DNA of 55,720 bases from a virus. Lineage: Duplodnaviria > Caudoviricetes. The position numbers were made by a program, and so were the translations under genes. This document shows positions 1-55,720 of this stretch, one piece after another. The notes under the pieces are model-generated. The model worked only from the letters and a program-made list of their open reading frames with translations. It had not been told where the DNA came from and did no database searches. The stretch lies in IMG/VR virus record IMGVR_UViG_3300037498_000121, positions 1 through 55,720 of that record; one strand, written 5' to 3'. Positions within the stretch are counted from its first letter, which is position 1, and every line of letters starts with the position of its first letter.

Positions 1-1083
1 ATTGGCCAGCGTCTTCAGATCCCGAAAAGCCGCCCGCTGCACCTCGGTCTCAGAATGCAGATGCTCCTCTCGGGCGCGCAATAGATCCCCGTAGTCAACC
101 ACCAGCGCATCGGGATCCCAGTTGTAGCGCTGTTTCAGCTCGCGGATCTCCTCTTGCAGATCGGCCACTGAGTAGGTCCACCGCTCGGTCAATCCGCGGA
201 TGACCAGCTTCGAGCGGTAGACCTGGTACTCGTACTGCAACCGCTGCCAAGACTCGGTGGAAAGCGACCCGTCTTTGATTCGCCAATATTCCTCCTGGGC
301 AAAAACCGAGTCATACCGGTTCTCCACCATTTTTCTGGAACCTTCGAGCACGAAGTGGAGCACCCGCATGTTAGCCCGGCGCACGCCCTGGGCGCCGAGA
401 TTCACCAGCATCGTCGATTTCCCGCGCTTGGGGTAAGCCACCCAGATGCCCAGCTCGCCCTTCTTCAACCCGCCAGAGAGCACGTGGTCCAGCTCAGGAA
501 TGCCGGTAGGCATCGCGTCAGCATGCGCATCGGTGCCCAGACGGTAAGCCATCCGCTGGGGCAAATCCTCGAAGAAAAAACACCGATCCACCGTCTCCCA
601 TTGGGTGTGGAAGATCCGATCCATCGCCTGGTACATGGAATCGTAGCTCTTGGCGACGTTACCGGTGTTAAAGAACGCCTTCGACTCATGGAAAGCAGCA
701 ACGAAGAGGTGCCGCTTGACGAAGTCGATGACCGTATCTCGCAACCACGCCTCCGCCGATAGATCCGCCTCCAGCACCCGTTCCAGTGTCAGTCGAAAGA
801 ACTCCCGGGCCCGAGCATCTAACGCGCGAGTCTGCTCGCAAACGAGCCGCAACGAAGGAACGCTCTCGTACTTCACGCGGTACTCCTGCATGCGCGCGAA
901 CGCCCAGCCGTAGACCTCGTTTTCAAAAAACTCGGGCTTGAGGTGGGGCATGACCGCCGAAGCGAAAGAACCATCCTGGGCGAGGAGCTTGAGCAGCGCT
1001 GCTTGGTAATCCACCCCGAAGGGAAAGCGATCTCCGGCTGTCGGAATAGCCGAAGCCGGCACGGGGGTCCGTTCAACGGGCAT
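1..1083 (-). CDS. DnaB-like (SF4, T4 gp41-type) replicative helicase, 3' end truncated by the window
   Basis: Not in the ORF track; my translation from ATG 1083 is open to base 1: MPVERTP...PTGIPELDHVLSGGLKKGELGIWVAYPKRGKST (Walker A), VLHFVLEGS (catalytic Glu), PDALVVDYGDLL (Walker B), QRAAFRDLKTLAN. Confidence 0.93.
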   Translation of the reverse strand, partial: MPVERTPVPASAIPTAGDRFPFGVDYQAALLKLLAQDGSFASAVMPHLKPEFFENEVYGWAFARMQEYRVKYESVPSLRLVCEQTRALDARAREFFRLTLERVLEADLSAEAWLRDTVIDFVKRHLFVAAFHESKAFFNTGNVAKSYDSMYQAMDRIFHTQWETVDRCFFFEDLPQRMAYRLGTDAHADAMPTGIPELDHVLSGGLKKGELGIWVAYPKRGKSTMLVNLGAQGVRRANMRVLHFVLEGSRKMVENRYDSVFAQEEYWRIKDGSLSTESWQRLQYEYQVYRSKLVIRGLTERWTYSVADLQEEIRELKQRYNWDPDALVVDYGDLLRAREEHLHSETEVQRAAFRDLKTLAN

Positions 1084-1711
1084 ACTGATTGACCCCCACA
1101 AGCGCGCGCATCTTGGCCTGGGCAGATGTGATCTCGCCACGGCGCAATGCCAGTATGTCGAAGTTGACTGAACGCTGGAGCCGCTCGGCGCAGATGAAGC
1201 GCTGCGAGCAGATCTGACAAACGTGGCTACGCGGGTGATAGCCATACGACCGGGAGTGCATCCCGGCGAGACATCGGTCAACCTGCCCGCGCGCCACGAG
1301 TGCCCCTTTTAGCAGTTCCACCGAATGACTCAAGTCCCGATTCGGGTCAAAGACGTTTTCCAGCGAAACTGCTTCCCGCTGCACATTGGTCTCCGCTATC
1401 CTTTTCTGGAATCCAGAAAAATCAGGCCAACTACGATACCCGCCAACGGCCTTCACTGAAAGTAAACTCCCCCGATTGCAGCTCGGAGCGTAAAGCCACC
1501 GCCGGCGCGCGAAAAGATAATAAAGCCACTGCCGCGGTGGGATGGATCGCTCCCGACAAAAGCGCACCAGGTCCCCGAGAACTTCCTCGTGAGTCGGAGT
1601 CAGTTGCGGATCACGGATTCGCGCGCCCTTGTTTTTCAGCGCTCGAATATTGGCGGTCAGCCGACGATAATGACAATAATCCCCAAACAACTGCTGGATC
1701 AGGTCCGACAT
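1073..1711 (-). CDS. Hypothetical 212-aa basic protein with C-terminal Cys cluster (possible helicase loader or replication initiator)
   Basis: ORF overlaps the DnaB start by 11 nt and carries HPRSHVCQICSQRFIC, a putative Zn-binding motif. Function inferred from position only. Confidence 0.75.
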   Translation of the reverse strand: MSDLIQQLFGDYCHYRRLTANIRALKNKGARIRDPQLTPTHEEVLGDLVRFCRERSIPPRQWLYYLFARRRWLYAPSCNRGSLLSVKAVGGYRSWPDFSGFQKRIAETNVQREAVSLENVFDPNRDLSHSVELLKGALVARGQVDRCLAGMHSRSYGYHPRSHVCQICSQRFICAERLQRSVNFDILALRRGEITSAQAKMRALVGVNQYAR

Positions 1712-1759
1712 GCTCGCTCTCCACGTCTACCTGTTACAGGTCGATCATCTCTCGAACGG

Positions 1760-2152
1760 CTATAACCTCCAGGCAGGATCACGCTTCTGGATCTGGGCGA
1801 CCAGATACCGAATCGCCAGGTCCAGCTCGTCAACCTCCAGCGCCTCTCCTTTGGTCACGGGCACTTCAAATGAAGCGCCAGTTGCTGGGTTCTCCTGCAA
1901 CTCGGTGCGACCGGTGGGGATCGCTCTGCGATGGTCCCTGTAGCATGCAATCAGCTGGATCAGGCTGTCAACCCCACTTGGAAAAGGCAAAGAATCTACA
2001 AGCTCTAGCGCGTCGAAGACCAGCCAACGCCGATCTGTATCGCGCAACCAGCGCTTCAGATGCTCCGGATCAGCGATCGCCACCCGCCCCAACCGCTCCA
2101 ATTTTTCTTGATCGCTCAAGCCATCTACAGGGAAACACACCTTCGGTTCCAT
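1760..2152 (-). CDS. Hypothetical protein, 130 aa
   Basis: ATG 2152 (MEPKVCFP...) follows GGAAAGGA. The track's longer N-terminus runs through a terminator and is unlikely. Confidence 0.7.
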   Translation of the reverse strand: MEPKVCFPVDGLSDQEKLERLGRVAIADPEHLKRWLRDTDRRWLVFDALELVDSLPFPSGVDSLIQLIACYRDHRRAIPTGRTELQENPATGASFEVPVTKGEALEVDELDLAIRYLVAQIQKRDPAWRL

Positions 2153-2169
2153 GGGGTGATCCTTTCCAG

Positions 2170-2210
2170 AAAAAGATAAAAAAGGGCCCCGAGCGGGAAT
2201 CTCGGAGCCC
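2170..2210 (-). terminator. Intrinsic terminator
   Basis: Minus strand: GGGCTCCGAG-attcccg-CTCGGGGCCC followed by TTTTTTATCTTTTT. Confidence 0.8.
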
Positions 2211-2315
2211 AACGCGTGACCAGCGCAATCCGTGGTGTAGTGCGCCGCCACAATACCAGATACTCGCTTGTCTACCACCCTATTTAACGATTCAGCTCGA
2301 CAAGAACGGGAGAAA

Positions 2316-3797
2316 TCAGCAAGACAATTTTTCGATCCAGACGATGAAGGCCTGGCTGTCTTTGACCACCTCCACCTGAAAGATCGGCTCTTCGTAATAA
2401 ATCCGGAGTCTTTCCATGGCATGCTCCAATAATTTTCGATGGTGCCTATCGGCGAAATCTACCAGCACCGCCTCCCGCTTTCCTGTGACCGCGGTGCACA
2501 CCCGATAAACGGCCTGGGTGAGAGATACCTCTGCCTTCTCCCCCTTGGCGTAGACCAAGGCATCGACTTCCGGAAGATCCACACCTTCCCCCAGGATCGA
2601 AGTACCGATCAGGATCTTCACTTCTTGCCCAGCGGAAAACGAGCGCAGGATCTTCCCCTGCGCCTTGCGATCACGATCGGTCGAGACAAACTCGACCGCC
2701 GCAAACTCCGCTCGCGGGGGAGCTGGGGGCATCCCGCGCAGTAGCATATCGCGCAGGATGTTCCCCTGGGCCTTGGTCCCGACCAGCACCAGCACCCGCC
2801 TACCGACCGAAAAAAGCGCGAGCGCGGCATAGGCTGCCCACTGGTTGCGCAGCTCGTGTTCGTGGATACCGCTCTTGCCATGGTGGGAAAAGAAGCTCGC
2901 CGACTTCGACGATATCTTGTGCGAATCGATGGGCAAGAACACCGCCCGCACTGGCACCAGGTAGCCCAGACGCAGCATATCCGCCGAAGTCGCCTGGTAG
3001 ATGGTTCCAGAAATCAACGCGTGCATCGCCAGATCATCCCCGCTCGATCGGAAGTACGTACCAGTCATCCCGTAGCGGTGGTAGATGTGATCGCACAGCG
3101 CGAAGATCTTGCGGTAACTCACCGACGCCGAATGGTGGTGTTCGTCTACAACGATCACTTTTCTGGAATGGTAAAACGACTGGGGGAGGTGCACCGCAGT
3201 GGCCGCGGTGGTCAACACCACCCGTTTTCTGGAAGCCTCCAGGGCGCCGGCCGAACCAATCAGGTGCATCGAATAGTTCTTTCCGAAAAATCCCTCCAGC
3301 ACCTCCTGGGTCTGCTCGACGATGCGATCGGTTGGCGCAATCCAGATGGTCGGCAGCGCGAGCCGGCGGGTGATCTCGCAAGCGATTCTCGTCTTCCCAC
3401 TGCGAGGCGGTAAATCAAGCACTCCCATCCCGCGCGAGAGCGCGCTTTCCACAGCCGCCTTCTGGTAGTCACGCAGCGGGATGTGCACCGCGTCAGGTAC
3501 ATCCCCATCTGGCCGCCGGCGCAGGTCCTCGACATTGACTGGGTAGCCGAACTTTCCAGAAAAATAGATCAACCGGTCCAGCAACCCGCTCGGCACCCAA
3601 GGGGCACCTCCCCGCGGCTGGTGAAGCAAGCGTATCCAGCCATCCCAGCCCCCGGCTTGATCAACAGCTTCTGGACCAGCCCGTTCGATCAGGTACGCAG
3701 TAGGGGTCGGGTAGCGAAACTCTTGGTTGAACACGTGCAAGATGAAGGGGTCGGCCTGGTAGATCTCGGTGCGAGAATTGTAAACGCGAAACAACAC
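2316..3797 (-). CDS. Superfamily 2 (UvsW/Res-like DExH) DNA helicase
   Basis: Motifs: LRDYQ (Q), LPPRSGKT (I), VVDEHHH (II), GMTGT (III), ILGEGVDLP (V), QAVYRV (degenerate VI). Confidence 0.92.
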   Translation of the reverse strand: MLFRVYNSRTEIYQADPFILHVFNQEFRYPTPTAYLIERAGPEAVDQAGGWDGWIRLLHQPRGGAPWVPSGLLDRLIYFSGKFGYPVNVEDLRRRPDGDVPDAVHIPLRDYQKAAVESALSRGMGVLDLPPRSGKTRIACEITRRLALPTIWIAPTDRIVEQTQEVLEGFFGKNYSMHLIGSAGALEASRKRVVLTTAATAVHLPQSFYHSRKVIVVDEHHHSASVSYRKIFALCDHIYHRYGMTGTYFRSSGDDLAMHALISGTIYQATSADMLRLGYLVPVRAVFLPIDSHKISSKSASFFSHHGKSGIHEHELRNQWAAYAALALFSVGRRVLVLVGTKAQGNILRDMLLRGMPPAPPRAEFAAVEFVSTDRDRKAQGKILRSFSAGQEVKILIGTSILGEGVDLPEVDALVYAKGEKAEVSLTQAVYRVCTAVTGKREAVLVDFADRHHRKLLEHAMERLRIYYEEPIFQVEVVKDSQAFIVWIEKLSC

Positions 3798-3798
3798 C

Positions 3799-4014
3799 TC
3801 AGTCGTACTCCTCGGCGTAAGCGTCTAAGCCTTTCTCCAGCACCAGCCACTCGGGGGCAAGCACCGTTCCCACGCCTTCGGAGGACTGGGGTTCGTTCAA
3901 CTCTTCGAGCTGGCTCTTGGGTAGCCACTCCTGAGACCCCCCACCGAAGTCGAGCAACAGGGCTAAGCCACTACTGCTTTCTCGGACGACCCGGTCGAAC
4001 GTGAGAATCATCAT
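3799..4014 (-). CDS. Small acidic phage protein (W-x-P-K-S-Q ... P-E-W-L ... EKGL type), about 71 aa
   Basis: MMILTFDRVVRES...QEWLPKSQLE...LAPEWLVLEKGL. Ends 1 nt before the helicase start. Start chosen at ATG 4014. Confidence 0.7.
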   Translation of the reverse strand: MMILTFDRVVRESSSGLALLLDFGGGSQEWLPKSQLEELNEPQSSEGVGTVLAPEWLVLEKGLDAYAEEYD

Positions 4015-4159
4015 CGGCTTGGGCGACACGGCTTTTCCTTTTCTTGGGCTGGGCGAGCTTGGTTGAGGCTTTGGTGACACGCTTCTTCACTTTCTTTCCT
4101 TCCCCTCGCCCGGTTTTGGTGGTGGTGCGTTTCGATTCGGTCTTTTTCGGCCTGGGCAT
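3971..4159 (-). CDS. Small Lys/Arg-rich protein with AT-hook-like ends (putative DNA-binding)
   Basis: 62 aa with AGGAGAG upstream; begins MPRPKK and ends RPGRPRKQ; overlaps the next gene by 44 nt. Confidence 0.55.
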   Translation of the reverse strand: MPRPKKTESKRTTTKTGRGEGKKVKKRVTKASTKLAQPKKRKSRVAQADDDSHVRPGRPRKQ

Positions 4160-4381
4160 TTCTCTCTCCTGGTGTTGGTACTTCCCGCGCGTAGGCGCAT
4201 TTTCATCTTTTATGGGAAAGTTCCAGAGAAGGCAAGTAGAAAAAGTTCCAGAAAAAGTAATTGTCCAGCCCTACCTTCCCGCTCCTTCTCAGCCCCTAGA
4301 TTATTTTTGGGCAGAGAATCCCATTTGCCCGCCCTCGCCCTCTGATCCGCTCTTCGCTCTTTACATTGCTTGGCGCCGCTC

Positions 4382-4414
4382 AAGGACTACTGAAGGACGA
4401 CTGGAAGACTACCT
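4382..4414. repeat. 11-bp degenerate tandem repeat x3
   Basis: AAGGACTACTG / AAGGACGACTG / GAAGACTACCT. Confidence 0.6.
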
Positions 4415-4427
4415 CTCAAGAGGCTAC

Positions 4428-4487
4428 CCAGTTTCGATCGTCTTCCATCCAATTTCGATCGTCTTCCATCCAGTTTCGATCGTCTTC
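4428..4487. repeat. 21-bp tandem repeat x about 3 (iteron-like)
   Basis: CCAGTTTCGATCGTCTTCCAT / CCAATTTCGATCGTCTTCCAT / CCAGTTTCGATCGTCTTC, with no spacers. Confidence 0.9.
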
Positions 4488-4527
4488 TTGAATCTTCTTT
4501 TTCTTAACCCGGCTTCGCGATCATACC

Positions 4528-4717
4528 CTAGTCGGCTCCTTCTGCGAAGGAGCCAACTAGCGGCGATTTTTAGAACCTTTTCTTTGATGGGAAGGAATAG
4601 GGTGTCTGCTTCCCTCAGTTCCCAAATCAAATAGGATTTTAAGCATCTCCTCCCCCGGTCAGCCCCCGAAGGGGGCGAACTGGGGAGCGAGATTGAGAGC
4701 AGTCGCGAAGCGACTGC
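4528..4717. other. Cluster of three GNA-triloop hairpins
   Basis: 4528-4560 minus strand CTAGTTGGCTCCTTC-GCA-GAAGGAGCCGACTAG; 4662-4676 GCCCCC-GAA-GGGGGC; 4699-4717 GCAGTCGC-GAA-GCGACTGC. Confidence 0.8.
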
Positions 4718-4970
4718 GAACCCTAAGAGCTTCTGGATTTTTAATGTTTGAAAATCATAAAAGATCGATTAAGATCTATTCCCACTTGAAGGGCGTTATT
4801 TCTGATCTGTTAATCATATAAGCCAGAATTAGTCAACAAAAAAGAATCGCGGCAAATCTTCTAAACTTTCAAATAGCATTTCAATGGGATGAGCACCCAT
4901 ATAAAAAAACTCTATTGTTTTTGACCCCCTCAGAGTTTCATCGACTCAGCGCGTCAATTTTTAGGCGTTT

Positions 4971-5011
4971 GCACAGTTTCTGTGCAATCGGTACACGCAC
5001 AGTTTCTGTGC
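4971..5011. repeat. Duplicated 15-bp dyad (operator-like)
   Basis: Identical GCACAG-TTT-CTGTGC at 4971-4985 and 4997-5011. Confidence 0.85.
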
Positions 5012-5013
5012 TT

Positions 5014-5060
5014 TCCAGACAAATTCCAGACATTGTCCAGACAAATTCCAGAACTCCAGA
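5014..5060. repeat. Phased TCCAGA array with 11-bp period
   Basis: TCCAGA starts at 5014, 5025, 5036, 5047 and 5055. Confidence 0.85.
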
Positions 5061-5065
5061 AAAGT

Positions 5066-5566
5066 TCACCGAGTGATAATAGCCATTGTTAGCAGGCTGA
5101 AAGTGATCCCGGAGGTCAAAAGGATGAAGGTTGGCTCGCGGTACCATTTGTGTGCTTTTTCGATTTCTTGGAGGTAGCGCTCCTCCTGTTGCTTCCAGCT
5201 CTTCGCCTCCAGCTGGCGGAGCTTGCGCTCCAGATCCAGGTCCACCCGAGAAAGCGATCGTTCCCGCTCCTTTTCCAGCTCCAGTTGGAGTTCGAACCGC
5301 TCCACCTTCTGCCCCAGCTCGATGGCCAGCTTGGTGGTCAGGAGCTGGCCGGAGAAGGGGGCCGGCTGCCCTTCCTGGAGGGCTGTAGCGCACTTCTTTG
5401 GGTCTTTCGGGTCACAGGGGAAGAGCTGGTCTTCTCCTTGAACCAGCGGGCTCCAGAGGAGCCACCAGAGGCTAACCAGTAGGACGGGTGCCCATCTTGA
5501 CCAGATATCGAGCGAGGGCCACCGGATCTCGGGCCAATAGGTTGGCCTGGGCCTTCTGTTGAGCAT
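5066..5566 (-). CDS. Membrane-anchored coiled-coil protein (signal peptide plus C-terminal TM); spanin-like accessory lysis candidate
   Basis: ATG follows GGAGG by 6 nt. Hydrophobic APVLLVSLWWLLW, GQPAPFSGQLL, a coiled coil and a C-terminal TM. Overlaps the upstream gene by 95 nt. No lipobox. Confidence 0.6.
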   Translation of the reverse strand: MLNRRPRPTYWPEIRWPSLDIWSRWAPVLLVSLWWLLWSPLVQGEDQLFPCDPKDPKKCATALQEGQPAPFSGQLLTTKLAIELGQKVERFELQLELEKERERSLSRVDLDLERKLRQLEAKSWKQQEERYLQEIEKAHKWYREPTFILLTSGITFSLLTMAIITR

Positions 5567-5819
5567 TGAGGGCCTCCATTTGCATAGAATACTTGGCTAC
5601 CACCTCCGCCTTGGCCACCGCGGCCCCTTCCTTGGCCAGGGTCTGGGCGGCCTCCAACCCCGCCTTTTCCTCCCGGGCCTTGCCCCGCAGCCAGTCGATG
5701 ATCTTGGTCCCTCGGCCGGGAAAGAGCGGGAACAGGAAAAGCAGCACCGCGATCACCACCGCGGCCACTGCAATCCAGAATCCTGCCCGGCCGATGGTCC
5801 CCCAGATCTTCACGGGCAT
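5472..5819 (-). CDS. N-terminal TM plus coiled-coil protein, i-spanin (Rz)-like
   Basis: FWIAVAAVVIAVLLFLFPLF followed by an Ala/Lys/Glu-rich helix; coupled to the holin-like gene. Confidence 0.6.
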   Translation of the reverse strand: MPVKIWGTIGRAGFWIAVAAVVIAVLLFLFPLFPGRGTKIIDWLRGKAREEKAGLEAAQTLAKEGAAVAKAEVVAKYSMQMEALNAQQKAQANLLARDPVALARYLVKMGTRPTG

Positions 5820-6172
5820 GTCGGCGGCTCCTCATCTGGCCTGGGTGGTAGCAGGGACGGACGTTTGCGCTTCACCAGCGCTTCCGCGCCCGCGCGAACG
5901 ATCTTGGTGCCCAGCACGTAGGCGGCGAGGGTGTAGAACACTTCCAGAAGTCCGGGTGGCGCCTCGGTCACGATTCCAGAAAATAAGGCCCGGTGCCAGA
6001 GGATGAAGAACTGCACCAGCACGGCGAAGAAGGCCAGCCGGCCCAGCGAGACCACTGCCTTCTTCTCTTCGTCGCGCTCCATGATGAGACGCAACCCGAA
6101 GCGGTAGAACCAACGGCCCAGCGTACGCAGGGCACTCCAGAACCAGCTCAACAGCAAACGGATCACGGGCAT
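5810..6172 (-). CDS. Putative holin
   Basis: 120 aa with 2-3 hydrophobic segments (SLGRLAFFAVLV; VFYTLAAYVLGTK), charged C-terminus, AGGAG RBS. Confidence 0.6.
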   Translation of the reverse strand: MPVIRLLLSWFWSALRTLGRWFYRFGLRLIMERDEEKKAVVSLGRLAFFAVLVQFFILWHRALFSGIVTEAPPGLLEVFYTLAAYVLGTKIVRAGAEALVKRKRPSLLPPRPDEEPPTCP

Positions 6173-6203
6173 GGCCTTCTCCTTTCAGTGGCGGTTTTCT
6201 TCT

Positions 6204-6231
6204 AGGCTAACGCAGGGGGGAGGAAAGGCAA
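6204..6231 (-). promoter_or_regulatory. Possible sigma70-type promoter for the lysis-like cassette
   Basis: TTGCCT-16 nt-TAGCCT in the 63-bp gap upstream of the holin-like gene. Confidence 0.3.
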
Positions 6232-6235
6232 ATAT

Positions 6236-6628
6236 TCAGGGGTTCAGGGCTCGCTTGGTATTCTTCAACATCTTCAGTTCGGGTTCTCCTAGCTCACCTT
6301 CTGCGGGGGACTGTTTTTCTGGATGCACGATCTCCAGGTTGGGGGAGGATTGTGTTTCTAGTGATCTTCGCGTGGTTTCCTCGGTTATGAGCAGGTGGGC
6401 GTAGCTGTCTCGTCGACCATTGAGGACGAGCAATTGAGACTTGGCTTGCTCAAGCTGCATTGACGTCTGTTGAATGTGCTGAGACAGTTTGGTGATTTCC
6501 TTATTTGCCTCCGTAAGGTTTACCAGAATCGTTTTTTCTAAACCACTCAGTTTAACAGCCCCAAGTAAGGCTGCTTGCATATACTCGTTGGCTTCTTGAC
6601 CGTTCATGGTAGTCCTTTTCCCGCTCAT
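6236..6628 (-). CDS. Coiled-coil hypothetical protein
   Basis: ATGA overlap at 6625-6628 (alternative start 6607). Heptad-rich LTEANKEITKLSQHIQQTSMQLEQAK. Confidence 0.7.
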   Translation of the reverse strand: MSGKRTTMNGQEANEYMQAALLGAVKLSGLEKTILVNLTEANKEITKLSQHIQQTSMQLEQAKSQLLVLNGRRDSYAHLLITEETTRRSLETQSSPNLEIVHPEKQSPAEGELGEPELKMLKNTKRALNP

Positions 6629-6942
6629 ACAATGGTCCCTTGAGGTCCATTGTGGTCGATGGCCCATTGTAAAAAGGCCTTTGTTAGTTGCCCGTCAAGC
6701 GTTCCCGTTTGCGTCGCAAACGAGAGCAATGAAGCGAAGTTTTGGTCTCTGACATAGAACCTGAACATCACTCCCGAAATCGAAGGAACCGTAGGGGCAA
6801 CCCAGTTGTTATCAACCACCGTCCCAACCAACCCTGAAAAATCTACAACATCCGCTTGGAAGTCCACCCTAGCTTTGGTGATCTTTGCATGGGTATACGG
6901 TCCCCCGTCTCCTTGTATTGCGGTGGTCAGTTGAATTAGCAT
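6625..6942 (-). CDS. Small beta-rich protein, probable tail-fibre assembly or tip accessory
   Basis: 105 aa, overlapping the tail-fibre stop codon. Assignment by position. Confidence 0.65.
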   Translation of the reverse strand: MLIQLTTAIQGDGGPYTHAKITKARVDFQADVVDFSGLVGTVVDNNWVAPTVPSISGVMFRFYVRDQNFASLLSFATQTGTLDGQLTKAFLQWAIDHNGPQGTIV

Positions 6943-9227
6943 TCAGTTTCCTCCTGTGACACCAAGAGAAGTTTTTCTCCTGTAAGATTTTCGACCAGCC
7001 TCACAAGTTGTTCCATGTTGACTCGCTTGCGAATGCCAGTCTTGACGTTCTTGGAATTGAAAATCCACGTCCCGTCAATGTCGTGGGGGGAGATTTGATT
7101 TACGTTACCAGACCCATCCATGGTAAAGACTTCAGCGACTCCCCCAGACGTTTTGGTGAATACCCAACCAAAATTAGCGGACGTGCTAGGATTAGTAGTG
7201 ACAGCCCCCTTACCGACCAATTTTAGAAACGCCTGACAGTTGGTTGCTCCCCCATTACCAAGTGTCAACGTGCTTGGAGCATACCCAGCAGTAATCGTTC
7301 CATACAAAAGCATATGTCCATAAGAACTACCAGATCCAAAATAGTCTCCTCCATACCATCTGTAATCTGCTTCCGATGATGTATATTGTGTCATGGTGCA
7401 AAAAACCATCATTGCGCCCGCACCAATACCAATATCATCCATTCCAGCAAATGCCAGTCCAATATCCGATTTTTGCCCGATGTACCCACGCAAATTGCCT
7501 AATGCGGTGGTATCATGCGCTGGCCAGAATTCAATTAAAGCATCTTCCGTCTGATACGGATCAGCGCCCCCGAAAGAATCTCCACCCGATAGGCGAAGAT
7601 GCGGGCATGGGTAGCCATAGTCTACCTCTTCAGTCAACCCGGCATACCTGCCATGGGCATTACCAATAATGTGCATCTTAGGGATGGCAGTTACCGAATC
7701 ACCACCTTCGCGTATTCGGACTTCAACAGGGGTTGCCCCGCCATTCGGGAAATAGGACCAAACATCCGCCGAGGTTATTCTTTGGCGAGTTGCCCCATTG
7801 ATAATGGTATCCCAGTTTGTTGCGTTCCAATAGAACCTATCGTCACCCCCAAGATAAAGCGATCCACCCATGGCTTTGATATCGCCTTCGGCATAGATCA
7901 CATTATCCGCTGGTACTTCAGTCGCACTTCCAACGTAAAGGCCGTTCGCAACAGCCAGACCATCTGTGGATAACCGCAGCTTCTCAACGCCGCCGAGACT
8001 ATGGGCAATCTTGGTGATGGTTCCAGAATCGACTGCCCGGGTGATGGAAAACGCCGAGGCGAAGCTACTCCAGGCATCGTTCTGCGAGCCGAGCTGGAAA
8101 GTCTCGAAGCCGCCCACGTCCGCGATTCCGAATTGCCAGTTACGTTCCCCAGCTCCAGCCGCCGCACGACTCATCCGGATAGAGTCGCCCACAGTGAGAG
8201 AGCTGCCTAGGATGGATCCCAGTAAATCAATGTCACCGGCAAGGTAAAGATTAGCGTAGCGTTTGTCAGTCTTGCCTAAATCAACCGTATTGGTGGTCCC
8301 CGGCGACTGGGAAGTCGCATCCCAGTTGTGACTTGCTGATCCGATAGCTAGGGTGAGCGCATTTTCAGTGCGATCGTAGGTCAGGTGGTCATCGGTGTCG
8401 AATTGCCAGCGCTTGTTGGTGCCCCCGTCCAGAAAAAAGGTCGCATCCCCGAGCGCGAGGCGGTCCTCGGTCGGGGCGGCGTCAAAGCCGAGGTTCATCC
8501 CGCCGATGTCCCGCGCCCACCAGCGCCGGAGCCCGCGGCCCTTGATGTCTTCCAGGCACTGGCGGGTGGCTGCGCTGAATTTCTGGAAATCAGCTATCCC
8601 GTAGGTCTTCCGATCGGCGTTGCGGTCGTTTGCATCCCCACCACCGTCGGTCGACCAGCCGGAGGCATAGCTGCCATCTACGGGCCCCTCGAAGTAGAAG
8701 TCGCGCATGTCGACGATGGCCATGTCCGCGCGATTGACCGTGCCGATCTGGAGCCACTCATCCCCAGGACTCGTTGCCTCCACCCGCAGCGACCAGTTGG
8801 CCAGGTAGCGAGTAGCGATGGTCTCGGTGTACTCCGAGCCCAGGCCGGAAGCGTTCCAGAAAATGCGCGGCTGGAAGTTGCCCTCCACCTCCTCGAAGCG
8901 GACATAGACCCCGTAGACCCCGCTCGCGTAGGTGTTGATGTCGACGATCTTGGTCGCGTCGCCCTCGGTGGTCAGGATCCCGTAGTAGGTCGCCCCCGAC
9001 CGGGTTTCGGCGAGCAGTCCGCGGCCCTTGGCCACCTGTACCTGGGTGCCAGTCGGGCTGGTGATAGCGAAGCCCGAGAGCACCCACTTCCGCTCGCGGT
9101 CGGGTGAGCAGATGAGCTGGGAGAGCAGTTGGCGGTGGACGGCAAGCGTCTGGTCCCCGAGCGAGAACTGAAAATCAACCAGGTCCATCCGCTCGTTTCC
9201 TTCAACTCGTAGCCTGTCAGTAGCCAT
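6936..9227 (-). CDS. Tail fibre / receptor-binding protein
   Basis: 763 aa; baseplate-anchor-like N-terminus, Gly/Thr-rich fibre motifs (DLGKTDKRYANLYLAG, EKLRLSTDG), lower-GC C-terminal half. Confidence 0.75.
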   Translation of the reverse strand: MATDRLRVEGNERMDLVDFQFSLGDQTLAVHRQLLSQLICSPDRERKWVLSGFAITSPTGTQVQVAKGRGLLAETRSGATYYGILTTEGDATKIVDINTYASGVYGVYVRFEEVEGNFQPRIFWNASGLGSEYTETIATRYLANWSLRVEATSPGDEWLQIGTVNRADMAIVDMRDFYFEGPVDGSYASGWSTDGGGDANDRNADRKTYGIADFQKFSAATRQCLEDIKGRGLRRWWARDIGGMNLGFDAAPTEDRLALGDATFFLDGGTNKRWQFDTDDHLTYDRTENALTLAIGSASHNWDATSQSPGTTNTVDLGKTDKRYANLYLAGDIDLLGSILGSSLTVGDSIRMSRAAAGAGERNWQFGIADVGGFETFQLGSQNDAWSSFASAFSITRAVDSGTITKIAHSLGGVEKLRLSTDGLAVANGLYVGSATEVPADNVIYAEGDIKAMGGSLYLGGDDRFYWNATNWDTIINGATRQRITSADVWSYFPNGGATPVEVRIREGGDSVTAIPKMHIIGNAHGRYAGLTEEVDYGYPCPHLRLSGGDSFGGADPYQTEDALIEFWPAHDTTALGNLRGYIGQKSDIGLAFAGMDDIGIGAGAMMVFCTMTQYTSSEADYRWYGGDYFGSGSSYGHMLLYGTITAGYAPSTLTLGNGGATNCQAFLKLVGKGAVTTNPSTSANFGWVFTKTSGGVAEVFTMDGSGNVNQISPHDIDGTWIFNSKNVKTGIRKRVNMEQLVRLVENLTGEKLLLVSQEETEC

Positions 9228-12200
9228 AAAGCTCGCCTCCTATGAAGTATTCGGGCACCACGCCAGCAGCGGTAAGTTGATCCACAAACGGTCTTAACAT
9301 ACCCAAGGGGTCTACGATAAACCACGGGTAATAGGAGTAGGTCGGCGGAGGCCCCTCGGAGTTGACCCGGGTGATGCAACTCTGTGCGGGGAGCATCTGG
9401 GAAGCATGTTCGTCGATCGCCAAGATCTCCATGACCAGATCGTTCGCCCAGAGCGGCTCGCGCAGGGTCAGCACCGTTCCAGAAAAACTCCCCGCCCCGT
9501 TCTGCTCGAACAGAAGTCCCGACTCCGTGACAAAATTCGGGAGCAGCTCCCAGGTCAGCCCGACCTCGTTCGCGAACGTAGCCGCGGATACCTGGCAAGT
9601 CCGGGCCCGCTTCGTTCCAGAAAAATACTCGGTGGCGTAGTCGGCCCCGGTATCCGGGTTGAAGAGATTGGTGATCAGGTAAGTTCCGTTCTTCCCAGCG
9701 TTCGAACCGGAAATCACAATGCTCTTGCCCAGGTCGTCCGGGTAGGTGAATGACCCCCGGCCATCTGTCCAGGGGATGGTAATCCGGGTCGGCGTGCCCG
9801 AGCTGGTCTGGGCGTCTGCCCGCACGATCCCGCGCAGGGTCACCGCGGTCGGGCTCACGTAGGTGGCAATTCGCCACCGTCCGTTGTTGTTTCCACCCTG
9901 GCTGTTGACCGCGACCGACCCGTAGGTGCGCAGCGGCTTGCCCACGTCGCCGGCCAGAAAAGCGTGAGTCGCCCCGCCGATGTCGAGCTGCACGGGGTTG
10001 GCTGTGAGCACCGCGCCGTCTACCCCTCGGCCGCTCCAGTAGTCGGTCGGGGTCTGGATGTTCGCCCGCAGTTGTTTCACCCACAGCGCCATTCCAGAAT
10101 TCGGAGCGCCGCGAATCCCCAGCTCGACCTGGTGGTCGGTGGTCGGGGCCCCGGAGAAGACGGAGTAGGCCACCCGGGAGATGGACTGCCCATTGAGACA
10201 CAGCTCTACCCAGGCCCCCGTCTTCTTCACCTCGACGGTATAATAGGTGTTTCTGGATAGAGTCACGGTCGCGCCCAGAAGCCCGCCGCCAGAGGTAGCG
10301 AACAACCCGAAGGCAAGGTCGCTCCCGAGCCCGGCGGAGATCCGGAAGGCGCCGTCGAACACCGCGAGCGAGGCTTGCTCCAGCTCCCCGACCTTCAGGC
10401 TGGCCGCCGTAGGGATAGCCAGGAGCATGGCTACCACCCAGTCCGACTCGGCGGTGAGGCGCGCTCCCTGGGTGTCGAGCATGCGGTAGTAGACCGTCCC
10501 CGCGCTCCCAGCGGCGAGCTTGGTCTGGCCGGCTTCCACGGTGACCGAAGCTCCCTCGCTGAGCGCTCCCGCGTAGGTGAAGGCGCCGGCCGGGGTGATC
10601 CCCGGGTAGTAGGGGTAGACCACGTCGCTCGGTCGCACCGTGCGGAAGTCGAAGATCTCCTGCAGCGGCTTGAGCTGCACCCCATAAACAAAGAGTGGGG
10701 TCGCTGATAGGTCCAGTGTCTCGGCGGTGCCCCGCAGCGCATCCCAGTACAGCTCGGTCAGCCAGGCCTTGCCGGATCCCTTCTGCGCCGAGTGGATGAG
10801 CGCATCCCCCGTGAGCCGCACGAACACCTGGCAGGGGTACCGGATGAGATCCTCGTAGATCTCGAAGTTGCCCGCGCCAGCCATGCCCGTGAGCGCCAGC
10901 TCCAGGCCAAGTACCGATCCCTTCGGGTTGTAGGCTACCCCGCGGATGACTTCCCGGTAGACATCGTCATCGGTGAAGACCGGGTGCCGGATGAGCCCGA
11001 AGTTCCGACCGATGACGTTCAGATCTTCGCCGTCGGCGTAGTTGATCAGCAACGCGCGGCGGAGCTTCTCCATGAAACTGCGCTCACGGCTGATGTCAGT
11101 GACCTCGGCTTCGACGTGGTGGATCATCGCCGCCCCGTCAGTCGCCTCTCCCGCGCGGATGTGCTGGATGCCCGTAAACGAGGTAGCGGTCTTTCCAGTA
11201 TAGGTGTAGGGCACCCCTTCTACCGCGCAGCGCCCAACGTCCGGCCAACCCTCGGTGGTCTCGACCATGAACGTCGTGGCCCCTTCCAGAATTGGGGTGA
11301 TGAGCCGGGTAGAAACCAGTCCGGCCATCTCGGTGCAGGCCTCCCCGATAGCGCCGGTGATGGCCTCGATGAGCCCCTGGTCCTGCGGGTGGGCAGCATC
11401 AGAGCCGGTAGGCGAGTAGCCGATGAACTCGTAGGTGCAATGGGCTGGGTCGATGGGTCCGCCGGCGAGATCAGTCACCCCGGAAACCACCACCTCGTAG
11501 GGAGCTTCGGGGGTCTGTTGGTTGGTACGCACCACGTACTGATGCAGCACCACGTTGTACAGGTAGGCCCCGGAGATGACCAGCCCGTCGATTTCATAGC
11601 TGTCACCGTCATCAGCCCCGAGTACGGCCTCAGAGAATTGCACCAGGACCCGGAAGAGCCCCGTCGACCGCGCATCGGTAAGCCACGGCATCTCCCCCAG
11701 ACCGATGAACTCGAACTCCCGGGCAGTCGGGTTTATCGTGCGCAGATCGAAGGACTGGACGGTCGCGGCAACCACCGCGGTGTAGAGTTCCCCGGCAGTC
11801 CCTTCCCCGTCTAGCTGGATGTCGACGATGGTGGGGTTGGCTTGCACCAACGTGACCAAAACCGCAGAGACTCCGTGAGCGAGCGTCTCGAAGGTCCAGT
11901 TGGAAGCCTTGAGCACGTCGGTCGAGTCGTCTTCTCCCAGCCGCATCTCCTGGTCGAAGGTTGCCTGCACCTTATCTTTGGCCGTCGCCACAACCAGGGA
12001 AAGTGTTGCCCGGTCCGGATCCAGAACGGTCACGCTACCGGTCACTGCTTCAGAGTACTCGTGATAGATGTTGGCGGCGAAAACCGAATAGTAGTAGAGC
12101 TGCGGATCCAGATCGTCGTCGAGAAAGCCCGTCCCCGTTCCTTGGTACGCCAGATCCCCGCTGCTGGGAGAAGCGGGGTACGCAGTAATCGAGCGGCGCA

Positions 12201-13122
12201 CGACCACTTCCAGAAATTCAGCGGATACCGGGTTGACCCAAGCGAGCGTAGCCTGGCGGTACTCGGGGCCAACGGTGACCGACAAATCTGTGACCGGCAA
12301 GAAGTAGAGGCCTGGCTCCAGCAAGGCCAGGCTGCGCATGTCCTCGACCCCGCTCCCACCGAGCGAGAACAGCGTGGGAGCTAGCACCTCGTCGTAGTGG
12401 ACTGGGTAGCCCGTGTGGTAGAGGAAGCGCGCCTCTTCAGCGGTCCAGGCACGGTTGGCGACGGCGATCTCGTCGATCTTGCCGTTGGCTTGTTGTGCCC
12501 GCTGATTGGTCCCGAAATAGTCCCAAGGAATAGCGCCGATCAATGTCGGGATGGTGCTGATCCTGGGTGCGCCGACGATTCCAGAATTGGATCCGATCAG
12601 GTACCCGTTCTTGTAGACTGCCACCGCGGTGCTGCCGGTGCCGGGGTTGTAATCGACTGTAAAAGTCCAATGGACCCAGGCCCCGTTGGTCAACGCAAAC
12701 GAGACATCGAGAGAGCCGGCATCCCCCCAGTAGCGGAACAGGATATTTCCGCTACCCCCGGAAGGTTGCTGGATGAGAAACCGACTCTCCCCATGGAAGT
12801 CTGAGCCGTTCCAACTGGCCTGAGAAGCGTGCACCGAATAGGCGGTTACGCTGTTGAGATTGGCCCAGTAAGACAGGGAAAAACTCTGGGCGCTGGCGAG
12901 TAGCTGGCCAAGGTTCAGTGCCTGGCAGGTACCGATAGCATCTTGGGGGTCTCCGTTACCATCAAGGGCGATGCAGTTGCGGAGCGCGCCAGTGACCGTG
13001 CTGATCGTCTTCTCCGCAGTCCCGTTGTTGCTCCCGTGGCTGTCGGTGACGTTGCCTTCTAGCTTGTAGTAGGCAATCAGACTGGAGAGGAGCGCGGCAT
13101 TTGCCTGAATGGTGGAGGCCAT
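9217..13122 (-). CDS. Large baseplate wedge / tail-associated protein with N-terminal LamG and FN3/Ig-like domains
   Basis: 1301 aa; LamG (LIAYYKLEGN...GKIDEIAV), FN3-like (LYYYSVFAAN), wedge-like ADGEDLNVIGRNFGLIR...DDDVYRE. Confidence 0.75.
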   Translation of the reverse strand: MASTIQANAALLSSLIAYYKLEGNVTDSHGSNNGTAEKTISTVTGALRNCIALDGNGDPQDAIGTCQALNLGQLLASAQSFSLSYWANLNSVTAYSVHASQASWNGSDFHGESRFLIQQPSGGSGNILFRYWGDAGSLDVSFALTNGAWVHWTFTVDYNPGTGSTAVAVYKNGYLIGSNSGIVGAPRISTIPTLIGAIPWDYFGTNQRAQQANGKIDEIAVANRAWTAEEARFLYHTGYPVHYDEVLAPTLFSLGGSGVEDMRSLALLEPGLYFLPVTDLSVTVGPEYRQATLAWVNPVSAEFLEVVVRRSITAYPASPSSGDLAYQGTGTGFLDDDLDPQLYYYSVFAANIYHEYSEAVTGSVTVLDPDRATLSLVVATAKDKVQATFDQEMRLGEDDSTDVLKASNWTFETLAHGVSAVLVTLVQANPTIVDIQLDGEGTAGELYTAVVAATVQSFDLRTINPTAREFEFIGLGEMPWLTDARSTGLFRVLVQFSEAVLGADDGDSYEIDGLVISGAYLYNVVLHQYVVRTNQQTPEAPYEVVVSGVTDLAGGPIDPAHCTYEFIGYSPTGSDAAHPQDQGLIEAITGAIGEACTEMAGLVSTRLITPILEGATTFMVETTEGWPDVGRCAVEGVPYTYTGKTATSFTGIQHIRAGEATDGAAMIHHVEAEVTDISRERSFMEKLRRALLINYADGEDLNVIGRNFGLIRHPVFTDDDVYREVIRGVAYNPKGSVLGLELALTGMAGAGNFEIYEDLIRYPCQVFVRLTGDALIHSAQKGSGKAWLTELYWDALRGTAETLDLSATPLFVYGVQLKPLQEIFDFRTVRPSDVVYPYYPGITPAGAFTYAGALSEGASVTVEAGQTKLAAGSAGTVYYRMLDTQGARLTAESDWVVAMLLAIPTAASLKVGELEQASLAVFDGAFRISAGLGSDLAFGLFATSGGGLLGATVTLSRNTYYTVEVKKTGAWVELCLNGQSISRVAYSVFSGAPTTDHQVELGIRGAPNSGMALWVKQLRANIQTPTDYWSGRGVDGAVLTANPVQLDIGGATHAFLAGDVGKPLRTYGSVAVNSQGGNNNGRWRIATYVSPTAVTLRGIVRADAQTSSGTPTRITIPWTDGRGSFTYPDDLGKSIVISGSNAGKNGTYLITNLFNPDTGADYATEYFSGTKRARTCQVSAATFANEVGLTWELLPNFVTESGLLFEQNGAGSFSGTVLTLREPLWANDLVMEILAIDEHASQMLPAQSCITRVNSEGPPPTYSYYPWFIVDPLGMLRPFVDQLTAAGVVPEYFIGGELYGY

Positions 13123-13125
13123 CGA

Positions 13126-14109
13126 TCAGCTTCTCCTCTTGATGTAAACCCCGGCGCCCATTCCGACGTGCTTTTCATGCTGCGGGTGCGTAGAGCGGAT
13201 AAGCGTATTCACATCGGGATCGGTTTTCAGCATCGCTTGCTGCAATCCTGCGTTGGCTAGCCAGGGGGCCTCGTCCGCGCACTTTCTTCCGATCTGGAAC
13301 AACTCGGTCACATCCCGGGCGTGGTCGGTCGGGTGGTCGATCCGGTAGTAGTCTTTCCCGGCTAGGAGAACCCCATCGGCCGCAAGGCTCGAAAGCGCGT
13401 CGGCACCATTTAGCACTAGGTCTGAGGCCAGCACCTCGTTGTACCGTAAGGGGTAGCCTGAGTGGTTGAGGTCCAACAGCTCTGCATAGCTCAGCGCCCT
13501 ACTGTGCACCGCAACCTCATCCACCTTCCCGTCCAAGAACCGCAAGCGCCCAGTCGGGAGCGGCGCCTGCGTTTGCGCGCCCAGAAGCATCGGGACCGAA
13601 GCCCCCGTCGCGATGGCCCCGCCGTACGCATGCGTTTTGAAGTACACCACCCGGTCCACCCAGAGTTGCAATAGGGCTGTCGCGCTATCGTAGACGATGG
13701 CCACATGGTGCCAATTGGTATCTACCGTGCCCTCTTCTAGCCAGTCACCCCCGGTAGTGTAGCAGCCGCAATGCCATTTCCCATTGGCGATCATCAGCCA
13801 CCACCCTTCATTGAGTGGGGTGTCTTCGCTTCGGTGACACGCGATGACGCGCGATCCGGTCGTGGTGTCGAGCTTCACCCAAGCCGCGCAAGTGATGCTG
13901 GCTGGGTTCAGCAATGCGCTGGTGCCCAAGCTGATGCACTGGGAAGTGCCGTTCAAGTCTACGCAACTGCGCAGCAACCCGGACGGGTAAGTGGGCGTTC
14001 CTTCGGCGGTGCCGTTGAGCGCGTTGGTGTGGGCGTCATTGGCGTTGCCGTCGAGCTTGTAGTAGGCAACCAAGTTGGTTAGCAACGTAGGGTGGGTGAT
14101 TATGTCCAT
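13126..14109 (-). CDS. LamG / concanavalin A-like domain virion protein
   Basis: LVAYYKLDGNAND, ITCAAWVK, WHHVAIVYD, FLDGKVDEVAVHSRALS. Confidence 0.85.
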   Translation of the reverse strand: MDIITHPTLLTNLVAYYKLDGNANDAHTNALNGTAEGTPTYPSGLLRSCVDLNGTSQCISLGTSALLNPASITCAAWVKLDTTTGSRVIACHRSEDTPLNEGWWLMIANGKWHCGCYTTGGDWLEEGTVDTNWHHVAIVYDSATALLQLWVDRVVYFKTHAYGGAIATGASVPMLLGAQTQAPLPTGRLRFLDGKVDEVAVHSRALSYAELLDLNHSGYPLRYNEVLASDLVLNGADALSSLAADGVLLAGKDYYRIDHPTDHARDVTELFQIGRKCADEAPWLANAGLQQAMLKTDPDVNTLIRSTHPQHEKHVGMGAGVYIKRRS

Positions 14110-14150
14110 TGCTCAGCGCCTCCCGGCTAGGGTTTTTCTGGAAAACTCTC

Positions 14151-16016
14151 CTAGTCGGTCTCGGGCCCCATGGCAACCCACATTGCACTGTCAGAACAGT
14201 AAAACAGTCGGAAGGTCTGATAGGCTCCCTGGAACATGACCTTGATGATGTCCTCGTTGAGGGCGTTCCAGACATTGGAGACGTATCGCACGTCGCGGAC
14301 GTACCCGGGCCTTCGATTGGCGTCGCTCCCCAGATGGCGGTAATCGGTAAAGCCATTCTGGCTGGATTCCCGTAGACACATCGGGAGCAGAAATTGTGAT
14401 CCGGTAAAGGCTTCGGGATGCGCATTCGGTCCGGTAATCCGATCTGCCAGATTTTCCAGACTAAAATCTCCGTGCGCGAAATCCGCTTGCCAAGGTTTGG
14501 CTACGCCATTCGGCTGAAAGTTGAGATTGGAAGTGCACCGCCAACGAATTCGGTGCACTGGGTTGTACGGCATGGTGAAGACCCGCTCGTTGCGGCCTTG
14601 ATGCCAGACGCACGCGCTTCCATTCCCACCGAATTGCACCCAGTTCTCAGCGAAGGCAGCTCCAGCTGTAGGGCCCACGTGGCAACGAATGCACTCTCCG
14701 ATGAGCGCCCCAGCCAAGTAGCTGTAGCAGGTGCCGGTGAAAAGGGTAAGCACGTTGGTGCCCAAGTTCACGTCGGTGACCAGCACGTACTCGAACGGTG
14801 CCTCGTCTCCATCCAGATTCGGCCAGCTGTTGGTGCTGCCTCCCCCGGGAGCCCCCATGTACGGGTTGGATACCTGGTTACGGTTGTTGTGCCAGTCAGT
14901 GCCCGGCGTTCCAGAAAGCAGCATGTACCGGCCGCCCTGGGTGAAGAGCCCAGCATCGGCCACTTTGATCTGGGTCGCGCCGGCGGCAATGTTACCATCG
15001 GAAATTGAGGCGGCTGTGGTGGACACCGTGTTCCCGTACGGCTGGAAGAGGCCAATGTAGTTCACGATGTAGTTGTTGTTTCCCATCATCACGACAACCG
15101 CCACCCCATCTTTAGATCCGTAGAACCAGCAATCCTTGGGGCTAGCGATGAAGGCATAGCGTAGGCAAGGGACGCGTTGGGGCGAACTGGCACCGAGCGT
15201 CTGATGACGGCTCCCCTGCGGGTGCATGGCCGGGGAAATGATGGAGATGTGCTGCGCACCAGGAGCGGTATAGAAGGGGCTGTACGCTGAAAGCCGTAGC
15301 TTGCCCGTGGCTTCGCAAGTCTGGGTCGTGATGAAGCGCATCCGCCCGTCAGCAGCCTTCACTAGGGTGCAGTTGTCGATCTTGTAATCGTCGTAGGTGG
15401 TGTGCAGGTCCGTGGAATCCGTAGTGATGTCAGTGGTGCAAGTATTCGTGCCAATCAACCAGTCAATGGTGCCGGTGCTCGACATGAGCGGGTTGACCAG
15501 ATCTCTTACGCCGGCGATAGTCAGTGCGGGCGCGCAATTGGTGATGCGCAGCGCCACATCCCCAGCATCGTGGGCCACAGCGGTGGTCCCGTACATCCCG
15601 CGCACGCAAGAGGTCAGCGTGGCGCCAGCTATGCCGACTTGGATCAGCTCATCGGCAATCTGGATCATGTCCCCGCTGAGAAGGTTAGAGATCGTAGTAA
15701 CCAACGCGATCGAGGTGTCCGTGGACAGTATCCCTGAAGACAGGTAGGCCAGGTCCCCATGCCAGCGTCGGGTGTTTCCAGTACTCCAGGTACCGATGTG
15801 CAACGGGATGTTTTGGTTGCCGTCCTCTCCATTGGATTTCAGGAACCAACCCAAGATGAAGGCGTGCTTGTCTTCCTGGGCGGTGCGGGCGGGAAGATCC
15901 TTGGTCGGGCTGTTTGGATCATGAATCCAACCGCAATCGGTGACCATGAAATCCACGAGCTTCTTGCAAAAGTCCGCGGTGGAATTACACAGGACGTGTT
16001 TGCCTTTGAAGGCCAT
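14151..16016 (-). CDS. Putative tail/baseplate-associated structural protein, 621 aa
   Basis: Long ORF with GGAG RBS; contains the fibre-type motif IQIADELI...CVRGMYGTTAVAHDAG. Confidence 0.7.
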   Translation of the reverse strand: MAFKGKHVLCNSTADFCKKLVDFMVTDCGWIHDPNSPTKDLPARTAQEDKHAFILGWFLKSNGEDGNQNIPLHIGTWSTGNTRRWHGDLAYLSSGILSTDTSIALVTTISNLLSGDMIQIADELIQVGIAGATLTSCVRGMYGTTAVAHDAGDVALRITNCAPALTIAGVRDLVNPLMSSTGTIDWLIGTNTCTTDITTDSTDLHTTYDDYKIDNCTLVKAADGRMRFITTQTCEATGKLRLSAYSPFYTAPGAQHISIISPAMHPQGSRHQTLGASSPQRVPCLRYAFIASPKDCWFYGSKDGVAVVVMMGNNNYIVNYIGLFQPYGNTVSTTAASISDGNIAAGATQIKVADAGLFTQGGRYMLLSGTPGTDWHNNRNQVSNPYMGAPGGGSTNSWPNLDGDEAPFEYVLVTDVNLGTNVLTLFTGTCYSYLAGALIGECIRCHVGPTAGAAFAENWVQFGGNGSACVWHQGRNERVFTMPYNPVHRIRWRCTSNLNFQPNGVAKPWQADFAHGDFSLENLADRITGPNAHPEAFTGSQFLLPMCLRESSQNGFTDYRHLGSDANRRPGYVRDVRYVSNVWNALNEDIIKVMFQGAYQTFRLFYCSDSAMWVAMGPETD

Positions 16017-16019
16017 GGC

Positions 16020-16256
16020 TTACTCCTCTCCGAGCGCGTTGACCTGGACGGTCGCAGCGGCGATCAGATCGTGAAGAAACTCTCCCTCGGCGTTCTCGAC
16101 GTAGACCGCCTTGGCCAGCGCGGTGAAGTCGAGCGGGACGGCGAGCTGCGCGGAGCCCCGCGAGGTCTCCACGAAGACATTGGCGTGGGTAGGCGCTGGC
16201 GCGTCTGCCACTACCCGCGGAAAGCTGATGCTGAAAGAGTGGATGTCGATTGCCAT
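16020..16256 (-). CDS. Hypothetical protein, 78 aa
   Basis: Fills the operon gap; ATG with a purine-rich RBS. Confidence 0.7.
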   Translation of the reverse strand: MAIDIHSFSISFPRVVADAPAPTHANVFVETSRGSAQLAVPLDFTALAKAVYVENAEGEFLHDLIAAATVQVNALGEE

Positions 16257-16278
16257 GGTCGAGCCCTTTCCAGAAAAT

Positions 16279-16695
16279 CTAGTTCGATTTTTCTAACCAA
16301 GTATCCCGTGCCCCGGTCAAATAATGCAACGGCAAAACGCGCCGGATGGCGTAGGTCTGATCGTGGAATAACCGCAAGTAGACATTGACCACCTCGACCA
16401 GCACGTCCTGCTCTGCTGTTTCCAGATCGGTCACCACCACCGAGTAGGGCAAGCCCACTTCATCGCTCGGGTAAAGATAGGGGGAATACGCTCTCAAGAT
16501 ACCCGCCGTGAACGGGTACAACACAGTGCCCTGCCCCGGAACCCCGCTGTAAAACTTCGGGTCGATCGACATCATCGTATTGCCGATCTGCGCGCGGTAG
16601 CGATGCCCGTGCACGAAAGTTCCAGAAATTTCGACCAACACCCCACCACCGCCGGAAAGGTTGAGGGGAGAAAATGCACTGAGTGAAAGCGCCAT
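16279..16695 (-). CDS. Hypothetical baseplate-region protein (IPT/Ig-like), 138 aa
   Basis: GGAGG RBS; FSPLNLSGGGGVLVEISGTF resembles an IPT/TIG start. Confidence 0.65.
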   Translation of the reverse strand: MALSLSAFSPLNLSGGGGVLVEISGTFVHGHRYRAQIGNTMMSIDPKFYSGVPGQGTVLYPFTAGILRAYSPYLYPSDEVGLPYSVVVTDLETAEQDVLVEVVNVYLRLFHDQTYAIRRVLPLHYLTGARDTWLEKSN

Positions 16696-16704
16696 CGCCG
16701 CCTC

Positions 16705-18117
16705 CTAGCTGATGACGATGTTTTCGTCGGTGGTCCGCGCAATCTGGTCGTCGAGTAAAATCACATCTGCCGCCGGAGACACCAGGTTCACGTTGTACAC
16801 CCCAGCCGTGTTCATGATCCGCTGGATGAGCTGGGCGCGCAGCATGTCCCCGGAGATACCCAGCGTGTTGACGTAGTCGCGGATCGAAGTCTTGATGCTA
16901 GCCCGCACCTCATCGTGATCGTAGCCCTCAAGAACGGTGATAGACGCGTTGATCGACTGGATGAGTACTTGCGGGGTGTCGACGATGACCAGCACACCCG
17001 CGGCGCGGTACCCGGGGTAGTTCGCACGGTCGGTTGTATCCCCATCAACGATTTTCTGGGCGAGCGCGATCAACCCAGTGTACCTCGTGTAGTTGGCAGT
17101 CAGTACCTCCCCCGTGATCAGCGCCGGGGCAAAGACGATCTGTCCAGACGCGGGGTTCAACCAGAAATCCACTCCGCGGTCCAGCATCCCCCGATCCGAG
17201 CTTTCCAGCGTGAACCCTTCCGAATCTTTGATCGCGGGGTAGTCCGTATAGAGCCGCGTCTCTCCACCCACCGCCGATCCGGCTGGAGGACCAGCGAGTC
17301 CCTCGGTCACAATTTCGTCGACCACCTCTTCAGTCGATTCTGCCGCCCCCGTGCCGTCGTCGATGAAGAGGGTGACGTAGCCCGGGTTGACGATATCTTC
17401 GACCGCCTTGGTGAACAGGATAGTCGCCCCGGTGTCCTCGTCTATGGCGCCGCGGACTGCGTCCTCAATCGACTCGATGGTCGAGCGGCCCAACGAGGCG
17501 AGGAAGCGTTTGATCCGGTTACGGAAACTGTCGTCGCTCTCCTTGTCGGTGCCCCAGGCAAAGGCGGTCGGGTTGGTGACGCTGTCGGTCCCCGCCGGCC
17601 GGGAAGCGAAGCGGATGACCGTGTTGGCCGCGGCGTTTCCAGAAACTCCCGGGAGCACTGCCTGGGCGGCAATCTGCCCGGAATCCTTCCCCACCCCATG
17701 GCCGGGGATCTGCTCGGGGCTGGTGGGGGTGATAGAGCCGGCGCCCGTGGTGATGAACTCGGTGCCGGCCGAGGTACGCACCTTGGTGCCCGAAGGGATG
17801 ACCACTGTGCCCGTGGTCGTATTTCTGGAAAAGACCAACAGCCCAGTCGCCTTGGCTGCCGGATTTCTGGAAATAAGCGCTGGCTGGATCTCGGCCGCTC
17901 GCTCATCTAAGTCGTCCCCGGTCGCGGTGTCGATGGAGAAGATCTGGCGCAGCAGGTACATCTGGTAGCTAATTTCGTCGAGCTGGCGCGCCGTGGCTGC
18001 CAGCACGTGCTTGACCACAGACGTGTCCGAGATGTCCGAGAGCTTGGTCCGGGTGACTACTTTCGCAATCATCTGAGCCAAGAACTGCTCATACCGCTTG
18101 GTCGTGAAAACCGGCAT
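16705..18117 (-). CDS. Baseplate J-like (gpJ/gp47) wedge protein
   Basis: TATGDDLDERAAE, IPSGTKV, VTNPTAFAWGTDKESDDSFRNRI, YVNTLGISGD, GVYNVNL. Confidence 0.92.
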   Translation of the reverse strand: MPVFTTKRYEQFLAQMIAKVVTRTKLSDISDTSVVKHVLAATARQLDEISYQMYLLRQIFSIDTATGDDLDERAAEIQPALISRNPAAKATGLLVFSRNTTTGTVVIPSGTKVRTSAGTEFITTGAGSITPTSPEQIPGHGVGKDSGQIAAQAVLPGVSGNAAANTVIRFASRPAGTDSVTNPTAFAWGTDKESDDSFRNRIKRFLASLGRSTIESIEDAVRGAIDEDTGATILFTKAVEDIVNPGYVTLFIDDGTGAAESTEEVVDEIVTEGLAGPPAGSAVGGETRLYTDYPAIKDSEGFTLESSDRGMLDRGVDFWLNPASGQIVFAPALITGEVLTANYTRYTGLIALAQKIVDGDTTDRANYPGYRAAGVLVIVDTPQVLIQSINASITVLEGYDHDEVRASIKTSIRDYVNTLGISGDMLRAQLIQRIMNTAGVYNVNLVSPAADVILLDDQIARTTDENIVIS

Positions 18118-18127
18118 CGCGCTCCTC

Positions 18128-20113
18128 CTACATCGCAGCCTTGACCGTGAAAGATTCGGCCGAGCCCCGCACCGAGACGGTCAAGTCGGTCTCGAAAATG
18201 TCACCTTCGACAGTGAACTTCACATCTTCCACTCCAATAATTCGCGGGTCGGCGCACACCGCTTCCACTACTCGAAACCGCGCCATCTCAATATCGACGG
18301 TGGAGAGGCCCAGGCCCACCACCCGTTGCAAGCCGACGTTCTTGTACAGCGTATCAGTCCCCTGGTCGGTTACCAAGCGCTGTAGAACGGCCTGGGCGAT
18401 GTTGTCTTTCCCCTCGGCGAGTTTCGCATCCACTGAGCCCCCGTTGATGTCGATGGGGATGTCGTAGCGCGCGCCGCGTTCCCCGGTGTAGCCGATGGCT
18501 ACTTCTAGCGCGAAGTCTACTCCCAGCAAGTGGTTTTCGGCCGGTTCTTCGAGCTTGACCCCAGCGATTGGTAGTACCGGCAAATCGAGCACCGAGACTT
18601 GGTTGCTAGGGATGAGGATCTTCGAGCCGATACCAACCGCCTGGGGGAAGGGGCCTCTGTCTGCCCCGCTGGTCGTTCCAGAAATACGGCTGCCCACCAG
18701 TGGCATCGAGGCATGGGCGTTGACAAACGGAGACTGGAGCCCGTTCATGATGGCGATGTACTGCCACTTGCGCGCGTCGCCCAGGTACTGAGCCGCGAGC
18801 GACATGAGCGTGTCGCCCTGGCCGATGACGACCTGGCGAGCGGAGCGGAATTTGAAGACCTCCCCGCCGATGATCAGTTCGCCGGCTATCGCCATCTCTT
18901 CGCCCGGGGTGAGCTTGCTTCCCCAGTTGCGTAGAGCGGAGAAGGTCGAAGGCGCTGTGGCCGCGCGAGCCTCCGTGCGCCGGTCGGCGCTCACTCGCCG
19001 GCGAGTCTCTTGGAACTTGCGGATGTCATCCATGACCGTGTCGTTGCCCCGCTCCCATCTTTCTGGAGCGGTGCCCAAACGCTCCAGCCCGTCTTGCACT
19101 TGGCGGATCTTCTGCCGAGCGATTTCTGGAAAGTCCAAAGTCGCTTCTGTCGCGTCGCTGAGTTCCTGGGCCGAGTTTTCGATCTCCAGGGCGTTATCCA
19201 GCATGTCGATGGTAGTTTCCAGAAAAGCGTAAGGGGCCTGGATGAGCGCGGTGACGCCGTCCAGAAAATCATCGACCGCTCCCAGGATAGCGTTGACCGA
19301 ATCCAAGATAGCGTTGATGTTTTGCACGAACAGGCGAACCTCGTTGACCATCGCGGTCAGATCGCTGACCGCACCTCTAACCCAATCATGAGCCGCCTTG
19401 ACCCAGGCGAGAACGTCTTTGATCGCATCGAAGATCGACTGGTCTTCGCTGAAGTCGGCGTTGGCGTCTGTAGCTGGACCCACCGCGAGCAGCTCGATGT
19501 CGTAACGGTAGAGTAATGGTTCCCCGGAAGAGCGCGTCAGATCGAACCTCTGCGGGACGACCTCCCAGTCTTCCTGATCTCGGGGGTTGTGGAAGAAGAG
19601 TTTGGTCTCGGCCGCGGTCTCGGGATTGCGCTTCAAGTCCCCGTAGGTCCGGAAAACAGAATCCTGCAAATATTGGAAGTGCCGTTGCCCTGAAAGCGCT
19701 CCGACCCAGAAGGGCTGCAGAGCCCGCGAGTAGTTCCGATCCATATCTTCGAGCGCAGGGACTACCGCCTTCTTCAGCGGTAGCGCCCGCGGCTTCCAGC
19801 CGGTGTGCCCCGCGAGCCGAATGGTACGGACGATGATCCCGTTCTCTTCGACATAGACCCCGCCTCCTTGCGTCTGGGTCACCTCGACGGCGAACGGCTC
19901 ACTCATTGAGTAGTTTTGCGGGGGGATGACCAGCGGGAAAAGAAAGCGCGAGTTCCCCAGCTTGTTAGCAACTTTGCTTGGCACTTGCAGCTCGAAGTAG
20001 TAAAGGAGCTTCTTGTAGAAGAAGTCGTCTTTGTTCTGCTTCTGCCGGAGTACTTCTTTGAAGTGGGCGATAGCCCCGCCGGGGGCGTTGGGGATGTCGT
20101 CAGCCAGGGCCAT
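18128..20113 (-). CDS. Tube-initiator / LysM / gp25-like fused baseplate protein
   Basis: N-terminal PPQNYSMSEPF...QTQGGGVYVE; LysM GDTLMSLAAQYLGDARKWQYIAIMNGL; C-terminal gp25-like GKDNIAQAVLQRLVT...ADPRIIGVEDV. Confidence 0.8.
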   Translation of the reverse strand: MALADDIPNAPGGAIAHFKEVLRQKQNKDDFFYKKLLYYFELQVPSKVANKLGNSRFLFPLVIPPQNYSMSEPFAVEVTQTQGGGVYVEENGIIVRTIRLAGHTGWKPRALPLKKAVVPALEDMDRNYSRALQPFWVGALSGQRHFQYLQDSVFRTYGDLKRNPETAAETKLFFHNPRDQEDWEVVPQRFDLTRSSGEPLLYRYDIELLAVGPATDANADFSEDQSIFDAIKDVLAWVKAAHDWVRGAVSDLTAMVNEVRLFVQNINAILDSVNAILGAVDDFLDGVTALIQAPYAFLETTIDMLDNALEIENSAQELSDATEATLDFPEIARQKIRQVQDGLERLGTAPERWERGNDTVMDDIRKFQETRRRVSADRRTEARAATAPSTFSALRNWGSKLTPGEEMAIAGELIIGGEVFKFRSARQVVIGQGDTLMSLAAQYLGDARKWQYIAIMNGLQSPFVNAHASMPLVGSRISGTTSGADRGPFPQAVGIGSKILIPSNQVSVLDLPVLPIAGVKLEEPAENHLLGVDFALEVAIGYTGERGARYDIPIDINGGSVDAKLAEGKDNIAQAVLQRLVTDQGTDTLYKNVGLQRVVGLGLSTVDIEMARFRVVEAVCADPRIIGVEDVKFTVEGDIFETDLTVSVRGSAESFTVKAAM

Positions 20114-20129
20114 CCGCGCACCTCCTCAG

Positions 20130-20254
20130 TGCCTACCGACTCCCGGCACCGCCGTGGATTAACAGCGCCGGAAGTCGGTAGCATTGTCGGGATCGCGGAT
20201 GGCTATCAAACGACCAAGGCCACCACAGTATACTGTGCGATCCCGTGTTGTAAA
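20130..20254 (-). promoter_or_regulatory. Internal promoter plus structured leader upstream of baseplate genes
   Basis: TTTACA-16 nt-TATACT (20254-20227); perfect 14-bp palindrome CACAGTATACTGTG over the -10; long hairpin 20130-20183 abutting the GAGGAGG RBS. Confidence 0.6.
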
Positions 20255-20276
20255 GAACATAGTTGCCATTTCAGTC

Positions 20277-21338
20277 CTAACCATCAGGAAATAATAGCTT
20301 ACTTGACTCTATCCCACTGTTCCAGGCCGGTGCTAAAATAGGTGTCGTCGTCGCAGTGGTGGGCCCAAGCGGGTGAGGGTGCACGTGCGCATCGAAAAGA
20401 TCGAGTTGGGTTTTCAATGAATTATAAAGAGTTTTCAAGTGATTAGCGATAGCCGCCTTCACCGCCCCATCGCCCAGGGTCAGCTTGGCGGTATCCGCCT
20501 TGCCCTCGACCTTCAGCTCGGGCTCCTCCTCCAGAGTCACCTCCAGCCCCGTTTTCTGGAAAGCTAACCGAGCCAATTCAGAAGGGTTTTCCGGGTCAGC
20601 CATGTCGTAGATGACCACCTGGAGCTGGGCTTCCTTGGGCAGGTTGAGCGTCTGGTTGCCCTTGGCCGGATCTGTCGGGTAGAGCTTCTCTTTCCCGTCC
20701 TGCTGTAGCTTCCCGTCTCCTGCCCGCCGGGTATCCACCAGGAAGTTTCCCAGCCCGTCGACTCCCCAGTGCACCCCGTTGTGCCGCCGCAAGTCCGGGT
20801 TCCCGTCGGCGAGCTTGAGCCCCATCCGTACCCCGAGCCCGCCCTCGGCCCGCCCCAAATCCAGAACTGGGTGGGGGAGCCCTCCCAGAATGACCGGCAT
20901 CTCCAAAGAGTCGTTCAGAAATCCAACGATAACGTGATCCCCGTCCATGTAGGCTGGATCGGAAGTCGGGCAGATCCCTTGGTGCAGATCAACCCGAGCA
21001 GCTCGTGGCATCCAGATTCTGCCTGCGTGGATCCCGGTGCCACCTTCCTGCATGACCATTACGTTGGTCATTCCTACCCAGCGTTGGCCAGGGACAGACG
21101 GGAAGAGGAGCACATCGCAGTAGACCCCGACTGGAGTGGCTGCCTTGTTCCCGGGCTGTAGCACCCCTTTAGGGCCATAGGGATGATGGGTATCGTCTAG
21201 GACATAGGTGGCGGTCACCACCCCCCGCAGAAGCAGCCCGTTGGTGCGGAGCGACCCGATCTGTCGCTTCGGGACGCTGCTTTGTAACAACGTCCCGGCG
21301 CGGGTGCGGGCAGGTTTGTAGGTGTCTTCGGTACCCAT
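20277..21338 (-). CDS. Baseplate central spike (gp5/gpV-like)
   Basis: OB-fold signature DGDHVIVGFLNDSLEMPVILGGLPH; C-terminal metal-binding FDAHVHPHP. Confidence 0.85.
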   Translation of the reverse strand: MGTEDTYKPARTRAGTLLQSSVPKRQIGSLRTNGLLLRGVVTATYVLDDTHHPYGPKGVLQPGNKAATPVGVYCDVLLFPSVPGQRWVGMTNVMVMQEGGTGIHAGRIWMPRAARVDLHQGICPTSDPAYMDGDHVIVGFLNDSLEMPVILGGLPHPVLDLGRAEGGLGVRMGLKLADGNPDLRRHNGVHWGVDGLGNFLVDTRRAGDGKLQQDGKEKLYPTDPAKGNQTLNLPKEAQLQVVIYDMADPENPSELARLAFQKTGLEVTLEEEPELKVEGKADTAKLTLGDGAVKAAIANHLKTLYNSLKTQLDLFDAHVHPHPLGPTTATTTPILAPAWNSGIESSKLLFPDG

Positions 21339-21345
21339 CGTTACC

Positions 21346-22845
21346 TCATTGCCACTTGATCCAGGAAATGTCAGTCAGCAACTTGGGCTCAGCGTAGCGA
21401 TCTGACATTTGCTTGAGCGCCTCTTTCAGCGAGCGATCCGATCCCACCCAGCCGCGAGTCGCCCCGAGCGTAGTCCGAGTCCCCTGGCCGAAAGACCAGT
21501 TGTGCCCGACCGACTCCAGGTAATAGGTCTCCTGATCGACTTCCCCGTGCTCCCCGGGGATGCGCAGCTTGCACCCGATCTTGATGTCCGGGCGCCCTAT
21601 CCCTAGATTGATGGACCCAGATAGAAAATATGGATTCAGGCAGTGCCAGTCTTTCGCGATTCTCCGCTGCTGCTCACAGAGCTTCGAGAAATCAAGTTCG
21701 TCCGGGCTCATCGCGGACTGCACGTCGTAGCGCCGCAACCCATGCCGGTGCATCGACTGGAAGTCCACCAGCGGGGTGAGGATGTTGAGCGAATTCTGGC
21801 CGAAGGCCTCTTGGTGGAGTTGGCTCGCGACAAAAAAGGCGTTGAAGCGTTCTAAGCCAGAACGGCCCACGTTGTCGTGGACGATCTGCTGGCGAGGCAC
21901 CACGAACTGCGGAACCGAATCCCAACTGATCGGCCAAGCGTCGATCTTCGGGTCAACTATGGGAAAGGGTCGATCGCGGACTACCACGGTCATGTGCACA
22001 TCTTTCGGAGCGAACGAGGTACCCGACTGCAACCGCCCATCGAATGGCCCGCCGCTAGGCAGCATGTCCGCGTAGAACTCGACAAACGGTGGATCCGCAT
22101 GCTGCTGCGCTGTGGCCCACAGGGTGTTATTCGGGTCCATGAAATTCGGGTTGAAGCTCTTCCGGGCAGGCGCGTTGTAGTAGTGGTTGCCGTTGAATGT
22201 GACCCATTTGAGAAAAGATCCGCCCCCGTTGGGCATACCGGCGGGCATCTCCCAGTTGACTCCCGCGGTGATGCTCACCTTTTCCAGAAAGTTCCAGAGA
22301 AAGGCCTGTACCGTATCAGGTGGTGTCCCGCGCAGGTTGGGGATGGCCTCGAAGATTTGAGTTGCCCAGGCTTCGCTCACCATGTCCCTATCACCACAAG
22401 GCGAGAACCATACCGGGGTAGTTTCCCAGATCTTCGCGAAGTCCCGACCGGTAAGGGTGTAGCTCTTGACCGTCGCCCCCGAGCCCCCGACCGAACGGTT
22501 GCGCCGGATCTCATCGACCAATCCGCGCATCACATGCCAGGGCTGGTCGTGGCGATAGAAGACGATGTCGATCCAGTCGTCGTCGCAAATGTGCTGGAAG
22601 AGGTTTGCCGCGGCGAGTGAAGGCTTGATGTCGACGGTGAAAGACCCACTTGCCGACCCGAGCATCTTTTGGGTCGAGACCGAGACCAGGGACGGGTGCT
22701 TGGCGTCGGCGCGCTTTCCAGAAAATGGGTACTGCCCCATACCGTCTGGGAGCATGACCAGCGGGTCGTCGCCGTGCGAATAGAGGATGACCTCGGCCCA
22801 GCTCGTCTCGCTCCCCTGGAATCCAGTTTTGTAGACGTTGGCCAT
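21346..22845 (-). CDS. Baseplate hub protein (gp27/Tal-like)
   Basis: Follows the tape measure gene; VMRGLVDEIRR...LTGRDFAK, GRPDIKIGCKL, YYLESVGHNWSF...TTLGATRG. Start at ATG 22845. Confidence 0.8.
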   Translation of the reverse strand: MANVYKTGFQGSETSWAEVILYSHGDDPLVMLPDGMGQYPFSGKRADAKHPSLVSVSTQKMLGSASGSFTVDIKPSLAAANLFQHICDDDWIDIVFYRHDQPWHVMRGLVDEIRRNRSVGGSGATVKSYTLTGRDFAKIWETTPVWFSPCGDRDMVSEAWATQIFEAIPNLRGTPPDTVQAFLWNFLEKVSITAGVNWEMPAGMPNGGGSFLKWVTFNGNHYYNAPARKSFNPNFMDPNNTLWATAQQHADPPFVEFYADMLPSGGPFDGRLQSGTSFAPKDVHMTVVVRDRPFPIVDPKIDAWPISWDSVPQFVVPRQQIVHDNVGRSGLERFNAFFVASQLHQEAFGQNSLNILTPLVDFQSMHRHGLRRYDVQSAMSPDELDFSKLCEQQRRIAKDWHCLNPYFLSGSINLGIGRPDIKIGCKLRIPGEHGEVDQETYYLESVGHNWSFGQGTRTTLGATRGWVGSDRSLKEALKQMSDRYAEPKLLTDISWIKWQ

Positions 22846-22846
22846 G

Positions 22847-25222
22847 TCAGCCGCCAAATCCCAAAGCACTCTTGGCCACATCTACGACATCCCAGAAGGA
22901 CACATCCTTTTTGCTGGTTACTTTGTCCATCGCCGTACCGAAGGCCTCGAACTGCTTGGTCAGCTTCACGACCGGGCCCGCGTCCCCGGCGAGGTTAGCG
23001 AAGGATTTCACCAGGTCGGCCGCGGCCTTGTCCATGGTGTTCACCACCCCAATCATCTTCTCGCCGGCGGCGATCTGCTGGTTCTGGATAGCCGCCTGGG
23101 CCTTGAGTTCCCCGGGCACTGCACCCTTGGCTGCCCCGACGAGGCCCTTGGTGGTCACGATCTTGGCGCGCCCTTCCCCTTCGGCTCGTCTGGTGGCTTC
23201 GGCATCGGCGTACTGCTGCTCTTCGGGGGTGAGCTTGCCGCCGGTGAGCTGCTTCTCCAGTAGCCCGATTTCTTTCTGGCCCATCTGGATGCCCATCTGC
23301 TTGCCGAGCACGCTACGCAGAAAGAACCGCCCGGTCGCCCCACCGCCGCCCATTTCCATGATCGAGCGCATGACATCGGAAAGCCCTTTGTCGGCGCCAA
23401 TGCCCCCCACTCCGCCCTCTTTCAGTTTCCCGCCCATCTCTTCCAATTGAATCACAGATTTTTCGTACTCAGCCGCCCCGCCTGTTCCGGTGTAGCCCCC
23501 CATCTTGTTGAGCAGCATCATATCGAGCCCGCCTTGCGGGCCTCGGGCGCCGATGCCCTGCATGTAGCTGGCGGCTCCGCTGGCTATCTTGGCCGCGCGA
23601 GTTCCAGAAATTCCCGCCTGGGAGAAGCTGGTGGCCATCTCCTTGATGGCGTCGGGAGCGATGGGGATGCCGGTCGTCTCCCACTGCTTGATCCCTTCGG
23701 CCATCGACTGCATGTAGTCGACCAGCTCACTGCCCTCCAGTCCGAGCTTGAGCCCGTCGTTGATTGCCCGGGTCATCATCTGATCGGCCTGCCCCGGACC
23801 GCCGGATATGCCGCCTCGACGTCCGGCCTGGAGAAAGGCGCCAGAAGTATCGCCCCCAACCCCGAAAAGTGTCTTTGCCGCGAAACCGGTCTTGAGCATC
23901 CCCTGACTCATCATCTCGCGCCCCGAGCCCCCGCCACCGCGGAGGATTTCAGTCATCGACTGGAGCGCTTGGTCCTTGGCCATGCCGAACTGCACGCCCT
24001 CTCGCTGAGCGGCGTAGACCGGATCATTCATGCGCCGGCGCGCGGCAGCGATAGTCCTTTGCCGGGCTCCGCTAGCTTGCTGCTCGGATGCAGTATTGTC
24101 AGCCGCACGCATCGCCTGCCAGTTACTTTGTTGCTGGCTGGAAAATTGAGTGAACTCCTTTTCATCGATCATCTTTCTAGCATGTTGAGCCCAGTTATAT
24201 TTTTCGTAGCCGCGGGGGATACGAGTCGCGTAGCCCCCGCCCTCGGGGCTAGCGCGGACCGCGCGTTCAGCGGCTTCCGGGTTCTTGGCGTTGAAGCGCT
24301 GCCTCATTCCCGGAATCATTTTCTGGAATTCGACGTCCGAGTAAATCGATGCGTTCTGCGAACGAGACTGGGCGACTTCTTTTTGGTACCGTGCCCCCGC
24401 GGCTCCTCGCGCCCCGGCCATCTCCAGCCCACCGCCGACGTACGGCATCGCTTCCATCTGCTGGCGGCGCCACTCCATCGCTCGGCCGGCGTAGCCGACC
24501 GCGGTCCCCATCATCCCGCCCATGATCCCGCCCCCGGGAAGCGCGCTCATCATCTGGGCCAGACCTTGGGCGCCCTGGAAGGGCGCTTGGGCAACGGCAC
24601 CCCCGAAGGCCGCCGTACGCTGGAGCGCCCCGCGCGCTACCGCCCCGGTTGCCTGCCCAGCCGCTTGGCGCAGGAACCCCGGGCCACGCTGCAAGAATAG
24701 CGGGGCTACCCCAGGGGCAGCGGTCTGGGCGAATCCCTGGGTGAAAGCCCACTTAGCCTGCTGCTCCGCCTGCTGACGCTTCTGATCTTCGCGATCTTGG
24801 GCCTGGGCCGTGCCTTGCTTGCGCTTCTCCTCGGTCTTGGCGAGTTGCTCCTCTGCGCGATTCAACTCCCGGGCCGCACGAGCTTCCGCGGAATAGGCCT
24901 TTTCCAGATTTTTTACCGCGCCTTCCAGATCCTCTGATTGGCCTTGGGTTTGCTTCAGGCTCTCGGAGAGCGCCTTGTAGGCGACTGAGGATTTGTCTTT
25001 GATCCCGGCCATCGCCGTGAAAAGCGTAGCCTGGGTCTTGGCGAGCTTAGTGATTTGTCCGTCGAGCCCGACGATTTTGGACTGAGCTTCTTCGTAGCTC
25101 TTTGCCTGCTCCTTCATGCCCTTGAGCGCCGACTCGTTGACCTTGAGGATTTTCTGGAGCGCTTCGTCGAAGCCCTGGGCTTCGGCGGTAATGACTACTC
25201 CGGTGCGGATATCACCTGCCAT
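22847..25222 (-). CDS. Tail tape measure protein, 791 aa
   Basis: Ala/Gly/Gln/Met-rich helical protein with an N-terminal coiled coil, directly after the chaperone genes. Start MAGDIRT at 25222. Confidence 0.85.
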   Translation of the reverse strand: MAGDIRTGVVITAEAQGFDEALQKILKVNESALKGMKEQAKSYEEAQSKIVGLDGQITKLAKTQATLFTAMAGIKDKSSVAYKALSESLKQTQGQSEDLEGAVKNLEKAYSAEARAARELNRAEEQLAKTEEKRKQGTAQAQDREDQKRQQAEQQAKWAFTQGFAQTAAPGVAPLFLQRGPGFLRQAAGQATGAVARGALQRTAAFGGAVAQAPFQGAQGLAQMMSALPGGGIMGGMMGTAVGYAGRAMEWRRQQMEAMPYVGGGLEMAGARGAAGARYQKEVAQSRSQNASIYSDVEFQKMIPGMRQRFNAKNPEAAERAVRASPEGGGYATRIPRGYEKYNWAQHARKMIDEKEFTQFSSQQQSNWQAMRAADNTASEQQASGARQRTIAAARRRMNDPVYAAQREGVQFGMAKDQALQSMTEILRGGGGSGREMMSQGMLKTGFAAKTLFGVGGDTSGAFLQAGRRGGISGGPGQADQMMTRAINDGLKLGLEGSELVDYMQSMAEGIKQWETTGIPIAPDAIKEMATSFSQAGISGTRAAKIASGAASYMQGIGARGPQGGLDMMLLNKMGGYTGTGGAAEYEKSVIQLEEMGGKLKEGGVGGIGADKGLSDVMRSIMEMGGGGATGRFFLRSVLGKQMGIQMGQKEIGLLEKQLTGGKLTPEEQQYADAEATRRAEGEGRAKIVTTKGLVGAAKGAVPGELKAQAAIQNQQIAAGEKMIGVVNTMDKAAADLVKSFANLAGDAGPVVKLTKQFEAFGTAMDKVTSKKDVSFWDVVDVAKSALGFGG

Positions 25223-25224
25223 CG

Positions 25225-25585
25225 CTAGGCCTCCAAGTCGGGCACGCGCCCTTCTTCCAGATCCCGCTCCCACTGATCAATTAACTCGTCCCCGGTCTCG
25301 ACTGGGTCGCCGAGCGCGGTCAACACCGCGCGCAACTGCCGGCTCAATTCCTGCTGCTCTTTGATCGACTGGTCCTCATCCTCCAGCGCAGTGGTAAGAT
25401 CGCGCTTGCGTACCAGCAGATCCTCGATCATCTCCTGATTCAACTCGGCCACGCTCTGCTCCAGAAACAGCGTGTGATTGGGGGGCAACTTGTACTTTCC
25501 GCTCCACCAGCGCTTGAGTGAAGCGAGCCCCGACTCAACCTCCCGCTCCGCCCGCCGACGAACCCTTCGAATATCCGAGAAAGGT
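25225..25585 (-). CDS. Tail assembly chaperone frameshift extension (gpT-like)
   Basis: Open +1 frame overlapping the chaperone 3' end with no good start of its own; contains WWSGKYKLPPNH. Candidate shift site ACC TTT CTC at 25585-25577. Confidence 0.7.
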
Positions 25586-26065
25586 CGATTCGTGCGAGAC
25601 CACCTCCATGTAGATCTCTTGAAGCAGCCGCACGTCATCGAGGGCGAGCAAGTCCTCAGCCCACTTGGGCCGCGCCACCAGGCTGAAGGATAGATGCGAC
25701 ACCATCAGGTTGATCTCGGCGGTGAGCGCGTCCAGATTTGTCGGCGAGATCCCTGCAGCCAGGTTCGAACGCATGATGCCCATCAACTGCCGGTCGCGGA
25801 TGTTCAGCACCCGGTTGGTGAACTTCCCCGCCCAGACCTTGCCGCGCCCGCTCTTCCAGTGGAAATCGAACGTGTGCTCGCGTTGAGAACGGGGGTCTTC
25901 CGCCTCATTTTCTGGAACGCCATCGGCTATCCCCACTATTTTGCTGCTGATGGCTTTCTTCAGATCTTCGATTTCTTCTGGAATCAGGGGTTGAAGGTGT
26001 TCTGGCTTGGTCAATCGCTCGAAGGCTTCTGAGGTAATCCCGATCTTGTCAGTCATTCCAGACAT
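25535..26065 (-). CDS. Tail assembly chaperone (gpG-like)
   Basis: 176 aa between tube and tape measure; GKFTNRVLNIRD...RPKWAEDL; AGGAG RBS. Confidence 0.8.
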   Translation of the reverse strand: MSGMTDKIGITSEAFERLTKPEHLQPLIPEEIEDLKKAISSKIVGIADGVPENEAEDPRSQREHTFDFHWKSGRGKVWAGKFTNRVLNIRDRQLMGIMRSNLAAGISPTNLDALTAEINLMVSHLSFSLVARPKWAEDLLALDDVRLLQEIYMEVVSHESTFLGYSKGSSAGGAGG

Positions 26066-26129
26066 TGCTCGCTCTCCTTATTGGGTCTGGGTCGAGGATA
26101 CGGGATGGCGTGGGGGAGGGCAACATCTC

Positions 26130-26174
26130 AAAAGAAAGGGCCACCGGGTGCGGGGGGGATACATCCGGGACCCT
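26130..26174 (-). terminator. Probable intrinsic terminator after the tail tube gene
   Basis: AGGGTC-CCGG...CCGG-TGGCCCT stem followed by TTCTTTT. Confidence 0.55.
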
Positions 26175-26207
26175 GTTCCCGCTCAAGCTAATCGCCCGAG
26201 CATCCTA

Positions 26208-26657
26208 TCAGGTCAGTTCGCTTTCGTCCTTGGCGCGAATGGCCACGAACTCGACATCCTCTCCGACGATCCCGCGGGCGTCCACCGTCCAGTTGTGGCT
26301 GGCGATCTTCACCTGGTCGAGGTAGCTGATGATCTTGCCCGTCTTGGTGTCCTCGACCTGGGCCTCAAGCACGCCGGCGTCGAGTATGTTGGACAGGTGC
26401 TCATCGGTGCTCTTGCCAACGGCCGGAAACCAGCCCTTGGATTTGAGGGTCTCGCCGACAATCCGGAATTTCGAGGCGGAAAACCGTACCCGATAAGCCA
26501 CTGGCACGTGCTCTTCCACCTCGATGTTGTCGAGCACTTCGACGGGCTGGTACTCGATCTCCTCGGTGATGGCCACGTTCCTGGCGTAGCCCACCTTGGA
26601 GCCTCCGATCGAGAATCGCGCCCGCGCGCCAGTGAAAAGATTTCCCTTGGCAGCCAT
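26208..26657 (-). CDS. Tail tube protein
   Basis: 149 aa directly after the sheath; FTGARARFSIGGSKVGYA...EEHVPVAY...IVGEDVEFVAI. Confidence 0.9.
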   Translation of the reverse strand: MAAKGNLFTGARARFSIGGSKVGYARNVAITEEIEYQPVEVLDNIEVEEHVPVAYRVRFSASKFRIVGETLKSKGWFPAVGKSTDEHLSNILDAGVLEAQVEDTKTGKIISYLDQVKIASHNWTVDARGIVGEDVEFVAIRAKDESELT

Positions 26658-26667
26658 GGATCACTCC

Positions 26668-28974
26668 TTATGCCGTCTGGCGGATCGTCACCAGATGGAT
26701 CGTATTTTTGACGAAGTTGACCGGGATGATCGGAGCCATCTCCACTTCGACATCGAGCACGTCGACAGCCATCTCGATGCCCAAGCTCTTCCAGGCCACC
26801 AGCACGATGGAGTCGACCAGCAACCCCAGCGTGTTGAGAGCGACTCCCTTGGCCGCGTTGATGGTTCCGGCAAAACCACGTTTCCCCACAGCCATCTCCA
26901 TGTTCGTCCGGAAGGAGAACGCTGCAAAATTCACCGCGGCGTTGACCGAGCCTTCGATGTAGGCCAGGTTGTTCGAGGAGAGGTGGGTGGTCACGTTGCG
27001 GACGAAACGTCGACCCACGCCCTCGACGTTTTCCAGAAAACAGAGCCCGCCCTGAATCATCTCCTCGGCATCGTCGACCGGGTTCCAGCCGATGTCCTGC
27101 CGCAGCGCGAGCACGTTGGCGTACTTGAAGGTCAACGAAGTGCCCGAAGGCGCCCCAGCCTGCATGCCCGCGGCAACCGCCGCCGTGAAGAAGGGCAGGA
27201 ACTCCGCCCGCTCGCCCGCGGTGTTGTAGCGCTCGATGGCCTGGGGGAAGGCGCGGATGTGGCGGGTGTTCAGGTCCACCGCCTGCTCCTTGGCCTCGTC
27301 CTTGGTCGGCACGTTGTCGAGCGCGGTGTTGAGCAGCCCGACGAAGCCATCCCGCTCGCTCCGGCCAATGCCGCACATGTACGCGCAGTGCGCGTCTACC
27401 GCGGCGTGAACCGCCGGATCCCCGGTCAGCACTACGACCGAGTTGATCCGCACCTTCTTCAGCAGGTTCAGCGCTGCCTGCCAGTGCGAGAAGCTCGTGG
27501 TACCTTCGCTACCGCCGGCGAGGAAGGTCGCGGTGGTGGTGTTCGACGGTGACCCGCCCTTGGCCCCCGAAGCCTTCGCTGCGGTGATGTACTGCGAGTT
27601 GGAGTTGATCCAGTCGATGCACGTCCAGAGATTGGCGTAGAAGGAAGGATCGGTCGGGGAAAGACAGCTCTGTGGCCCCTGGGCTCCGGTGGTCACATCC
27701 AGATTCTGGGGGTCGAAAGACGTCTTCGACGTCACCATCGTGAAGACGAACCCAGCACTGGAGGCGTAACGGCTGTTGTAGTAGTCGGCGCATTTCTGGA
27801 GGGTCGACTGCACCGTCACCGAAGTCCGCCCGGCGTTGGCCGAGAACGTGATGGTCTGGGCCGCTTCTACCTCGCCCAGGGCTAAGTACTGCAGCTCGGC
27901 GAAGTCCGCCGTTCCGGCTACCGCGACAGTGCCGGTCAGGGTGATCTTCTCCATCTGCACCGCACCCGCAGGCGAGAGGCCGACGAGCATCAGCCGCTTG
28001 GTGCTCGCTCCGCTGGAGACCGCAGTCACGGGCAAGTTGCCCACGTAGCCAGCGGCGAAGAGCTTCAGACCCTTGACCGGGTTGGCACCGGCAGCGACTG
28101 TCAGCAGCGTTGCCCCGCCCGTGTGCTTGGTCATGGTCACCGTGCCGACGGTGGTCCCGACGATGCGCACGCCGAGCACCCGGCTGAAGGTCTGGGTGCC
28201 CGCAACCAGCGTGGTGCCGTCCAGCACCATCATGGCCGAGACCGCTGCGGCCGACCCGTCGAGCCCGTAGACGATGAGCGAGAGCCCGTCGTCGGAGGCC
28301 GAGCTGGAGACGATGTCGACCGTGTCGTTGCCGGCGAGCTGGCTGGTGATCTGGTCATCCAACCCGACCTGGGCGCGGGTAGCCTTGGCCACGATCGCCC
28401 CGCTCGACTCCACCTCGGCGGTCATCGCGTCCCAGCCGTTGGTCGGCTTGACGTACTTGAGCTTGAAGAACGCGTCTCCGCCCACGTCGTCACCGGCCTC
28501 CACCTGATCCTCGAAGGTGATGGTGATGAGCTTGCCCTGCACCGTGCCGTCGTCGATGGCGACGTTGATCTGGCTGGTGAAGGCGCCGTAGTCGACCGAC
28601 GTGAGCGCGAGCGCGCTCCCGTAGCTGTTGCCCAGCGCAGCGGCTGACTGGGTGGCGGGGTTTACCTTCATCGCCACTACTTCCTGGGCGCCAGCCAGGA
28701 TGTCGGGATCTTTCGAGGGGGCAAACAGCATGTCCGAGACCTCGCGCAGGTTGCCCGAGCGGAACAGCTGCTTGCCCTTCTCCGGCTTGGTCAGCCGCAG
28801 AAAGTCCTTGGGCTCAGTCATGGCCGAGGCAGGCTTGCCGCCCTCAGCCGTGCCGAGCACGGCAACGATTCCAGAAGCGCCCAGGCCCACCGACTCCAGC
28901 CCAGAAGCATCAAGCTGGGAATAGCTGCCCGGAACGCTGATCAGCCTTCCGTTGAAAAAGATGCTGGTCGCCAT
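26668..28974 (-). CDS. Tail sheath protein
   Basis: FFNGRLISVPGSYS, AVLGTAEGGKP, LAGGSEGT, AAVAAGMQAG...SLTFK, PIIPVNFV. Confidence 0.95.
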   Translation of the reverse strand: MATSIFFNGRLISVPGSYSQLDASGLESVGLGASGIVAVLGTAEGGKPASAMTEPKDFLRLTKPEKGKQLFRSGNLREVSDMLFAPSKDPDILAGAQEVVAMKVNPATQSAAALGNSYGSALALTSVDYGAFTSQINVAIDDGTVQGKLITITFEDQVEAGDDVGGDAFFKLKYVKPTNGWDAMTAEVESSGAIVAKATRAQVGLDDQITSQLAGNDTVDIVSSSASDDGLSLIVYGLDGSAAAVSAMMVLDGTTLVAGTQTFSRVLGVRIVGTTVGTVTMTKHTGGATLLTVAAGANPVKGLKLFAAGYVGNLPVTAVSSGASTKRLMLVGLSPAGAVQMEKITLTGTVAVAGTADFAELQYLALGEVEAAQTITFSANAGRTSVTVQSTLQKCADYYNSRYASSAGFVFTMVTSKTSFDPQNLDVTTGAQGPQSCLSPTDPSFYANLWTCIDWINSNSQYITAAKASGAKGGSPSNTTTATFLAGGSEGTTSFSHWQAALNLLKKVRINSVVVLTGDPAVHAAVDAHCAYMCGIGRSERDGFVGLLNTALDNVPTKDEAKEQAVDLNTRHIRAFPQAIERYNTAGERAEFLPFFTAAVAAGMQAGAPSGTSLTFKYANVLALRQDIGWNPVDDAEEMIQGGLCFLENVEGVGRRFVRNVTTHLSSNNLAYIEGSVNAAVNFAAFSFRTNMEMAVGKRGFAGTINAAKGVALNTLGLLVDSIVLVAWKSLGIEMAVDVLDVEVEMAPIIPVNFVKNTIHLVTIRQTA

Positions 28975-28986
28975 GATCTGCGCTCC

Positions 28987-29253
28987 TTAATTGGTGGGGG
29001 TGTTCATAAATTTCTGGAACGCTTCGCGCCACCCCAGGACGGTCAGCGGGCCGAACTTCCCGCGCTTGACGTAGTTGCGGAACCCCGCCAACTGGTCGAA
29101 GCGCTTGCCCGACAACCGGGCCCATACCTCGAAGCTCACGGTGGAGCGGGGCATGGGCTTGGCGGCCTCGGGAGGGGGAAAAGCAGCGGCAGGCTCCTCG
29201 ACCGAGTCGACGGGAGCTTCAGACTCTAGGATTTCAGATTTGATCTCCGGCAT
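28987..29253 (-). CDS. Small pre-sheath protein, 88 aa
   Basis: ATG 29253 follows GGAGAGG; QLAGFRNYVK...WREAFQKFMN. Same position as the small gene before the sheath in SPO1/Twort-like phages. Confidence 0.7.
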   Translation of the reverse strand: MPEIKSEILESEAPVDSVEEPAAAFPPPEAAKPMPRSTVSFEVWARLSGKRFDQLAGFRNYVKRGKFGPLTVLGWREAFQKFMNTPTN

Positions 29254-29926
29254 CGGTTTCCTCTCCGTCGGCAAAATAAATAGATACGTTGGTCTTGACC
29301 CCCCCAACATCACTCGGGCTTCCAGAATTGTCAACGGCAATGCCTCCGATCCGGAAGGCCTTGGAGAGGCGAGAATCTCGATTTATCTGTTGCAGCTCGC
29401 GCTCACAGGTGAAGATGATCTGGCGCATGAACAGGTGCTCCGGCATGTAGGTCGGGTCTAACAGCAGCTCCTGGCCCTGCATTTTGATGCTGGCGAGCCC
29501 CTTTTCAATCAGCACCTCCAGCCCGGCAAGCAAGATGGTCTTGGCCATCTCGTAGTAGTAGGCGGTCACGTCCGGGTGCTCGGAGATGACCGTCAGCAAA
29601 TAAGTGTGCTCCCAGATGGCCGAGTTGATGTCGCAATGGTCTAAAAGGCCTCCCTCGTCATCGACCATCCCCGCATCATCCCCGAGCATGGTCTGGCTTT
29701 CGCCCTCGTTACCCAGGGTGATGGCGATGGCTGGGTACTTGTTGTCCTGGCGGGAGTAGCCATTGACCAGCATGACCGGGTGAGCGGCGTAGTAGAGTTT
29801 GATCGTGTCCACCTCGGCCTTGGCCAACCCGTAGTTTTCCAGAAAAATGTCGTCGAGCAGCAGCGGGTCTGCCGTTATCGCGTCGAACCCGTCTTTCAGT
29901 AGGTCAATTAGGTATCGCTGAATCAT
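29234..29926 (-). CDS. Tail completion / terminator protein
   Basis: 230 aa; YPAIAITLGNEGESQTMLGD, YMPEHLFMRQI; last of the neck genes. Confidence 0.7.
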   Translation of the reverse strand: MIQRYLIDLLKDGFDAITADPLLLDDIFLENYGLAKAEVDTIKLYYAAHPVMLVNGYSRQDNKYPAIAITLGNEGESQTMLGDDAGMVDDEGGLLDHCDINSAIWEHTYLLTVISEHPDVTAYYYEMAKTILLAGLEVLIEKGLASIKMQGQELLLDPTYMPEHLFMRQIIFTCERELQQINRDSRLSKAFRIGGIAVDNSGSPSDVGGVKTNVSIYFADGEETDAGDQI

Positions 29927-30762
29927 TGGGCACCGTGCTCCTGATAGTACGCCTGAAAAGCTGCTGGCGCGATTTTCTGGACGTAAGCCACAACCTTTTG
30001 CGCCAGATGTCGCGCGGGAAAGGGTTTACGAATCCAGCTGTCCTTGTTGTGCGGCCTGGTGGAGATAGTCCGGAAGGTCGTGTAGAAGTTCTGAGTGGCT
30101 TTCTCATAGGTTTTCTGCATCCGGTTCATGCCTGAGTAGATGTCGCTCTTGTGGTGCGGCTTCAAGAGCGGGATGCCAAAGCCACTGGTATCGAGTTTTG
30201 CTCCCCAGTTCGTCTGCCCGTACGGCTGGCCGACGGTGGCGCTGAGTTTCTTTGCCGCGGCGTAGACCTGTTTCCCCAACTTCTTGGAGTTCTCGACCGC
30301 GTTGTGCCCTTCATAGGGTGAACCCATCGGCTGGCCGATCTGCTTGGTTGATCCGGGGGTCGAATGGCGCAGCGGGATGGCGCGGTAGTAGTAAGGCCCG
30401 CCTTTTTCTTGTTTGCCCTTCGGCTTACTTTGGTGCTTGCCGCGCTCACCCAAAGGCACCACGGGTACCTCGGGGCCGAGCAGGAAATCTCGCATATCGG
30501 TTTTCGGCGTGCCGTCTTCGAGCATGTGCGGTACCGCGCCCACCAGCGCCACCACCGCTACCCCGCTCATCATCTGCACCGGTTGGATGCCGCGGACGTA
30601 ATCGTTGCGGAAGCTCGATTCGAGTTGGGATCCAAGTCGCACCCACTCATTGCGGGCTCCAGCGGCGATTTCCCCGAGCACCACGTTGACCGCCCCCTTA
30701 TTCAGCCCGGCGACCAGCTCAGGCGGAATCAGCGCCTTGATCATTTCGACTTTGACGCTCAT
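29923..30762 (-). CDS. Neck protein (Ne1-like), 279 aa
   Basis: True start MSVKVEM at the ATGA overlap (30762); VPHMLEDG...DMR, YRAIPLRH, YTTFRTIS...SWI. Confidence 0.7.
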   Translation of the reverse strand: MSVKVEMIKALIPPELVAGLNKGAVNVVLGEIAAGARNEWVRLGSQLESSFRNDYVRGIQPVQMMSGVAVVALVGAVPHMLEDGTPKTDMRDFLLGPEVPVVPLGERGKHQSKPKGKQEKGGPYYYRAIPLRHSTPGSTKQIGQPMGSPYEGHNAVENSKKLGKQVYAAAKKLSATVGQPYGQTNWGAKLDTSGFGIPLLKPHHKSDIYSGMNRMQKTYEKATQNFYTTFRTISTRPHNKDSWIRKPFPARHLAQKVVAYVQKIAPAAFQAYYQEHGAQ

Positions 30763-31580
30763 CCTGCCTCCGGGATGAAATCGTAGCGCACCATCGCCTG
30801 GATGGGTAGCCCTCGCGCGTCCCCCCGCGGTGTCTTGGGGTGTTGGTTCTTCATCTTCACCGTGGTCTGCCGGACGATGTGCGGGTGCTCCACCACCAGC
30901 ACGACCGGGTGGCAAAGGTAGTGGAGCGATAGTTTGGTGCCGCTTACCGGGATGGCGCTGGGGTGGAACTTCACATCCCCGCGTTCGATCACGAAGTCCG
31001 TGTCCGGCGTGTAGACCCGGGAGAAAGACCGCAGGTAGTTCACCCCGGTCATCAAGTAGCGCCCATGCACAGTGTCGGTCCCGTCGGCGATGATCGTCTC
31101 TCCGTAGATGATCTCGCTCTCCATCACGGTGAGCCTGTCGTAGTAGCCGATCTTGTTCTCGTGCCGCACGGTCAGCATCATCGACCCGGCCATCCAGTTG
31201 CCCAACTTGTCCCAAGGGCTGTACTCGTTCTGGAGCGCAGTGATTACCCCGCGGATGGTCATCGCGTTGTTGGTCTCGATGATCCTCCGCTGCACCTCGT
31301 CCATCGCGCCGATTGCGTCGTAGTTTGGGGGAGCATTCCCCCCAAAATAGTGCCAGCCCGAGCCCTTGCACAGCGGGCAATTCGGATCCGGCTGCTCGGT
31401 CTGAATTACCACCGGCTGACAAGGACAGATGACCGCCCGTTCCCAGGCCAGCAGGTACCCCTTGGTCTCGACCAAGAGGGCGAAGGAGTCAGTCAGGAAG
31501 TCTGCGCGACTGGCAGTTTCCTTCTTGCCGGCTGGGATTCCAGAAACTGGAAAGGTCGGGCGAGTGGGCGAGAGGGTCAT
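30759..31580 (-). CDS. Head-closure / head-tail joining protein with CPC...CxxC motif
   Basis: WERAVICPC...PNCPLCKGSGW, KIGYYDRLTV; SPO1/Twort-like neck gene pattern. Confidence 0.75.
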   Translation of the reverse strand: MTLSPTRPTFPVSGIPAGKKETASRADFLTDSFALLVETKGYLLAWERAVICPCQPVVIQTEQPDPNCPLCKGSGWHYFGGNAPPNYDAIGAMDEVQRRIIETNNAMTIRGVITALQNEYSPWDKLGNWMAGSMMLTVRHENKIGYYDRLTVMESEIIYGETIIADGTDTVHGRYLMTGVNYLRSFSRVYTPDTDFVIERGDVKFHPSAIPVSGTKLSLHYLCHPVVLVVEHPHIVRQTTVKMKNQHPKTPRGDARGLPIQAMVRYDFIPEAG

Positions 31581-32605
31581 GCCACCACCATGCGCAACCC
31601 TTTGTAGTATTTCTCAAGGGTTGGGATTACTTGCTTGATTTCCTTCTCATATTGGGCGAGCCGGGCGCCATAACCCGCGTACATCGCCGAAGAAGTCGTT
31701 GTGTATCCTTGACTTAGCCCGTCGATGCTCAGGTTCTGGGAAGCGATGCCGGCTCCCCCGAGCAAGTCGCCGAGGGGATTCAGGGGGCCGAAGGCCGCCA
31801 ACTTGCCGATGGCGTCGCGCAGCACCATGGGCAAGTCCTCAGTCGCAAACCCGGCGGTGTAGTCGAGCTGGAAAATCCCGGGAATGAAGCGCCGGGCGCC
31901 GTAGGGGTAAGGCAGCCACGCTCCCGTCGTCCCCATCACCACCACGCCAGACCCCGCGACGCCCGGCACTACATGAATGTGACCGGCTTCGCGCTCGATC
32001 TGGAGGGACTCTCGCCCGAAAGTCTGGACGGTGCTGCCCCCCGTTCCAGGGATGACGATGCGCAATTCGGTCACGTCGATGATCGGGTACTCTTTGGCCT
32101 TGAGGAACACGTACTCCCGGCAGTCTTCTTGGTAGTAATCATGTAGCTCGGAGGTGATCGGCTTGGGGCGCAGCGAGAGTTGCAAGCGGTGTTCAAACCA
32201 GGAGACCGCCGACTTGATAAACCACTCGTAAAGCGAATCGGGCATCCCGTTGCCGCTGTCATCGGTCAGATCGAGCCCGTAGAGGTAGTTGGTTTTCAGC
32301 TCCTGCACCGAGACGATGGAGAGGGCGAAATCCCCCTCCCCTTGTTGGGCCGCAGAAAGGGAAGATTCCAGCAGGGACACCGAATGAAAGTAGCTCGACT
32401 TGTAGTAATAGTGCGGTTCCCCAGTCGAATCGGTGAACGCGTAGACCGATTTGCCGGTCTCCAGTGCTAGGCGAGTTCCCGTCCCAGTGACTTCTGTGTA
32501 GACCCCCTCCAGCCCGGTGATGGATCGATAGACCTTGATCTGGTTGAAGCTGCGCTGCACCGTCTCCAGATTCGAGACAATCACGTTGATGGTGATGACC
32601 GCCAT
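31577..32605 (-). CDS. Head-tail adaptor protein with extra N-terminal domain
   Basis: VQELKTNYLYGLDL, FQLDYTAGF...LRDAIGKLAA, AGIASQNLSIDGLSQ...TTSSAMYAGYGAR. Confidence 0.8.
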   Translation of the reverse strand: MAVITINVIVSNLETVQRSFNQIKVYRSITGLEGVYTEVTGTGTRLALETGKSVYAFTDSTGEPHYYYKSSYFHSVSLLESSLSAAQQGEGDFALSIVSVQELKTNYLYGLDLTDDSGNGMPDSLYEWFIKSAVSWFEHRLQLSLRPKPITSELHDYYQEDCREYVFLKAKEYPIIDVTELRIVIPGTGGSTVQTFGRESLQIEREAGHIHVVPGVAGSGVVVMGTTGAWLPYPYGARRFIPGIFQLDYTAGFATEDLPMVLRDAIGKLAAFGPLNPLGDLLGGAGIASQNLSIDGLSQGYTTTSSAMYAGYGARLAQYEKEIKQVIPTLEKYYKGLRMVVA

Positions 32606-32624
32606 CTAATCCTCCTCTCTCGAA

Positions 32625-33047
32625 TCAAAACAGGCTAGGTCGATCCGATGAACTCGCTGTAGCCGGCGGGGTATTCCCTGGAGCAGCCAGCTTCGCGGAG
32701 AGCTTCTCGCTGATCATTCCCGGAGTATCCTCGCCACTGATAGTGCCTGGCTGAATGATAGTGATTTTTGGGGCATCGGGGCAACCCCCATCGGCGCCGC
32801 CCCCGGTACGGGTGCCTGACTCGTACTCGATTTCCAGAGAATCCCCGGGGAGCGGGGCCTCCTTGAGCACCACCTTGGTCGGGCTTTGAATCGTGAAACC
32901 GTCATCCCAATCGCGGACCTTCAGCCGCCCATTCCAGAAAACCTGCACCGTTTCTGGAACGAAAGGAAAGCTGGTGTAGAACTCGATGTTGGTCCCGTCG
33001 ATGGCCCCAACGAGCGTATCCCCAGCGGTCTCTTTGATCGTGATCAT
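32625..33047 (-). CDS. Small virion structural protein (DGxN...NG...APLxGD domain)
   Basis: IDGTNIEF, VQVFWNG, EAPLPGDSLEIEY; paralogue of 33044-33289. Confidence 0.7.
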   Translation of the reverse strand: MITIKETAGDTLVGAIDGTNIEFYTSFPFVPETVQVFWNGRLKVRDWDDGFTIQSPTKVVLKEAPLPGDSLEIEYESGTRTGGGADGGCPDAPKITIIQPGTISGEDTPGMISEKLSAKLAAPGNTPPATASSSDRPSLF

Positions 33048-33289
33048 GAGCCCCTATCGTACTTCGCGCTCAAGCTGTCCCCGGTGAGCGGGGCCTCGCG
33101 GAGGCGCACTTGCCGGGCACCGAGTTCCTCGTAGCCGGTATCCCAACCTGGAACCAGTCGTATCCCGTTTTTCCAGACAGTTACCGTTCCAGAAACATAG
33201 TTAAAGGTTGTCCAGAAAACTCGATTAACCCCGTCTGGGTCGGGAATGAGTGGGGCGTAGATGGTCCGTCGGGTAACTACAAGGGCCAT
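33044..33289 (-). CDS. Small virion structural protein, paralogue of 32625-33047
   Basis: PDGVNRVF, VTVWKNG, EAPLTGDSLSAKY. Confidence 0.7.
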   Translation of the reverse strand: MALVVTRRTIYAPLIPDPDGVNRVFWTTFNYVSGTVTVWKNGIRLVPGWDTGYEELGARQVRLREAPLTGDSLSAKYDRGS

Positions 33290-33513
33290 CGCTCACCGTC
33301 CACGGTGGTCTTGGAGTACCAGTCCAAATCCAGGTCGCAACCATTGCGCAACCGCTGCAAGTCCCCGAGGAGGTCTTCGAGTAGCCCGCGCAAATCGTCC
33401 ATATGGCGAAAGGTCTCGGCGTGGAAGCGCAGCGGGCTGTAGCGCTTCTCAAGCTCGTCAATGGCAGTCTCGCACGCGGAATCAAACCCCTCGGCGGACC
33501 TCTTCGCTTCCAT
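33277..33513 (-). CDS. Hypothetical helical protein, about 78 aa
   Basis: Fills the gap and overlaps both neighbours; start uncertain (33513 or 33528). Confidence 0.45.
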   Translation of the reverse strand: MEAKRSAEGFDSACETAIDELEKRYSPLRFHAETFRHMDDLRGLLEDLLGDLQRLRNGCDLDLDWYSKTTVDGERWPL

Positions 33514-33955
33514 ACAGCTCTCGCACATAGTCGCGAAGCTCCTGGCGCAGATCCAGCTTGCTGCGCGTGTGCAGATCCTCCAGCCGCTGAAGCAGCGCAG
33601 GACGCAACTGACGCATCTCTTCGCGGATGTGATCCACTACGTTGAAAAGTGCATCGACCTTTCTTCCGCGAGTCGACTCCATAGCGGTGTCTTCACGGAC
33701 AAACTGCTCCCAACGATCGCGCAACTTCTCCATGGTCTCATCCAGCCGTATAATCGCGCGTAGCTCGCGCTCTTCGCACTCCTTGCGCTGGACGATGAGC
33801 CCAGCAATGATGTTGCCTAGCTCCACGTATTTCTGCTCTGTCTTTTCTCGATGGGTCTGGAGGAGCGAGCGCATTAAGAACCCGACGATAGACGAGACCA
33901 GGGTAACCGCGCCGCCGACGATGGCCAGCACCACTTCAAGGCTGATCGACTGCAT
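33482..33955 (-). CDS. Single-TM coiled-coil membrane protein (XhlA/holin-like architecture)
   Basis: N-terminal VVLAIVGGAVTLVSSIVGFLM followed by a long charged coiled coil. Confidence 0.7.
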   Translation of the reverse strand: MQSISLEVVLAIVGGAVTLVSSIVGFLMRSLLQTHREKTEQKYVELGNIIAGLIVQRKECEERELRAIIRLDETMEKLRDRWEQFVREDTAMESTRGRKVDALFNVVDHIREEMRQLRPALLQRLEDLHTRSKLDLRQELRDYVRELYGSEEVRRGV

Positions 33956-34337
33956 CTGCTTTACCTTTCTCCCCTAGTAAGATCCAGATACGTGCGAGCA
34001 ACCTTGCCAGCGGCTTCACCGGTTTATCCAACCAATCATTCACCCCATGGCGCATATAGTCCAATTGCAAATCTACCCCATCAATCTCGCTCAGCACGAT
34101 GATCGGCAAGTCTACCTGGCTCCTCTTCAGCTCCTTTCGGATGTAATCGACAAGCTGCCAATTGTTATCCCGGGCCAAGGACAGTTCGACCACCAACATG
34201 TCCACCTCGAAGGTGACCAGATGCTCCAGGGCTCCTTCTGCCGTAGCCGCTTCCAGAATCTGGAAATTGTACCGGACCAAGTAGTCGCGGTACTGGGCTT
34301 TGGTTTCTTCATCGCGCTCGACGAGCAGCACCAACAT
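33936..34337 (-). CDS. Stand-alone atypical response-regulator receiver (REC) domain
   Basis: VLLVERDE (beta1), EAATAEGAL, VDMLVVELSL (Glu at the phospho-Asp position), LPIIVLS, GVNDWLDKP. Confidence 0.85.
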   Translation of the reverse strand: MLVLLVERDEETKAQYRDYLVRYNFQILEAATAEGALEHLVTFEVDMLVVELSLARDNNWQLVDYIRKELKRSQVDLPIIVLSEIDGVDLQLDYMRHGVNDWLDKPVKPLARLLARIWILLGEKGKADAVDQP

Positions 34338-34346
34338 GCGCGCCTC

Positions 34347-34847
34347 TCAAAACAATTTTTCAAAATCCACGGAGTGGCTTTCCAGAAAACGAGAGATCTC
34401 CGCTGGGCTGGTCCACTGCGGAGCCTCAAAGGTCCCGGGAAACTGCTTGTTGAGAATCGTCGACACCAACTCGGAGCACATCTGGCCCTTGATCGTCCAA
34501 TGCGGGCGAAAGAGTTTGAGCTTGAAATAATCCCAGATGGCGAACAGCCAGCCAAACAGCAAGATGGCCAGAAAGTCGTATCTCTGGCCGATCAAAGTCT
34601 CGCTGGACTGGATATGGGGAACAAGATCGCATCCAGGATTCGCCTGATAAGCGTGGGTCCACTTGCGCTCTCGTGCGGGAAAGGGCTGGGCGCCGCGATT
34701 GACAGTTGCTTCCAGAACCCAGGGGGTCTCCCAGTCGTCGGAGTCGTAGAGGATGGCCACGTGGTTCGAGTCATACTTGGTCACCGCCCGGATGGCAGCG
34801 GCCACGAAGCCTTTGTCTCGCTCAAATACGATGCTAATGTTTTTCAC
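34347..34847 (-). CDS. Permuted papain-like NlpC/P60 (YiiX/YebB-type) hydrolase
   Basis: GTG start in a GTGA overlap; His (SNHVAI) precedes Cys (MCSELV); also VLEAT, GQRYDF, TSPAEI. Confidence 0.85.
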   Translation of the reverse strand: MKNISIVFERDKGFVAAAIRAVTKYDSNHVAILYDSDDWETPWVLEATVNRGAQPFPARERKWTHAYQANPGCDLVPHIQSSETLIGQRYDFLAILLFGWLFAIWDYFKLKLFRPHWTIKGQMCSELVSTILNKQFPGTFEAPQWTSPAEISRFLESHSVDFEKLF

Positions 34848-35902
34848 ACCTCTTCCTTTCGTCCGAAAAAGGTAGCAAGCCCGCAGTCGCCAACGTGCGG
34901 AGTGTCGTTCTCCAACCAGCAGCGGATCTCCATGGCGTAGGCCGACTCCAGATCGATCACCGCGCTCCATTGGTAAGAAAACCGCATGCTGAGACGAGGA
35001 GAGATAATCATCCTCCAGGAGTCGGTTCCGGCATCTCCGGTGGGAGCCGGAAACTCGGGGTCAATGGAGGCCGCATCTTGCAGGTAATCGTCCAGGGTCT
35101 GGTAGACCTCTTCTCCGGATAGCGCCTGCATCCCTTGCCCAATGTTTCCCCAGAGCTGGAAAAAGATGGTGTCCTTGAGGGCAATGTCCTTGGACATGGT
35201 GACTTTGACTTCGCCAACCCGCCAGCGATACCCTTCAGGGGTCACAGCTTTGAACAGGCTACTGCCCACGGCAGAATAGTCGGCTGTGACCACAGCTTGG
35301 GCCGACTGAGCGGAGTTGAAGGTCACCGCCCCAGTCGCGTAGTTGATCGAGTAGTCCCCGTCGGTCAGGTTGGGAGAATTCTCGGTCTTGGCGACGGTAT
35401 CCACTTTGATGATCGGAGCGTAGGTCGCGACCAGCTCCCACTCCCCAAAGAGCTTGCCGTGCATCACGTCCACCCAGTAGCGCGACACCGCTGGGGTGTA
35501 TAGCGTATGGTTTCCGGAATCGGTCAGGGTCTCGCCCGTAACCCGGGTCGAATCTTGGTACCAAGTCTCTTTCTTGCAGAAGTCATGAGAGTAGCGATTC
35601 AAGCGACGACCCTCGGGAAGTTGAGACTCAGTCGAGATGAGGGCGTTGGAGACCTCCACCGGTGTCGGGTCAGGAGCCAGGGCAGCCCCCGTATGCACGG
35701 CCACCAACCCAAGCAGGATCGTCTCGTCGCCTCCAGACAAGGCTGCCTTGAACCAAACGTCGCAATCGTCCCCGGCCGTATCGATACGGTCCAACGCCGT
35801 GACGATGGCGCTGGCTGCGATCTCTTGCAAGAGCCGGTCAGTGGCCACCAGGTGATTTGGGAAATCATCTTGAATCGAGTATGTGTATTTTTGATTTGCC
35901 AT
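34844..35902 (-). CDS. Putative virion structural protein, 352 aa
   Basis: Coupled ORF containing DYSINYATGAVTFNSA...VTADYS, a small domain common in virion proteins. Confidence 0.7.
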   Translation of the reverse strand: MANQKYTYSIQDDFPNHLVATDRLLQEIAASAIVTALDRIDTAGDDCDVWFKAALSGGDETILLGLVAVHTGAALAPDPTPVEVSNALISTESQLPEGRRLNRYSHDFCKKETWYQDSTRVTGETLTDSGNHTLYTPAVSRYWVDVMHGKLFGEWELVATYAPIIKVDTVAKTENSPNLTDGDYSINYATGAVTFNSAQSAQAVVTADYSAVGSSLFKAVTPEGYRWRVGEVKVTMSKDIALKDTIFFQLWGNIGQGMQALSGEEVYQTLDDYLQDAASIDPEFPAPTGDAGTDSWRMIISPRLSMRFSYQWSAVIDLESAYAMEIRCWLENDTPHVGDCGLATFFGRKEEV

Positions 35903-36780
35903 CAGGCAACAACCTCCTCAACCAACAAACTGGCATGGTCCGAATCCGATCGGGTAACGACGTTAATCCGTCCGGTACCTCCGGCAACTTTCCATTGAAC
36001 CTTGACTGTATGTGAAGCTGCCGTCACAGCCATCTTGTAGACAATCACCGCAGATTGGATCTTGGTCTGCGAGTAAAAAGCAAATGCCCGTTTGGCTACC
36101 CCATCGACCATGATTTGGAAGTTGACCAGAAAGTTTCCACTATCGTCCCCGGTAACCGTAGCCTGAATCCTCAAAAAATTGGCCCCGGTGGTCAACGTCG
36201 TAGAAAGCAAATCAACAAAAGTCCCAGAGGTCGTAGTCGTATCGACAGTGAGTTCTACAAACGAACTATGCAATATGTTTTTGGGCAAATTGCCGACTTG
36301 TAATTTCTTCTTGGCATTTCCGGCCGCGCTGTCTTCAATGACCAACAGGTCGGCTGCTACAGGAGTGGTCTTCTCGGTCATGGCCGAAATTTCAGCCGAC
36401 GTGGCCTTGTGAATCGCTGTTACATCTACACCAGCGGGAAGGTTGGTGACTTGAACTTTCTTCTTGGCGTTGCTGGCTTCAGAGTCTTCGATGACAAAAA
36501 CGTCAGCGCCTACAAGCGTGGTCTTTTCGGTCATGGCCGAGATCTCAGCCGGGGTGGCCTTGTGGATTGCCGTGGAATCCGTTGTGCTTCCAAACGGTAC
36601 CCAGGCAATCGGCGACTCGTCTGTCAACACCCAGAAGGTATTGTCATCTAGTTGGCGAGCCAACTTGCCAACGTCACTGGCAACGAATCCAGTAGCGTTT
36701 CCACGTGCCGTAGCGTCTGCGTAGGACCACTGGTACGGGATGTGAATGTCGCCAATGGCGAGAGATTTGTGCAAAGCCAT
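35902..36780 (-). CDS. Fibre-like structural protein with an internal tandem duplication
   Basis: Two copies of TAIHKATxAEISAMTEKTT...VIEDS...AKKKxQVxNLP; C-terminal beta-sandwich ending HTVKVQWK...LLVEEV. Confidence 0.75.
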   Translation of the reverse strand: MALHKSLAIGDIHIPYQWSYADATARGNATGFVASDVGKLARQLDDNTFWVLTDESPIAWVPFGSTTDSTAIHKATPAEISAMTEKTTLVGADVFVIEDSEASNAKKKVQVTNLPAGVDVTAIHKATSAEISAMTEKTTPVAADLLVIEDSAAGNAKKKLQVGNLPKNILHSSFVELTVDTTTTSGTFVDLLSTTLTTGANFLRIQATVTGDDSGNFLVNFQIMVDGVAKRAFAFYSQTKIQSAVIVYKMAVTAASHTVKVQWKVAGGTGRINVVTRSDSDHASLLVEEVVA

Positions 36781-36782
36781 GT

Positions 36783-37106
36783 TCAAGTCCTCATGACAAT
36801 CGACTCGTCGTTAGCGAATACGAACCAACCAGCCGTATCGAAAATGCAATCGTTGATGTCGAATCCCCCCGAGACCAACTCAGAAAGCGTATACGTTCCC
36901 GCCACCGGATCAGACAACACCAGGCTGTCATCCACATCTCGTTCCACGAAAACCGTGGTGTCGTCCGATATCTCATTCTGGACGGTGATTCCCCGCCCAT
37001 CGTAGTAGTCTTCATTGGGATCTGCAGCGGTAGGCAGGTAGTCCAGTTCCGTTCCGCCCGTAGCAGGGTCCTCGTACTTGAGTGGGTGGACGCGGTCTTT
37101 GGCCAT
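36783..37106 (-). CDS. Small acidic structural-region protein, 107 aa
   Basis: Clean ORF within the operon. Confidence 0.7.
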   Translation of the reverse strand: MAKDRVHPLKYEDPATGGTELDYLPTAADPNEDYYDGRGITVQNEISDDTTVFVERDVDDSLVLSDPVAGTYTLSELVSGGFDINDCIFDTAGWFVFANDESIVMRT

Positions 37107-37131
37107 TGCTCACCCTAACCTAGCAGGAAGC

Positions 37132-40100
37132 CTATTTCACTTCAAATTTCACCCACTGTACCCGGCAGGTATAGGGGTTATCGGCCTGGTCGCGGCCGAT
37201 CCACAGGAAGGTATCCTGCAAATCGCATTCGGCTGAACCCGTTTTTCCGGTCCAGAAAAATCCTACGTCCGTCAAGTTCACCATGGCGCTAGAGTTCTCC
37301 AGATTTTCCAGATCCAGGCTGAGGCGGTACTCATGCGACTGGTTGAACAGCACCGGATTCGGTGTTGAGACCGCCTTGTGAAGCGCACTCGCGTTATCGT
37401 AGAAGCTCAAGCTGATGGTCCCGTCTGCCAAGATCGCTACCGTCAAGCGGTTCCGGGTGGCGTTGGCCGTTCCAGAATTCCCGCCAATCTCGAAGAGCAC
37501 TGCGTACTCCGCTGTCTCCGAGGACTGGAACGGGACCTTGGCCTTGACCCGGATCTGGATGCTCTTGGCATTGGCGCTGCCACCAATGCGGATCGGCAGC
37601 AGCCCGTCATCCTTGGCCGCCGTGCACATGTTCTGGTGTTCGGTTGGGGTCAGGACCACACCCTTGAGGAAGATCACCTTGTGGAGCTTCCCGTTGAACG
37701 GCCGCACACCGTCCGCGTCGTTGGCGATGACCACGTCCTCTGCGTTCTGGGCGAGGGGGCCGACGGCCGCGTTGTTCACGCCCGGGGCGTTCAGGTCCAG
37801 GTAGGTCCGCATCTTCGAGGTCCCGTTGGTCAGGAACTCGTAAGTCGTTGTAAGGAGTTGCATTTTGTTCGGAGTTACCGAGTTGGTCGGAGACCAGCAG
37901 CTCGAACCCATCTCCGGGCTGACTGTGGCGATTGACATCCCGGCCTTCTTGCTGGCGGTGAGCCCGGCGAACCACCCGCACTGGTTGTCCCCATCGTTGG
38001 TCTTGCCGATGAGCGCCTCGTCCCCTATAGGGGCATCGTGTGCGGTGAAGAGAGCCACCACGCTGAAGTTGTGGTTGATGGCATCCGTCTCGACCAAGGA
38101 CGAGATCGCGTGCCCTATACGGTACTTCCCGCCCTCGTCCTGGCCGGCGAGGAAGACGTCGAACATCTCCGGGGATCCGCCGCGGCTGACCAGCGCAGCC
38201 GATTGCACAGCGTTGGAATCGAACATCCCCGGTCCGTTGGCCCGGATGAAGGGCACAGCCCCGGATCCAAAGCGCGCCCAGACGACTCCGTCGCTCGAAG
38301 TCGCCATCCCGACCTGGGCCGGGAGCCCGGCGGCGGGGTACCCGGTGTACAGCATAACGTACAGGGAACCATGTTTGACCACAGAGTTGACCCGGATCTC
38401 CTTGGCGTCCCAGGCCCCGGTCTCGCCCAGGTCCAGAACGGCGTTTCCAGAATTCTGCTTGGTCCAAGCAATCCCGTCGGAACTCGTAGCGTACCCGATC
38501 CGATGCACCGTCCCATCGTTTCCAGAAAACCACATCTTGTAGGTGACGTCGTCTTTGATGACCGCGCTGCCGTAGTGGCCGACATCATCGAACTTGCCAC
38601 TATCACCCAAGACAAGGACTGGGAGCCCAGCATTCTGCTTGATCCAGTTGATGCTGTCAGCACTTGTGGCATAGGCAATGCGATAAAATTCACCATCAAA
38701 CGCGGTGTACCAGCTCTTGTAGACGCCACCGTCCTTGATGACGCTCGGTGCGTAGATCCCGTCACTATCGCAGCCGCCGCTGGTGCCGATGTCGATAATC
38801 GGGTCGCCGGAATTGTGTCGATCCAATCCAGCGCCCACCGCGTAGCCGATGCGACCGTTGACGCCGTCGTTTCCGCCGTACCAGAGCTTGAAGGCACCGT
38901 CGTCTTCGAGCAGAGCTGCCCCAGTTCCAGAAGTCAGATAGCGATCAAACTTACCAGACAACCCAAAGCTGAATACCGCGTCGCCAGAGTTTTGTTTCGT
39001 CCAGGCAATGCCATTGGGGCTAGTGGCGTAACCCATGTTGAACACCGAGCCATTGAACCCGATGTAAAGCATCTTGTAGCTGGCCCCGTCGTAAAGAATT
39101 CCAGAAACGAAAACCTGGCTGCTGTCGAACTTGCCACCGGCGCCAACAGTCACGACTGGGTCGCCAGAGTTCTGCTTGACCCAGGTAATGCCGTCAGAGC
39201 TTGTCGCGTACCCTACTTGATTGTTGGTTCCGTTGCTCCCGGAATACCACATCTTGTAAGTGGCCCCGTCTTTGATGACCTGCGGGCAGTAGACGCTGAC
39301 CGAATCGAACTTGCCCTCGGCGCCCTGGGCGAGGACAGCGTTCCCAGAGTTTTGCTTGGTCCAGACAATCCCGTCGTCTGAAGTCGCGTAGCCAATGGTC
39401 CAATCGGTTCCAGCAGCGTAACCGGCGTACCACATCCGGTAGGTAAGTCCGTCCTTCATGACGTACGGATACGCTGCTTCGCCAGCGTCGAACTTGCCAA
39501 GCGTCGGACTGAGCACAGCGGCACCGTAGGTGGCCCAGGCAAGACCATCTTCTGAACTCGCGTAGCCTATCTGCCGACCACCACCAGAGTCGCCCGCGTA
39601 CCACATCTTCAAGTAGCCGCCGTCTCGAACGATGGATGGGCAAAGGACATTGGAAGTATCGAAGCGCGCCTGGGACTCGATGACCGCGTTGCCACTATTC
39701 TGGCGGGCCGGTCCAATCGCTTGGGCATAACCAATCCGGTGATTGGTCCCATCGGACCCACCGTACCAAATCTTGTAAACACCGTTGTCGTTAATTACGC
39801 ATAGGCCACACAGCCAAATTAATGCTTGATTTGATGAACGGTCAAAATTGGTGGTTCCGTAGAAACGAAGAACAGGATCTTCATTGTGTTGCCTTGTCCA
39901 AGTGATGCCATCCGAGGACGTAGCGTAACCCCACGAAGTGGTACTTCCGTTCACTCCAGAATAAATCATCTTGTAAATAGAGTCCTCTTTGATCACAAAG
40001 GGACTCTGTACGTGTGAATAGTCAAATTTACCCAATGCGCCTGTTATCAAAACTGGATTACCTGAATTCTGCTTTGTCCAAGAAATTCCATCGCTGGACG

Positions 40101-43100
40101 TTGCATACCCGAGTTGTAGAATTGATCCATTATGGCCGGAATACCACATTCTAAACGTAGCACCGTCCTTGATAACCCAAGCCATGTATACACGAGCACT
40201 GTCAAACTTGGCCGGTGTTACTGTAAGTACCGGTGTCGTCCCGTTTGGGTACGTCCAATTTACCCCATCCGATGATATAGCATACCCAATTTTGTAGTGC
40301 CCAGAAGCATCAATGGCCGTATACCACATTCGGAATACATCGCCATCCTTGAGTACGCATGGTTGCCATACGAAAGTTGAATCGAATTGTCCAGCTCGAA
40401 CATCTAGCACACATCCGCGGGTTCCGTTTCCCCTCTGATTCACCCATGTTATTCCATCCACCGACGTTGCATACCCAATTGCCCAATAATCCACATCGTT
40501 ATACCCGGTGTACCACATTTTATAGATGTTGCCGTCTTTGATTACACTGGGTGCGGCTACGTGCGTAGCATCGAACGCCGCTGCCGCCACAATCGACAGA
40601 ACGGCATTGGCCGAATTCTGCCGGACCATGTTGTCAATCGCCGCTAGCCCGATGCGAGTCATCAAAGTTCCATCCAAGGTCTGGCCAACATACCACATCC
40701 TGAAGTAGAACCCTTCTTGAACTACCGCCGGGCGAGATACGTTCTTCTCGTCAAACTTGGTGGATGCACCGACGGTCATGGTGTAATTGCCACTGTTCTG
40801 TCTCACCCAAGTTATGCCGTCAGCCGAGTAGGCATAGCCAATCTTGGTCGTCGTGGCAAGCAGACCCTCGTAAACCATGTAGTAACGCGAGTCGATCTTG
40901 AAGACACTGCAACTGAGAACACCCGCTGCGTCAAACATCCCTCCGGCCCCAACGTCCAGAACAGCATTGCCACCGTTCTGCTTCACCCAGGTAATGCCGT
41001 CGCTGGATGTCGCGTAGCCGATCCTCTTGATGCCATCAGAGACCTTTGTCCCTGTGTACCACATCTTCCAGGTCGAGCCGTCTTTGATGACCCAGGGATT
41101 GGTCACATGCTGGTCGTCGAATTTGCCACTGGCACCAATTGTCAGAACTGCGTTGCTCGAATTCTGTCTGGTCCATGTCGTCCCGTTGGTTGAAGTTGCG
41201 TAGCCCAGCGCCCAGACTGTGCCGTTGTACCCCGCGTACCACATGCGATAGGTACCGGCGTCGTTAACTACGCAGGGATCGCTGACTTGGATCTGGTCGA
41301 ATTCGCCACCAGCACCAACAGTCAGAACTGGAGCCCCACTGCTTTGTTTGGTCCAAGCGATGCCATCGGTCGAGATCGCGTATCCAATCTTGAAAGTATT
41401 CCGAGCAGCTGTTGTGCATCCGGCGTACCACATCCGGTATGTAGTTCCATCGACCAGAACCGTCGGCGATGCTATGCTGAAGCCATCGAACTTACCGGCG
41501 GGACCTTTATCAATTACTGGACTGTTTTGTAGGGTGCCATAAACGGAGGATAGCATCCCCATCGCCCAAATGGTTCCGTTGTATCCACCGTAAAAACCTA
41601 CATACCTGCTACCATTGTGCACAACACTTAACCCAAGAAGACCAGCTGAATCAAATTTACCAGCAGTCACCGTAGCAATTGGATTGTATGTACTCCTGGT
41701 GAAACTAACCATATCAGACGCATGCGCTGACCCAATACTCCAAGTAGACGCACTCATTCCACCATAAAACAATACACATTCGGTTCCTTCCAAGATAGCA
41801 CGCGGTGCTGTAACGTGTAAGCTGTCCCACCCAGCCCCTGCAGGAAGTACTTGCCCATACTTTGTCCATGCCGAAGCTAAATTATTCGTATAGGCAAGTC
41901 CGATAGTCCAAATAGTGCCATTGTGGCCAGAATAGTACATGTAGTAATAACCATTCGGATGGTACACTACACTAGGCCCAGTTACATGGAGCGACTCCCA
42001 AGTCGCAGCCACTCTTGCAATAATGGCATTACCGGAATTCTGCCTGGTCCAATTTATTCCATTCGTAGACGTTGCGTAGCCAATACCGGCATAGTTGGCG
42101 CCATCCCATCCTGTGTAAAACATATAGTACGTGCCAGCGACGTTGATGACACATGGTGTATACACCCCCGCATCATCGAATTTACCAGCTGCCCCAAAAC
42201 CTAAAACGGCGTTTCCAGAATTCTGCTTGGTCCAGGTGATCCCATCAGTCGAGGTCGCATACCCGATTCGATAGCCGGTTCCTTCGTACCCAGCGTACCA
42301 CATCTTATAAGTTCCAGCTTCATACAAGACGGAAGGGTAAAGTACATAGGTTGCATCAAACTTGCCTGCTGTACCAACCATAACAGCGTTTCCGCTGTTC
42401 TCTTTGCAGAACCCCAATGGCTGCAGACCGCTTACAAAATTCTTTCCGAGAATGAAGTACTCAATTATAGTAGAATTAACATTCCAACATTTGTACACAG
42501 TTCCATCCAACATCAACTGCCCAGCCCACCGCACAGAGCCGTTATCGAAACAGGACCCATTTACTACTGGACCGTGTTTGACCCAAGTAATACCATCGGC
42601 AGAGGTAGCGTAACCAATACGGTACTCTCCATATCCAGTATAAATCATACGGTAGACTGTACCCAATATTGTATCCTTGATTACCGACGGACAGACCAAC
42701 CCACCAACATCAAACTTTCCAGCGGCACCTACGTTTACTACAGCATTACCACTGTTCTGTCTCGTCCACGTATCACCGTCAGTAGATGTCGCGTAACCAA
42801 TACGGTATATATTGTCACTTGTCTTATACCCCACATACCACATTTTATACGTTGCACCATCTAAAATGACACTCGCATCGCCAACAAACAAATCATCAAA
42901 TTTTCCCGCGACCCCAGCTTGCAAAACGGCATTACCTGAATTTTGACGTGTCCAAACAATTCCATCAGGTGATGTTGCATGACCAATAGCGGAATTTCCA
43001 GAACCATCTCCTGTGTACCACATATGGTATGTAGCACCATTTTTGATAACACTGGGTTTCGTAACATGATCAGCGTCAAACTTGCCGGCTACGCCATTAT

Positions 43101-46100
43101 AAAGTACCGGGCAACCATTGACCTGTTTTGTCCACGTAACCCCATCTGTAGAAGTTGCATAACAAATTAGGTATTTAGCACTACCACCATACGGAGTTCC
43201 GTACGCATGATACCAAGCCTTATAGATGCTGCCATCTTTGATGATACTTGGTCTGCCTAAAAGAGTGGTGTCGTACCCACTCGCCCCAAGATCGAGTACC
43301 TGGTTGCTACTGTTCTGCCTGGCCCACGCCGTCAAGGCATTATCGTCGAACAGCGCCATGCCCACGGCCTTGGTCGCATCGGACTTGATTCCCGCATACC
43401 AGAGCTTGTAGTCGGCCCCTTCCTGAATCAGGCAACTCTCTCCGATCTGAGTATCGTCGAACTTGCCCGCAGTCCCGAGACCGAGCACGCGGGTGTTGGT
43501 CAGAACCTTGGTGCAGGTGCTCAGGTCCGTTGTCGCGAATCCAAGACGACCGGTTCCACCTGCGTCGACCCCTGTATAGACCATCTTGTAGGCCACCGTC
43601 GCCGGTGGGAAATCGGCGTAGATGAGCCCGATTCGATAGACCGCGTCGCCTTCATCGCCGGTGTACCAGATTCGCATCTGGGCTCCGAAGACGACAGGAG
43701 CGACGTTCGCGATGCCAACATCGTCGAACTGACCAGAGCTTCCGAGAATAATCACTGCGTCGCCGCTGTTCTGCCGGGTCCAGGTGATCCCGTCGGTCGA
43801 GATGGCGTACCCAACCCGAGAGACGTTGGAGGCATCCACCCCTGTGTAGAACATGTGATACGTGCTGCCGATCAGAGAAACCCTGGGATTGGTCACGTAC
43901 TTGGCGTCGAATTTTCCACCTGCTCCAACTGCCAAGACGGCGTCACCACTGTTTTGGCGAGTCCAGGTAATACCGTCAGATGACGTCGCGTATCCGATGG
44001 TCTTGTGATCCGAACCGTCGTCTCCGAAGTACCACATCCGATAGGTCGCACCGTCTTTGATGACACAGGGGCTAAGCACGCCGGCGGCATCGAACTTGTC
44101 ACCAGCGCCCAAGCCCAGTACAGCGTTTCCAGAATTCTGGCGAGTCCAGGTCAAACAATCTGTCGAAGTCGCGTATCCGATCCTCCAAAGACCGTCTGCA
44201 ACCGATTTACCGCCGTACCACATCTTGTAAGTGGCGCCGTCTTTGATGATCGACGGCAACGAAACTTGAGCATCGTCAAACTTGGTGCTCTCACCAACAG
44301 TGAGAACTGGGTCGCCAGAGTTTTGCCTGGTCCAGGTGAGACCGTCCGTGCTGGTAGCGTATCCAATCTTATAGTCGTTCTGGGCAATGCTATGGCAACC
44401 CGAATACCACATACGATAAGTCATGTCATAGAGCACTGCCCCAACGATGGTGCTGAACGCGTCGAACTTGGCCACTGTACCTAAGCTCAAGACAGGATTT
44501 CCAGAATTCTGGCGGACCCCACCGACGACCATGGCGTGCCCGATGGCATTGACCAACGAGACGTTTGTTCCACAGTACCAGATGCGATACGTGTTACCGA
44601 CCTGAACCGTACAGACCTGGTGAGCATTTGTTACGTCGAACTTGCCAGCCCCGCCGATGGTCAGAATCGGATTCCCGGCGTCTTTCGTCCAATTGATACC
44701 GTCTGACGAAGTGGCAAAACCAACTTTGGCATTTGTTCCGTCACTGCCCGTGTACCACATTCCGTACTGCGCTGCCCCAGCGAATACAACGTGAGAAGCG
44801 TAGACATTCGTCGCCTCCCATCCGGTACCAACCGAGAGAACAGCATCTCCATTGCTCTGTTTGGTCCAGGTAGTCCCATTGGTCGAGGTTGCGTAGCCAA
44901 TGCGGTAGGCAGCCCCACTGATCCCCGTGTACCACATCCTCCATGAATTTGTAGATGTGTCGCGGATTACTCGTGGATACAGAACTCCAGTTTCATCAAA
45001 CTTGCCACCGACCCCTTTATCAAGAACTGCATTTCCAGAATTCTGTTTGGTCCAGATGAGGCCATCTGTCGAAGTCGCGTAGCCAATTCGCCAAGTACTG
45101 TCCGAGGCCTTCTTGCCGCTGTACCACATGTAATATGTGCTGCTGACTTTGGAAACGCTGGGGCTCGCCAGGTCAGCGTCGTCAAACTTGCCCGACGCAC
45201 CAGTCTCCAGCACTGGCAAACCTCCGTATCCACGAATCCAGACGATCCCATCGGTCGAAGTCGCATACCCGATATTGCTCTTGGTGCTGTTCGTTCCTTG
45301 GTACCACATCTTGTACGTCGAGCCGTCATAGATGATACTGGGATTCGACACGCCAACTTTGTCGAAACTCTCAGAAGTAAATACGAGAGTGTTCATCAGA
45401 GTCCGGCGTCCAGTCTGTGCACCATCTGACAGTTCCACAGACATGTACAGATACGTTCCGTCGAAACACGGGTAGGTCTGGTGACTTCTGGAGTACCCCA
45501 GATTGTCAAACGGGTCATTTCCCCAACCAACGATAGGTTGGTTCTGATTGCCAACGCCCCAATTCAGCCCATCAAGCGAGATGGCGTAGAAAATACTGTA
45601 ATACCCGTCGATATGAGGCTTCGAATAGAACATGATGAAGTACGTACCATTGTAGTAAACCGACGGGAATCCAGCAGCAGCTCCAAGAATTGTGAACGCG
45701 TTGCCACCATTCCCCCGAGCCCAGGTGATGCCATCTGTCGACGTAGCGTAGCCGATACCGCCAGCACCACCGGTGTACCACATGCGATAATCGCCTGCAG
45801 CTATCCGAAGAACACTTGGGTAGCAGGCTCCGTAGTAGTCGAACGAACCAGAACCGACGGTATCAAATACCGGATTCCCGGCTGTGTAGTCGGTCCAATC
45901 AAGACCACTTCTTCCAGCCCAGCTGCTGCATGTCGCCCGACCTATCCTGTAGTACCCATCGGTTCCCTGTCCGGTGTACCACATCTCGTATTGCGTCGCC
46001 GAGATTCTAACGACGCTGGGAGCGAACTGCTGGGTACACCACGCTCCAAGAGCAAAAATAGGCTGACCGTTGTTCTCGAACTCGATCTCTCCGGCAAGGT

Positions 46101-49100
46101 CTGTGATTCGCCCTACGAGCAATCTTCTTATTGAAGACGAATTGATACCGGCCAGGTAAACCAGACGCATGATGTGCGCCGAATTGGTTGCTTGGTACGG
46201 GACAACACACGCGCTGTCGTGACCGTAGGCCATGGTAACTGAAGTATCGATACCTCGATCCATAACCATGCCGTGTTTGGTCCAAGTCGTACAATTTGTT
46301 GATGTGGCGTACCCAATTCGTGCCTTTTCTGAATCCCATCCAATGTACAGCATATGAAAATACCCGGATGCAAACCAGACTGCAGGGTTGTAAACCCCAG
46401 CATCATCGAACGACCCACCAGCCCCAAGATTCAATACGGCTGCGTTGTAACCACCCACCGTGTACTTACCAAAACTAACGCCATCAGATGAAGTTGCTAA
46501 TCCAATTCTCCAATTCCCATTGTACCCACCGTAAAACATATAGTAAGTACCATTGTACTTTACAACAGAAGCAGATGATATCTCACTGTAATCAAAATTG
46601 TTTGCATTCTGATAACCATTTAAGATTGAGAACGTACTACCACGCGTCCAACTAGTTCCATTCGACGAGTAGAAATAAACAATACTTACTTCAGACCCAT
46701 TATTGCCAGTACCTCGGCACCACATCTTGAAATACCCACCATCTCTAATGACCGATGGCGCAAATTGCCCTATGCCAATGTACGGATCATCGCGGTATGC
46801 TACAGTTGTCACGTAGCTTCCGTTATTAACTCGTGTCCAATTTATCAAATCTGGAGAAGTCGCAGCAATAAAAGCCTTCATCCAATTGGCAGTACTTGGA
46901 TTCCACCACTGCGCTGTAGTAAACATCCACCACAGATTAGTATTTTCATTAAATACTATCGTTGGATGGTTAATTTGATTGTCCCCAGGAATTGAAACAC
47001 CACTGGGAGTTACTCCATAATACCCAACCGGCCCAACCGTAATAAGATGTGAATATGGTCTGGTCAACGTTGAATTCTCAGTCCACGGTTGCCCCAATGG
47101 CCAAGACAGAGCCAAACCACCATATCCAGTTGTCCCGTCGTTTGCACGGTAAGAAACGTAAACTTCACCAGATGGACCAACAGCTGCAGAAATCCAATCA
47201 ATCTGTGTACGATCCCAGGTCTGCGCATGAAACTGGGTAATCAGCGCAGACGTCTTGGACACTGGAGCGATAGCATCGTAGGTGGCACCTTCGTGGTACC
47301 CGATTCGACTACATCCCCCTTTATTAGAACCACCACGCCACGTCTTCCAAATTGTATTACCTGGCGATGAAGTCGTATCAACCAATACAGACGACCCATT
47401 ACCAGTTGGCATCTCCCATACGTTACTGCTACTTATTTCTGCTTCGACTGTCCACGAATTGGGATTTGCCGTTGGGGTCATTCTGTATAAACGTGCCCGG
47501 TATGGAGTACTGTACGTAGCAGCACGAAGCCACATATAGTATGTAGAATTATAGTAAGCAACTGACACCAGAGAAAAATTGGAAAAACCGTACCCGGTTT
47601 GTGTTATCTTCGAATAGACAGGGTTCCCAGAATTCTGTCTCGTCCAGGTAACACCATTGGATGACGTAGCGTGTCCTATCCCATACCAATAAGATCCCTC
47701 ATGGCCGATATAAAACATGTGGAACAACGATCCGTCATGCGTCACTGCAGGATAAACAACATGTATGTCATCAAACTTGCCAGCTGTCCCCACTGACAAA
47801 ACAGCGTTTCCAGAATTCTGCTTGGTCCAAGTTATCCCATCTGTGGACTTGGCGTACCCGATCCGATACAACCCAGTGGCCGAGCACCCAGAGTAAAACA
47901 TGTGCAGTTCACTATTGTAATAGACCACAGACGCTGTATAAGCCTGGGTATCGTCGAACTTGCCTCCAGCGCCAAGAGGGAGAACAGGTGCTCCACCATT
48001 CGCCCGAGTCCAGCGCAATCCATCGGTAGATGTCGCACAGAAGATCCGTGAAACAGAACCATTGCTACCTGTGTACCACATGTAGTAAAGCGAACTGAAT
48101 CCATCTGCGGGTTGGACCACAGATGGCGAACTGACACTCATGTTATCCAGAAATCCATAGACCCCAGAATCAAAAACGATATTGGTGGTCAATTGTCTCG
48201 GCACGCTGCTAAGATACTTCTGGCCACCACTGCCGCTGGCACTGAAAACAGCGTTGCCACTATTCTCTCGCGAAACAATCTCAGGGGTAGTTAGTAGGGC
48301 CGGACCTATCAACGCATACCCAATCTTGTACTGGCCGCCAACGTCCTGGCCGCCGTACCAATATTTGAATGTGTTCGAGTCAAGTAAGAGGCAACCCTGA
48401 TGCACAAACAGGTTGTCAAAGTTCCCGGTCCCAATCCCGAGAATGGCATTGCCACTGTTTTGTTTGACCCAAACGATTCCATCAAGAGAGTTGGCGTAAC
48501 CGTTTCGCCAGTTGGTCCCGTCGAACCCGGCATAGACCATGCGATAGGTCAAGCCGTCTTTGACGACGCCGCCGGGAAGAACGTGGGTAGCGTCGAACTT
48601 GCCGCCGCTCACCAGCAGGACTGCATTGCTGCTGTTTTGCCTGGTCCAAGAGATGCCATCGCTGGACGTGGCATAGCCGACTTGCCAGGTACCAGACGCA
48701 TTCTTGCCGCCATACCACATCCTGAAAGTGCCACTGTCCAGAATCACCTGTGGGTACGAGACCCCAAGGGCATCGAAGTAACCACCAGAGCCAGCACCGA
48801 GAACAGCGTTTCCACTGTTCTGACGAGTCCAGACAATCCCATCCGAGGACGTCGCGTAACCAATAGTCCAAACACCAGACCCGGCATCGCCCGCGTACCA
48901 CATGCGATACGTAGCTCCGTCCTTCAGGACCGATCCGTACGCTGCTTGGGCATCGTCGAACTTGCCGCCGGCGCCATAGGCCAGAACTGGATTTCCAGAA
49001 TTTTGCTTGGTCCAGGTAATGCCATCGGAGGACGTTGCGTAACCGATCCGGCCGCTCGACTCGGCATCGGTTCCGGTGTACCACATCTTGTAGGTCGCAC

Positions 49101-52100
49101 CGTCTTTGAGGACCGACGGGTTGCCCGATCCACTGACATCGAAGCCTGTGTACCCCCCGGCCATTAGAGAGTTGCCACTGTTCTGCCGAACGTACAGCGT
49201 GTACAACCCGAAGAGCGCAGCGTCTGGGATCAAAGCCGTAGGGTTCTTCACATGCAGCGCGTCGAAAGTCCCTCCAGCTCCCTTGGCCAGAATGGGGTTG
49301 GTGCTTGGGTTACTCTTGGTCCAGGAGATCCCATCGGACGAATAGGCATAGCCTACTTGGTAGTTCGTGTTGTTGTACCCGGTGTAAAACATGCGCAGTG
49401 TCGCGCCGTCGACAACTACACATGGCATGTTTACGCCATATTGATCGAAGTACCCCGAAGTGCCGACGGCCAGAACAGCGTCGCCAGAGTTCTGCCGAGT
49501 CCAGACGAGGCCGTCTGGAGATGTCGCGTAGCCAATCGTCCAGACCCCTCCCGCGGACACGCCCCCGTACCACATGCGATAAGCGGATCCGTCTTTGACT
49601 ACCCAGCACCCAGCCACCTGAGCCGCATCAAACTTGCCTGTCTCTCCAAGGCCCAAGACCGCCTCGGACCCGTTCTGAATCGCCCAGGTGATCCCGTTGG
49701 CCGAAGTCGCATGGTAAATTCTGGAAACCGAGCTGACCGTACCAGTGAACCACATCTTGTACGTGCCTGAATCGTTGATGACACACGGAGCAGTGATTGG
49801 CATGGCCGGAAAGCCAGTGGGGTTGTGTGCGAATACAGCGTTGCCGCTGTTTGCTCGCTCCAGGGCGGTCAGGTCGTTGAGCAGGCTGTAGCCAATTCTC
49901 CACTTCAATCCGTCGTAGCCGGAGTACCACATCTTGTGTACTCCGCCGTCTACCAGCCAAACCGGAGCACCGATATGGACATCGTCAAACTTGTCGGCAA
50001 TACCCAGATACATGAAGGCATTGTCAAGACCGTTGTTTTGCTTGGTCCAAGTCGTGCCATTGGTCGATGTCGCGTAGCCAATCTTGGCGTTATTCGCAGA
50101 ATCGTCCCCTCGATAGAGCATTCGATAAAGCGTACCGTCGAGTATCACACTGGGATCCCGCACGGCCATATAGTCGAACTTGGTACTGGCACCGACGTCG
50201 AGAACGGCATTGGCCGAATTCTGTTTGGTCCAGGCGATTCCATTCGCGCTAGTAGCGTAACCGATTCGCCTCTTGGAGTCTGAAACTTTGACCCCCGTAA
50301 AGAACATTCGATACGTTGCCCCGTCTTTGAACACGCAGCATTGCCCAAGGCTCAGCTCGTCAAACTTGCCGCTGGTCCCGAGATCGAGCACGGCATCGCC
50401 AGAGTTCTGCCGGGTCCAGACGAGACCATCGGGAGAGGTCGCGTATCCAATCTTGTAGACTCCGCTGACCTGGCCGCCGACGTACCACATCTTGTATGTG
50501 CCACCGTCGTTGATGACCCAGCAGGACGTGATCGAGTAGTCGTCGAACTTGCCCCCGGCGCCCACGCCCAGGACCGGTTGTCTGTTGTTCTGCTTGGTCC
50601 AGACGATGCCGTCTGTCGACGTGGCGTAACCAATCTTGTACCGAGGGCTGGAGTAACCGGCGTACCACATCTTGTAGGTGCCTGCGTCGTTGATGATGCT
50701 AGACGAATACACCTGCTCGGCATCGAACGGAGCCGTACCGAGATCGAGCACGGCATTGCCACTGTTCTTTCGCTCGAACGCGGTCAGGTCTCCCATTACG
50801 CCGTAACCGACCCGCCAATTGGTTGCGTCGAATCCGGCGTACCACACCCAATACGTCGTTCCGTCAAACACAATAGAAGGTGAACCCACGTCAGATACGT
50901 CAAACTTGCCTACAGCCCCTACGGTAGAAATAGCATTGGCAGTGTTCTCGCGATTCCAGACAATCCCATCTGCACTGGTCGCATAGCCAAACCGATCAAT
51001 GCTCCCATTGTACCCGCAGTAAAGCATCTTGTAGACGCTACCGACTTTCACTACGCTGGGATCGCTCACCGAGTTGGCGTCGAACTTTCCACCGACTCCG
51101 AGATCGAGAACGGCATTTTCAGAGTATTGCTTAACCCAGGTAATGCCATCGGAACTGGTGGCGTACCCAATGCGCAGCTTGGAGTCTGAGTTCTTCAGAC
51201 CCGTAAACCACATCTTGTAGATAGCCCCGTCTTTGATGACGCAAAGCGAGCCTAGACTCTTATCGTCGAACTTGCCGCTTGTGCCGAGATCCAGAACCGG
51301 ATCGCCCAGGTTCTGACGTGACCAGACAATGCCGTCTATCGACGTGGCGTAACCGATCTTGTAATTCCCGGCTGCCTGGCAACCGGCGTACCACATTTTG
51401 TACGTCACATCCTTGATGACCGAACAGTAACCAATGGACGCGTCGTCGAACTTGCCAGCGACTCCGACGCCAAATACCTTGCGTTCGTTGTTCTGCTTGG
51501 CCCAAGTAATCCCGTCTTCACTGGTGGCGTACCCGACCATAGACAGGATGCCATCAGACCCGATATACCACATCTTGAAGACGTCACTATCGAGAATGAC
51601 CGAAGGGGCCGCGGCCCCGACCGAATCGAATCCAGTACCCCCGACATCGATCACTGGATTGCCACTGTTCTGTTTGAGCCAAGTAAGGCGATCACTCGAC
51701 ATGGCCAAGCCCACGCGGTTCTTATCACCGTCGTTCCCACTATAAAAGAGCTTGAGGGTTCCTCCGTCGTTGATGACGCTAGGCTCGTATACGAACTCGT
51801 TGTCGAACTTGCCAGGTGCCCCTGCAGACAGAACGGGCAAGCCCTTGTTCTGTCGGACCATGTCTATATTGCCGATGTTGAAATCGGCGCCACCATCGTC
51901 ATGCTGGATGTCCACGTGCTTGGTACTGGCATCGAACTCGTAGCTCTTGCCCTCAGCTTCAGTGTTCACCAACCGGGGCCCACCGATCATGTCCATCGGG
52001 TATCCGGTAACGTCGTCCGAAGTCTGTGTCCCGATGGGGTCCTTCTCGAAGTTGCACAGGAATGTGGGAATGTGGTTGAGGGGTATATCTTTGGAAATCT

Positions 52101-54153
52101 TGTTCGCCACCAGGTTTGTTTTTTCAGAAGTCGAGGCTTCCAGAATTAGCGAAGCAAAGTCTCCGCGCTTTTCCGTCACCCACGTGGTGGGCATGGCGAC
52201 TGCGTCTGTCCCTTCAACGTAACCGCTGACCGCGTCTCCCTCTTCGAGCTGAACCTCGTAAATGGCCACCGCGTCCTGGTCCAGGCCGAGATACGATAAG
52301 TCACTGGAAGCTGTCGCGCTCAAAAAAACCTTGTAGGTCTCCGTTGGGTCAAGCAACTCCACTGCCTGGGATACCCAAAAGAACCCATTCCCATCCGGCT
52401 CTATTTTTGAGCCGCACCCACCGACCCTAGTTCCCACAGACCCATGCCCCACCAGATGAAACAGCGAGTACTGCTTGACAGCGTCTGTGCCAACTGGCAA
52501 CGAGAACCAGTCTCGCCCCAGGGGTTTGACTTTGACTGATAGCGTATACTTGCCTGGAGCCAGAACGGGCAGGACCTGGTCGATGTTGTGCTCTGCGGTG
52601 CTGTCGTCTTCATGAAGCACAAACGCGCCCGTACCGCCGTCAGGATCTAAGCCCCCGTAAGCAGCAACCGTACCGTTATTCTTCGCCCAGTCGCTATGCG
52701 TGAACAGATTGGTGCGCTTCAAGACGTTCTTGATGCGTCCTTCGCTGCCAATTCGCATCTCGTCAACGGGGGTACTGATTATCGTCCCATCAGACTTGTA
52801 AACATTCGCAGGGGCTGCTCGACTGAAATCGAGATGGGAGATCACCCGATTCTGGGAACCGTGTTTGATCCCGGTAAGCAGATCCTCTTCTCGCGCCTGC
52901 CGAACCGAATTCAGCGCCGCGGTATCGATTCGCAGATAAACCATGTAGCCCTTGAACAGATTGCTGGGCCCGCTGCGCGCTCCAACGTAAAGTCCTGCGC
53001 CTGGCGATACCCCGAACCCCGCCACGCTCTTCATCTCGGCCATCTTGTTGTTTACGGTTAAAGTCGCGATGTCGTCTTTGCGGATCAGAACAATCCGATT
53101 CACAGCCCCAACGTGAATCGCCCCAGTCAGGGTCACGCTCGTCGTGTTGTAGTACGTCGCATTGATGGTCCCCTCGGCGATATCGTACCAAAACTCAAAA
53201 CCGCGATCCGGCCCCGCGGCGTAACAAGACAGCAAGCGAGATCCGCTATCGGCATCGACATGCACAATCCCGCTCACCGTATGATCGCGCGTGAACAGCG
53301 TTGGGTCAGGCAGAGCGTTCACCCCGAAGAACTGGTCAATGCCGTTGAACCCTCGTCCCTGCAGATACGCACTTCGCGTGCCCGGGATAGCCGTGATCAC
53401 TGTCGGGGGATTTCCGTAGGCAGTCAGATTGATTTTCGGTTTGACGACGCTGAGCGTCTTCACGTACCTGGGCATGTGCCCCATCGATTTCGCGACCCCG
53501 GTGATCTCCACGAAATGCACCCGGGTCACCGCGATAGCGTTCACCCCGCCGCCAGTGTAGATGTGCAGGTTGTTCTGCTTGGCTCCACAAATGCGAATAT
53601 CGTAATCAGCCGAGTGCGTCGCCTCAAACTCCAACACCACTTTCTGCCAACCATGAGGCGCCCGGTAACAGCTTCTCAGCTTGATAACGCTTCCAGAAAG
53701 ATTCGCCCCGAATACCCCAGTCACGAGATTGAGGTAGAACCCGTGGTCTACTTCACCAGAGTACAGGTCGGTCACCTTGAGCACTGCCCAGGGCCTGACC
53801 ATCGAATGGATCAACGCGGTCAAGCGATAAGTCTTCCCAGCCGTCAAGCTGGTCTTGAGCTGAGTCACCGCATGCAGCTGTTGCTCTTCGCTGGTGTTCT
53901 CTTTCAGGACGTTGACCGTCCCGGTATTGCCGTCAGGCAAGAGAATAGCGTCGGAGACGATCTCCCCGTTGACCTTGACCCATGGAGTCTGGGTCATATC
54001 CTCGCTGGCCTTGACCTGGTTCTCCCCAGATTGATCAAGCCAGTTGCCGCTAGAGTCAACCGAATCCCCAGCGTACTCACAAAGCGTATTCTCGTTACGG
54101 AGAGTCAGGACTGGGGAGCCCGTGAAATCGATAGACCCTGAGCGCTTGACCAT
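37132..54153 (-). CDS. Giant 5673-aa virion appendage protein: LamG/CBM-like domains plus about 15 five-bladed Asp-box beta-propellers (GH43/32/130-like fold)
   Basis: Uninterrupted 17-kb ORF with GGAG RBS; about 75 repeats of about 61 aa: NSGNAVLxxGxxGKFDxxxVxxPxVIKDGxTYKMWYxG...IGYATSxDGxxWTxQ. Confidence 0.9.
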   Translation of the reverse strand: MVKRSGSIDFTGSPVLTLRNENTLCEYAGDSVDSSGNWLDQSGENQVKASEDMTQTPWVKVNGEIVSDAILLPDGNTGTVNVLKENTSEEQQLHAVTQLKTSLTAGKTYRLTALIHSMVRPWAVLKVTDLYSGEVDHGFYLNLVTGVFGANLSGSVIKLRSCYRAPHGWQKVVLEFEATHSADYDIRICGAKQNNLHIYTGGGVNAIAVTRVHFVEITGVAKSMGHMPRYVKTLSVVKPKINLTAYGNPPTVITAIPGTRSAYLQGRGFNGIDQFFGVNALPDPTLFTRDHTVSGIVHVDADSGSRLLSCYAAGPDRGFEFWYDIAEGTINATYYNTTSVTLTGAIHVGAVNRIVLIRKDDIATLTVNNKMAEMKSVAGFGVSPGAGLYVGARSGPSNLFKGYMVYLRIDTAALNSVRQAREEDLLTGIKHGSQNRVISHLDFSRAAPANVYKSDGTIISTPVDEMRIGSEGRIKNVLKRTNLFTHSDWAKNNGTVAAYGGLDPDGGTGAFVLHEDDSTAEHNIDQVLPVLAPGKYTLSVKVKPLGRDWFSLPVGTDAVKQYSLFHLVGHGSVGTRVGGCGSKIEPDGNGFFWVSQAVELLDPTETYKVFLSATASSDLSYLGLDQDAVAIYEVQLEEGDAVSGYVEGTDAVAMPTTWVTEKRGDFASLILEASTSEKTNLVANKISKDIPLNHIPTFLCNFEKDPIGTQTSDDVTGYPMDMIGGPRLVNTEAEGKSYEFDASTKHVDIQHDDGGADFNIGNIDMVRQNKGLPVLSAGAPGKFDNEFVYEPSVINDGGTLKLFYSGNDGDKNRVGLAMSSDRLTWLKQNSGNPVIDVGGTGFDSVGAAAPSVILDSDVFKMWYIGSDGILSMVGYATSEDGITWAKQNNERKVFGVGVAGKFDDASIGYCSVIKDVTYKMWYAGCQAAGNYKIGYATSIDGIVWSRQNLGDPVLDLGTSGKFDDKSLGSLCVIKDGAIYKMWFTGLKNSDSKLRIGYATSSDGITWVKQYSENAVLDLGVGGKFDANSVSDPSVVKVGSVYKMLYCGYNGSIDRFGYATSADGIVWNRENTANAISTVGAVGKFDVSDVGSPSIVFDGTTYWVWYAGFDATNWRVGYGVMGDLTAFERKNSGNAVLDLGTAPFDAEQVYSSSIINDAGTYKMWYAGYSSPRYKIGYATSTDGIVWTKQNNRQPVLGVGAGGKFDDYSITSCWVINDGGTYKMWYVGGQVSGVYKIGYATSPDGLVWTRQNSGDAVLDLGTSGKFDELSLGQCCVFKDGATYRMFFTGVKVSDSKRRIGYATSANGIAWTKQNSANAVLDVGASTKFDYMAVRDPSVILDGTLYRMLYRGDDSANNAKIGYATSTNGTTWTKQNNGLDNAFMYLGIADKFDDVHIGAPVWLVDGGVHKMWYSGYDGLKWRIGYSLLNDLTALERANSGNAVFAHNPTGFPAMPITAPCVINDSGTYKMWFTGTVSSVSRIYHATSANGITWAIQNGSEAVLGLGETGKFDAAQVAGCWVVKDGSAYRMWYGGVSAGGVWTIGYATSPDGLVWTRQNSGDAVLAVGTSGYFDQYGVNMPCVVVDGATLRMFYTGYNNTNYQVGYAYSSDGISWTKSNPSTNPILAKGAGGTFDALHVKNPTALIPDAALFGLYTLYVRQNSGNSLMAGGYTGFDVSGSGNPSVLKDGATYKMWYTGTDAESSGRIGYATSSDGITWTKQNSGNPVLAYGAGGKFDDAQAAYGSVLKDGATYRMWYAGDAGSGVWTIGYATSSDGIVWTRQNSGNAVLGAGSGGYFDALGVSYPQVILDSGTFRMWYGGKNASGTWQVGYATSSDGISWTRQNSSNAVLLVSGGKFDATHVLPGGVVKDGLTYRMVYAGFDGTNWRNGYANSLDGIVWVKQNSGNAILGIGTGNFDNLFVHQGCLLLDSNTFKYWYGGQDVGGQYKIGYALIGPALLTTPEIVSRENSGNAVFSASGSGGQKYLSSVPRQLTTNIVFDSGVYGFLDNMSVSSPSVVQPADGFSSLYYMWYTGSNGSVSRIFCATSTDGLRWTRANGGAPVLPLGAGGKFDDTQAYTASVVYYNSELHMFYSGCSATGLYRIGYAKSTDGITWTKQNSGNAVLSVGTAGKFDDIHVVYPAVTHDGSLFHMFYIGHEGSYWYGIGHATSSNGVTWTRQNSGNPVYSKITQTGYGFSNFSLVSVAYYNSTYYMWLRAATYSTPYRARLYRMTPTANPNSWTVEAEISSSNVWEMPTGNGSSVLVDTTSSPGNTIWKTWRGGSNKGGCSRIGYHEGATYDAIAPVSKTSALITQFHAQTWDRTQIDWISAAVGPSGEVYVSYRANDGTTGYGGLALSWPLGQPWTENSTLTRPYSHLITVGPVGYYGVTPSGVSIPGDNQINHPTIVFNENTNLWWMFTTAQWWNPSTANWMKAFIAATSPDLINWTRVNNGSYVTTVAYRDDPYIGIGQFAPSVIRDGGYFKMWCRGTGNNGSEVSIVYFYSSNGTSWTRGSTFSILNGYQNANNFDYSEISSASVVKYNGTYYMFYGGYNGNWRIGLATSSDGVSFGKYTVGGYNAAVLNLGAGGSFDDAGVYNPAVWFASGYFHMLYIGWDSEKARIGYATSTNCTTWTKHGMVMDRGIDTSVTMAYGHDSACVVPYQATNSAHIMRLVYLAGINSSSIRRLLVGRITDLAGEIEFENNGQPIFALGAWCTQQFAPSVVRISATQYEMWYTGQGTDGYYRIGRATCSSWAGRSGLDWTDYTAGNPVFDTVGSGSFDYYGACYPSVLRIAAGDYRMWYTGGAGGIGYATSTDGITWARGNGGNAFTILGAAAGFPSVYYNGTYFIMFYSKPHIDGYYSIFYAISLDGLNWGVGNQNQPIVGWGNDPFDNLGYSRSHQTYPCFDGTYLYMSVELSDGAQTGRRTLMNTLVFTSESFDKVGVSNPSIIYDGSTYKMWYQGTNSTKSNIGYATSTDGIVWIRGYGGLPVLETGASGKFDDADLASPSVSKVSSTYYMWYSGKKASDSTWRIGYATSTDGLIWTKQNSGNAVLDKGVGGKFDETGVLYPRVIRDTSTNSWRMWYTGISGAAYRIGYATSTNGTTWTKQSNGDAVLSVGTGWEATNVYASHVVFAGAAQYGMWYTGSDGTNAKVGFATSSDGINWTKDAGNPILTIGGAGKFDVTNAHQVCTVQVGNTYRIWYCGTNVSLVNAIGHAMVVGGVRQNSGNPVLSLGTVAKFDAFSTIVGAVLYDMTYRMWYSGCHSIAQNDYKIGYATSTDGLTWTRQNSGDPVLTVGESTKFDDAQVSLPSIIKDGATYKMWYGGKSVADGLWRIGYATSTDCLTWTRQNSGNAVLGLGAGDKFDAAGVLSPCVIKDGATYRMWYFGDDGSDHKTIGYATSSDGITWTRQNSGDAVLAVGAGGKFDAKYVTNPRVSLIGSTYHMFYTGVDASNVSRVGYAISTDGITWTRQNSGDAVIILGSSGQFDDVGIANVAPVVFGAQMRIWYTGDEGDAVYRIGLIYADFPPATVAYKMVYTGVDAGGTGRLGFATTDLSTCTKVLTNTRVLGLGTAGKFDDTQIGESCLIQEGADYKLWYAGIKSDATKAVGMALFDDNALTAWARQNSSNQVLDLGASGYDTTLLGRPSIIKDGSIYKAWYHAYGTPYGGSAKYLICYATSTDGVTWTKQVNGCPVLYNGVAGKFDADHVTKPSVIKNGATYHMWYTGDGSGNSAIGHATSPDGIVWTRQNSGNAVLQAGVAGKFDDLFVGDASVILDGATYKMWYVGYKTSDNIYRIGYATSTDGDTWTRQNSGNAVVNVGAAGKFDVGGLVCPSVIKDTILGTVYRMIYTGYGEYRIGYATSADGITWVKHGPVVNGSCFDNGSVRWAGQLMLDGTVYKCWNVNSTIIEYFILGKNFVSGLQPLGFCKENSGNAVMVGTAGKFDATYVLYPSVLYEAGTYKMWYAGYEGTGYRIGYATSTDGITWTKQNSGNAVLGFGAAGKFDDAGVYTPCVINVAGTYYMFYTGWDGANYAGIGYATSTNGINWTRQNSGNAIIARVAATWESLHVTGPSVVYHPNGYYYMYYSGHNGTIWTIGLAYTNNLASAWTKYGQVLPAGAGWDSLHVTAPRAILEGTECVLFYGGMSASTWSIGSAHASDMVSFTRSTYNPIATVTAGKFDSAGLLGLSVVHNGSRYVGFYGGYNGTIWAMGMLSSVYGTLQNSPVIDKGPAGKFDGFSIASPTVLVDGTTYRMWYAGCTTAARNTFKIGYAISTDGIAWTKQSSGAPVLTVGAGGEFDQIQVSDPCVVNDAGTYRMWYAGYNGTVWALGYATSTNGTTWTRQNSSNAVLTIGASGKFDDQHVTNPWVIKDGSTWKMWYTGTKVSDGIKRIGYATSSDGITWVKQNGGNAVLDVGAGGMFDAAGVLSCSVFKIDSRYYMVYEGLLATTTKIGYAYSADGITWVRQNSGNYTMTVGASTKFDEKNVSRPAVVQEGFYFRMWYVGQTLDGTLMTRIGLAAIDNMVRQNSANAVLSIVAAAAFDATHVAAPSVIKDGNIYKMWYTGYNDVDYWAIGYATSVDGITWVNQRGNGTRGCVLDVRAGQFDSTFVWQPCVLKDGDVFRMWYTAIDASGHYKIGYAISSDGVNWTYPNGTTPVLTVTPAKFDSARVYMAWVIKDGATFRMWYSGHNGSILQLGYATSSDGISWTKQNSGNPVLITGALGKFDYSHVQSPFVIKEDSIYKMIYSGVNGSTTSWGYATSSDGITWTRQHNEDPVLRFYGTTNFDRSSNQALIWLCGLCVINDNGVYKIWYGGSDGTNHRIGYAQAIGPARQNSGNAVIESQARFDTSNVLCPSIVRDGGYLKMWYAGDSGGGRQIGYASSEDGLAWATYGAAVLSPTLGKFDAGEAAYPYVMKDGLTYRMWYAGYAAGTDWTIGYATSDDGIVWTKQNSGNAVLAQGAEGKFDSVSVYCPQVIKDGATYKMWYSGSNGTNNQVGYATSSDGITWVKQNSGDPVVTVGAGGKFDSSQVFVSGILYDGASYKMLYIGFNGSVFNMGYATSPNGIAWTKQNSGDAVFSFGLSGKFDRYLTSGTGAALLEDDGAFKLWYGGNDGVNGRIGYAVGAGLDRHNSGDPIIDIGTSGGCDSDGIYAPSVIKDGGVYKSWYTAFDGEFYRIAYATSADSINWIKQNAGLPVLVLGDSGKFDDVGHYGSAVIKDDVTYKMWFSGNDGTVHRIGYATSSDGIAWTKQNSGNAVLDLGETGAWDAKEIRVNSVVKHGSLYVMLYTGYPAAGLPAQVGMATSSDGVVWARFGSGAVPFIRANGPGMFDSNAVQSAALVSRGGSPEMFDVFLAGQDEGGKYRIGHAISSLVETDAINHNFSVVALFTAHDAPIGDEALIGKTNDGDNQCGWFAGLTASKKAGMSIATVSPEMGSSCWSPTNSVTPNKMQLLTTTYEFLTNGTSKMRTYLDLNAPGVNNAAVGPLAQNAEDVVIANDADGVRPFNGKLHKVIFLKGVVLTPTEHQNMCTAAKDDGLLPIRIGGSANAKSIQIRVKAKVPFQSSETAEYAVLFEIGGNSGTANATRNRLTVAILADGTISLSFYDNASALHKAVSTPNPVLFNQSHEYRLSLDLENLENSSAMVNLTDVGFFWTGKTGSAECDLQDTFLWIGRDQADNPYTCRVQWVKFEVK

Positions 54154-54220
54154 GTGGCTATCTCCAATGGTAAAAATTCAGATTTCAGTTTAGTCCCATG
54201 ACTGAACATTCGGCCACACA

Positions 54221-54279
54221 GAAAGAGGGGGCGGATGACCAAGACTCAGGCTAATGAAAACTTCGGGTCACCCGCCCCC
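54221..54279 (-). terminator. Long hairpin, probable intrinsic terminator
   Basis: GGGGGCGGGTGACC...GGTCATCCGCCCCC (14 bp, one G-U pair) followed by TCTTTCTGT. Confidence 0.6.
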
Positions 54280-54321
54280 ATATGCTCAGTTACCAAAGAA
54301 CATCTAACTACTTGGAACTAC

Positions 54322-55719
54322 TTACTTCTTGGTCACTTCGCCGACCATGACCAGGAAGTCGTTGGTGTTGATCGCGTACCCGATGCGCCGCACGTAGACC
54401 GCGCCAGAGGGAACGGTGTTCGAGAGCGCGCCGTTGTCGGTCACGAAGTAGGGAGCGCCAGGGACGCCGGTGCCGGCGAAGACTCCGGTCACAACGCCAC
54501 TGAACACGATCGATCCAGCATCCCCTGCTGTGATAGCTGCTGCAGCCACACCGATCGCGGCCGCGGTCAGGGCCGCGTCCTTGTCGGCCTTGAGCACCGT
54601 GTCGGCCGCCGAGATGTAGACCGCGTTGCCCTTGAGGATGCCACCGGCGCCCGCGGTCATCGGGAAACTCACCCGGGTCGCGTCGCCAGCGCCCTTGACG
54701 TACAACTCGTTGCTGCCGTTGACGCCGATGGTCGTGTCGTCCACAACCACCGCGAGACCGTCGGCGCTCAGAGCCAACGCGCCGTCGGTCGCGTCGAGGT
54801 CGAGTTCGATCGCCCCAGCCAAGTCGAATGCCAGACCGCCTGTGCCTACGCCAGTCGTGGCCAGAACCGCACCGAGTCCGTCGGCAGTGAGAGCGAGACC
54901 GGCAGCGGCATTGGGGTTAGCTCGCAATTCCCCGTCCAGATTGAACGCCAAGCCGCCAGTGCCCACGCCAGCCGCTTCGATCACAACCCCGATGCCGTTC
55001 GCATCGACTGCGATACCAGCATTCGCATTGCCGACGGCGTACAGACCGTCTGCGTCTGCAGCCAGACCAGCGTCGGTTTTCAACTTGGTATCGAGTCCGT
55101 CGGTGGTCAGCTGTAGTCCGGGATTGGTGGTCGGAAGCAGAATCCCGATTTCCCCACCTGCGTTGAACTGCAAGCCGCCCGTGCCGGCGCCAGCGGCTTC
55201 CAGCATGACCGCTAGCTCATTGGTATCGAATTCGAGGCCGGACAACGCCTTGATGGACAGCCCGATACCGTCCGCGTCGACGTGGATGGCCTGGGCGATG
55301 TTGACTTCGACTTCCATGGCCCCGGTGCTGCCGTTGAAAATCAGACCCGTGTCGGCCGTGACATTGATCTTGGCGATGCCGATGTTCACTTCCAGACCGA
55401 AGCTGGAATCGAACCCGACTTTACCCTTGGTCCCGCCAGCGGGAGCGCTGGTGGCGTCGGGAACCGACGCCGGTCCCGTGAACTGCACCCAGCCAGTGCC
55501 GGTGTCGAAGGTGAAAGCCATGTTCTCGAACACGCTGCCTTCGCCGCTGACTAGCTCGGCGTCGCCATCCGCGGCAGATGTGAACGTCCAATCATCCGTA
55601 TCGGCATCGTAGATGCCGTACTTGTTTTCCTGGCCGGCGAAATCTGGGCCAGCCGCGCCAGAGGAGATCACGGTCACGCGGGTATTGTCGGGCGGCTCCT
55701 GGGTCACACCGGTCAGGAC
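54322..55719 (-). CDS. Gly/Ala-rich head-fibre / capsid-cement-like protein, 5' end truncated
   Basis: Frame open to the window edge; repeated GL...DGL fibre units, three G-[AV]-GTGGL-x-F motifs, and a C-terminal KGNAVYIS...AIGVA...PGAPYFV...RIGYA decoration-type domain. Confidence 0.75.
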   Translation of the reverse strand, partial: VLTGVTQEPPDNTRVTVISSGAAGPDFAGQENKYGIYDADTDDWTFTSAADGDAELVSGEGSVFENMAFTFDTGTGWVQFTGPASVPDATSAPAGGTKGKVGFDSSFGLEVNIGIAKINVTADTGLIFNGSTGAMEVEVNIAQAIHVDADGIGLSIKALSGLEFDTNELAVMLEAAGAGTGGLQFNAGGEIGILLPTTNPGLQLTTDGLDTKLKTDAGLAADADGLYAVGNANAGIAVDANGIGVVIEAAGVGTGGLAFNLDGELRANPNAAAGLALTADGLGAVLATTGVGTGGLAFDLAGAIELDLDATDGALALSADGLAVVVDDTTIGVNGSNELYVKGAGDATRVSFPMTAGAGGILKGNAVYISAADTVLKADKDAALTAAAIGVAAAAITAGDAGSIVFSGVVTGVFAGTGVPGAPYFVTDNGALSNTVPSGAVYVRRIGYAINTNDFLVMVGEVTKK

Positions 55720-55720
55720 C

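Follow-up and report, generated by a model that had tools for sequence, protein, structure and literature searches.

A short asymmetric word dispersed through the genomes of a sediment myovirus family as candidate recognition sites of a phage-specific DNA-binding factor

The phage segment and its early control region

We analyzed a 55,720-nucleotide stretch of viral DNA (hereafter, the window), which covers about half of one myovirus genome and carries all of its genes on a single strand. Its GC content is 57.3%, rather than the 58-60% estimated in a preliminary description of the sequence. The phage belongs to a family from sediment with genomes of about 100 kb, in which both strands carry the 9-mer TTCCAGAAA, at a density above one per kb. 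No near-identical DNA was found in the phage collection, and the relatives retrieved with the sheath protein of the window were all only about 30% identical. DnaB-like and UvsW-like helicases are encoded at 1-3797, as judged from homology to a near-complete relative, G2, and a giant ORF of 5673 amino acids occupies 37132..54153 on the minus strand. No Rfam families or tRNAs were detected in the window.

An early control region of low coding potential lies at 4080..5066 (minus strand). Besides a motif array, it contains an AT-rich stretch, three 21-bp tandem repeats and the inverted repeat GCACAGAAACTGTGC in two copies, and it may include an origin and/or the early promoters. Counts from a promoter and terminator scan of this region were near chance. 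The array itself (5014..5060, plus strand) consists of five identically oriented TCCAGA cores at intervals of 11, 11, 11 and 8 bp, and is located in non-coding sequence between a lysis-like cassette and the replication module. The same array is found in a second near-complete relative, G1, with four copies spaced 11, 11 and 8 bp, and in G2 the equivalent region contains two copies 11 bp apart; the homologous control regions of two further relatives, G3 and G4, lack arrays of the motif variants that these genomes carry. A motif pair at 4218..4256 (plus strand; TTTTTCTGGAACTTT … TCTCTGGAACTTT on the gene strand, with an exact copy at 4246) precedes the first replication-module gene by approximately 20 and 50 nt and has its G2 counterpart at 81630/81654. 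The first early protein has 71 amino acids and 11 homologues, and its predicted fold (pLDDT 49) gave an unusable model. The small proteins beside the array were considered as DNA binders and rejected, as they resemble membrane (lysis) proteins; those encoded at 5066-6172 contain membrane segments predicted by eye.

Two other local clusters were identified. An inverted pair, TTCCAGAAA-N10-TTTCTGGAA, involves both strands at 32932..32959 within the gene at 32625-33047. Three cores in the same orientation, with spacings of 16 and 23 bp, occupy a short non-coding stretch at 33172..33216 (plus strand), and this cluster is kept in G1 at 54084-54128.

A dispersed word under selection at the DNA level

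The octamer TTCCAGAA is dispersed over both strands from 333 to 53698, with 64 exact copies (48 on the plus and 16 on the minus strand), of which 54 are genic and 10 intergenic. This agrees with the preliminary description, which had counted at least 64, at the same coordinates. Copies on the plus strand start at 2164, 3005, 3554, 4246, 5046, 5942, 5974, 8021, 8854, 9477, 9615, 10092, 11284, 12208, 12579, 14909, 16268, 16620, 17637, 18676, 19217, 22282, 22716, 23602, 27031, 28869, 29320, 29837, 31538, 32932, 33187, 34251, 34380, 34710, 37470, 38445, 38520, 38925, 39099, 42213, 42996, 44127, 44499, 45033, 47808, 48993, 52138 and 53691. Those on the minus strand start at 333, 1404, 3161, 3227, 8581, 14136, 17823, 17865, 19124, 20554, 24321, 25910, 25976, 29012, 32952 and 49719. 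The full 9-mer TTCCAGAAA is present at 41 of the 64 sites, compared with 1.16 expected in the window (a 35-fold excess).

We compared these counts with several null models. About one copy had been anticipated by chance, in line with dinucleotide-preserving shuffles (n = 100; mean 1.63, sd 1.22, maximum 5), none of which reached 64. An order-3 Markov model predicted 4.9 copies, corresponding to a 13-fold excess; the maximal-order expectation was as high as 51.7 because the 7-mer sub-words are enriched too. A codon-preserving null had been named beforehand as a test of the proposed DNA-level code. With the 10 intergenic copies left unshuffled in each coding-aware null, synonymous-codon shuffling of the window yielded 14.36±1.64 copies (n = 300, maximum 20), within-gene codon permutation 12.09±1.48 (n = 300, maximum 17), and third-position swaps that keep amino acids and dinucleotides 28.52±2.99 (n = 60, maximum 34), versus 64 observed, so that the enrichment persists under codon- and dinucleotide-preserving shuffles. 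Coding-aware shuffles of relatives gave 15.8±2.2 for the 9-mer in G1 (105 observed), 28.9±2.5 for the 9-mer in G2 (112 observed), 12.9±1.8 for TCCAGAAAT in G3 (56 observed) and 87.5±6.9 for TCCGGA in G4 (319 observed).

The copies are read in all six phases, as had been claimed, and the peptides quoted at that time (FWN, FLE, ISG, FQK, FSR and FPE) are correct. Thirty copies lie in the Ser-Gly frame (xT TCT GGA Ax), nine in antisense phase 1 and two in antisense phase 0; six, four and three are in same-sense phases 2, 1 and 0, respectively, and the other ten are intergenic. TCT-GGA spells 35 of the 190 Ser-Gly dipeptides, versus 5.9 expected from codon usage. This choice depends on context, being made in 30 of 47 Ser-Gly dipeptides whose flanking codons supply T and A and in 5 of 143 otherwise. 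Frame counts, shuffles and Ser-Gly codon choice thus agree that the signal resides at the level of DNA and not of peptide or codon usage. Fifteen of the 64 copies lie in the giant ORF. Of these, seven (38445, 42213, 44127, 44499, 45033, 47808 and 48993) fall within its recurring protein repeat (…NSGN…), share a longer common context and are therefore paralogous rather than independent, while the contexts of the remaining 57 copies are unrelated to one another.

The site is asymmetric and has the form t-TCCAGAA-a-w, with TCCAGAA as its core and TTCCAGAAA as its best form. Motif positions 2-7 do not vary. When pooled, variants of TCCAGAA with one mismatch occur at 0.56-2.3 times expectation, compared with 9.3 times for the motif; the exception is TCTAGAA at 0.23 times (3 versus 12.9), with CTAG generally at about 0.45, and TCTAGA is absent from the window. 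The dyad described earlier does not hold, as TTCTGGAA is merely the reverse complement of the word. A bipartite or palindromic site was ruled out by the confinement of information to about 10 bp, and regular spacing by a coefficient of variation of 0.85-0.98, which is random. TTCCGGAA, previously noticed once at 35512, occurs twice (2568 and 35512), and TTCTAGAA is absent from the window, as stated.

The near-complete relatives G1 and G2 contain 141 and 135 copies, respectively. All genes lie on one strand in each, and both orientations are about equally represented (63 antisense, 61 same-sense and 17 intergenic in G1; 61, 51 and 23 in G2). The window alone is orientation-biased (41 antisense versus 13 same-sense), and no orientation switch along the genome was seen in G2 or G4. 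A promoter reading of the sites was rejected, as intergenic copies point both ways (17 forward and 14 reverse in G2, 11 and 16 in G1) and gene starts show no motif excess.

Synonymous-site conservation in relatives had been suggested as a further check, and the sites proved to be conserved. At aligned positions, the exact site is kept in 27 of 44 cases between the window and G1, 27 of 41 between the window and G2, and 60 of 104 between G1 and G2 (58-66%), versus 15.9%, 11.3% and 9.1%, respectively, for other 8-mers (9-16%). Synonymous codon identity at motif codons is 84/106 and 88/105 (79-84%), compared with 3774/6525 and 2939/6070 elsewhere (48-58%). Of the 64 window sites, 21 are kept in both relatives, 12 in one and 11 in neither despite being aligned; 20 are unaligned. 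One-mismatch counterparts at non-conserved sites differ at many positions and include transversions. Selection on the word is purifying and acts on the DNA itself. Positional conservation would also result if a repair drive regenerated the word.

Lineage variants, a candidate host and the search for a reader

Sister lineages carry related words, namely TCCAGMAAT in one and the palindrome TCCGGA in G4, which has 319 such sites versus 50 expected. Among 125 mapped G2 sites, 7 correspond to TCCGGA and 9 to TCCAGA/TCTGGA in G4 (backgrounds 0.3% and 0.1%), so the lineages share some orthologous motif positions. Within this phage group the family of sites is ancient and has shifted in specificity among TCCAGAA(A), TCCAGMAAT and TCCGGA. 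The preliminary description had offered a C-to-T relic of TCCGGA as an alternative origin of the word. The window contains 13 TCCGGA versus about 18 expected, and TCCGGA is therefore not depleted; a relic could yield about 18 sites, not the 149 TCCAGA observed (46-64 expected). Moreover, one-mismatch variants are at background, the flanks are asymmetric and the sites are actively conserved. The link to TCCGGA accordingly fails as a relic origin but stands as an evolutionary one, in view of the TCCGGA-packed sister lineage and the orthologous sites. In one motif-rich relative, TCCGGA is absent (0 versus about 25 expected).

On a quick sheath tree, whose deep forks are open, enrichment is scattered and is absent in L043, L045, L046 and L023/24; different hosts could explain this pattern equally well. 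A scan of viral contigs for pairs of the 9-mer was dominated by AT-rich chance matches, and among the 80 loci listed, one (L128) clearly belonged to the family, being a piece of G1 with seven family proteins. One relative is classed as a provirus by its source collection, and another lies within a 3.5-Mb MAG chromosome.

We then examined a MAG, G006, which by binning only is the candidate host of a motif-bearing relative and not of the phage studied here. Its contigs with phage-family proteins contain 120 TCCAGAA in 61.8 kb. Its largest contigs without such proteins (457 kb; GC 0.57-0.595, equal to the phage) contain 78 TCCAGAA versus 64-68 expected, and 3 copies of the 9-mer versus 3.3 expected. 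As the host assignment rests on binning, the absence of the word from the host is provisional. Among 301 genomes from the phylum of the candidate host, none exceeded about 200 copies, and the 9-mer reached at most about 0.035 per kb, versus about 1 in the phage. The enrichment check in candidate hosts proposed earlier thus came out negative in 457 kb of co-binned contigs, which favors phage-specific over host-wide reading; with the word missing from one candidate host, the reader is probably phage-specific.

Pfam and PHROGs searches with the proteins encoded by the window, G1 and G2 returned no motif-tied DNA-binding candidate. A giant protein of SNF2 type is encoded in a complete relative. 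Eight genes are present in motif-rich but not in motif-poor genomes, including those for a PHP protein, a 2443-aa protein, a clamp-like protein and several small ORFs, and none is a DNA-binding candidate. In the part of the genome beyond the window, close relatives encode RecA-like (E = 2.5e-30), SbcC-like and RuvC-like proteins and a UvsW-like helicase. A literature search on the word itself found no description, the matches listed being primers and unrelated sequences.

Possible readings of the word and comparison with known systems

Tentatively, we favor the view that TTCCAGAAA represents orientation-free recognition sites of a putative phage-specific DNA-binding factor. The observations behind this view are selection at the DNA level, conservation, a lack of polarity, lineage variants, the phased array and the absence of the word from the bacterial genome co-binned with a relative; protein binding, a phage gene for the binder and the role of that binder are what we infer. 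A sequence-specific DNA-binding or DNA-processing factor would recognize TTCCAGAAA on the phage genome and not on that of the host, reading double-stranded DNA in either orientation. Selection would have written the sites throughout coding sequence, at more than one per kb, where the protein sequence permits. A further role of this factor in early transcription or the start of replication is suggested by the phased array of the early control region. The most probable use would be a dense tag that separates phage from host DNA or organizes phage DNA, in the service of replication and recombination, protection or compaction.

A bolder version, possible but doubtful, is that virulent myoviruses of about 100 kb run their own genome-wide 'self' tag, in which a phage protein reads a TCCRGA-type word that has co-evolved across the family. 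Such a tag would separate phage DNA from host DNA, where the word is about 12 times sparser, and would help to protect or compact phage DNA or to recruit it to replication and packaging. The word perhaps moved away from TCCGGA where the host restricts that palindrome. If a phage protein does read the word, this would be a new viral means of marking or organizing its own DNA and, if true, would offer a natural system for studying the joint evolution of a binding specificity and hundreds of sites. The word also provides a cheap metagenome marker for members of an uncultured phage family, and DNA-level signals of this kind can strongly constrain the synonymous sites of viral genes.

An unlikely alternative to a phage-specific factor is a HIP1-like drive, in which a methyltransferase marks the site and short-patch mismatch repair spreads a word that has no function of its own. 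As far as the available parts of the HIP1 studies describe them, the statistics of HIP1 are similar, with a tens-fold excess, a density near 1 per kb, use of all frames and conservation above synonymous expectation (PMC4390886, PMC5861425). The words resemble methyltransferase or restriction sites (a 6-bp palindrome in G4, a 7-bp asymmetric word elsewhere), the depletion of TCTAGAA, one transition away, goes below that of CTAG, and restriction pressure on these phages is heavy, with many 6-bp palindromes at 0. However, the C5 and N4/N6 methyltransferase families (PF00145, PF01555) and Vsr (PF03852) had no match in five phage records, with positive controls. A drive by host enzymes should have enriched the host, and no enrichment was found in the co-binned genome or the 301 phylum genomes. 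The mismatches at lost sites are not one transition at one position, and an array phased at 11 bp would be unexpected.

It is distinctly unlikely that the phage has gathered a host-factor motif, such as a host Chi-like signal, an uptake sequence or a site for another host protein. Uptake sequences do resemble the word in density and equal strand use, and differences in motif between lineages could mirror different hosts, but neither the 457 kb of co-binned MAG nor the 301 phylum genomes showed the enrichment that this would entail. Phages with the host Chi as their top octamer exist; the available part of one report gives 23 Chi sites for LLS (1 per 1.86 kb) and 50 for P1 (1 per 1.9 kb) (PMC12315714). 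According to the same part, 20 of the 23 LLS sites share one orientation, in contrast to the lack of polarity here, and Chi-rich lambdoid phages go without recombination genes, whereas the present family encodes RecA-like, SbcC-like, RuvC-like and UvsW-like proteins (PMC12315714).

Very unlikely, in our judgment, is a role as replication sites, with the word acting as a start site for the phage primase, helicase loader or initiator. The primase and helicase are shared with motif-poor relatives, G3 and G4 have no arrays, and no origin-like turn was seen in the GC skew. Furthermore, known primases recognize 3-5 bases, not 7-9. On the other side stand the equal use of both strands, a density of about one site in every 1.4-1.7 kb of each strand, roughly the size of an Okazaki fragment, and the iteron-like array, which together with the inverted repeats and the AT-rich stretch sits just upstream of the helicase/primase/polymerase module.

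Stoperator-type silencing, in which an immunity repressor binds the early promoter and many genic sites to shut the prophage down, appears highly improbable. Stoperators in Cluster A phages number a few dozen, and there are several times more copies here. The site is likewise short and asymmetric, dozens to more than 100 copies lie within and between genes, some adjoin the first early gene, and the provirus label of one relative and the chromosomal location of another would fit; the motif also varies by lineage, as the available part of the literature reports for Cluster A mycobacteriophages (PMC6550527). Yet the stoperators described there mostly have one orientation relative to transcription (PMC6550527), against a ratio of about 1:1 here. 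No tyrosine or serine integrase (PF00589, PF00239) was detected in five records, four of them at least 91% complete, no immunity repressor for the site was found among the phage proteins, and the gene content resembles the replication and recombination set of a virulent, T4-style phage. Finally, protein repeats, codon usage or assembly have a negligible chance of explaining the abundance of the word as an artefact: the repeat of the giant ORF holds seven copies and 30 of the 54 genic copies sit in the Ser-Gly frame, but every shuffle rejects this explanation, the other 57 contexts are unrelated, and the word also occurs in relatives assembled independently.

It is rare for a short word to fill a genome, and Chi, uptake sequences, HIP1 and stoperators each opened new biology. 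Uptake sequences (Neisseria DUS, Pasteurellaceae USS) are asymmetric words of 9-12 bases that occur about once per kb, in both orientations and within genes. They are spread through the bacterial genome and function at the cell surface, whereas here the candidate host and 301 phylum genomes are not enriched; to our knowledge, TTCCAGAAA matches no uptake sequence. HIP1 (GCGATCGC) and the alternative cyanobacterial palindromes, as presented in the available parts of two papers, share with our word a density of about 1 per kb, a tens- to hundreds-fold excess, genic copies in all frames, conserved orthologous positions and alternative words among related lineages (PMC4390886, PMC5861425). They differ in being palindromic, in belonging to cellular genomes and in having cognate methyltransferases; the window word is asymmetric, with a palindrome only in G4 (TCCGGA), and belongs to a phage in which neither of two methyltransferase families was found, and the bacterium co-binned with a relative is not enriched.

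In the Chi-rich phages LLS and P1, the signal is likewise the commonest phage octamer, and the available part of the source describes it as functional, gathered by selection at 1 per 1.9 kb, the host's own and strongly oriented, with phage recombination genes lost (PMC12315714). Here, the candidate host is not enriched, polarity is absent, the family has its own RecA-like set and the density is two to three times higher. Cluster A stoperators, so far as the consulted parts of the papers go, are similarly asymmetric single-unit sites spread genome-wide, including coding sequence and the early control region (PMC6550527, PMC9283540), with a consensus that varies among lineages (PMC6550527); they are oriented and serve lysogeny, in contrast to the several times more numerous word studied here, for which we found no orientation bias and no integrase. 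Compared with these systems, the present word belongs to a phage lineage and not to a cell, has no polarity, is selected at synonymous sites and differs between sister lineages.

Excess and form of the word

The octamer TTCCAGAA occurred 64 times in the window (48 copies on the plus strand, 16 on the minus strand), whereas dinucleotide shuffles (n = 100) yielded 1.63 ± 1.22 copies (maximum 5) and an order-3 Markov model predicted 4.9. This agrees with the preliminary description, which had reported at least 64 copies, far above chance and in all six phases. The 9-mer form TTCCAGAAA was found 41 times against 1.16 expected. We applied three coding-aware nulls, each holding the 10 intergenic copies fixed. 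Within-gene synonymous-codon shuffling gave 14.4 ± 1.6 copies (maximum 20 in 300), codon permutation 12.1 ± 1.5 (maximum 17 in 300), and third-position swaps preserving amino acids and all dinucleotides 28.5 ± 3.0 (maximum 34 in 60), so the enrichment was not lost once coding was accounted for. Seven copies are paralogous, lying inside the protein repeat of a giant ORF, and the remaining highly repeated k-mers, including TACCACAT (32 copies), all fall in the ~180-nt repeats of that ORF and are unrelated to the motif.

The Ser-Gly frame holds 30 of the 54 genic copies. Ser-Gly dipeptides were spelled TCT-GGA in 35 of 190 cases (5.9 expected), namely in 30/47 where the neighboring codons allow a T before and an A after the pair, and in 5/143 where they do not. 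The same flank-dependent choice was seen in two relatives, and the pattern gives direct evidence that codons are chosen to fit the DNA word.

The dyad with a CA/TG centre proposed earlier did not hold up: the site is not a dyad, and the "TG centre" is its reverse complement, TTCTGGAA. The TCCAGA positions are invariant, with T preferred before them and A followed by A or T after them; beyond core and flanks, 499 pooled sites carried no information within ±12 bp. Pooled one-mismatch variants of TCCAGAA reached 0.56–2.3 times expectation, compared with 9.3 times for the motif, the sole exception being TCTAGAA (0.23 times), which contains CTAG, itself at ~0.45 times. TCCRGA presumably resembles the MmeI-type site TCCRAC, which we take only as a lead.

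Conservation and drift among relatives

A sheath-protein search retrieved 23 related viral loci. The word was the top or a near-top 8-mer in every locus sharing ≥82% sheath identity, and several loci at 59–65% were still enriched in it. The near-complete relatives G1 (96.8 kb) and G2 (109.3 kb) carry 141 copies (75 forward, 66 reverse) and 135 copies (63 forward, 72 reverse). For the 9-mer the counts are 105 and 112, respectively, against 1.3–2.8 expected and 15.8 ± 2.2 and 28.9 ± 2.5 in synonymous shuffles. With all genes on one strand, sense and antisense copies were about equal (61 vs. 63 in G1, 51 vs. 61 in G2); the 3:1 strand bias of the window is therefore local, arising from its structural genes and giant ORF. 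Site spacing was random (CV 0.85–0.98), no excess was found near gene starts, and intergenic copies showed no orientation bias.

We scored conservation at aligned sites, at ~74% nucleotide identity, with all other 8-mer windows as background. The exact word was retained at 27/44 sites between the window and G1 (background 15.9%), 27/41 between the window and G2 (11.3%), and 60/104 between G1 and G2 (9.1%). Where amino acids were unchanged, motif codons were identical in 84/106 and 88/105 cases, compared with 58% and 48% elsewhere; the sites are thus better conserved than other synonymous positions. Of the two outcomes that the preliminary description had named as speaking against its proposal, loss of the excess on coding-aware shuffling and ordinary conservation in relatives, neither was observed. 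Of the window's 64 sites, both relatives preserve 21 and a single relative 12; a further 11 aligned but were preserved in neither, and 20 were unaligned, so the sites are strongly retained with some turnover. Selection acts on the word as a signal in the DNA itself, read without polarity.

Two sister lineages carry related words. G3 (105.8 kb, GC 0.52) contains 56 copies of TCCAGAAAT (3.5 expected) and 31 of TCCAGCAAT (1.9 expected), while G4 (110.4 kb, GC 0.64) contains 319 TCCGGA sites (50–57 expected), with TCCGGAA exceeding expectation 11.8-fold and TCCAGAA 4.7-fold; all these excesses survived synonymous shuffling. Protein alignments placed 125 G2 sites on G4, where 7 coincided with TCCGGA and 9 with TCCAGA/TCTGGA (backgrounds 0.3% and 0.1%). 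The site family thus predates the split of these lineages, with individual sites having switched form. The word's specificity has drifted within the phage family. No such word was found in L043, L045 (record G7), L046 (record G8), or L023/24, and in a quick sheath tree, whose deep forks are unresolved, strong, weak, and absent cases were scattered.

Control region and gene content

The window is an entire linear virus record of 55,720 bases (GC 57.3%, completeness estimate 52%), and public runs with its DNA are labelled sediment metagenomes, stored as contigs only. Genes for a tail sheath, a tube initiator, and a baseplate J protein identify it as a myovirus; all convincingly coding ORFs are on the minus strand. 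Between the replication module (1–4080) and a set of membrane proteins resembling a lysis cassette (5066–6172) lies ~1 kb of non-coding DNA. This region (4080–5066) combines an array of five same-orientation cores (5014–5060), spaced by 11, 11, 11, and 8 bp, with the inverted repeat GCACAGAAACTGTGC (present twice), an AT-rich stretch, and a 21-bp unit repeated three times in tandem (about 4440–4500); two further motif copies lie ~20 and ~50 nt upstream of the first early gene. It may be an origin or early promoter region. The array recurs in G1 and, in shorter form, in G2, and none was found in the control regions of G3 and G4. The phasing argues for a protein that would bind one helix face and counts against a purely mutational origin.

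The giant ORF (37132–54153, minus strand, 5673 codons, ~180-nt internal repeats) has several matches to the GH130 β-propeller family, a GC content of ~0.50–0.55, below the rest of the window, and no counterpart at the equivalent place in G1 or G2. Two long ORFs in different frames (29923–31422 and 30759–31580, minus strand) overlap within 29923–31580, where G2 has two separate genes; this could be a frameshift, programmed or erroneous, or simply two overlapping genes.

The complete relatives encode a DnaB-like helicase, a primase, an intein-bearing family A polymerase, and a UvsW-like helicase, together with SSB-like, RecA-like (E 2.5e-30), SbcC-like, and RuvC-like proteins, a clamp-like protein, a MoxR/CobT pair, a deoxynucleoside kinase, and an ADP-ribosylglycohydrolase. 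Searches of five phage records with PF00145, PF01555, and Vsr, and for tyrosine and serine recombinases, gave no match, while control genomes matched. The family is thus without a methyltransferase of the two families searched in these records and, given its gene content and lack of recombinase matches, looks virulent, with probable T4-style recombination-dependent replication.

In G1–G4 (97–110 kb), essentially all genes lie on one strand and the GC skew keeps its sign along the whole record; G1 is classed as a provirus by its source collection, yet an integrase was not found. G2 carries inteins in its UvsW-like helicase (L036:2106–4646), family A polymerase (L036:13893–16712), and a 1446-aa protein (L033:7213–11553), whereas the window helicase (2316–3797; 493 aa vs. 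846 aa in G2) is without the intein. Adjoining the portal gene, a ~1900-aa SNF2-family ATPase is split by an intein that contains a homing endonuclease (G1 81598–87390, equal to L042:1598–7390; G2 orthologue 19849–25371). Its 1446-aa neighbor combines its own intein with a nucleotidyltransferase head domain and a pyrophosphatase-like domain common to the "DarB-like antirestriction" and minor head protein PHROGs. Both may be giant virion-packaged proteins, with a presumed resemblance to P1 DarB that, given a partial PHROG match, serves only as a lead.

Host counts and candidate roles

One bacterial genome scan found five relatives, all inside metagenome-assembled genomes (MAGs). One MAG, G006, includes fragments of a motif-rich relative, with 120 TCCAGAA in 61.8 kb of contigs carrying family proteins. 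Its largest contigs without such proteins (457 kb, same GC of 0.57–0.595) hold 78 TCCAGAA (64–68 expected), 20 TTCCAGAA (17 expected), and 3 copies of the 9-mer (3.3 expected). Among 301 genomes sampled from its phylum, every one had at most about 200 copies of the 9-mer; four are unpublished (G066, G191, G166, G106) with unremarkable counts, and the result holds for the other 297 alone. These counts favor a phage-specific word; they go no further because G006 is a candidate host by binning, which is weak evidence, and of a relative rather than of the window's phage.

Separately, the G006 phage pieces (C29, C62, C101, C235, C480, C310; L072–L074, L044, L199, L201, L205) contain no TCCGGA in ~62 kb, where composition predicts ~19–25, and for the bacterial contigs of the bin the figure is a normal 177 sites over 457 kb. 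Possible explanations are a phage nuclease or a restriction system of that host directed at TCCGGA. The window itself is without AAGCTT (15.0 expected), ATGCAT (8.4), CTCGAG (15.7), GAGCTC (16.0), and TCTAGA (7.0). Missing 6-bp palindromes differ among G1, G2, G3, G4, and the G006 phage contigs, the last having no GAGCTC yet a 3.3-fold enrichment of CTCGAG. This looks like heavy, lineage-specific restriction-site avoidance.

The preliminary description's DNA-level code is borne out by codon choice, shuffles, and conservation, and the protein reading it stays putative. Our tentative preference is that a phage-specific DNA-binding or DNA-processing factor tags the whole genome via the word, which as far as can be told is phage-specific; the purpose of such a tag is an inference. 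First among the alternatives, though unlikely, is a HIP1-like methylation or repair drive filling the genome with the word, against which stand the enzymes missing from the phage records (families searched), the unenriched candidate host, and the phased array. Next, and quite unlikely, is a host Chi-like or uptake word, for which the Chi-rich phages LLS and P1, as covered in part of PMC12315714, offer the comparison; again the candidate host is unenriched, the sites have no polarity, and the phage has its own recombination genes. Replication priming or initiation sites come third and are very unlikely. Stoperator-type silencing is less probable again: site orientation in G1 and G2 departs from that in the consulted part of PMC6550527, and no integrase was found in five records. 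An artefact is negligibly probable.

Our literature search on the word and comparable phage motifs found stoperators, Chi-rich phages, and HIP1, and nothing like this word, which is denser than the phage examples found, as far as the consulted portions of those sources describe them. We rate it as joining the genome-filling functional oligomers, with a seemingly virulent phage, freedom from orientation, and sister-lineage variants as its new features.

Follow-up and report, generated by a model that had tools for sequence, protein, structure and literature searches.

One protein encoded in the window (the whole stretch of 55,720 nucleotides analysed here) is built largely of propeller blades, which raises the question of whether its propellers follow each other like beads on a string or sit inside one another. 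The gene, P0001, is one uninterrupted reading frame of 17,022 nt (37132-54153) encoding 5,673 aa; it lies on the minus strand, as do all features described below. The reading that we prefer, with a probability of roughly 0.78, is that P0001 is a giant myovirus protein resembling a virion fibre, in which a scaffold of ~1,070 aa carries a 4,596-aa nested propeller array. This array would be self-closing, with four nesting levels, and occupy a single loop on the surface of a small lectin-like (LamG) domain.

Scaffold and blade family

The scaffold runs from a conserved N-terminus through a jelly-roll domain, a LamG, a tail-fibre-like domain and a second LamG to a C-terminal domain. Its N-terminal part (aa 1-730; 51964-54153) comprises the conserved N-terminus, jelly-roll-like domain 1, a complete Laminin_G_3 (~aa 280-415, matching positions 8-146 of the Pfam profile) and tail-fibre-like domain 3, and is colinear at 39% identity with residues 4683-5281 of another giant protein, P0005. 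By tblastn, aa 423-675 match phage proteins annotated as tail fibre or minor tail at 27-31% identity. The C-terminal domain (~aa 5501-5673; 37135-37653) is common to P0005, at 39% identity, and to homologues that lack an array, and weakly resembles phrog_22896 (E 6.6e-4), annotated “tail protein”. Clusters resembling the scaffold are 97-100% viral, and PHROGs for tail sheath, baseplate wedge, hub and tail-fibre are located on the same strand of the window.

The protein contains ~75 blades, equal to 15 five-bladed propellers, and 73 GH130-like units were recognized by a 61-position blade HMM trained on P0001 itself. Three segments match Pfam Glyco_hydro_130 (PF04041) with 146.6, 208.5, and 68.8 bits (cut-off 26), and the propeller models superpose on whole five-bladed GH130/DUF377 enzymes such as 1,2-beta-oligomannan phosphorylase (9gph, 9fj8). 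The model of propeller P1 (units 2-6, pLDDT ~90, model range 123-427) aligned to whole 9gph_B (GH130) with Z 32.3 and an rmsd of 2.1 A over 272/296 residues. Identity to the solved enzymes is 13-20% in structural alignments, and the best sequence E-value, 1.8e-5, was obtained with a GH117-type chain. In our reading, a single consensus describes all five blades of a propeller, unlike the asymmetric active sites of the enzymes, and the enzymes are single propellers whereas P0001 is a nested array.

Split sets and the domains that enclose them

Propeller ends were recognized as truncated units without the final TSxDGxxWTK, and units 6, 11, 20, 37, 42, 44, 49, 54, 59, 64, 69, and 73 are of this type. 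Units 7-11, 16-20, and 38-42 form five-unit sets, as do units 45-69 (five sets of five). The remainder consists of a six-unit set (units 1-6), units 12-15 (three full units, then unit 15, which stops at HMM position 33), unit 21 (HMM 2-12 only), units 33-37 (five, the opening unit beginning at HMM 12), a partial set of unit 43 (HMM 31-53) and unit 44, and a four-unit set (units 70-73), with a divergent region (aa 1977-2925) between units 21 and 33. The irregular sets pair exactly and in proper nested order (6+4, 3.5+1.5, and 0.2+4.8 units). Breaks at HMM positions 61, 33, and 12 are followed by resumption at 2, 31, and 12, respectively, an agreement within two of the 61 positions, and the unit counts of the split sets add to five in all three cases. 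By our rough estimate, made without a tool, the chance of such complementarity is (5/61)^3 x (1/5)^3, or about 4e-6.

The outermost host is the second LamG, which an earlier note on this DNA had claimed to be split by the array. Its N piece (aa 731-762; 51868-51963) carries YEFDASTKHVDI at aa 738 and ends with DFNIGN (aa 757-762; 51885-51868), and its C piece (~aa 5353-5500; 37654-38097), delimited by Pfam and homologue alignment, carries INHNFSVVALF at aa 5359 (position 38079), so that both strings are found where the claim requires. The C piece matches positions 16-142 only of Laminin_G_3 (31.6 bits, cut-off 27.6), and the LamG of P0005 matches positions 6-151 as a single stretch. All five homologues that possess this LamG (P0010, P0019, P0085, P0007, and P0005) align with the N piece in the first strands of an unbroken LamG and continue directly from DFN..G into.FS.V, exactly where the N piece of P0001 stops and the C piece resumes. 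These alignments support a LamG split by an insert of 4,596 aa (aa 763-5358).

Level 1 of the array would be a propeller, O, split after blade 1. A linker with unit 1 (aa 763-827; 51673-51867), having a start-type linker and the N-segment IDMVRQNKGLPVL, would provide the opening blade of this outer “clasp”, and four blade-HMM units ending in a truncated end-type unit (aa 5114-5352; 38098-38814) the rest. An outer five of one N-terminal and four C-terminal blades, as previously proposed, is supported, less directly, by the unit counts of the first and last sets (6 and 4) and by an AF2 model of aa 700-1132, in which units 2-6 alone form a full five-bladed propeller and unit 1 lies outside it with pLDDT <50. 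For the C-part of O, alignment to other propellers is about as good with their positions 1-4 as with 2-5. The low pLDDT of unit 1 may reflect a thin alignment (one orthologue row) rather than true exclusion.

Within O, level 2 would be a string of eight propellers, P1-P8. P1 (aa 828-1129) and P2 (aa 1130-1434), together at 49852-51672, and P4-P8 (aa 3613-5113; 38815-43317) each have five blade-HMM units. The N-part of P3 (aa 1435-1644; 49222-49851) comprises the N-segment, blades 1-3, and strand 1 of blade 4 up to FDALHVKNPTALIPD (aa 1630-1644, ending at 49222), where unit 15 stops at HMM 33; the C-part (aa 3514-3612; 43318-43614) comprises strands 2-4 of blade 4 (VAYKMVYTG, unit 43 from HMM 31) and blade 5. 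The blade thus breaks at FDALHVKNPTALIPD and resumes at YKMVYTG (aa 3522, position 43590) as had been claimed, enclosing 1,877 aa (aa 1645-3521) or 30 blades, and modelling predicts that the two halves are complementary.

Rejoining the halves in silico, a check that the earlier note had suggested, was carried out for P3 as a two-chain complex prediction of aa 1428-1650 with aa 3514-3608, using paralogue alignments of our own making. The ipSAE was 0.91 in all three runs, compared to 0.01 for the best of three controls. Of 80 solved complexes, 58 reach the mark applied to such predictions, as do 2 of 110 mismatched pairs. Contact agreement between the runs was at least 85% and partner pLDDT 80. 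The predicted interface joins aa 1627-1644 with aa 3520-3536, and the N-terminal linker and blade 1 touch blade 5. The prediction supports the idea that the halves form one propeller. The score may reflect likeness only: given the homology of every blade to solved five-bladed propellers, any 3.5+1.5 fragments might complement each other. Just past the break at aa 1644, the segment AALFGLYTLY lines up with the second strand of other blades and may be a decayed strand 2, in which case this junction would be less clean.

The split of P3, within the strand1-strand2 hairpin of blade 4, would create level 3, enclosing PA, PB, and PC. Here, the junction linker AALFGLYTLYVR and PA (aa 1657-1963; 48265-49221) come first and PC (aa 3214-3513; 43615-44514) last, with five blade-HMM units in each propeller. 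PB would be split directly past its N-terminal segment, with level 4 enclosing three divergent propellers, I1-I3. The orphan N-segment of PB, NSGNAVFSASGSG (aa 1964-1976; 48226-48264), is unit 21, and the PB body (aa 2926-3213; 44515-45378) starts at HMM 12 (TSESFDKVG) without an N-segment of its own. The proposed inner break after NSGNAVFSASGSG, which ends at 48226, and resumption at ESFDKVGVSNP (aa 2928, from position 45372) enclose 951 aa (aa 1977-2927). This break is supported by the exact fit of the orphan segment to a propeller that lacks one, and by a model of I1 that is a complete five-bladed propeller without the NSGNAVFSASGSG segment (Z 25.6 against whole 9gph_B). The inner insert (aa 1977-2925; 45379-48225; GC3 0.47, low) holds ~15 divergent blades, namely 12 HMM units and 3 read by eye; its AF2 model (mean pLDDT 59.5, pTM 0.39), in which I2 and I3 are poorly modelled, has 15 strand groups, 3 of them of low confidence.

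The inserts of 70, 30, and ~15 blades are therefore multiples of five, in line with the earlier note. Its picture of a branched tree rather than beads on a string holds as regards nesting but not as a pure tree, since every level consists of propellers strung like beads (8, 3, and 3 of them). P0001 is loops of beads nested in loops. For the O, PB, and LamG nests, we infer the pairing of the halves from sequence.

Relatives and rival readings

Among 2,340 matches at E<=1e-3 in a search of representatives, P0005 (5,844 aa) is the sole other giant, and it is one of 3 matches in a near-length search. Like P0001, it has the scaffold (39-50% identical), 76 blade units of the family found in P0001, and strings of whole propellers enclosed by split “clasp” propellers, but its array lies inside domain 1 (the equivalent of P0001 aa ~85-96) and not in the LamG. 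A single string of 12 propellers lies within three concentric clasps, all of which are interrupted following strand 2 of blade 1; the array starts with three partial units (HMM 1-40) and ends with three sets, each made up of an orphan piece of strands 3-4 (from HMM 46) and four units. Similarities among the partial units run parallel to those among the closing sets, with n2-n3 and S2-S3 as the closest pairs. No one-to-one orthology between the propellers of P0001 and P0005 was seen, identities being 39-56% throughout.

Array-less homologues (P0007, P0009, P0010, P0019, P0085, and P0114; 850-1,428 aa) have the scaffold order and the C-terminal domain of P0001. In these and in an ORF of L003, the LamG is unbroken, and a propeller, if present, lies beside the LamG and not inside it as in P0001; the L003 ORF (1,218 aa), a phage gene, encodes one same-family propeller directly followed by a Laminin_G_3-like domain. 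Homologues lacking exactly the inserts, which the earlier note proposed to look for, thus exist at the LamG level (5/5 unbroken), but no relative free of just the inserts of levels 2-4 was found, and insertion events at these levels are therefore not directly seen.

The odd fragments might instead be scars in a string of beads, that is, unpaired leftovers of unequal recombination between repeats that do not fold together. Repeat arrays recombine readily, and P0156 contains a plain unnested array of 20 consecutive full units. Besides the poor modelling of unit 1, a weak position-class test (leave-one-out accuracy 62/100) assigned unit 1 to “position 2” and unit 70 to “position 1”, where nesting predicts 1 and 2. 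However, a simple tandem duplication should, by our reasoning, orphan one side only, whereas P0001 has matching breaks, sums of five, and nested order in three of three cases, and the same clasp pattern occurs three times in P0005. The fragments also retain the family consensus, the junctions are unchanged in relatives at 85-92% identity, and the halves of P3 are predicted to be complementary, all of which makes scars unlikely. Pairing could also occur in trans, the N-fragment of one chain completing the C-fragment of another and locking copies of the protein to one another, as might happen in a trimeric fibre. Most phage fibres are oligomers, the P3 complex was predicted from two separate chains, and the sequence is silent on complementation within or between chains. 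Yet proximity favors complementation within the chain, and proper nesting is a requirement of within-chain closure, so we regard pairing in trans as very unlikely.

That the nested junctions are chimeric short-read joins is hardly credible, even though the gene lies on a metagenome contig and encodes a highly repetitive protein. Contigs from other runs bridge the start of the array in the LamG (51868; X4), positions 49222 (X2 and X5) and 45372 (X2, X4, and X5), and the return to the LamG (38098; X2, X3, and X5), the last also spanned by the protein fragment P0003. The first and last junctions also occur, at 85-87% identity, in L001 and P0003. For positions 43590 and 48226, no bridging contig from other runs was among the matches listed, and the X2 and X5 contigs diverge from the window before position 43777. 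Nevertheless, the frame is open over its full length, P0005 shows the same kind of architecture in a different source, and random chimeras would not yield in-frame, nested, exactly complementary fragments.

Precedents, growth, and function

Elements of the nested array have counterparts in known propeller proteins. DDB1 has several propellers in one chain, the integrin alpha I-domain is an insert hosted between propeller blades, and tachylectin-2 is a five-bladed propeller acting as a multivalent lectin. To our knowledge, none of these has propeller nesting over several levels or an array of the size of P0001.

Recursive domain nesting is already known from SI3 of the cyanobacterial RNA polymerase beta' subunit (rpoC2), for which the accessible text of PMC13114784 describes recursively nested hybrid-motif domains (A1-B1-C-B2-A2...) in one host loop and reports up to six levels. 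On that description, SI3 resembles P0001 in that same-fold domains are repeatedly inserted into each other within one host loop. SI3 as presented there has 8-10 small domains of 640-690 aa in total, whereas P0001 has 15 propellers of ~300 aa (4,596 aa) in a LamG of ~170 aa, and the levels of P0001 also hold strings of 3-8 unsplit domains, unlike SI3 (PMC13114784). The term “propeller” is absent from the accessible text of that paper. As a natural example of domains within domains, P0001 is unusual in its depth and size.

In the P3 complex model, the N-terminal segment of the propeller packs on the last blade, so the chain ends would lie side by side, and a whole propeller, or a string clasped by a split propeller, could therefore fit any surface loop and leave the host fold undisturbed. 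Up to 15 five-fold pseudo-symmetric propellers would be displayed from a single anchor point, and P0001 is probably a multivalent, low-affinity binder of a polysaccharide that the host carries or that is present around it.

Presumably, the array grew by in-frame insertion and duplication of complete five-blade cassettes, with selection retaining only whole ones. Such growth fits the different host domains of the array in P0001 (LamG) and P0005 (domain 1), the existence of array-less homologues of ~1,000 aa, and the shifts in GC3 close to several module borders. Per module, GC3 ranges from 0.40 to 0.76, with low values in P4 (0.40), P5 (0.45), and P7 (0.47) and a sharp fall at aa ~3613, the border between the C-part of P3 and P4.

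Blade units and their order in the giant protein

The window comprises an entire IMG/VR record of 55.7 kb, classed as linear with a CheckV completeness of 52, and its giant open frame (37132-54153, minus strand; 17,022 nt) encodes a protein of 5,673 aa, P0001. The Pfam profile Glyco_hydro_130 (PF04041) matches three segments of this protein with 146.6, 208.5, and 68.8 bits against a cut-off of 26, which places P0001 among the five-bladed propellers of that family by gathering score.

A 61-position blade HMM, made from the clear repeats of P0001 itself (register QNSGNAVL..G..GKFD...V..PSVIKDG.TYKMWY.G.....RIGYATS.DG.TWTK), recognizes 73 blade units along the protein, most of them contiguous with no gap between. 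At regular intervals comes a unit without the terminal 'TSxDGxxWTK', followed by a short linker and 'RQNSGN...'; such truncated units (6, 11, 20, 37, 42, 44, 49, 54, 59, 64, 69, and 73) are taken as propeller ends from their sequence. Regular five-unit sets (n = 9) are accompanied by irregular sets which form three pairs. Units 1-6 (six, at the start) pair with units 70-73 (four, at the end); units 12-15 (three plus one cut at HMM position 33) pair with units 43-44 (one from position 31, plus one); and unit 21, a lone stretch of positions 2-12, pairs with units 33-37 (five, the first from position 12). All three pairs are properly nested, with break and resume points that match to within two HMM positions and counts that sum to five, for which the chance is about 4e-6 by our own rough arithmetic and not from any tool.

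The segment order in the unit table is LamG(N)-O(N)-...P3(N)-...PB(N)-I-PB(C)-...P3(C)-...O(C)-LamG(C), where O is an outer clasp propeller around a string of propellers P1-P8, P3 is split around PA, PB, and PC, and PB is split around an inner insert I (I1-I3). This is the A1-B1-C-B2-A2 order of recursive insertion over several levels, the pairing having been modelled for P3 alone. The inserts measure 4,596, 4,286, 1,877, and 951 aa and their hosts about 170-300 aa, so that P0001 departs from the usual case of an insert smaller than its host.

All seven sequence strings quoted in the earlier note were recovered where it had placed them, with enclosed lengths of 1,877 and 951 aa. Its statement that each insert is a multiple of five blades holds for those of 70 and 30 blades, while the ~15 blades of the inner insert (aa 1977-2925) consist of 12 units found by iterated HMM search and three further blades read by eye in the remaining gaps of 141, 80, and 59 aa. 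Position-class HMMs, with a leave-one-out accuracy of 62/100, assigned units 2-6 to blades 1-2-3-4-5 and units 12-15 to blades 1-2-3-4, and gave ambiguous or contrary results for units 1, 43, 44, and 70. BLAST searches with the outer fragments picked out no particular partner propellers; propellers are 39-56% identical among themselves, both within and between P0001 and a second giant protein, P0005, with no one-to-one orthology.

The split LamG domain, its relatives, and independent assemblies

The earlier note had held that the array splits a LamG domain, and this is borne out by the profile as well as by homologues. The C piece reaches 31.6 bits with Laminin_G_3 (PF13385; cut-off, 27.6) over profile positions 16-142 of 151, and 25.3 bits, below the cut-off, when scanned inside a longer segment. 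P0001 belongs to this family by profile score and does not hold the domain as one contiguous stretch: the C piece lacks roughly profile positions 1-15, whose counterpart is aa ~738-762, some 4,600 aa nearer the N-terminus. A search for homologues lacking the insert, as the note had advised, was run for this split and found the second LamG domain unbroken in all five that contain it (P0010, P0019, P0085, P0007, and P0005). Each runs straight through 'DFN..G|.FS.V..' where the N piece of P0001 ends with 'DFNIGN' and its C piece resumes with 'FSVVALF', in an alignment made with --keeplength that hides a few P0001 residues. In P0005 the domain matches profile positions 6-151 as a single stretch (E 5.6e-15).

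When scaffold residues 97-700 were run with HMMER in full against 1.84 billion representatives, 2,340 hits passed E<=1e-3. These include several array-less proteins, 850-1,428 aa long, whose domains follow the same order; of them, P0007, P0009, P0010, P0019, P0085, and P0114 were retrieved. The top hit was P0005 (5,844 aa), which is also one of three hits of a near-length search. Identity is 50% between aa 3-96 of P0001 and aa 4-96 of P0005, and 39% both between aa 85-682 and aa 4683-5281 and between the C-terminal domains. The 76-unit array of P0005 (aa 103-4682) lies in the first domain, at a place where P0001 is contiguous. Since the LamG domain of P0005 is whole where that of P0001 is split, and the first domain of P0001 is whole where P0005 holds its array, each array represents an insertion.

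The array of P0005 opens with three partial units (HMM positions 1-40), continues with twelve regular fives, and ends with three closing sets, each an orphan strand-3/4 piece from HMM position 46 plus four units; aligned to a whole propeller, these sets span positions 48-296. Together with the closing sets, the opening units would form three split propellers arranged concentrically. The closing sets are mutual nearest relatives, sharing 149/251 (S3-S2), 130/251 (S3-S1), and 134/252 residues (S2-S1); among the opening units n2 and n3 are closest, with 24/53 vs 20/53 and 22/52. This parallel similarity of n2-n3 and S2-S3 (P0005 aa 103-262 and 3910-4682) is a weak signal that fits a joint duplication of both halves, with whole split propellers copied around the array.

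A protein of 3,606 aa (P0006) was rejected as a scaffold relative, having only one propeller and LamG domains in common with P0001. No specific cassette donor was found among 286 hits with the inner insert, the best of which, P0156, is a plain 20-blade array that aligns in several registers. The C-terminal part of P0001 had no match in the phage collection and no confirmed relative among viral contigs, the C-terminal stretch of P0005 had no match among viral contigs, and a word-index search with the C-terminal 334 aa, aimed at shorter relatives, returned just two close fragments. An unrelated viral contig (L003, 7940-11596, plus strand) encodes a protein of 1,218 aa with a long Ser/Thr-rich linker, one five-bladed propeller built from this blade family, and, directly after it, a LamG-like domain; here the two folds stand side by side and are not nested.

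Junctions of the array were also seen in other assemblies. The junction of LamG with array and the first six units recur in a related IMG/VR contig (L001, 85% identical), and the junction of array with LamG recurs in a JGI protein fragment (P0003, 87% identical). Logan contigs from four other runs, belonging to four studies (X2-X5), were aligned at 90% likeness or more and bridge four junctions, with 31 letters or more on either side of each: 51868 is bridged by X4, 49222 by X2 (6 differences in 477 letters) and X5, 45372 by X2, X4, and X5, and 38098 by X2, X3, and X5. X3 hardly differs from the window and could stem from the same population. No bridging contig for 43590 or 48226 was among the matches listed. 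Contig joints that skip ahead or go back were rejected as deletion variants and taken as repeat cross-matches, their sides being only 20-49 letters long at 90% likeness. At window position 43777 (aa ~3460, the border of units 41 and 42), contigs of X2 and X5 match above and are unlike the window below, where relatives may carry a different module or one that has diverged beyond the 90% threshold.

Predicted structures of whole and split propellers

The two parts of P3, split in its fourth blade, where the note had a blade break at 49222 and resume at 43590 after 1,877 aa, were folded as two chains (aa 1428-1650 and aa 3514-3608) with alignments of nine paralogous propellers each. The ipSAE was 0.91 in all three runs and 0.01 in the best of three controls; 58 of 80 solved complexes attain the mark applied, as do 2 of 110 mismatched pairs, a calibration that holds only roughly with own alignments. 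The halves form 207-211 contacts with a partner pLDDT of 80, and at least 85% of contacts agree between runs. The confident interface joins 'FDALHVKNPTALIPD' with 'VAYKMVYTG...', and the N-terminal linker and segment, as well as blade 1, touch blade 5, so that the ring closes and the two chain ends are adjacent. Because five-bladed propellers are solved, this result indicates compatibility with the fold, not binding of these copies. For P3, the proposed refolding of rejoined halves, here performed as two chains, yields a predicted complementation and favors the broken blade as claimed. The halves may pair within one chain or between chains.

The six units at the start of the array might be viewed as a six-bladed ring or as one blade followed by a propeller. 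An AF2 model of aa 700-1132 (alignment A3) gave units 2-6 a pLDDT of about 90 and the LamG N piece and unit 1 a pLDDT <50, unit 1 having had a single orthologue row. Units 2-6, which constitute P1 (model range 123-427), superpose on the whole GH130 chain 9gph_B, residues 2-297, with Z 32.3 and an rmsd of 2.1 Å over 272/296 residues, and the Foldseek top hits are likewise GH130. As units 2-6 are predicted to form a whole propeller with unit 1 outside it, the model argues for 1+5 and against the six-bladed ring. An outer five made of one N-terminal and four C-terminal blades, as had been suggested, draws less direct support from the sets of six and four units and from the modelling of units 2-6 as a full propeller on their own.

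The AF2 model of the inner insert (aa 1964-2930) shows 15 blade-like strand groups, three of them at low confidence, with a mean pLDDT of 59.5 and a pTM of 0.39. All structure-comparison matches fall on I1, about model residues 24-336 (aa ~1988-2299), which matches whole five-bladed propellers (9gph_B: Z 25.6, rmsd 2.9 Å, 262 aligned). The predicted models of both P1 and I1 superpose on solved GH130 structures, which is the mark of the five-bladed fold. In the model, I1 is complete without the orphan segment aa 1964-1976. The inner break placed near 48226 and 45372 is supported by this model and by the sequence, in which unit 21 ends and unit 33 starts at HMM position 12.

Proposed growth and likely role of the array

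GC3 varies strongly between modules, being 0.47 in the inner insert, 0.40 in P4, 0.45 in P5, 0.47 in P7, and 0.61-0.80 elsewhere, with most modules at 0.65-0.76. It drops sharply at aa ~3613 (window ~43317), exactly at the border of the C half of P3 with P4, and shifts again near the PA/I, P6/P7, and P7/P8 borders. This mosaic fits, and does not prove, modules of different histories, for example through cassette exchange between phages of unlike base composition. No repeats or microhomology were found in the junction DNA.

We propose, with a probability of roughly one in three, that the array is a self-closing, transplantable in-frame element. A split clasp propeller would bring together both ends of an arbitrarily long propeller string, and the whole clasped array could then be inserted in any surface loop, a LamG loop in P0001 and a jelly-roll loop in P0005. 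Such an array would grow by recursion and would also swap complete five-blade cassettes between phages, an exchange suggested by the GC3 mosaic, and would thereby provide a natural combinatorial display of glycan-binding propellers.

Recursive nesting of one fold is known from the SI3 region of the cyanobacterial RNA polymerase beta' subunit, with eight domains in six levels and 640-690 aa (PMC13114784). The same article surveys 48,551 insertion events in which inserts are usually smaller than their hosts, as in 77% of 48,263 paired domain measurements, and it nowhere uses the word 'propeller'. P0001 shares the principle with SI3 and differs in its fold, its far greater size, and the clasping of strings of whole propellers by split ones, which are the new elements here. 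A 2026 preprint reports GH130-like propellers, though not arrays, in giant viruses of amoebae, and the literature searched contained no description of nested propellers. P0001 would show that insertion has no practical limit of size or depth when the inserted fold has adjacent termini; here it reaches about 4,600 aa and four levels inside a ~170-aa domain. This would be a route to giant repeat proteins other than simple tandem duplication. The three forms of one scaffold (array-less, array in one domain, array in another) constitute a natural experiment for asking in what order discontinuous domains fold and how they do so during translation, and the arrangement could act as a design template for displaying many binding modules from a single anchor point. 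For phage biology, the protein suggests that phages in sediment communities carry a very large multivalent adhesin.

The scaffold looks like that of a phage fiber or receptor-binding protein, as judged from sequence matches. Eight phage records annotated as tail fiber or minor tail protein weakly match the N-terminal 765 aa (27-31% identity over 22-33%), PHROG matches are phrog_8510 'virion structural protein' (E 2.1e-6) and phrog_22896 'tail protein' (E 6.6e-4), and scaffold look-alike clusters consist to 97-100% of viral LamG proteins. The blade family recurs widely among surface proteins of bacteria and archaea, and an aromatic-Asp pair occurs at the start of strand 1 in 57 of the 64 units covering that HMM stretch. 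With five near-equivalent blades per propeller, we infer a multivalent glycan-binding head. Alternatively, the array may have enzyme activity; its matches to solved enzymes (best E 1.8e-5, partial) are too weak for mapping catalytic or phosphate-binding residues.

PHROG families for tail sheath, baseplate wedge, baseplate hub, and tail fiber are found on the minus strand of the window, and the sheath, baseplate, and tail-fiber genes lie on the strand of the giant frame at distances of 5-30 kb. Beside the baseplate genes, an ORF of 1,301 aa (9217-13122, minus strand) contains a Laminin_G_3 domain (E 9.1e-14) and no other family was found in it. The gene directly upstream of the giant frame (54322-55719, minus strand) runs off the window end; its weak match to the avian adenovirus fiber N-terminal repeat PF06536 (29 bits; cut-off, 22.7) hints at another fiber-like protein. 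No tRNA genes were found in the window. Replication genes occupy the opposite end of the record (1-3797, minus strand), encoding a DnaB-like helicase C-terminal domain and a ResIII/DEAD-type helicase.
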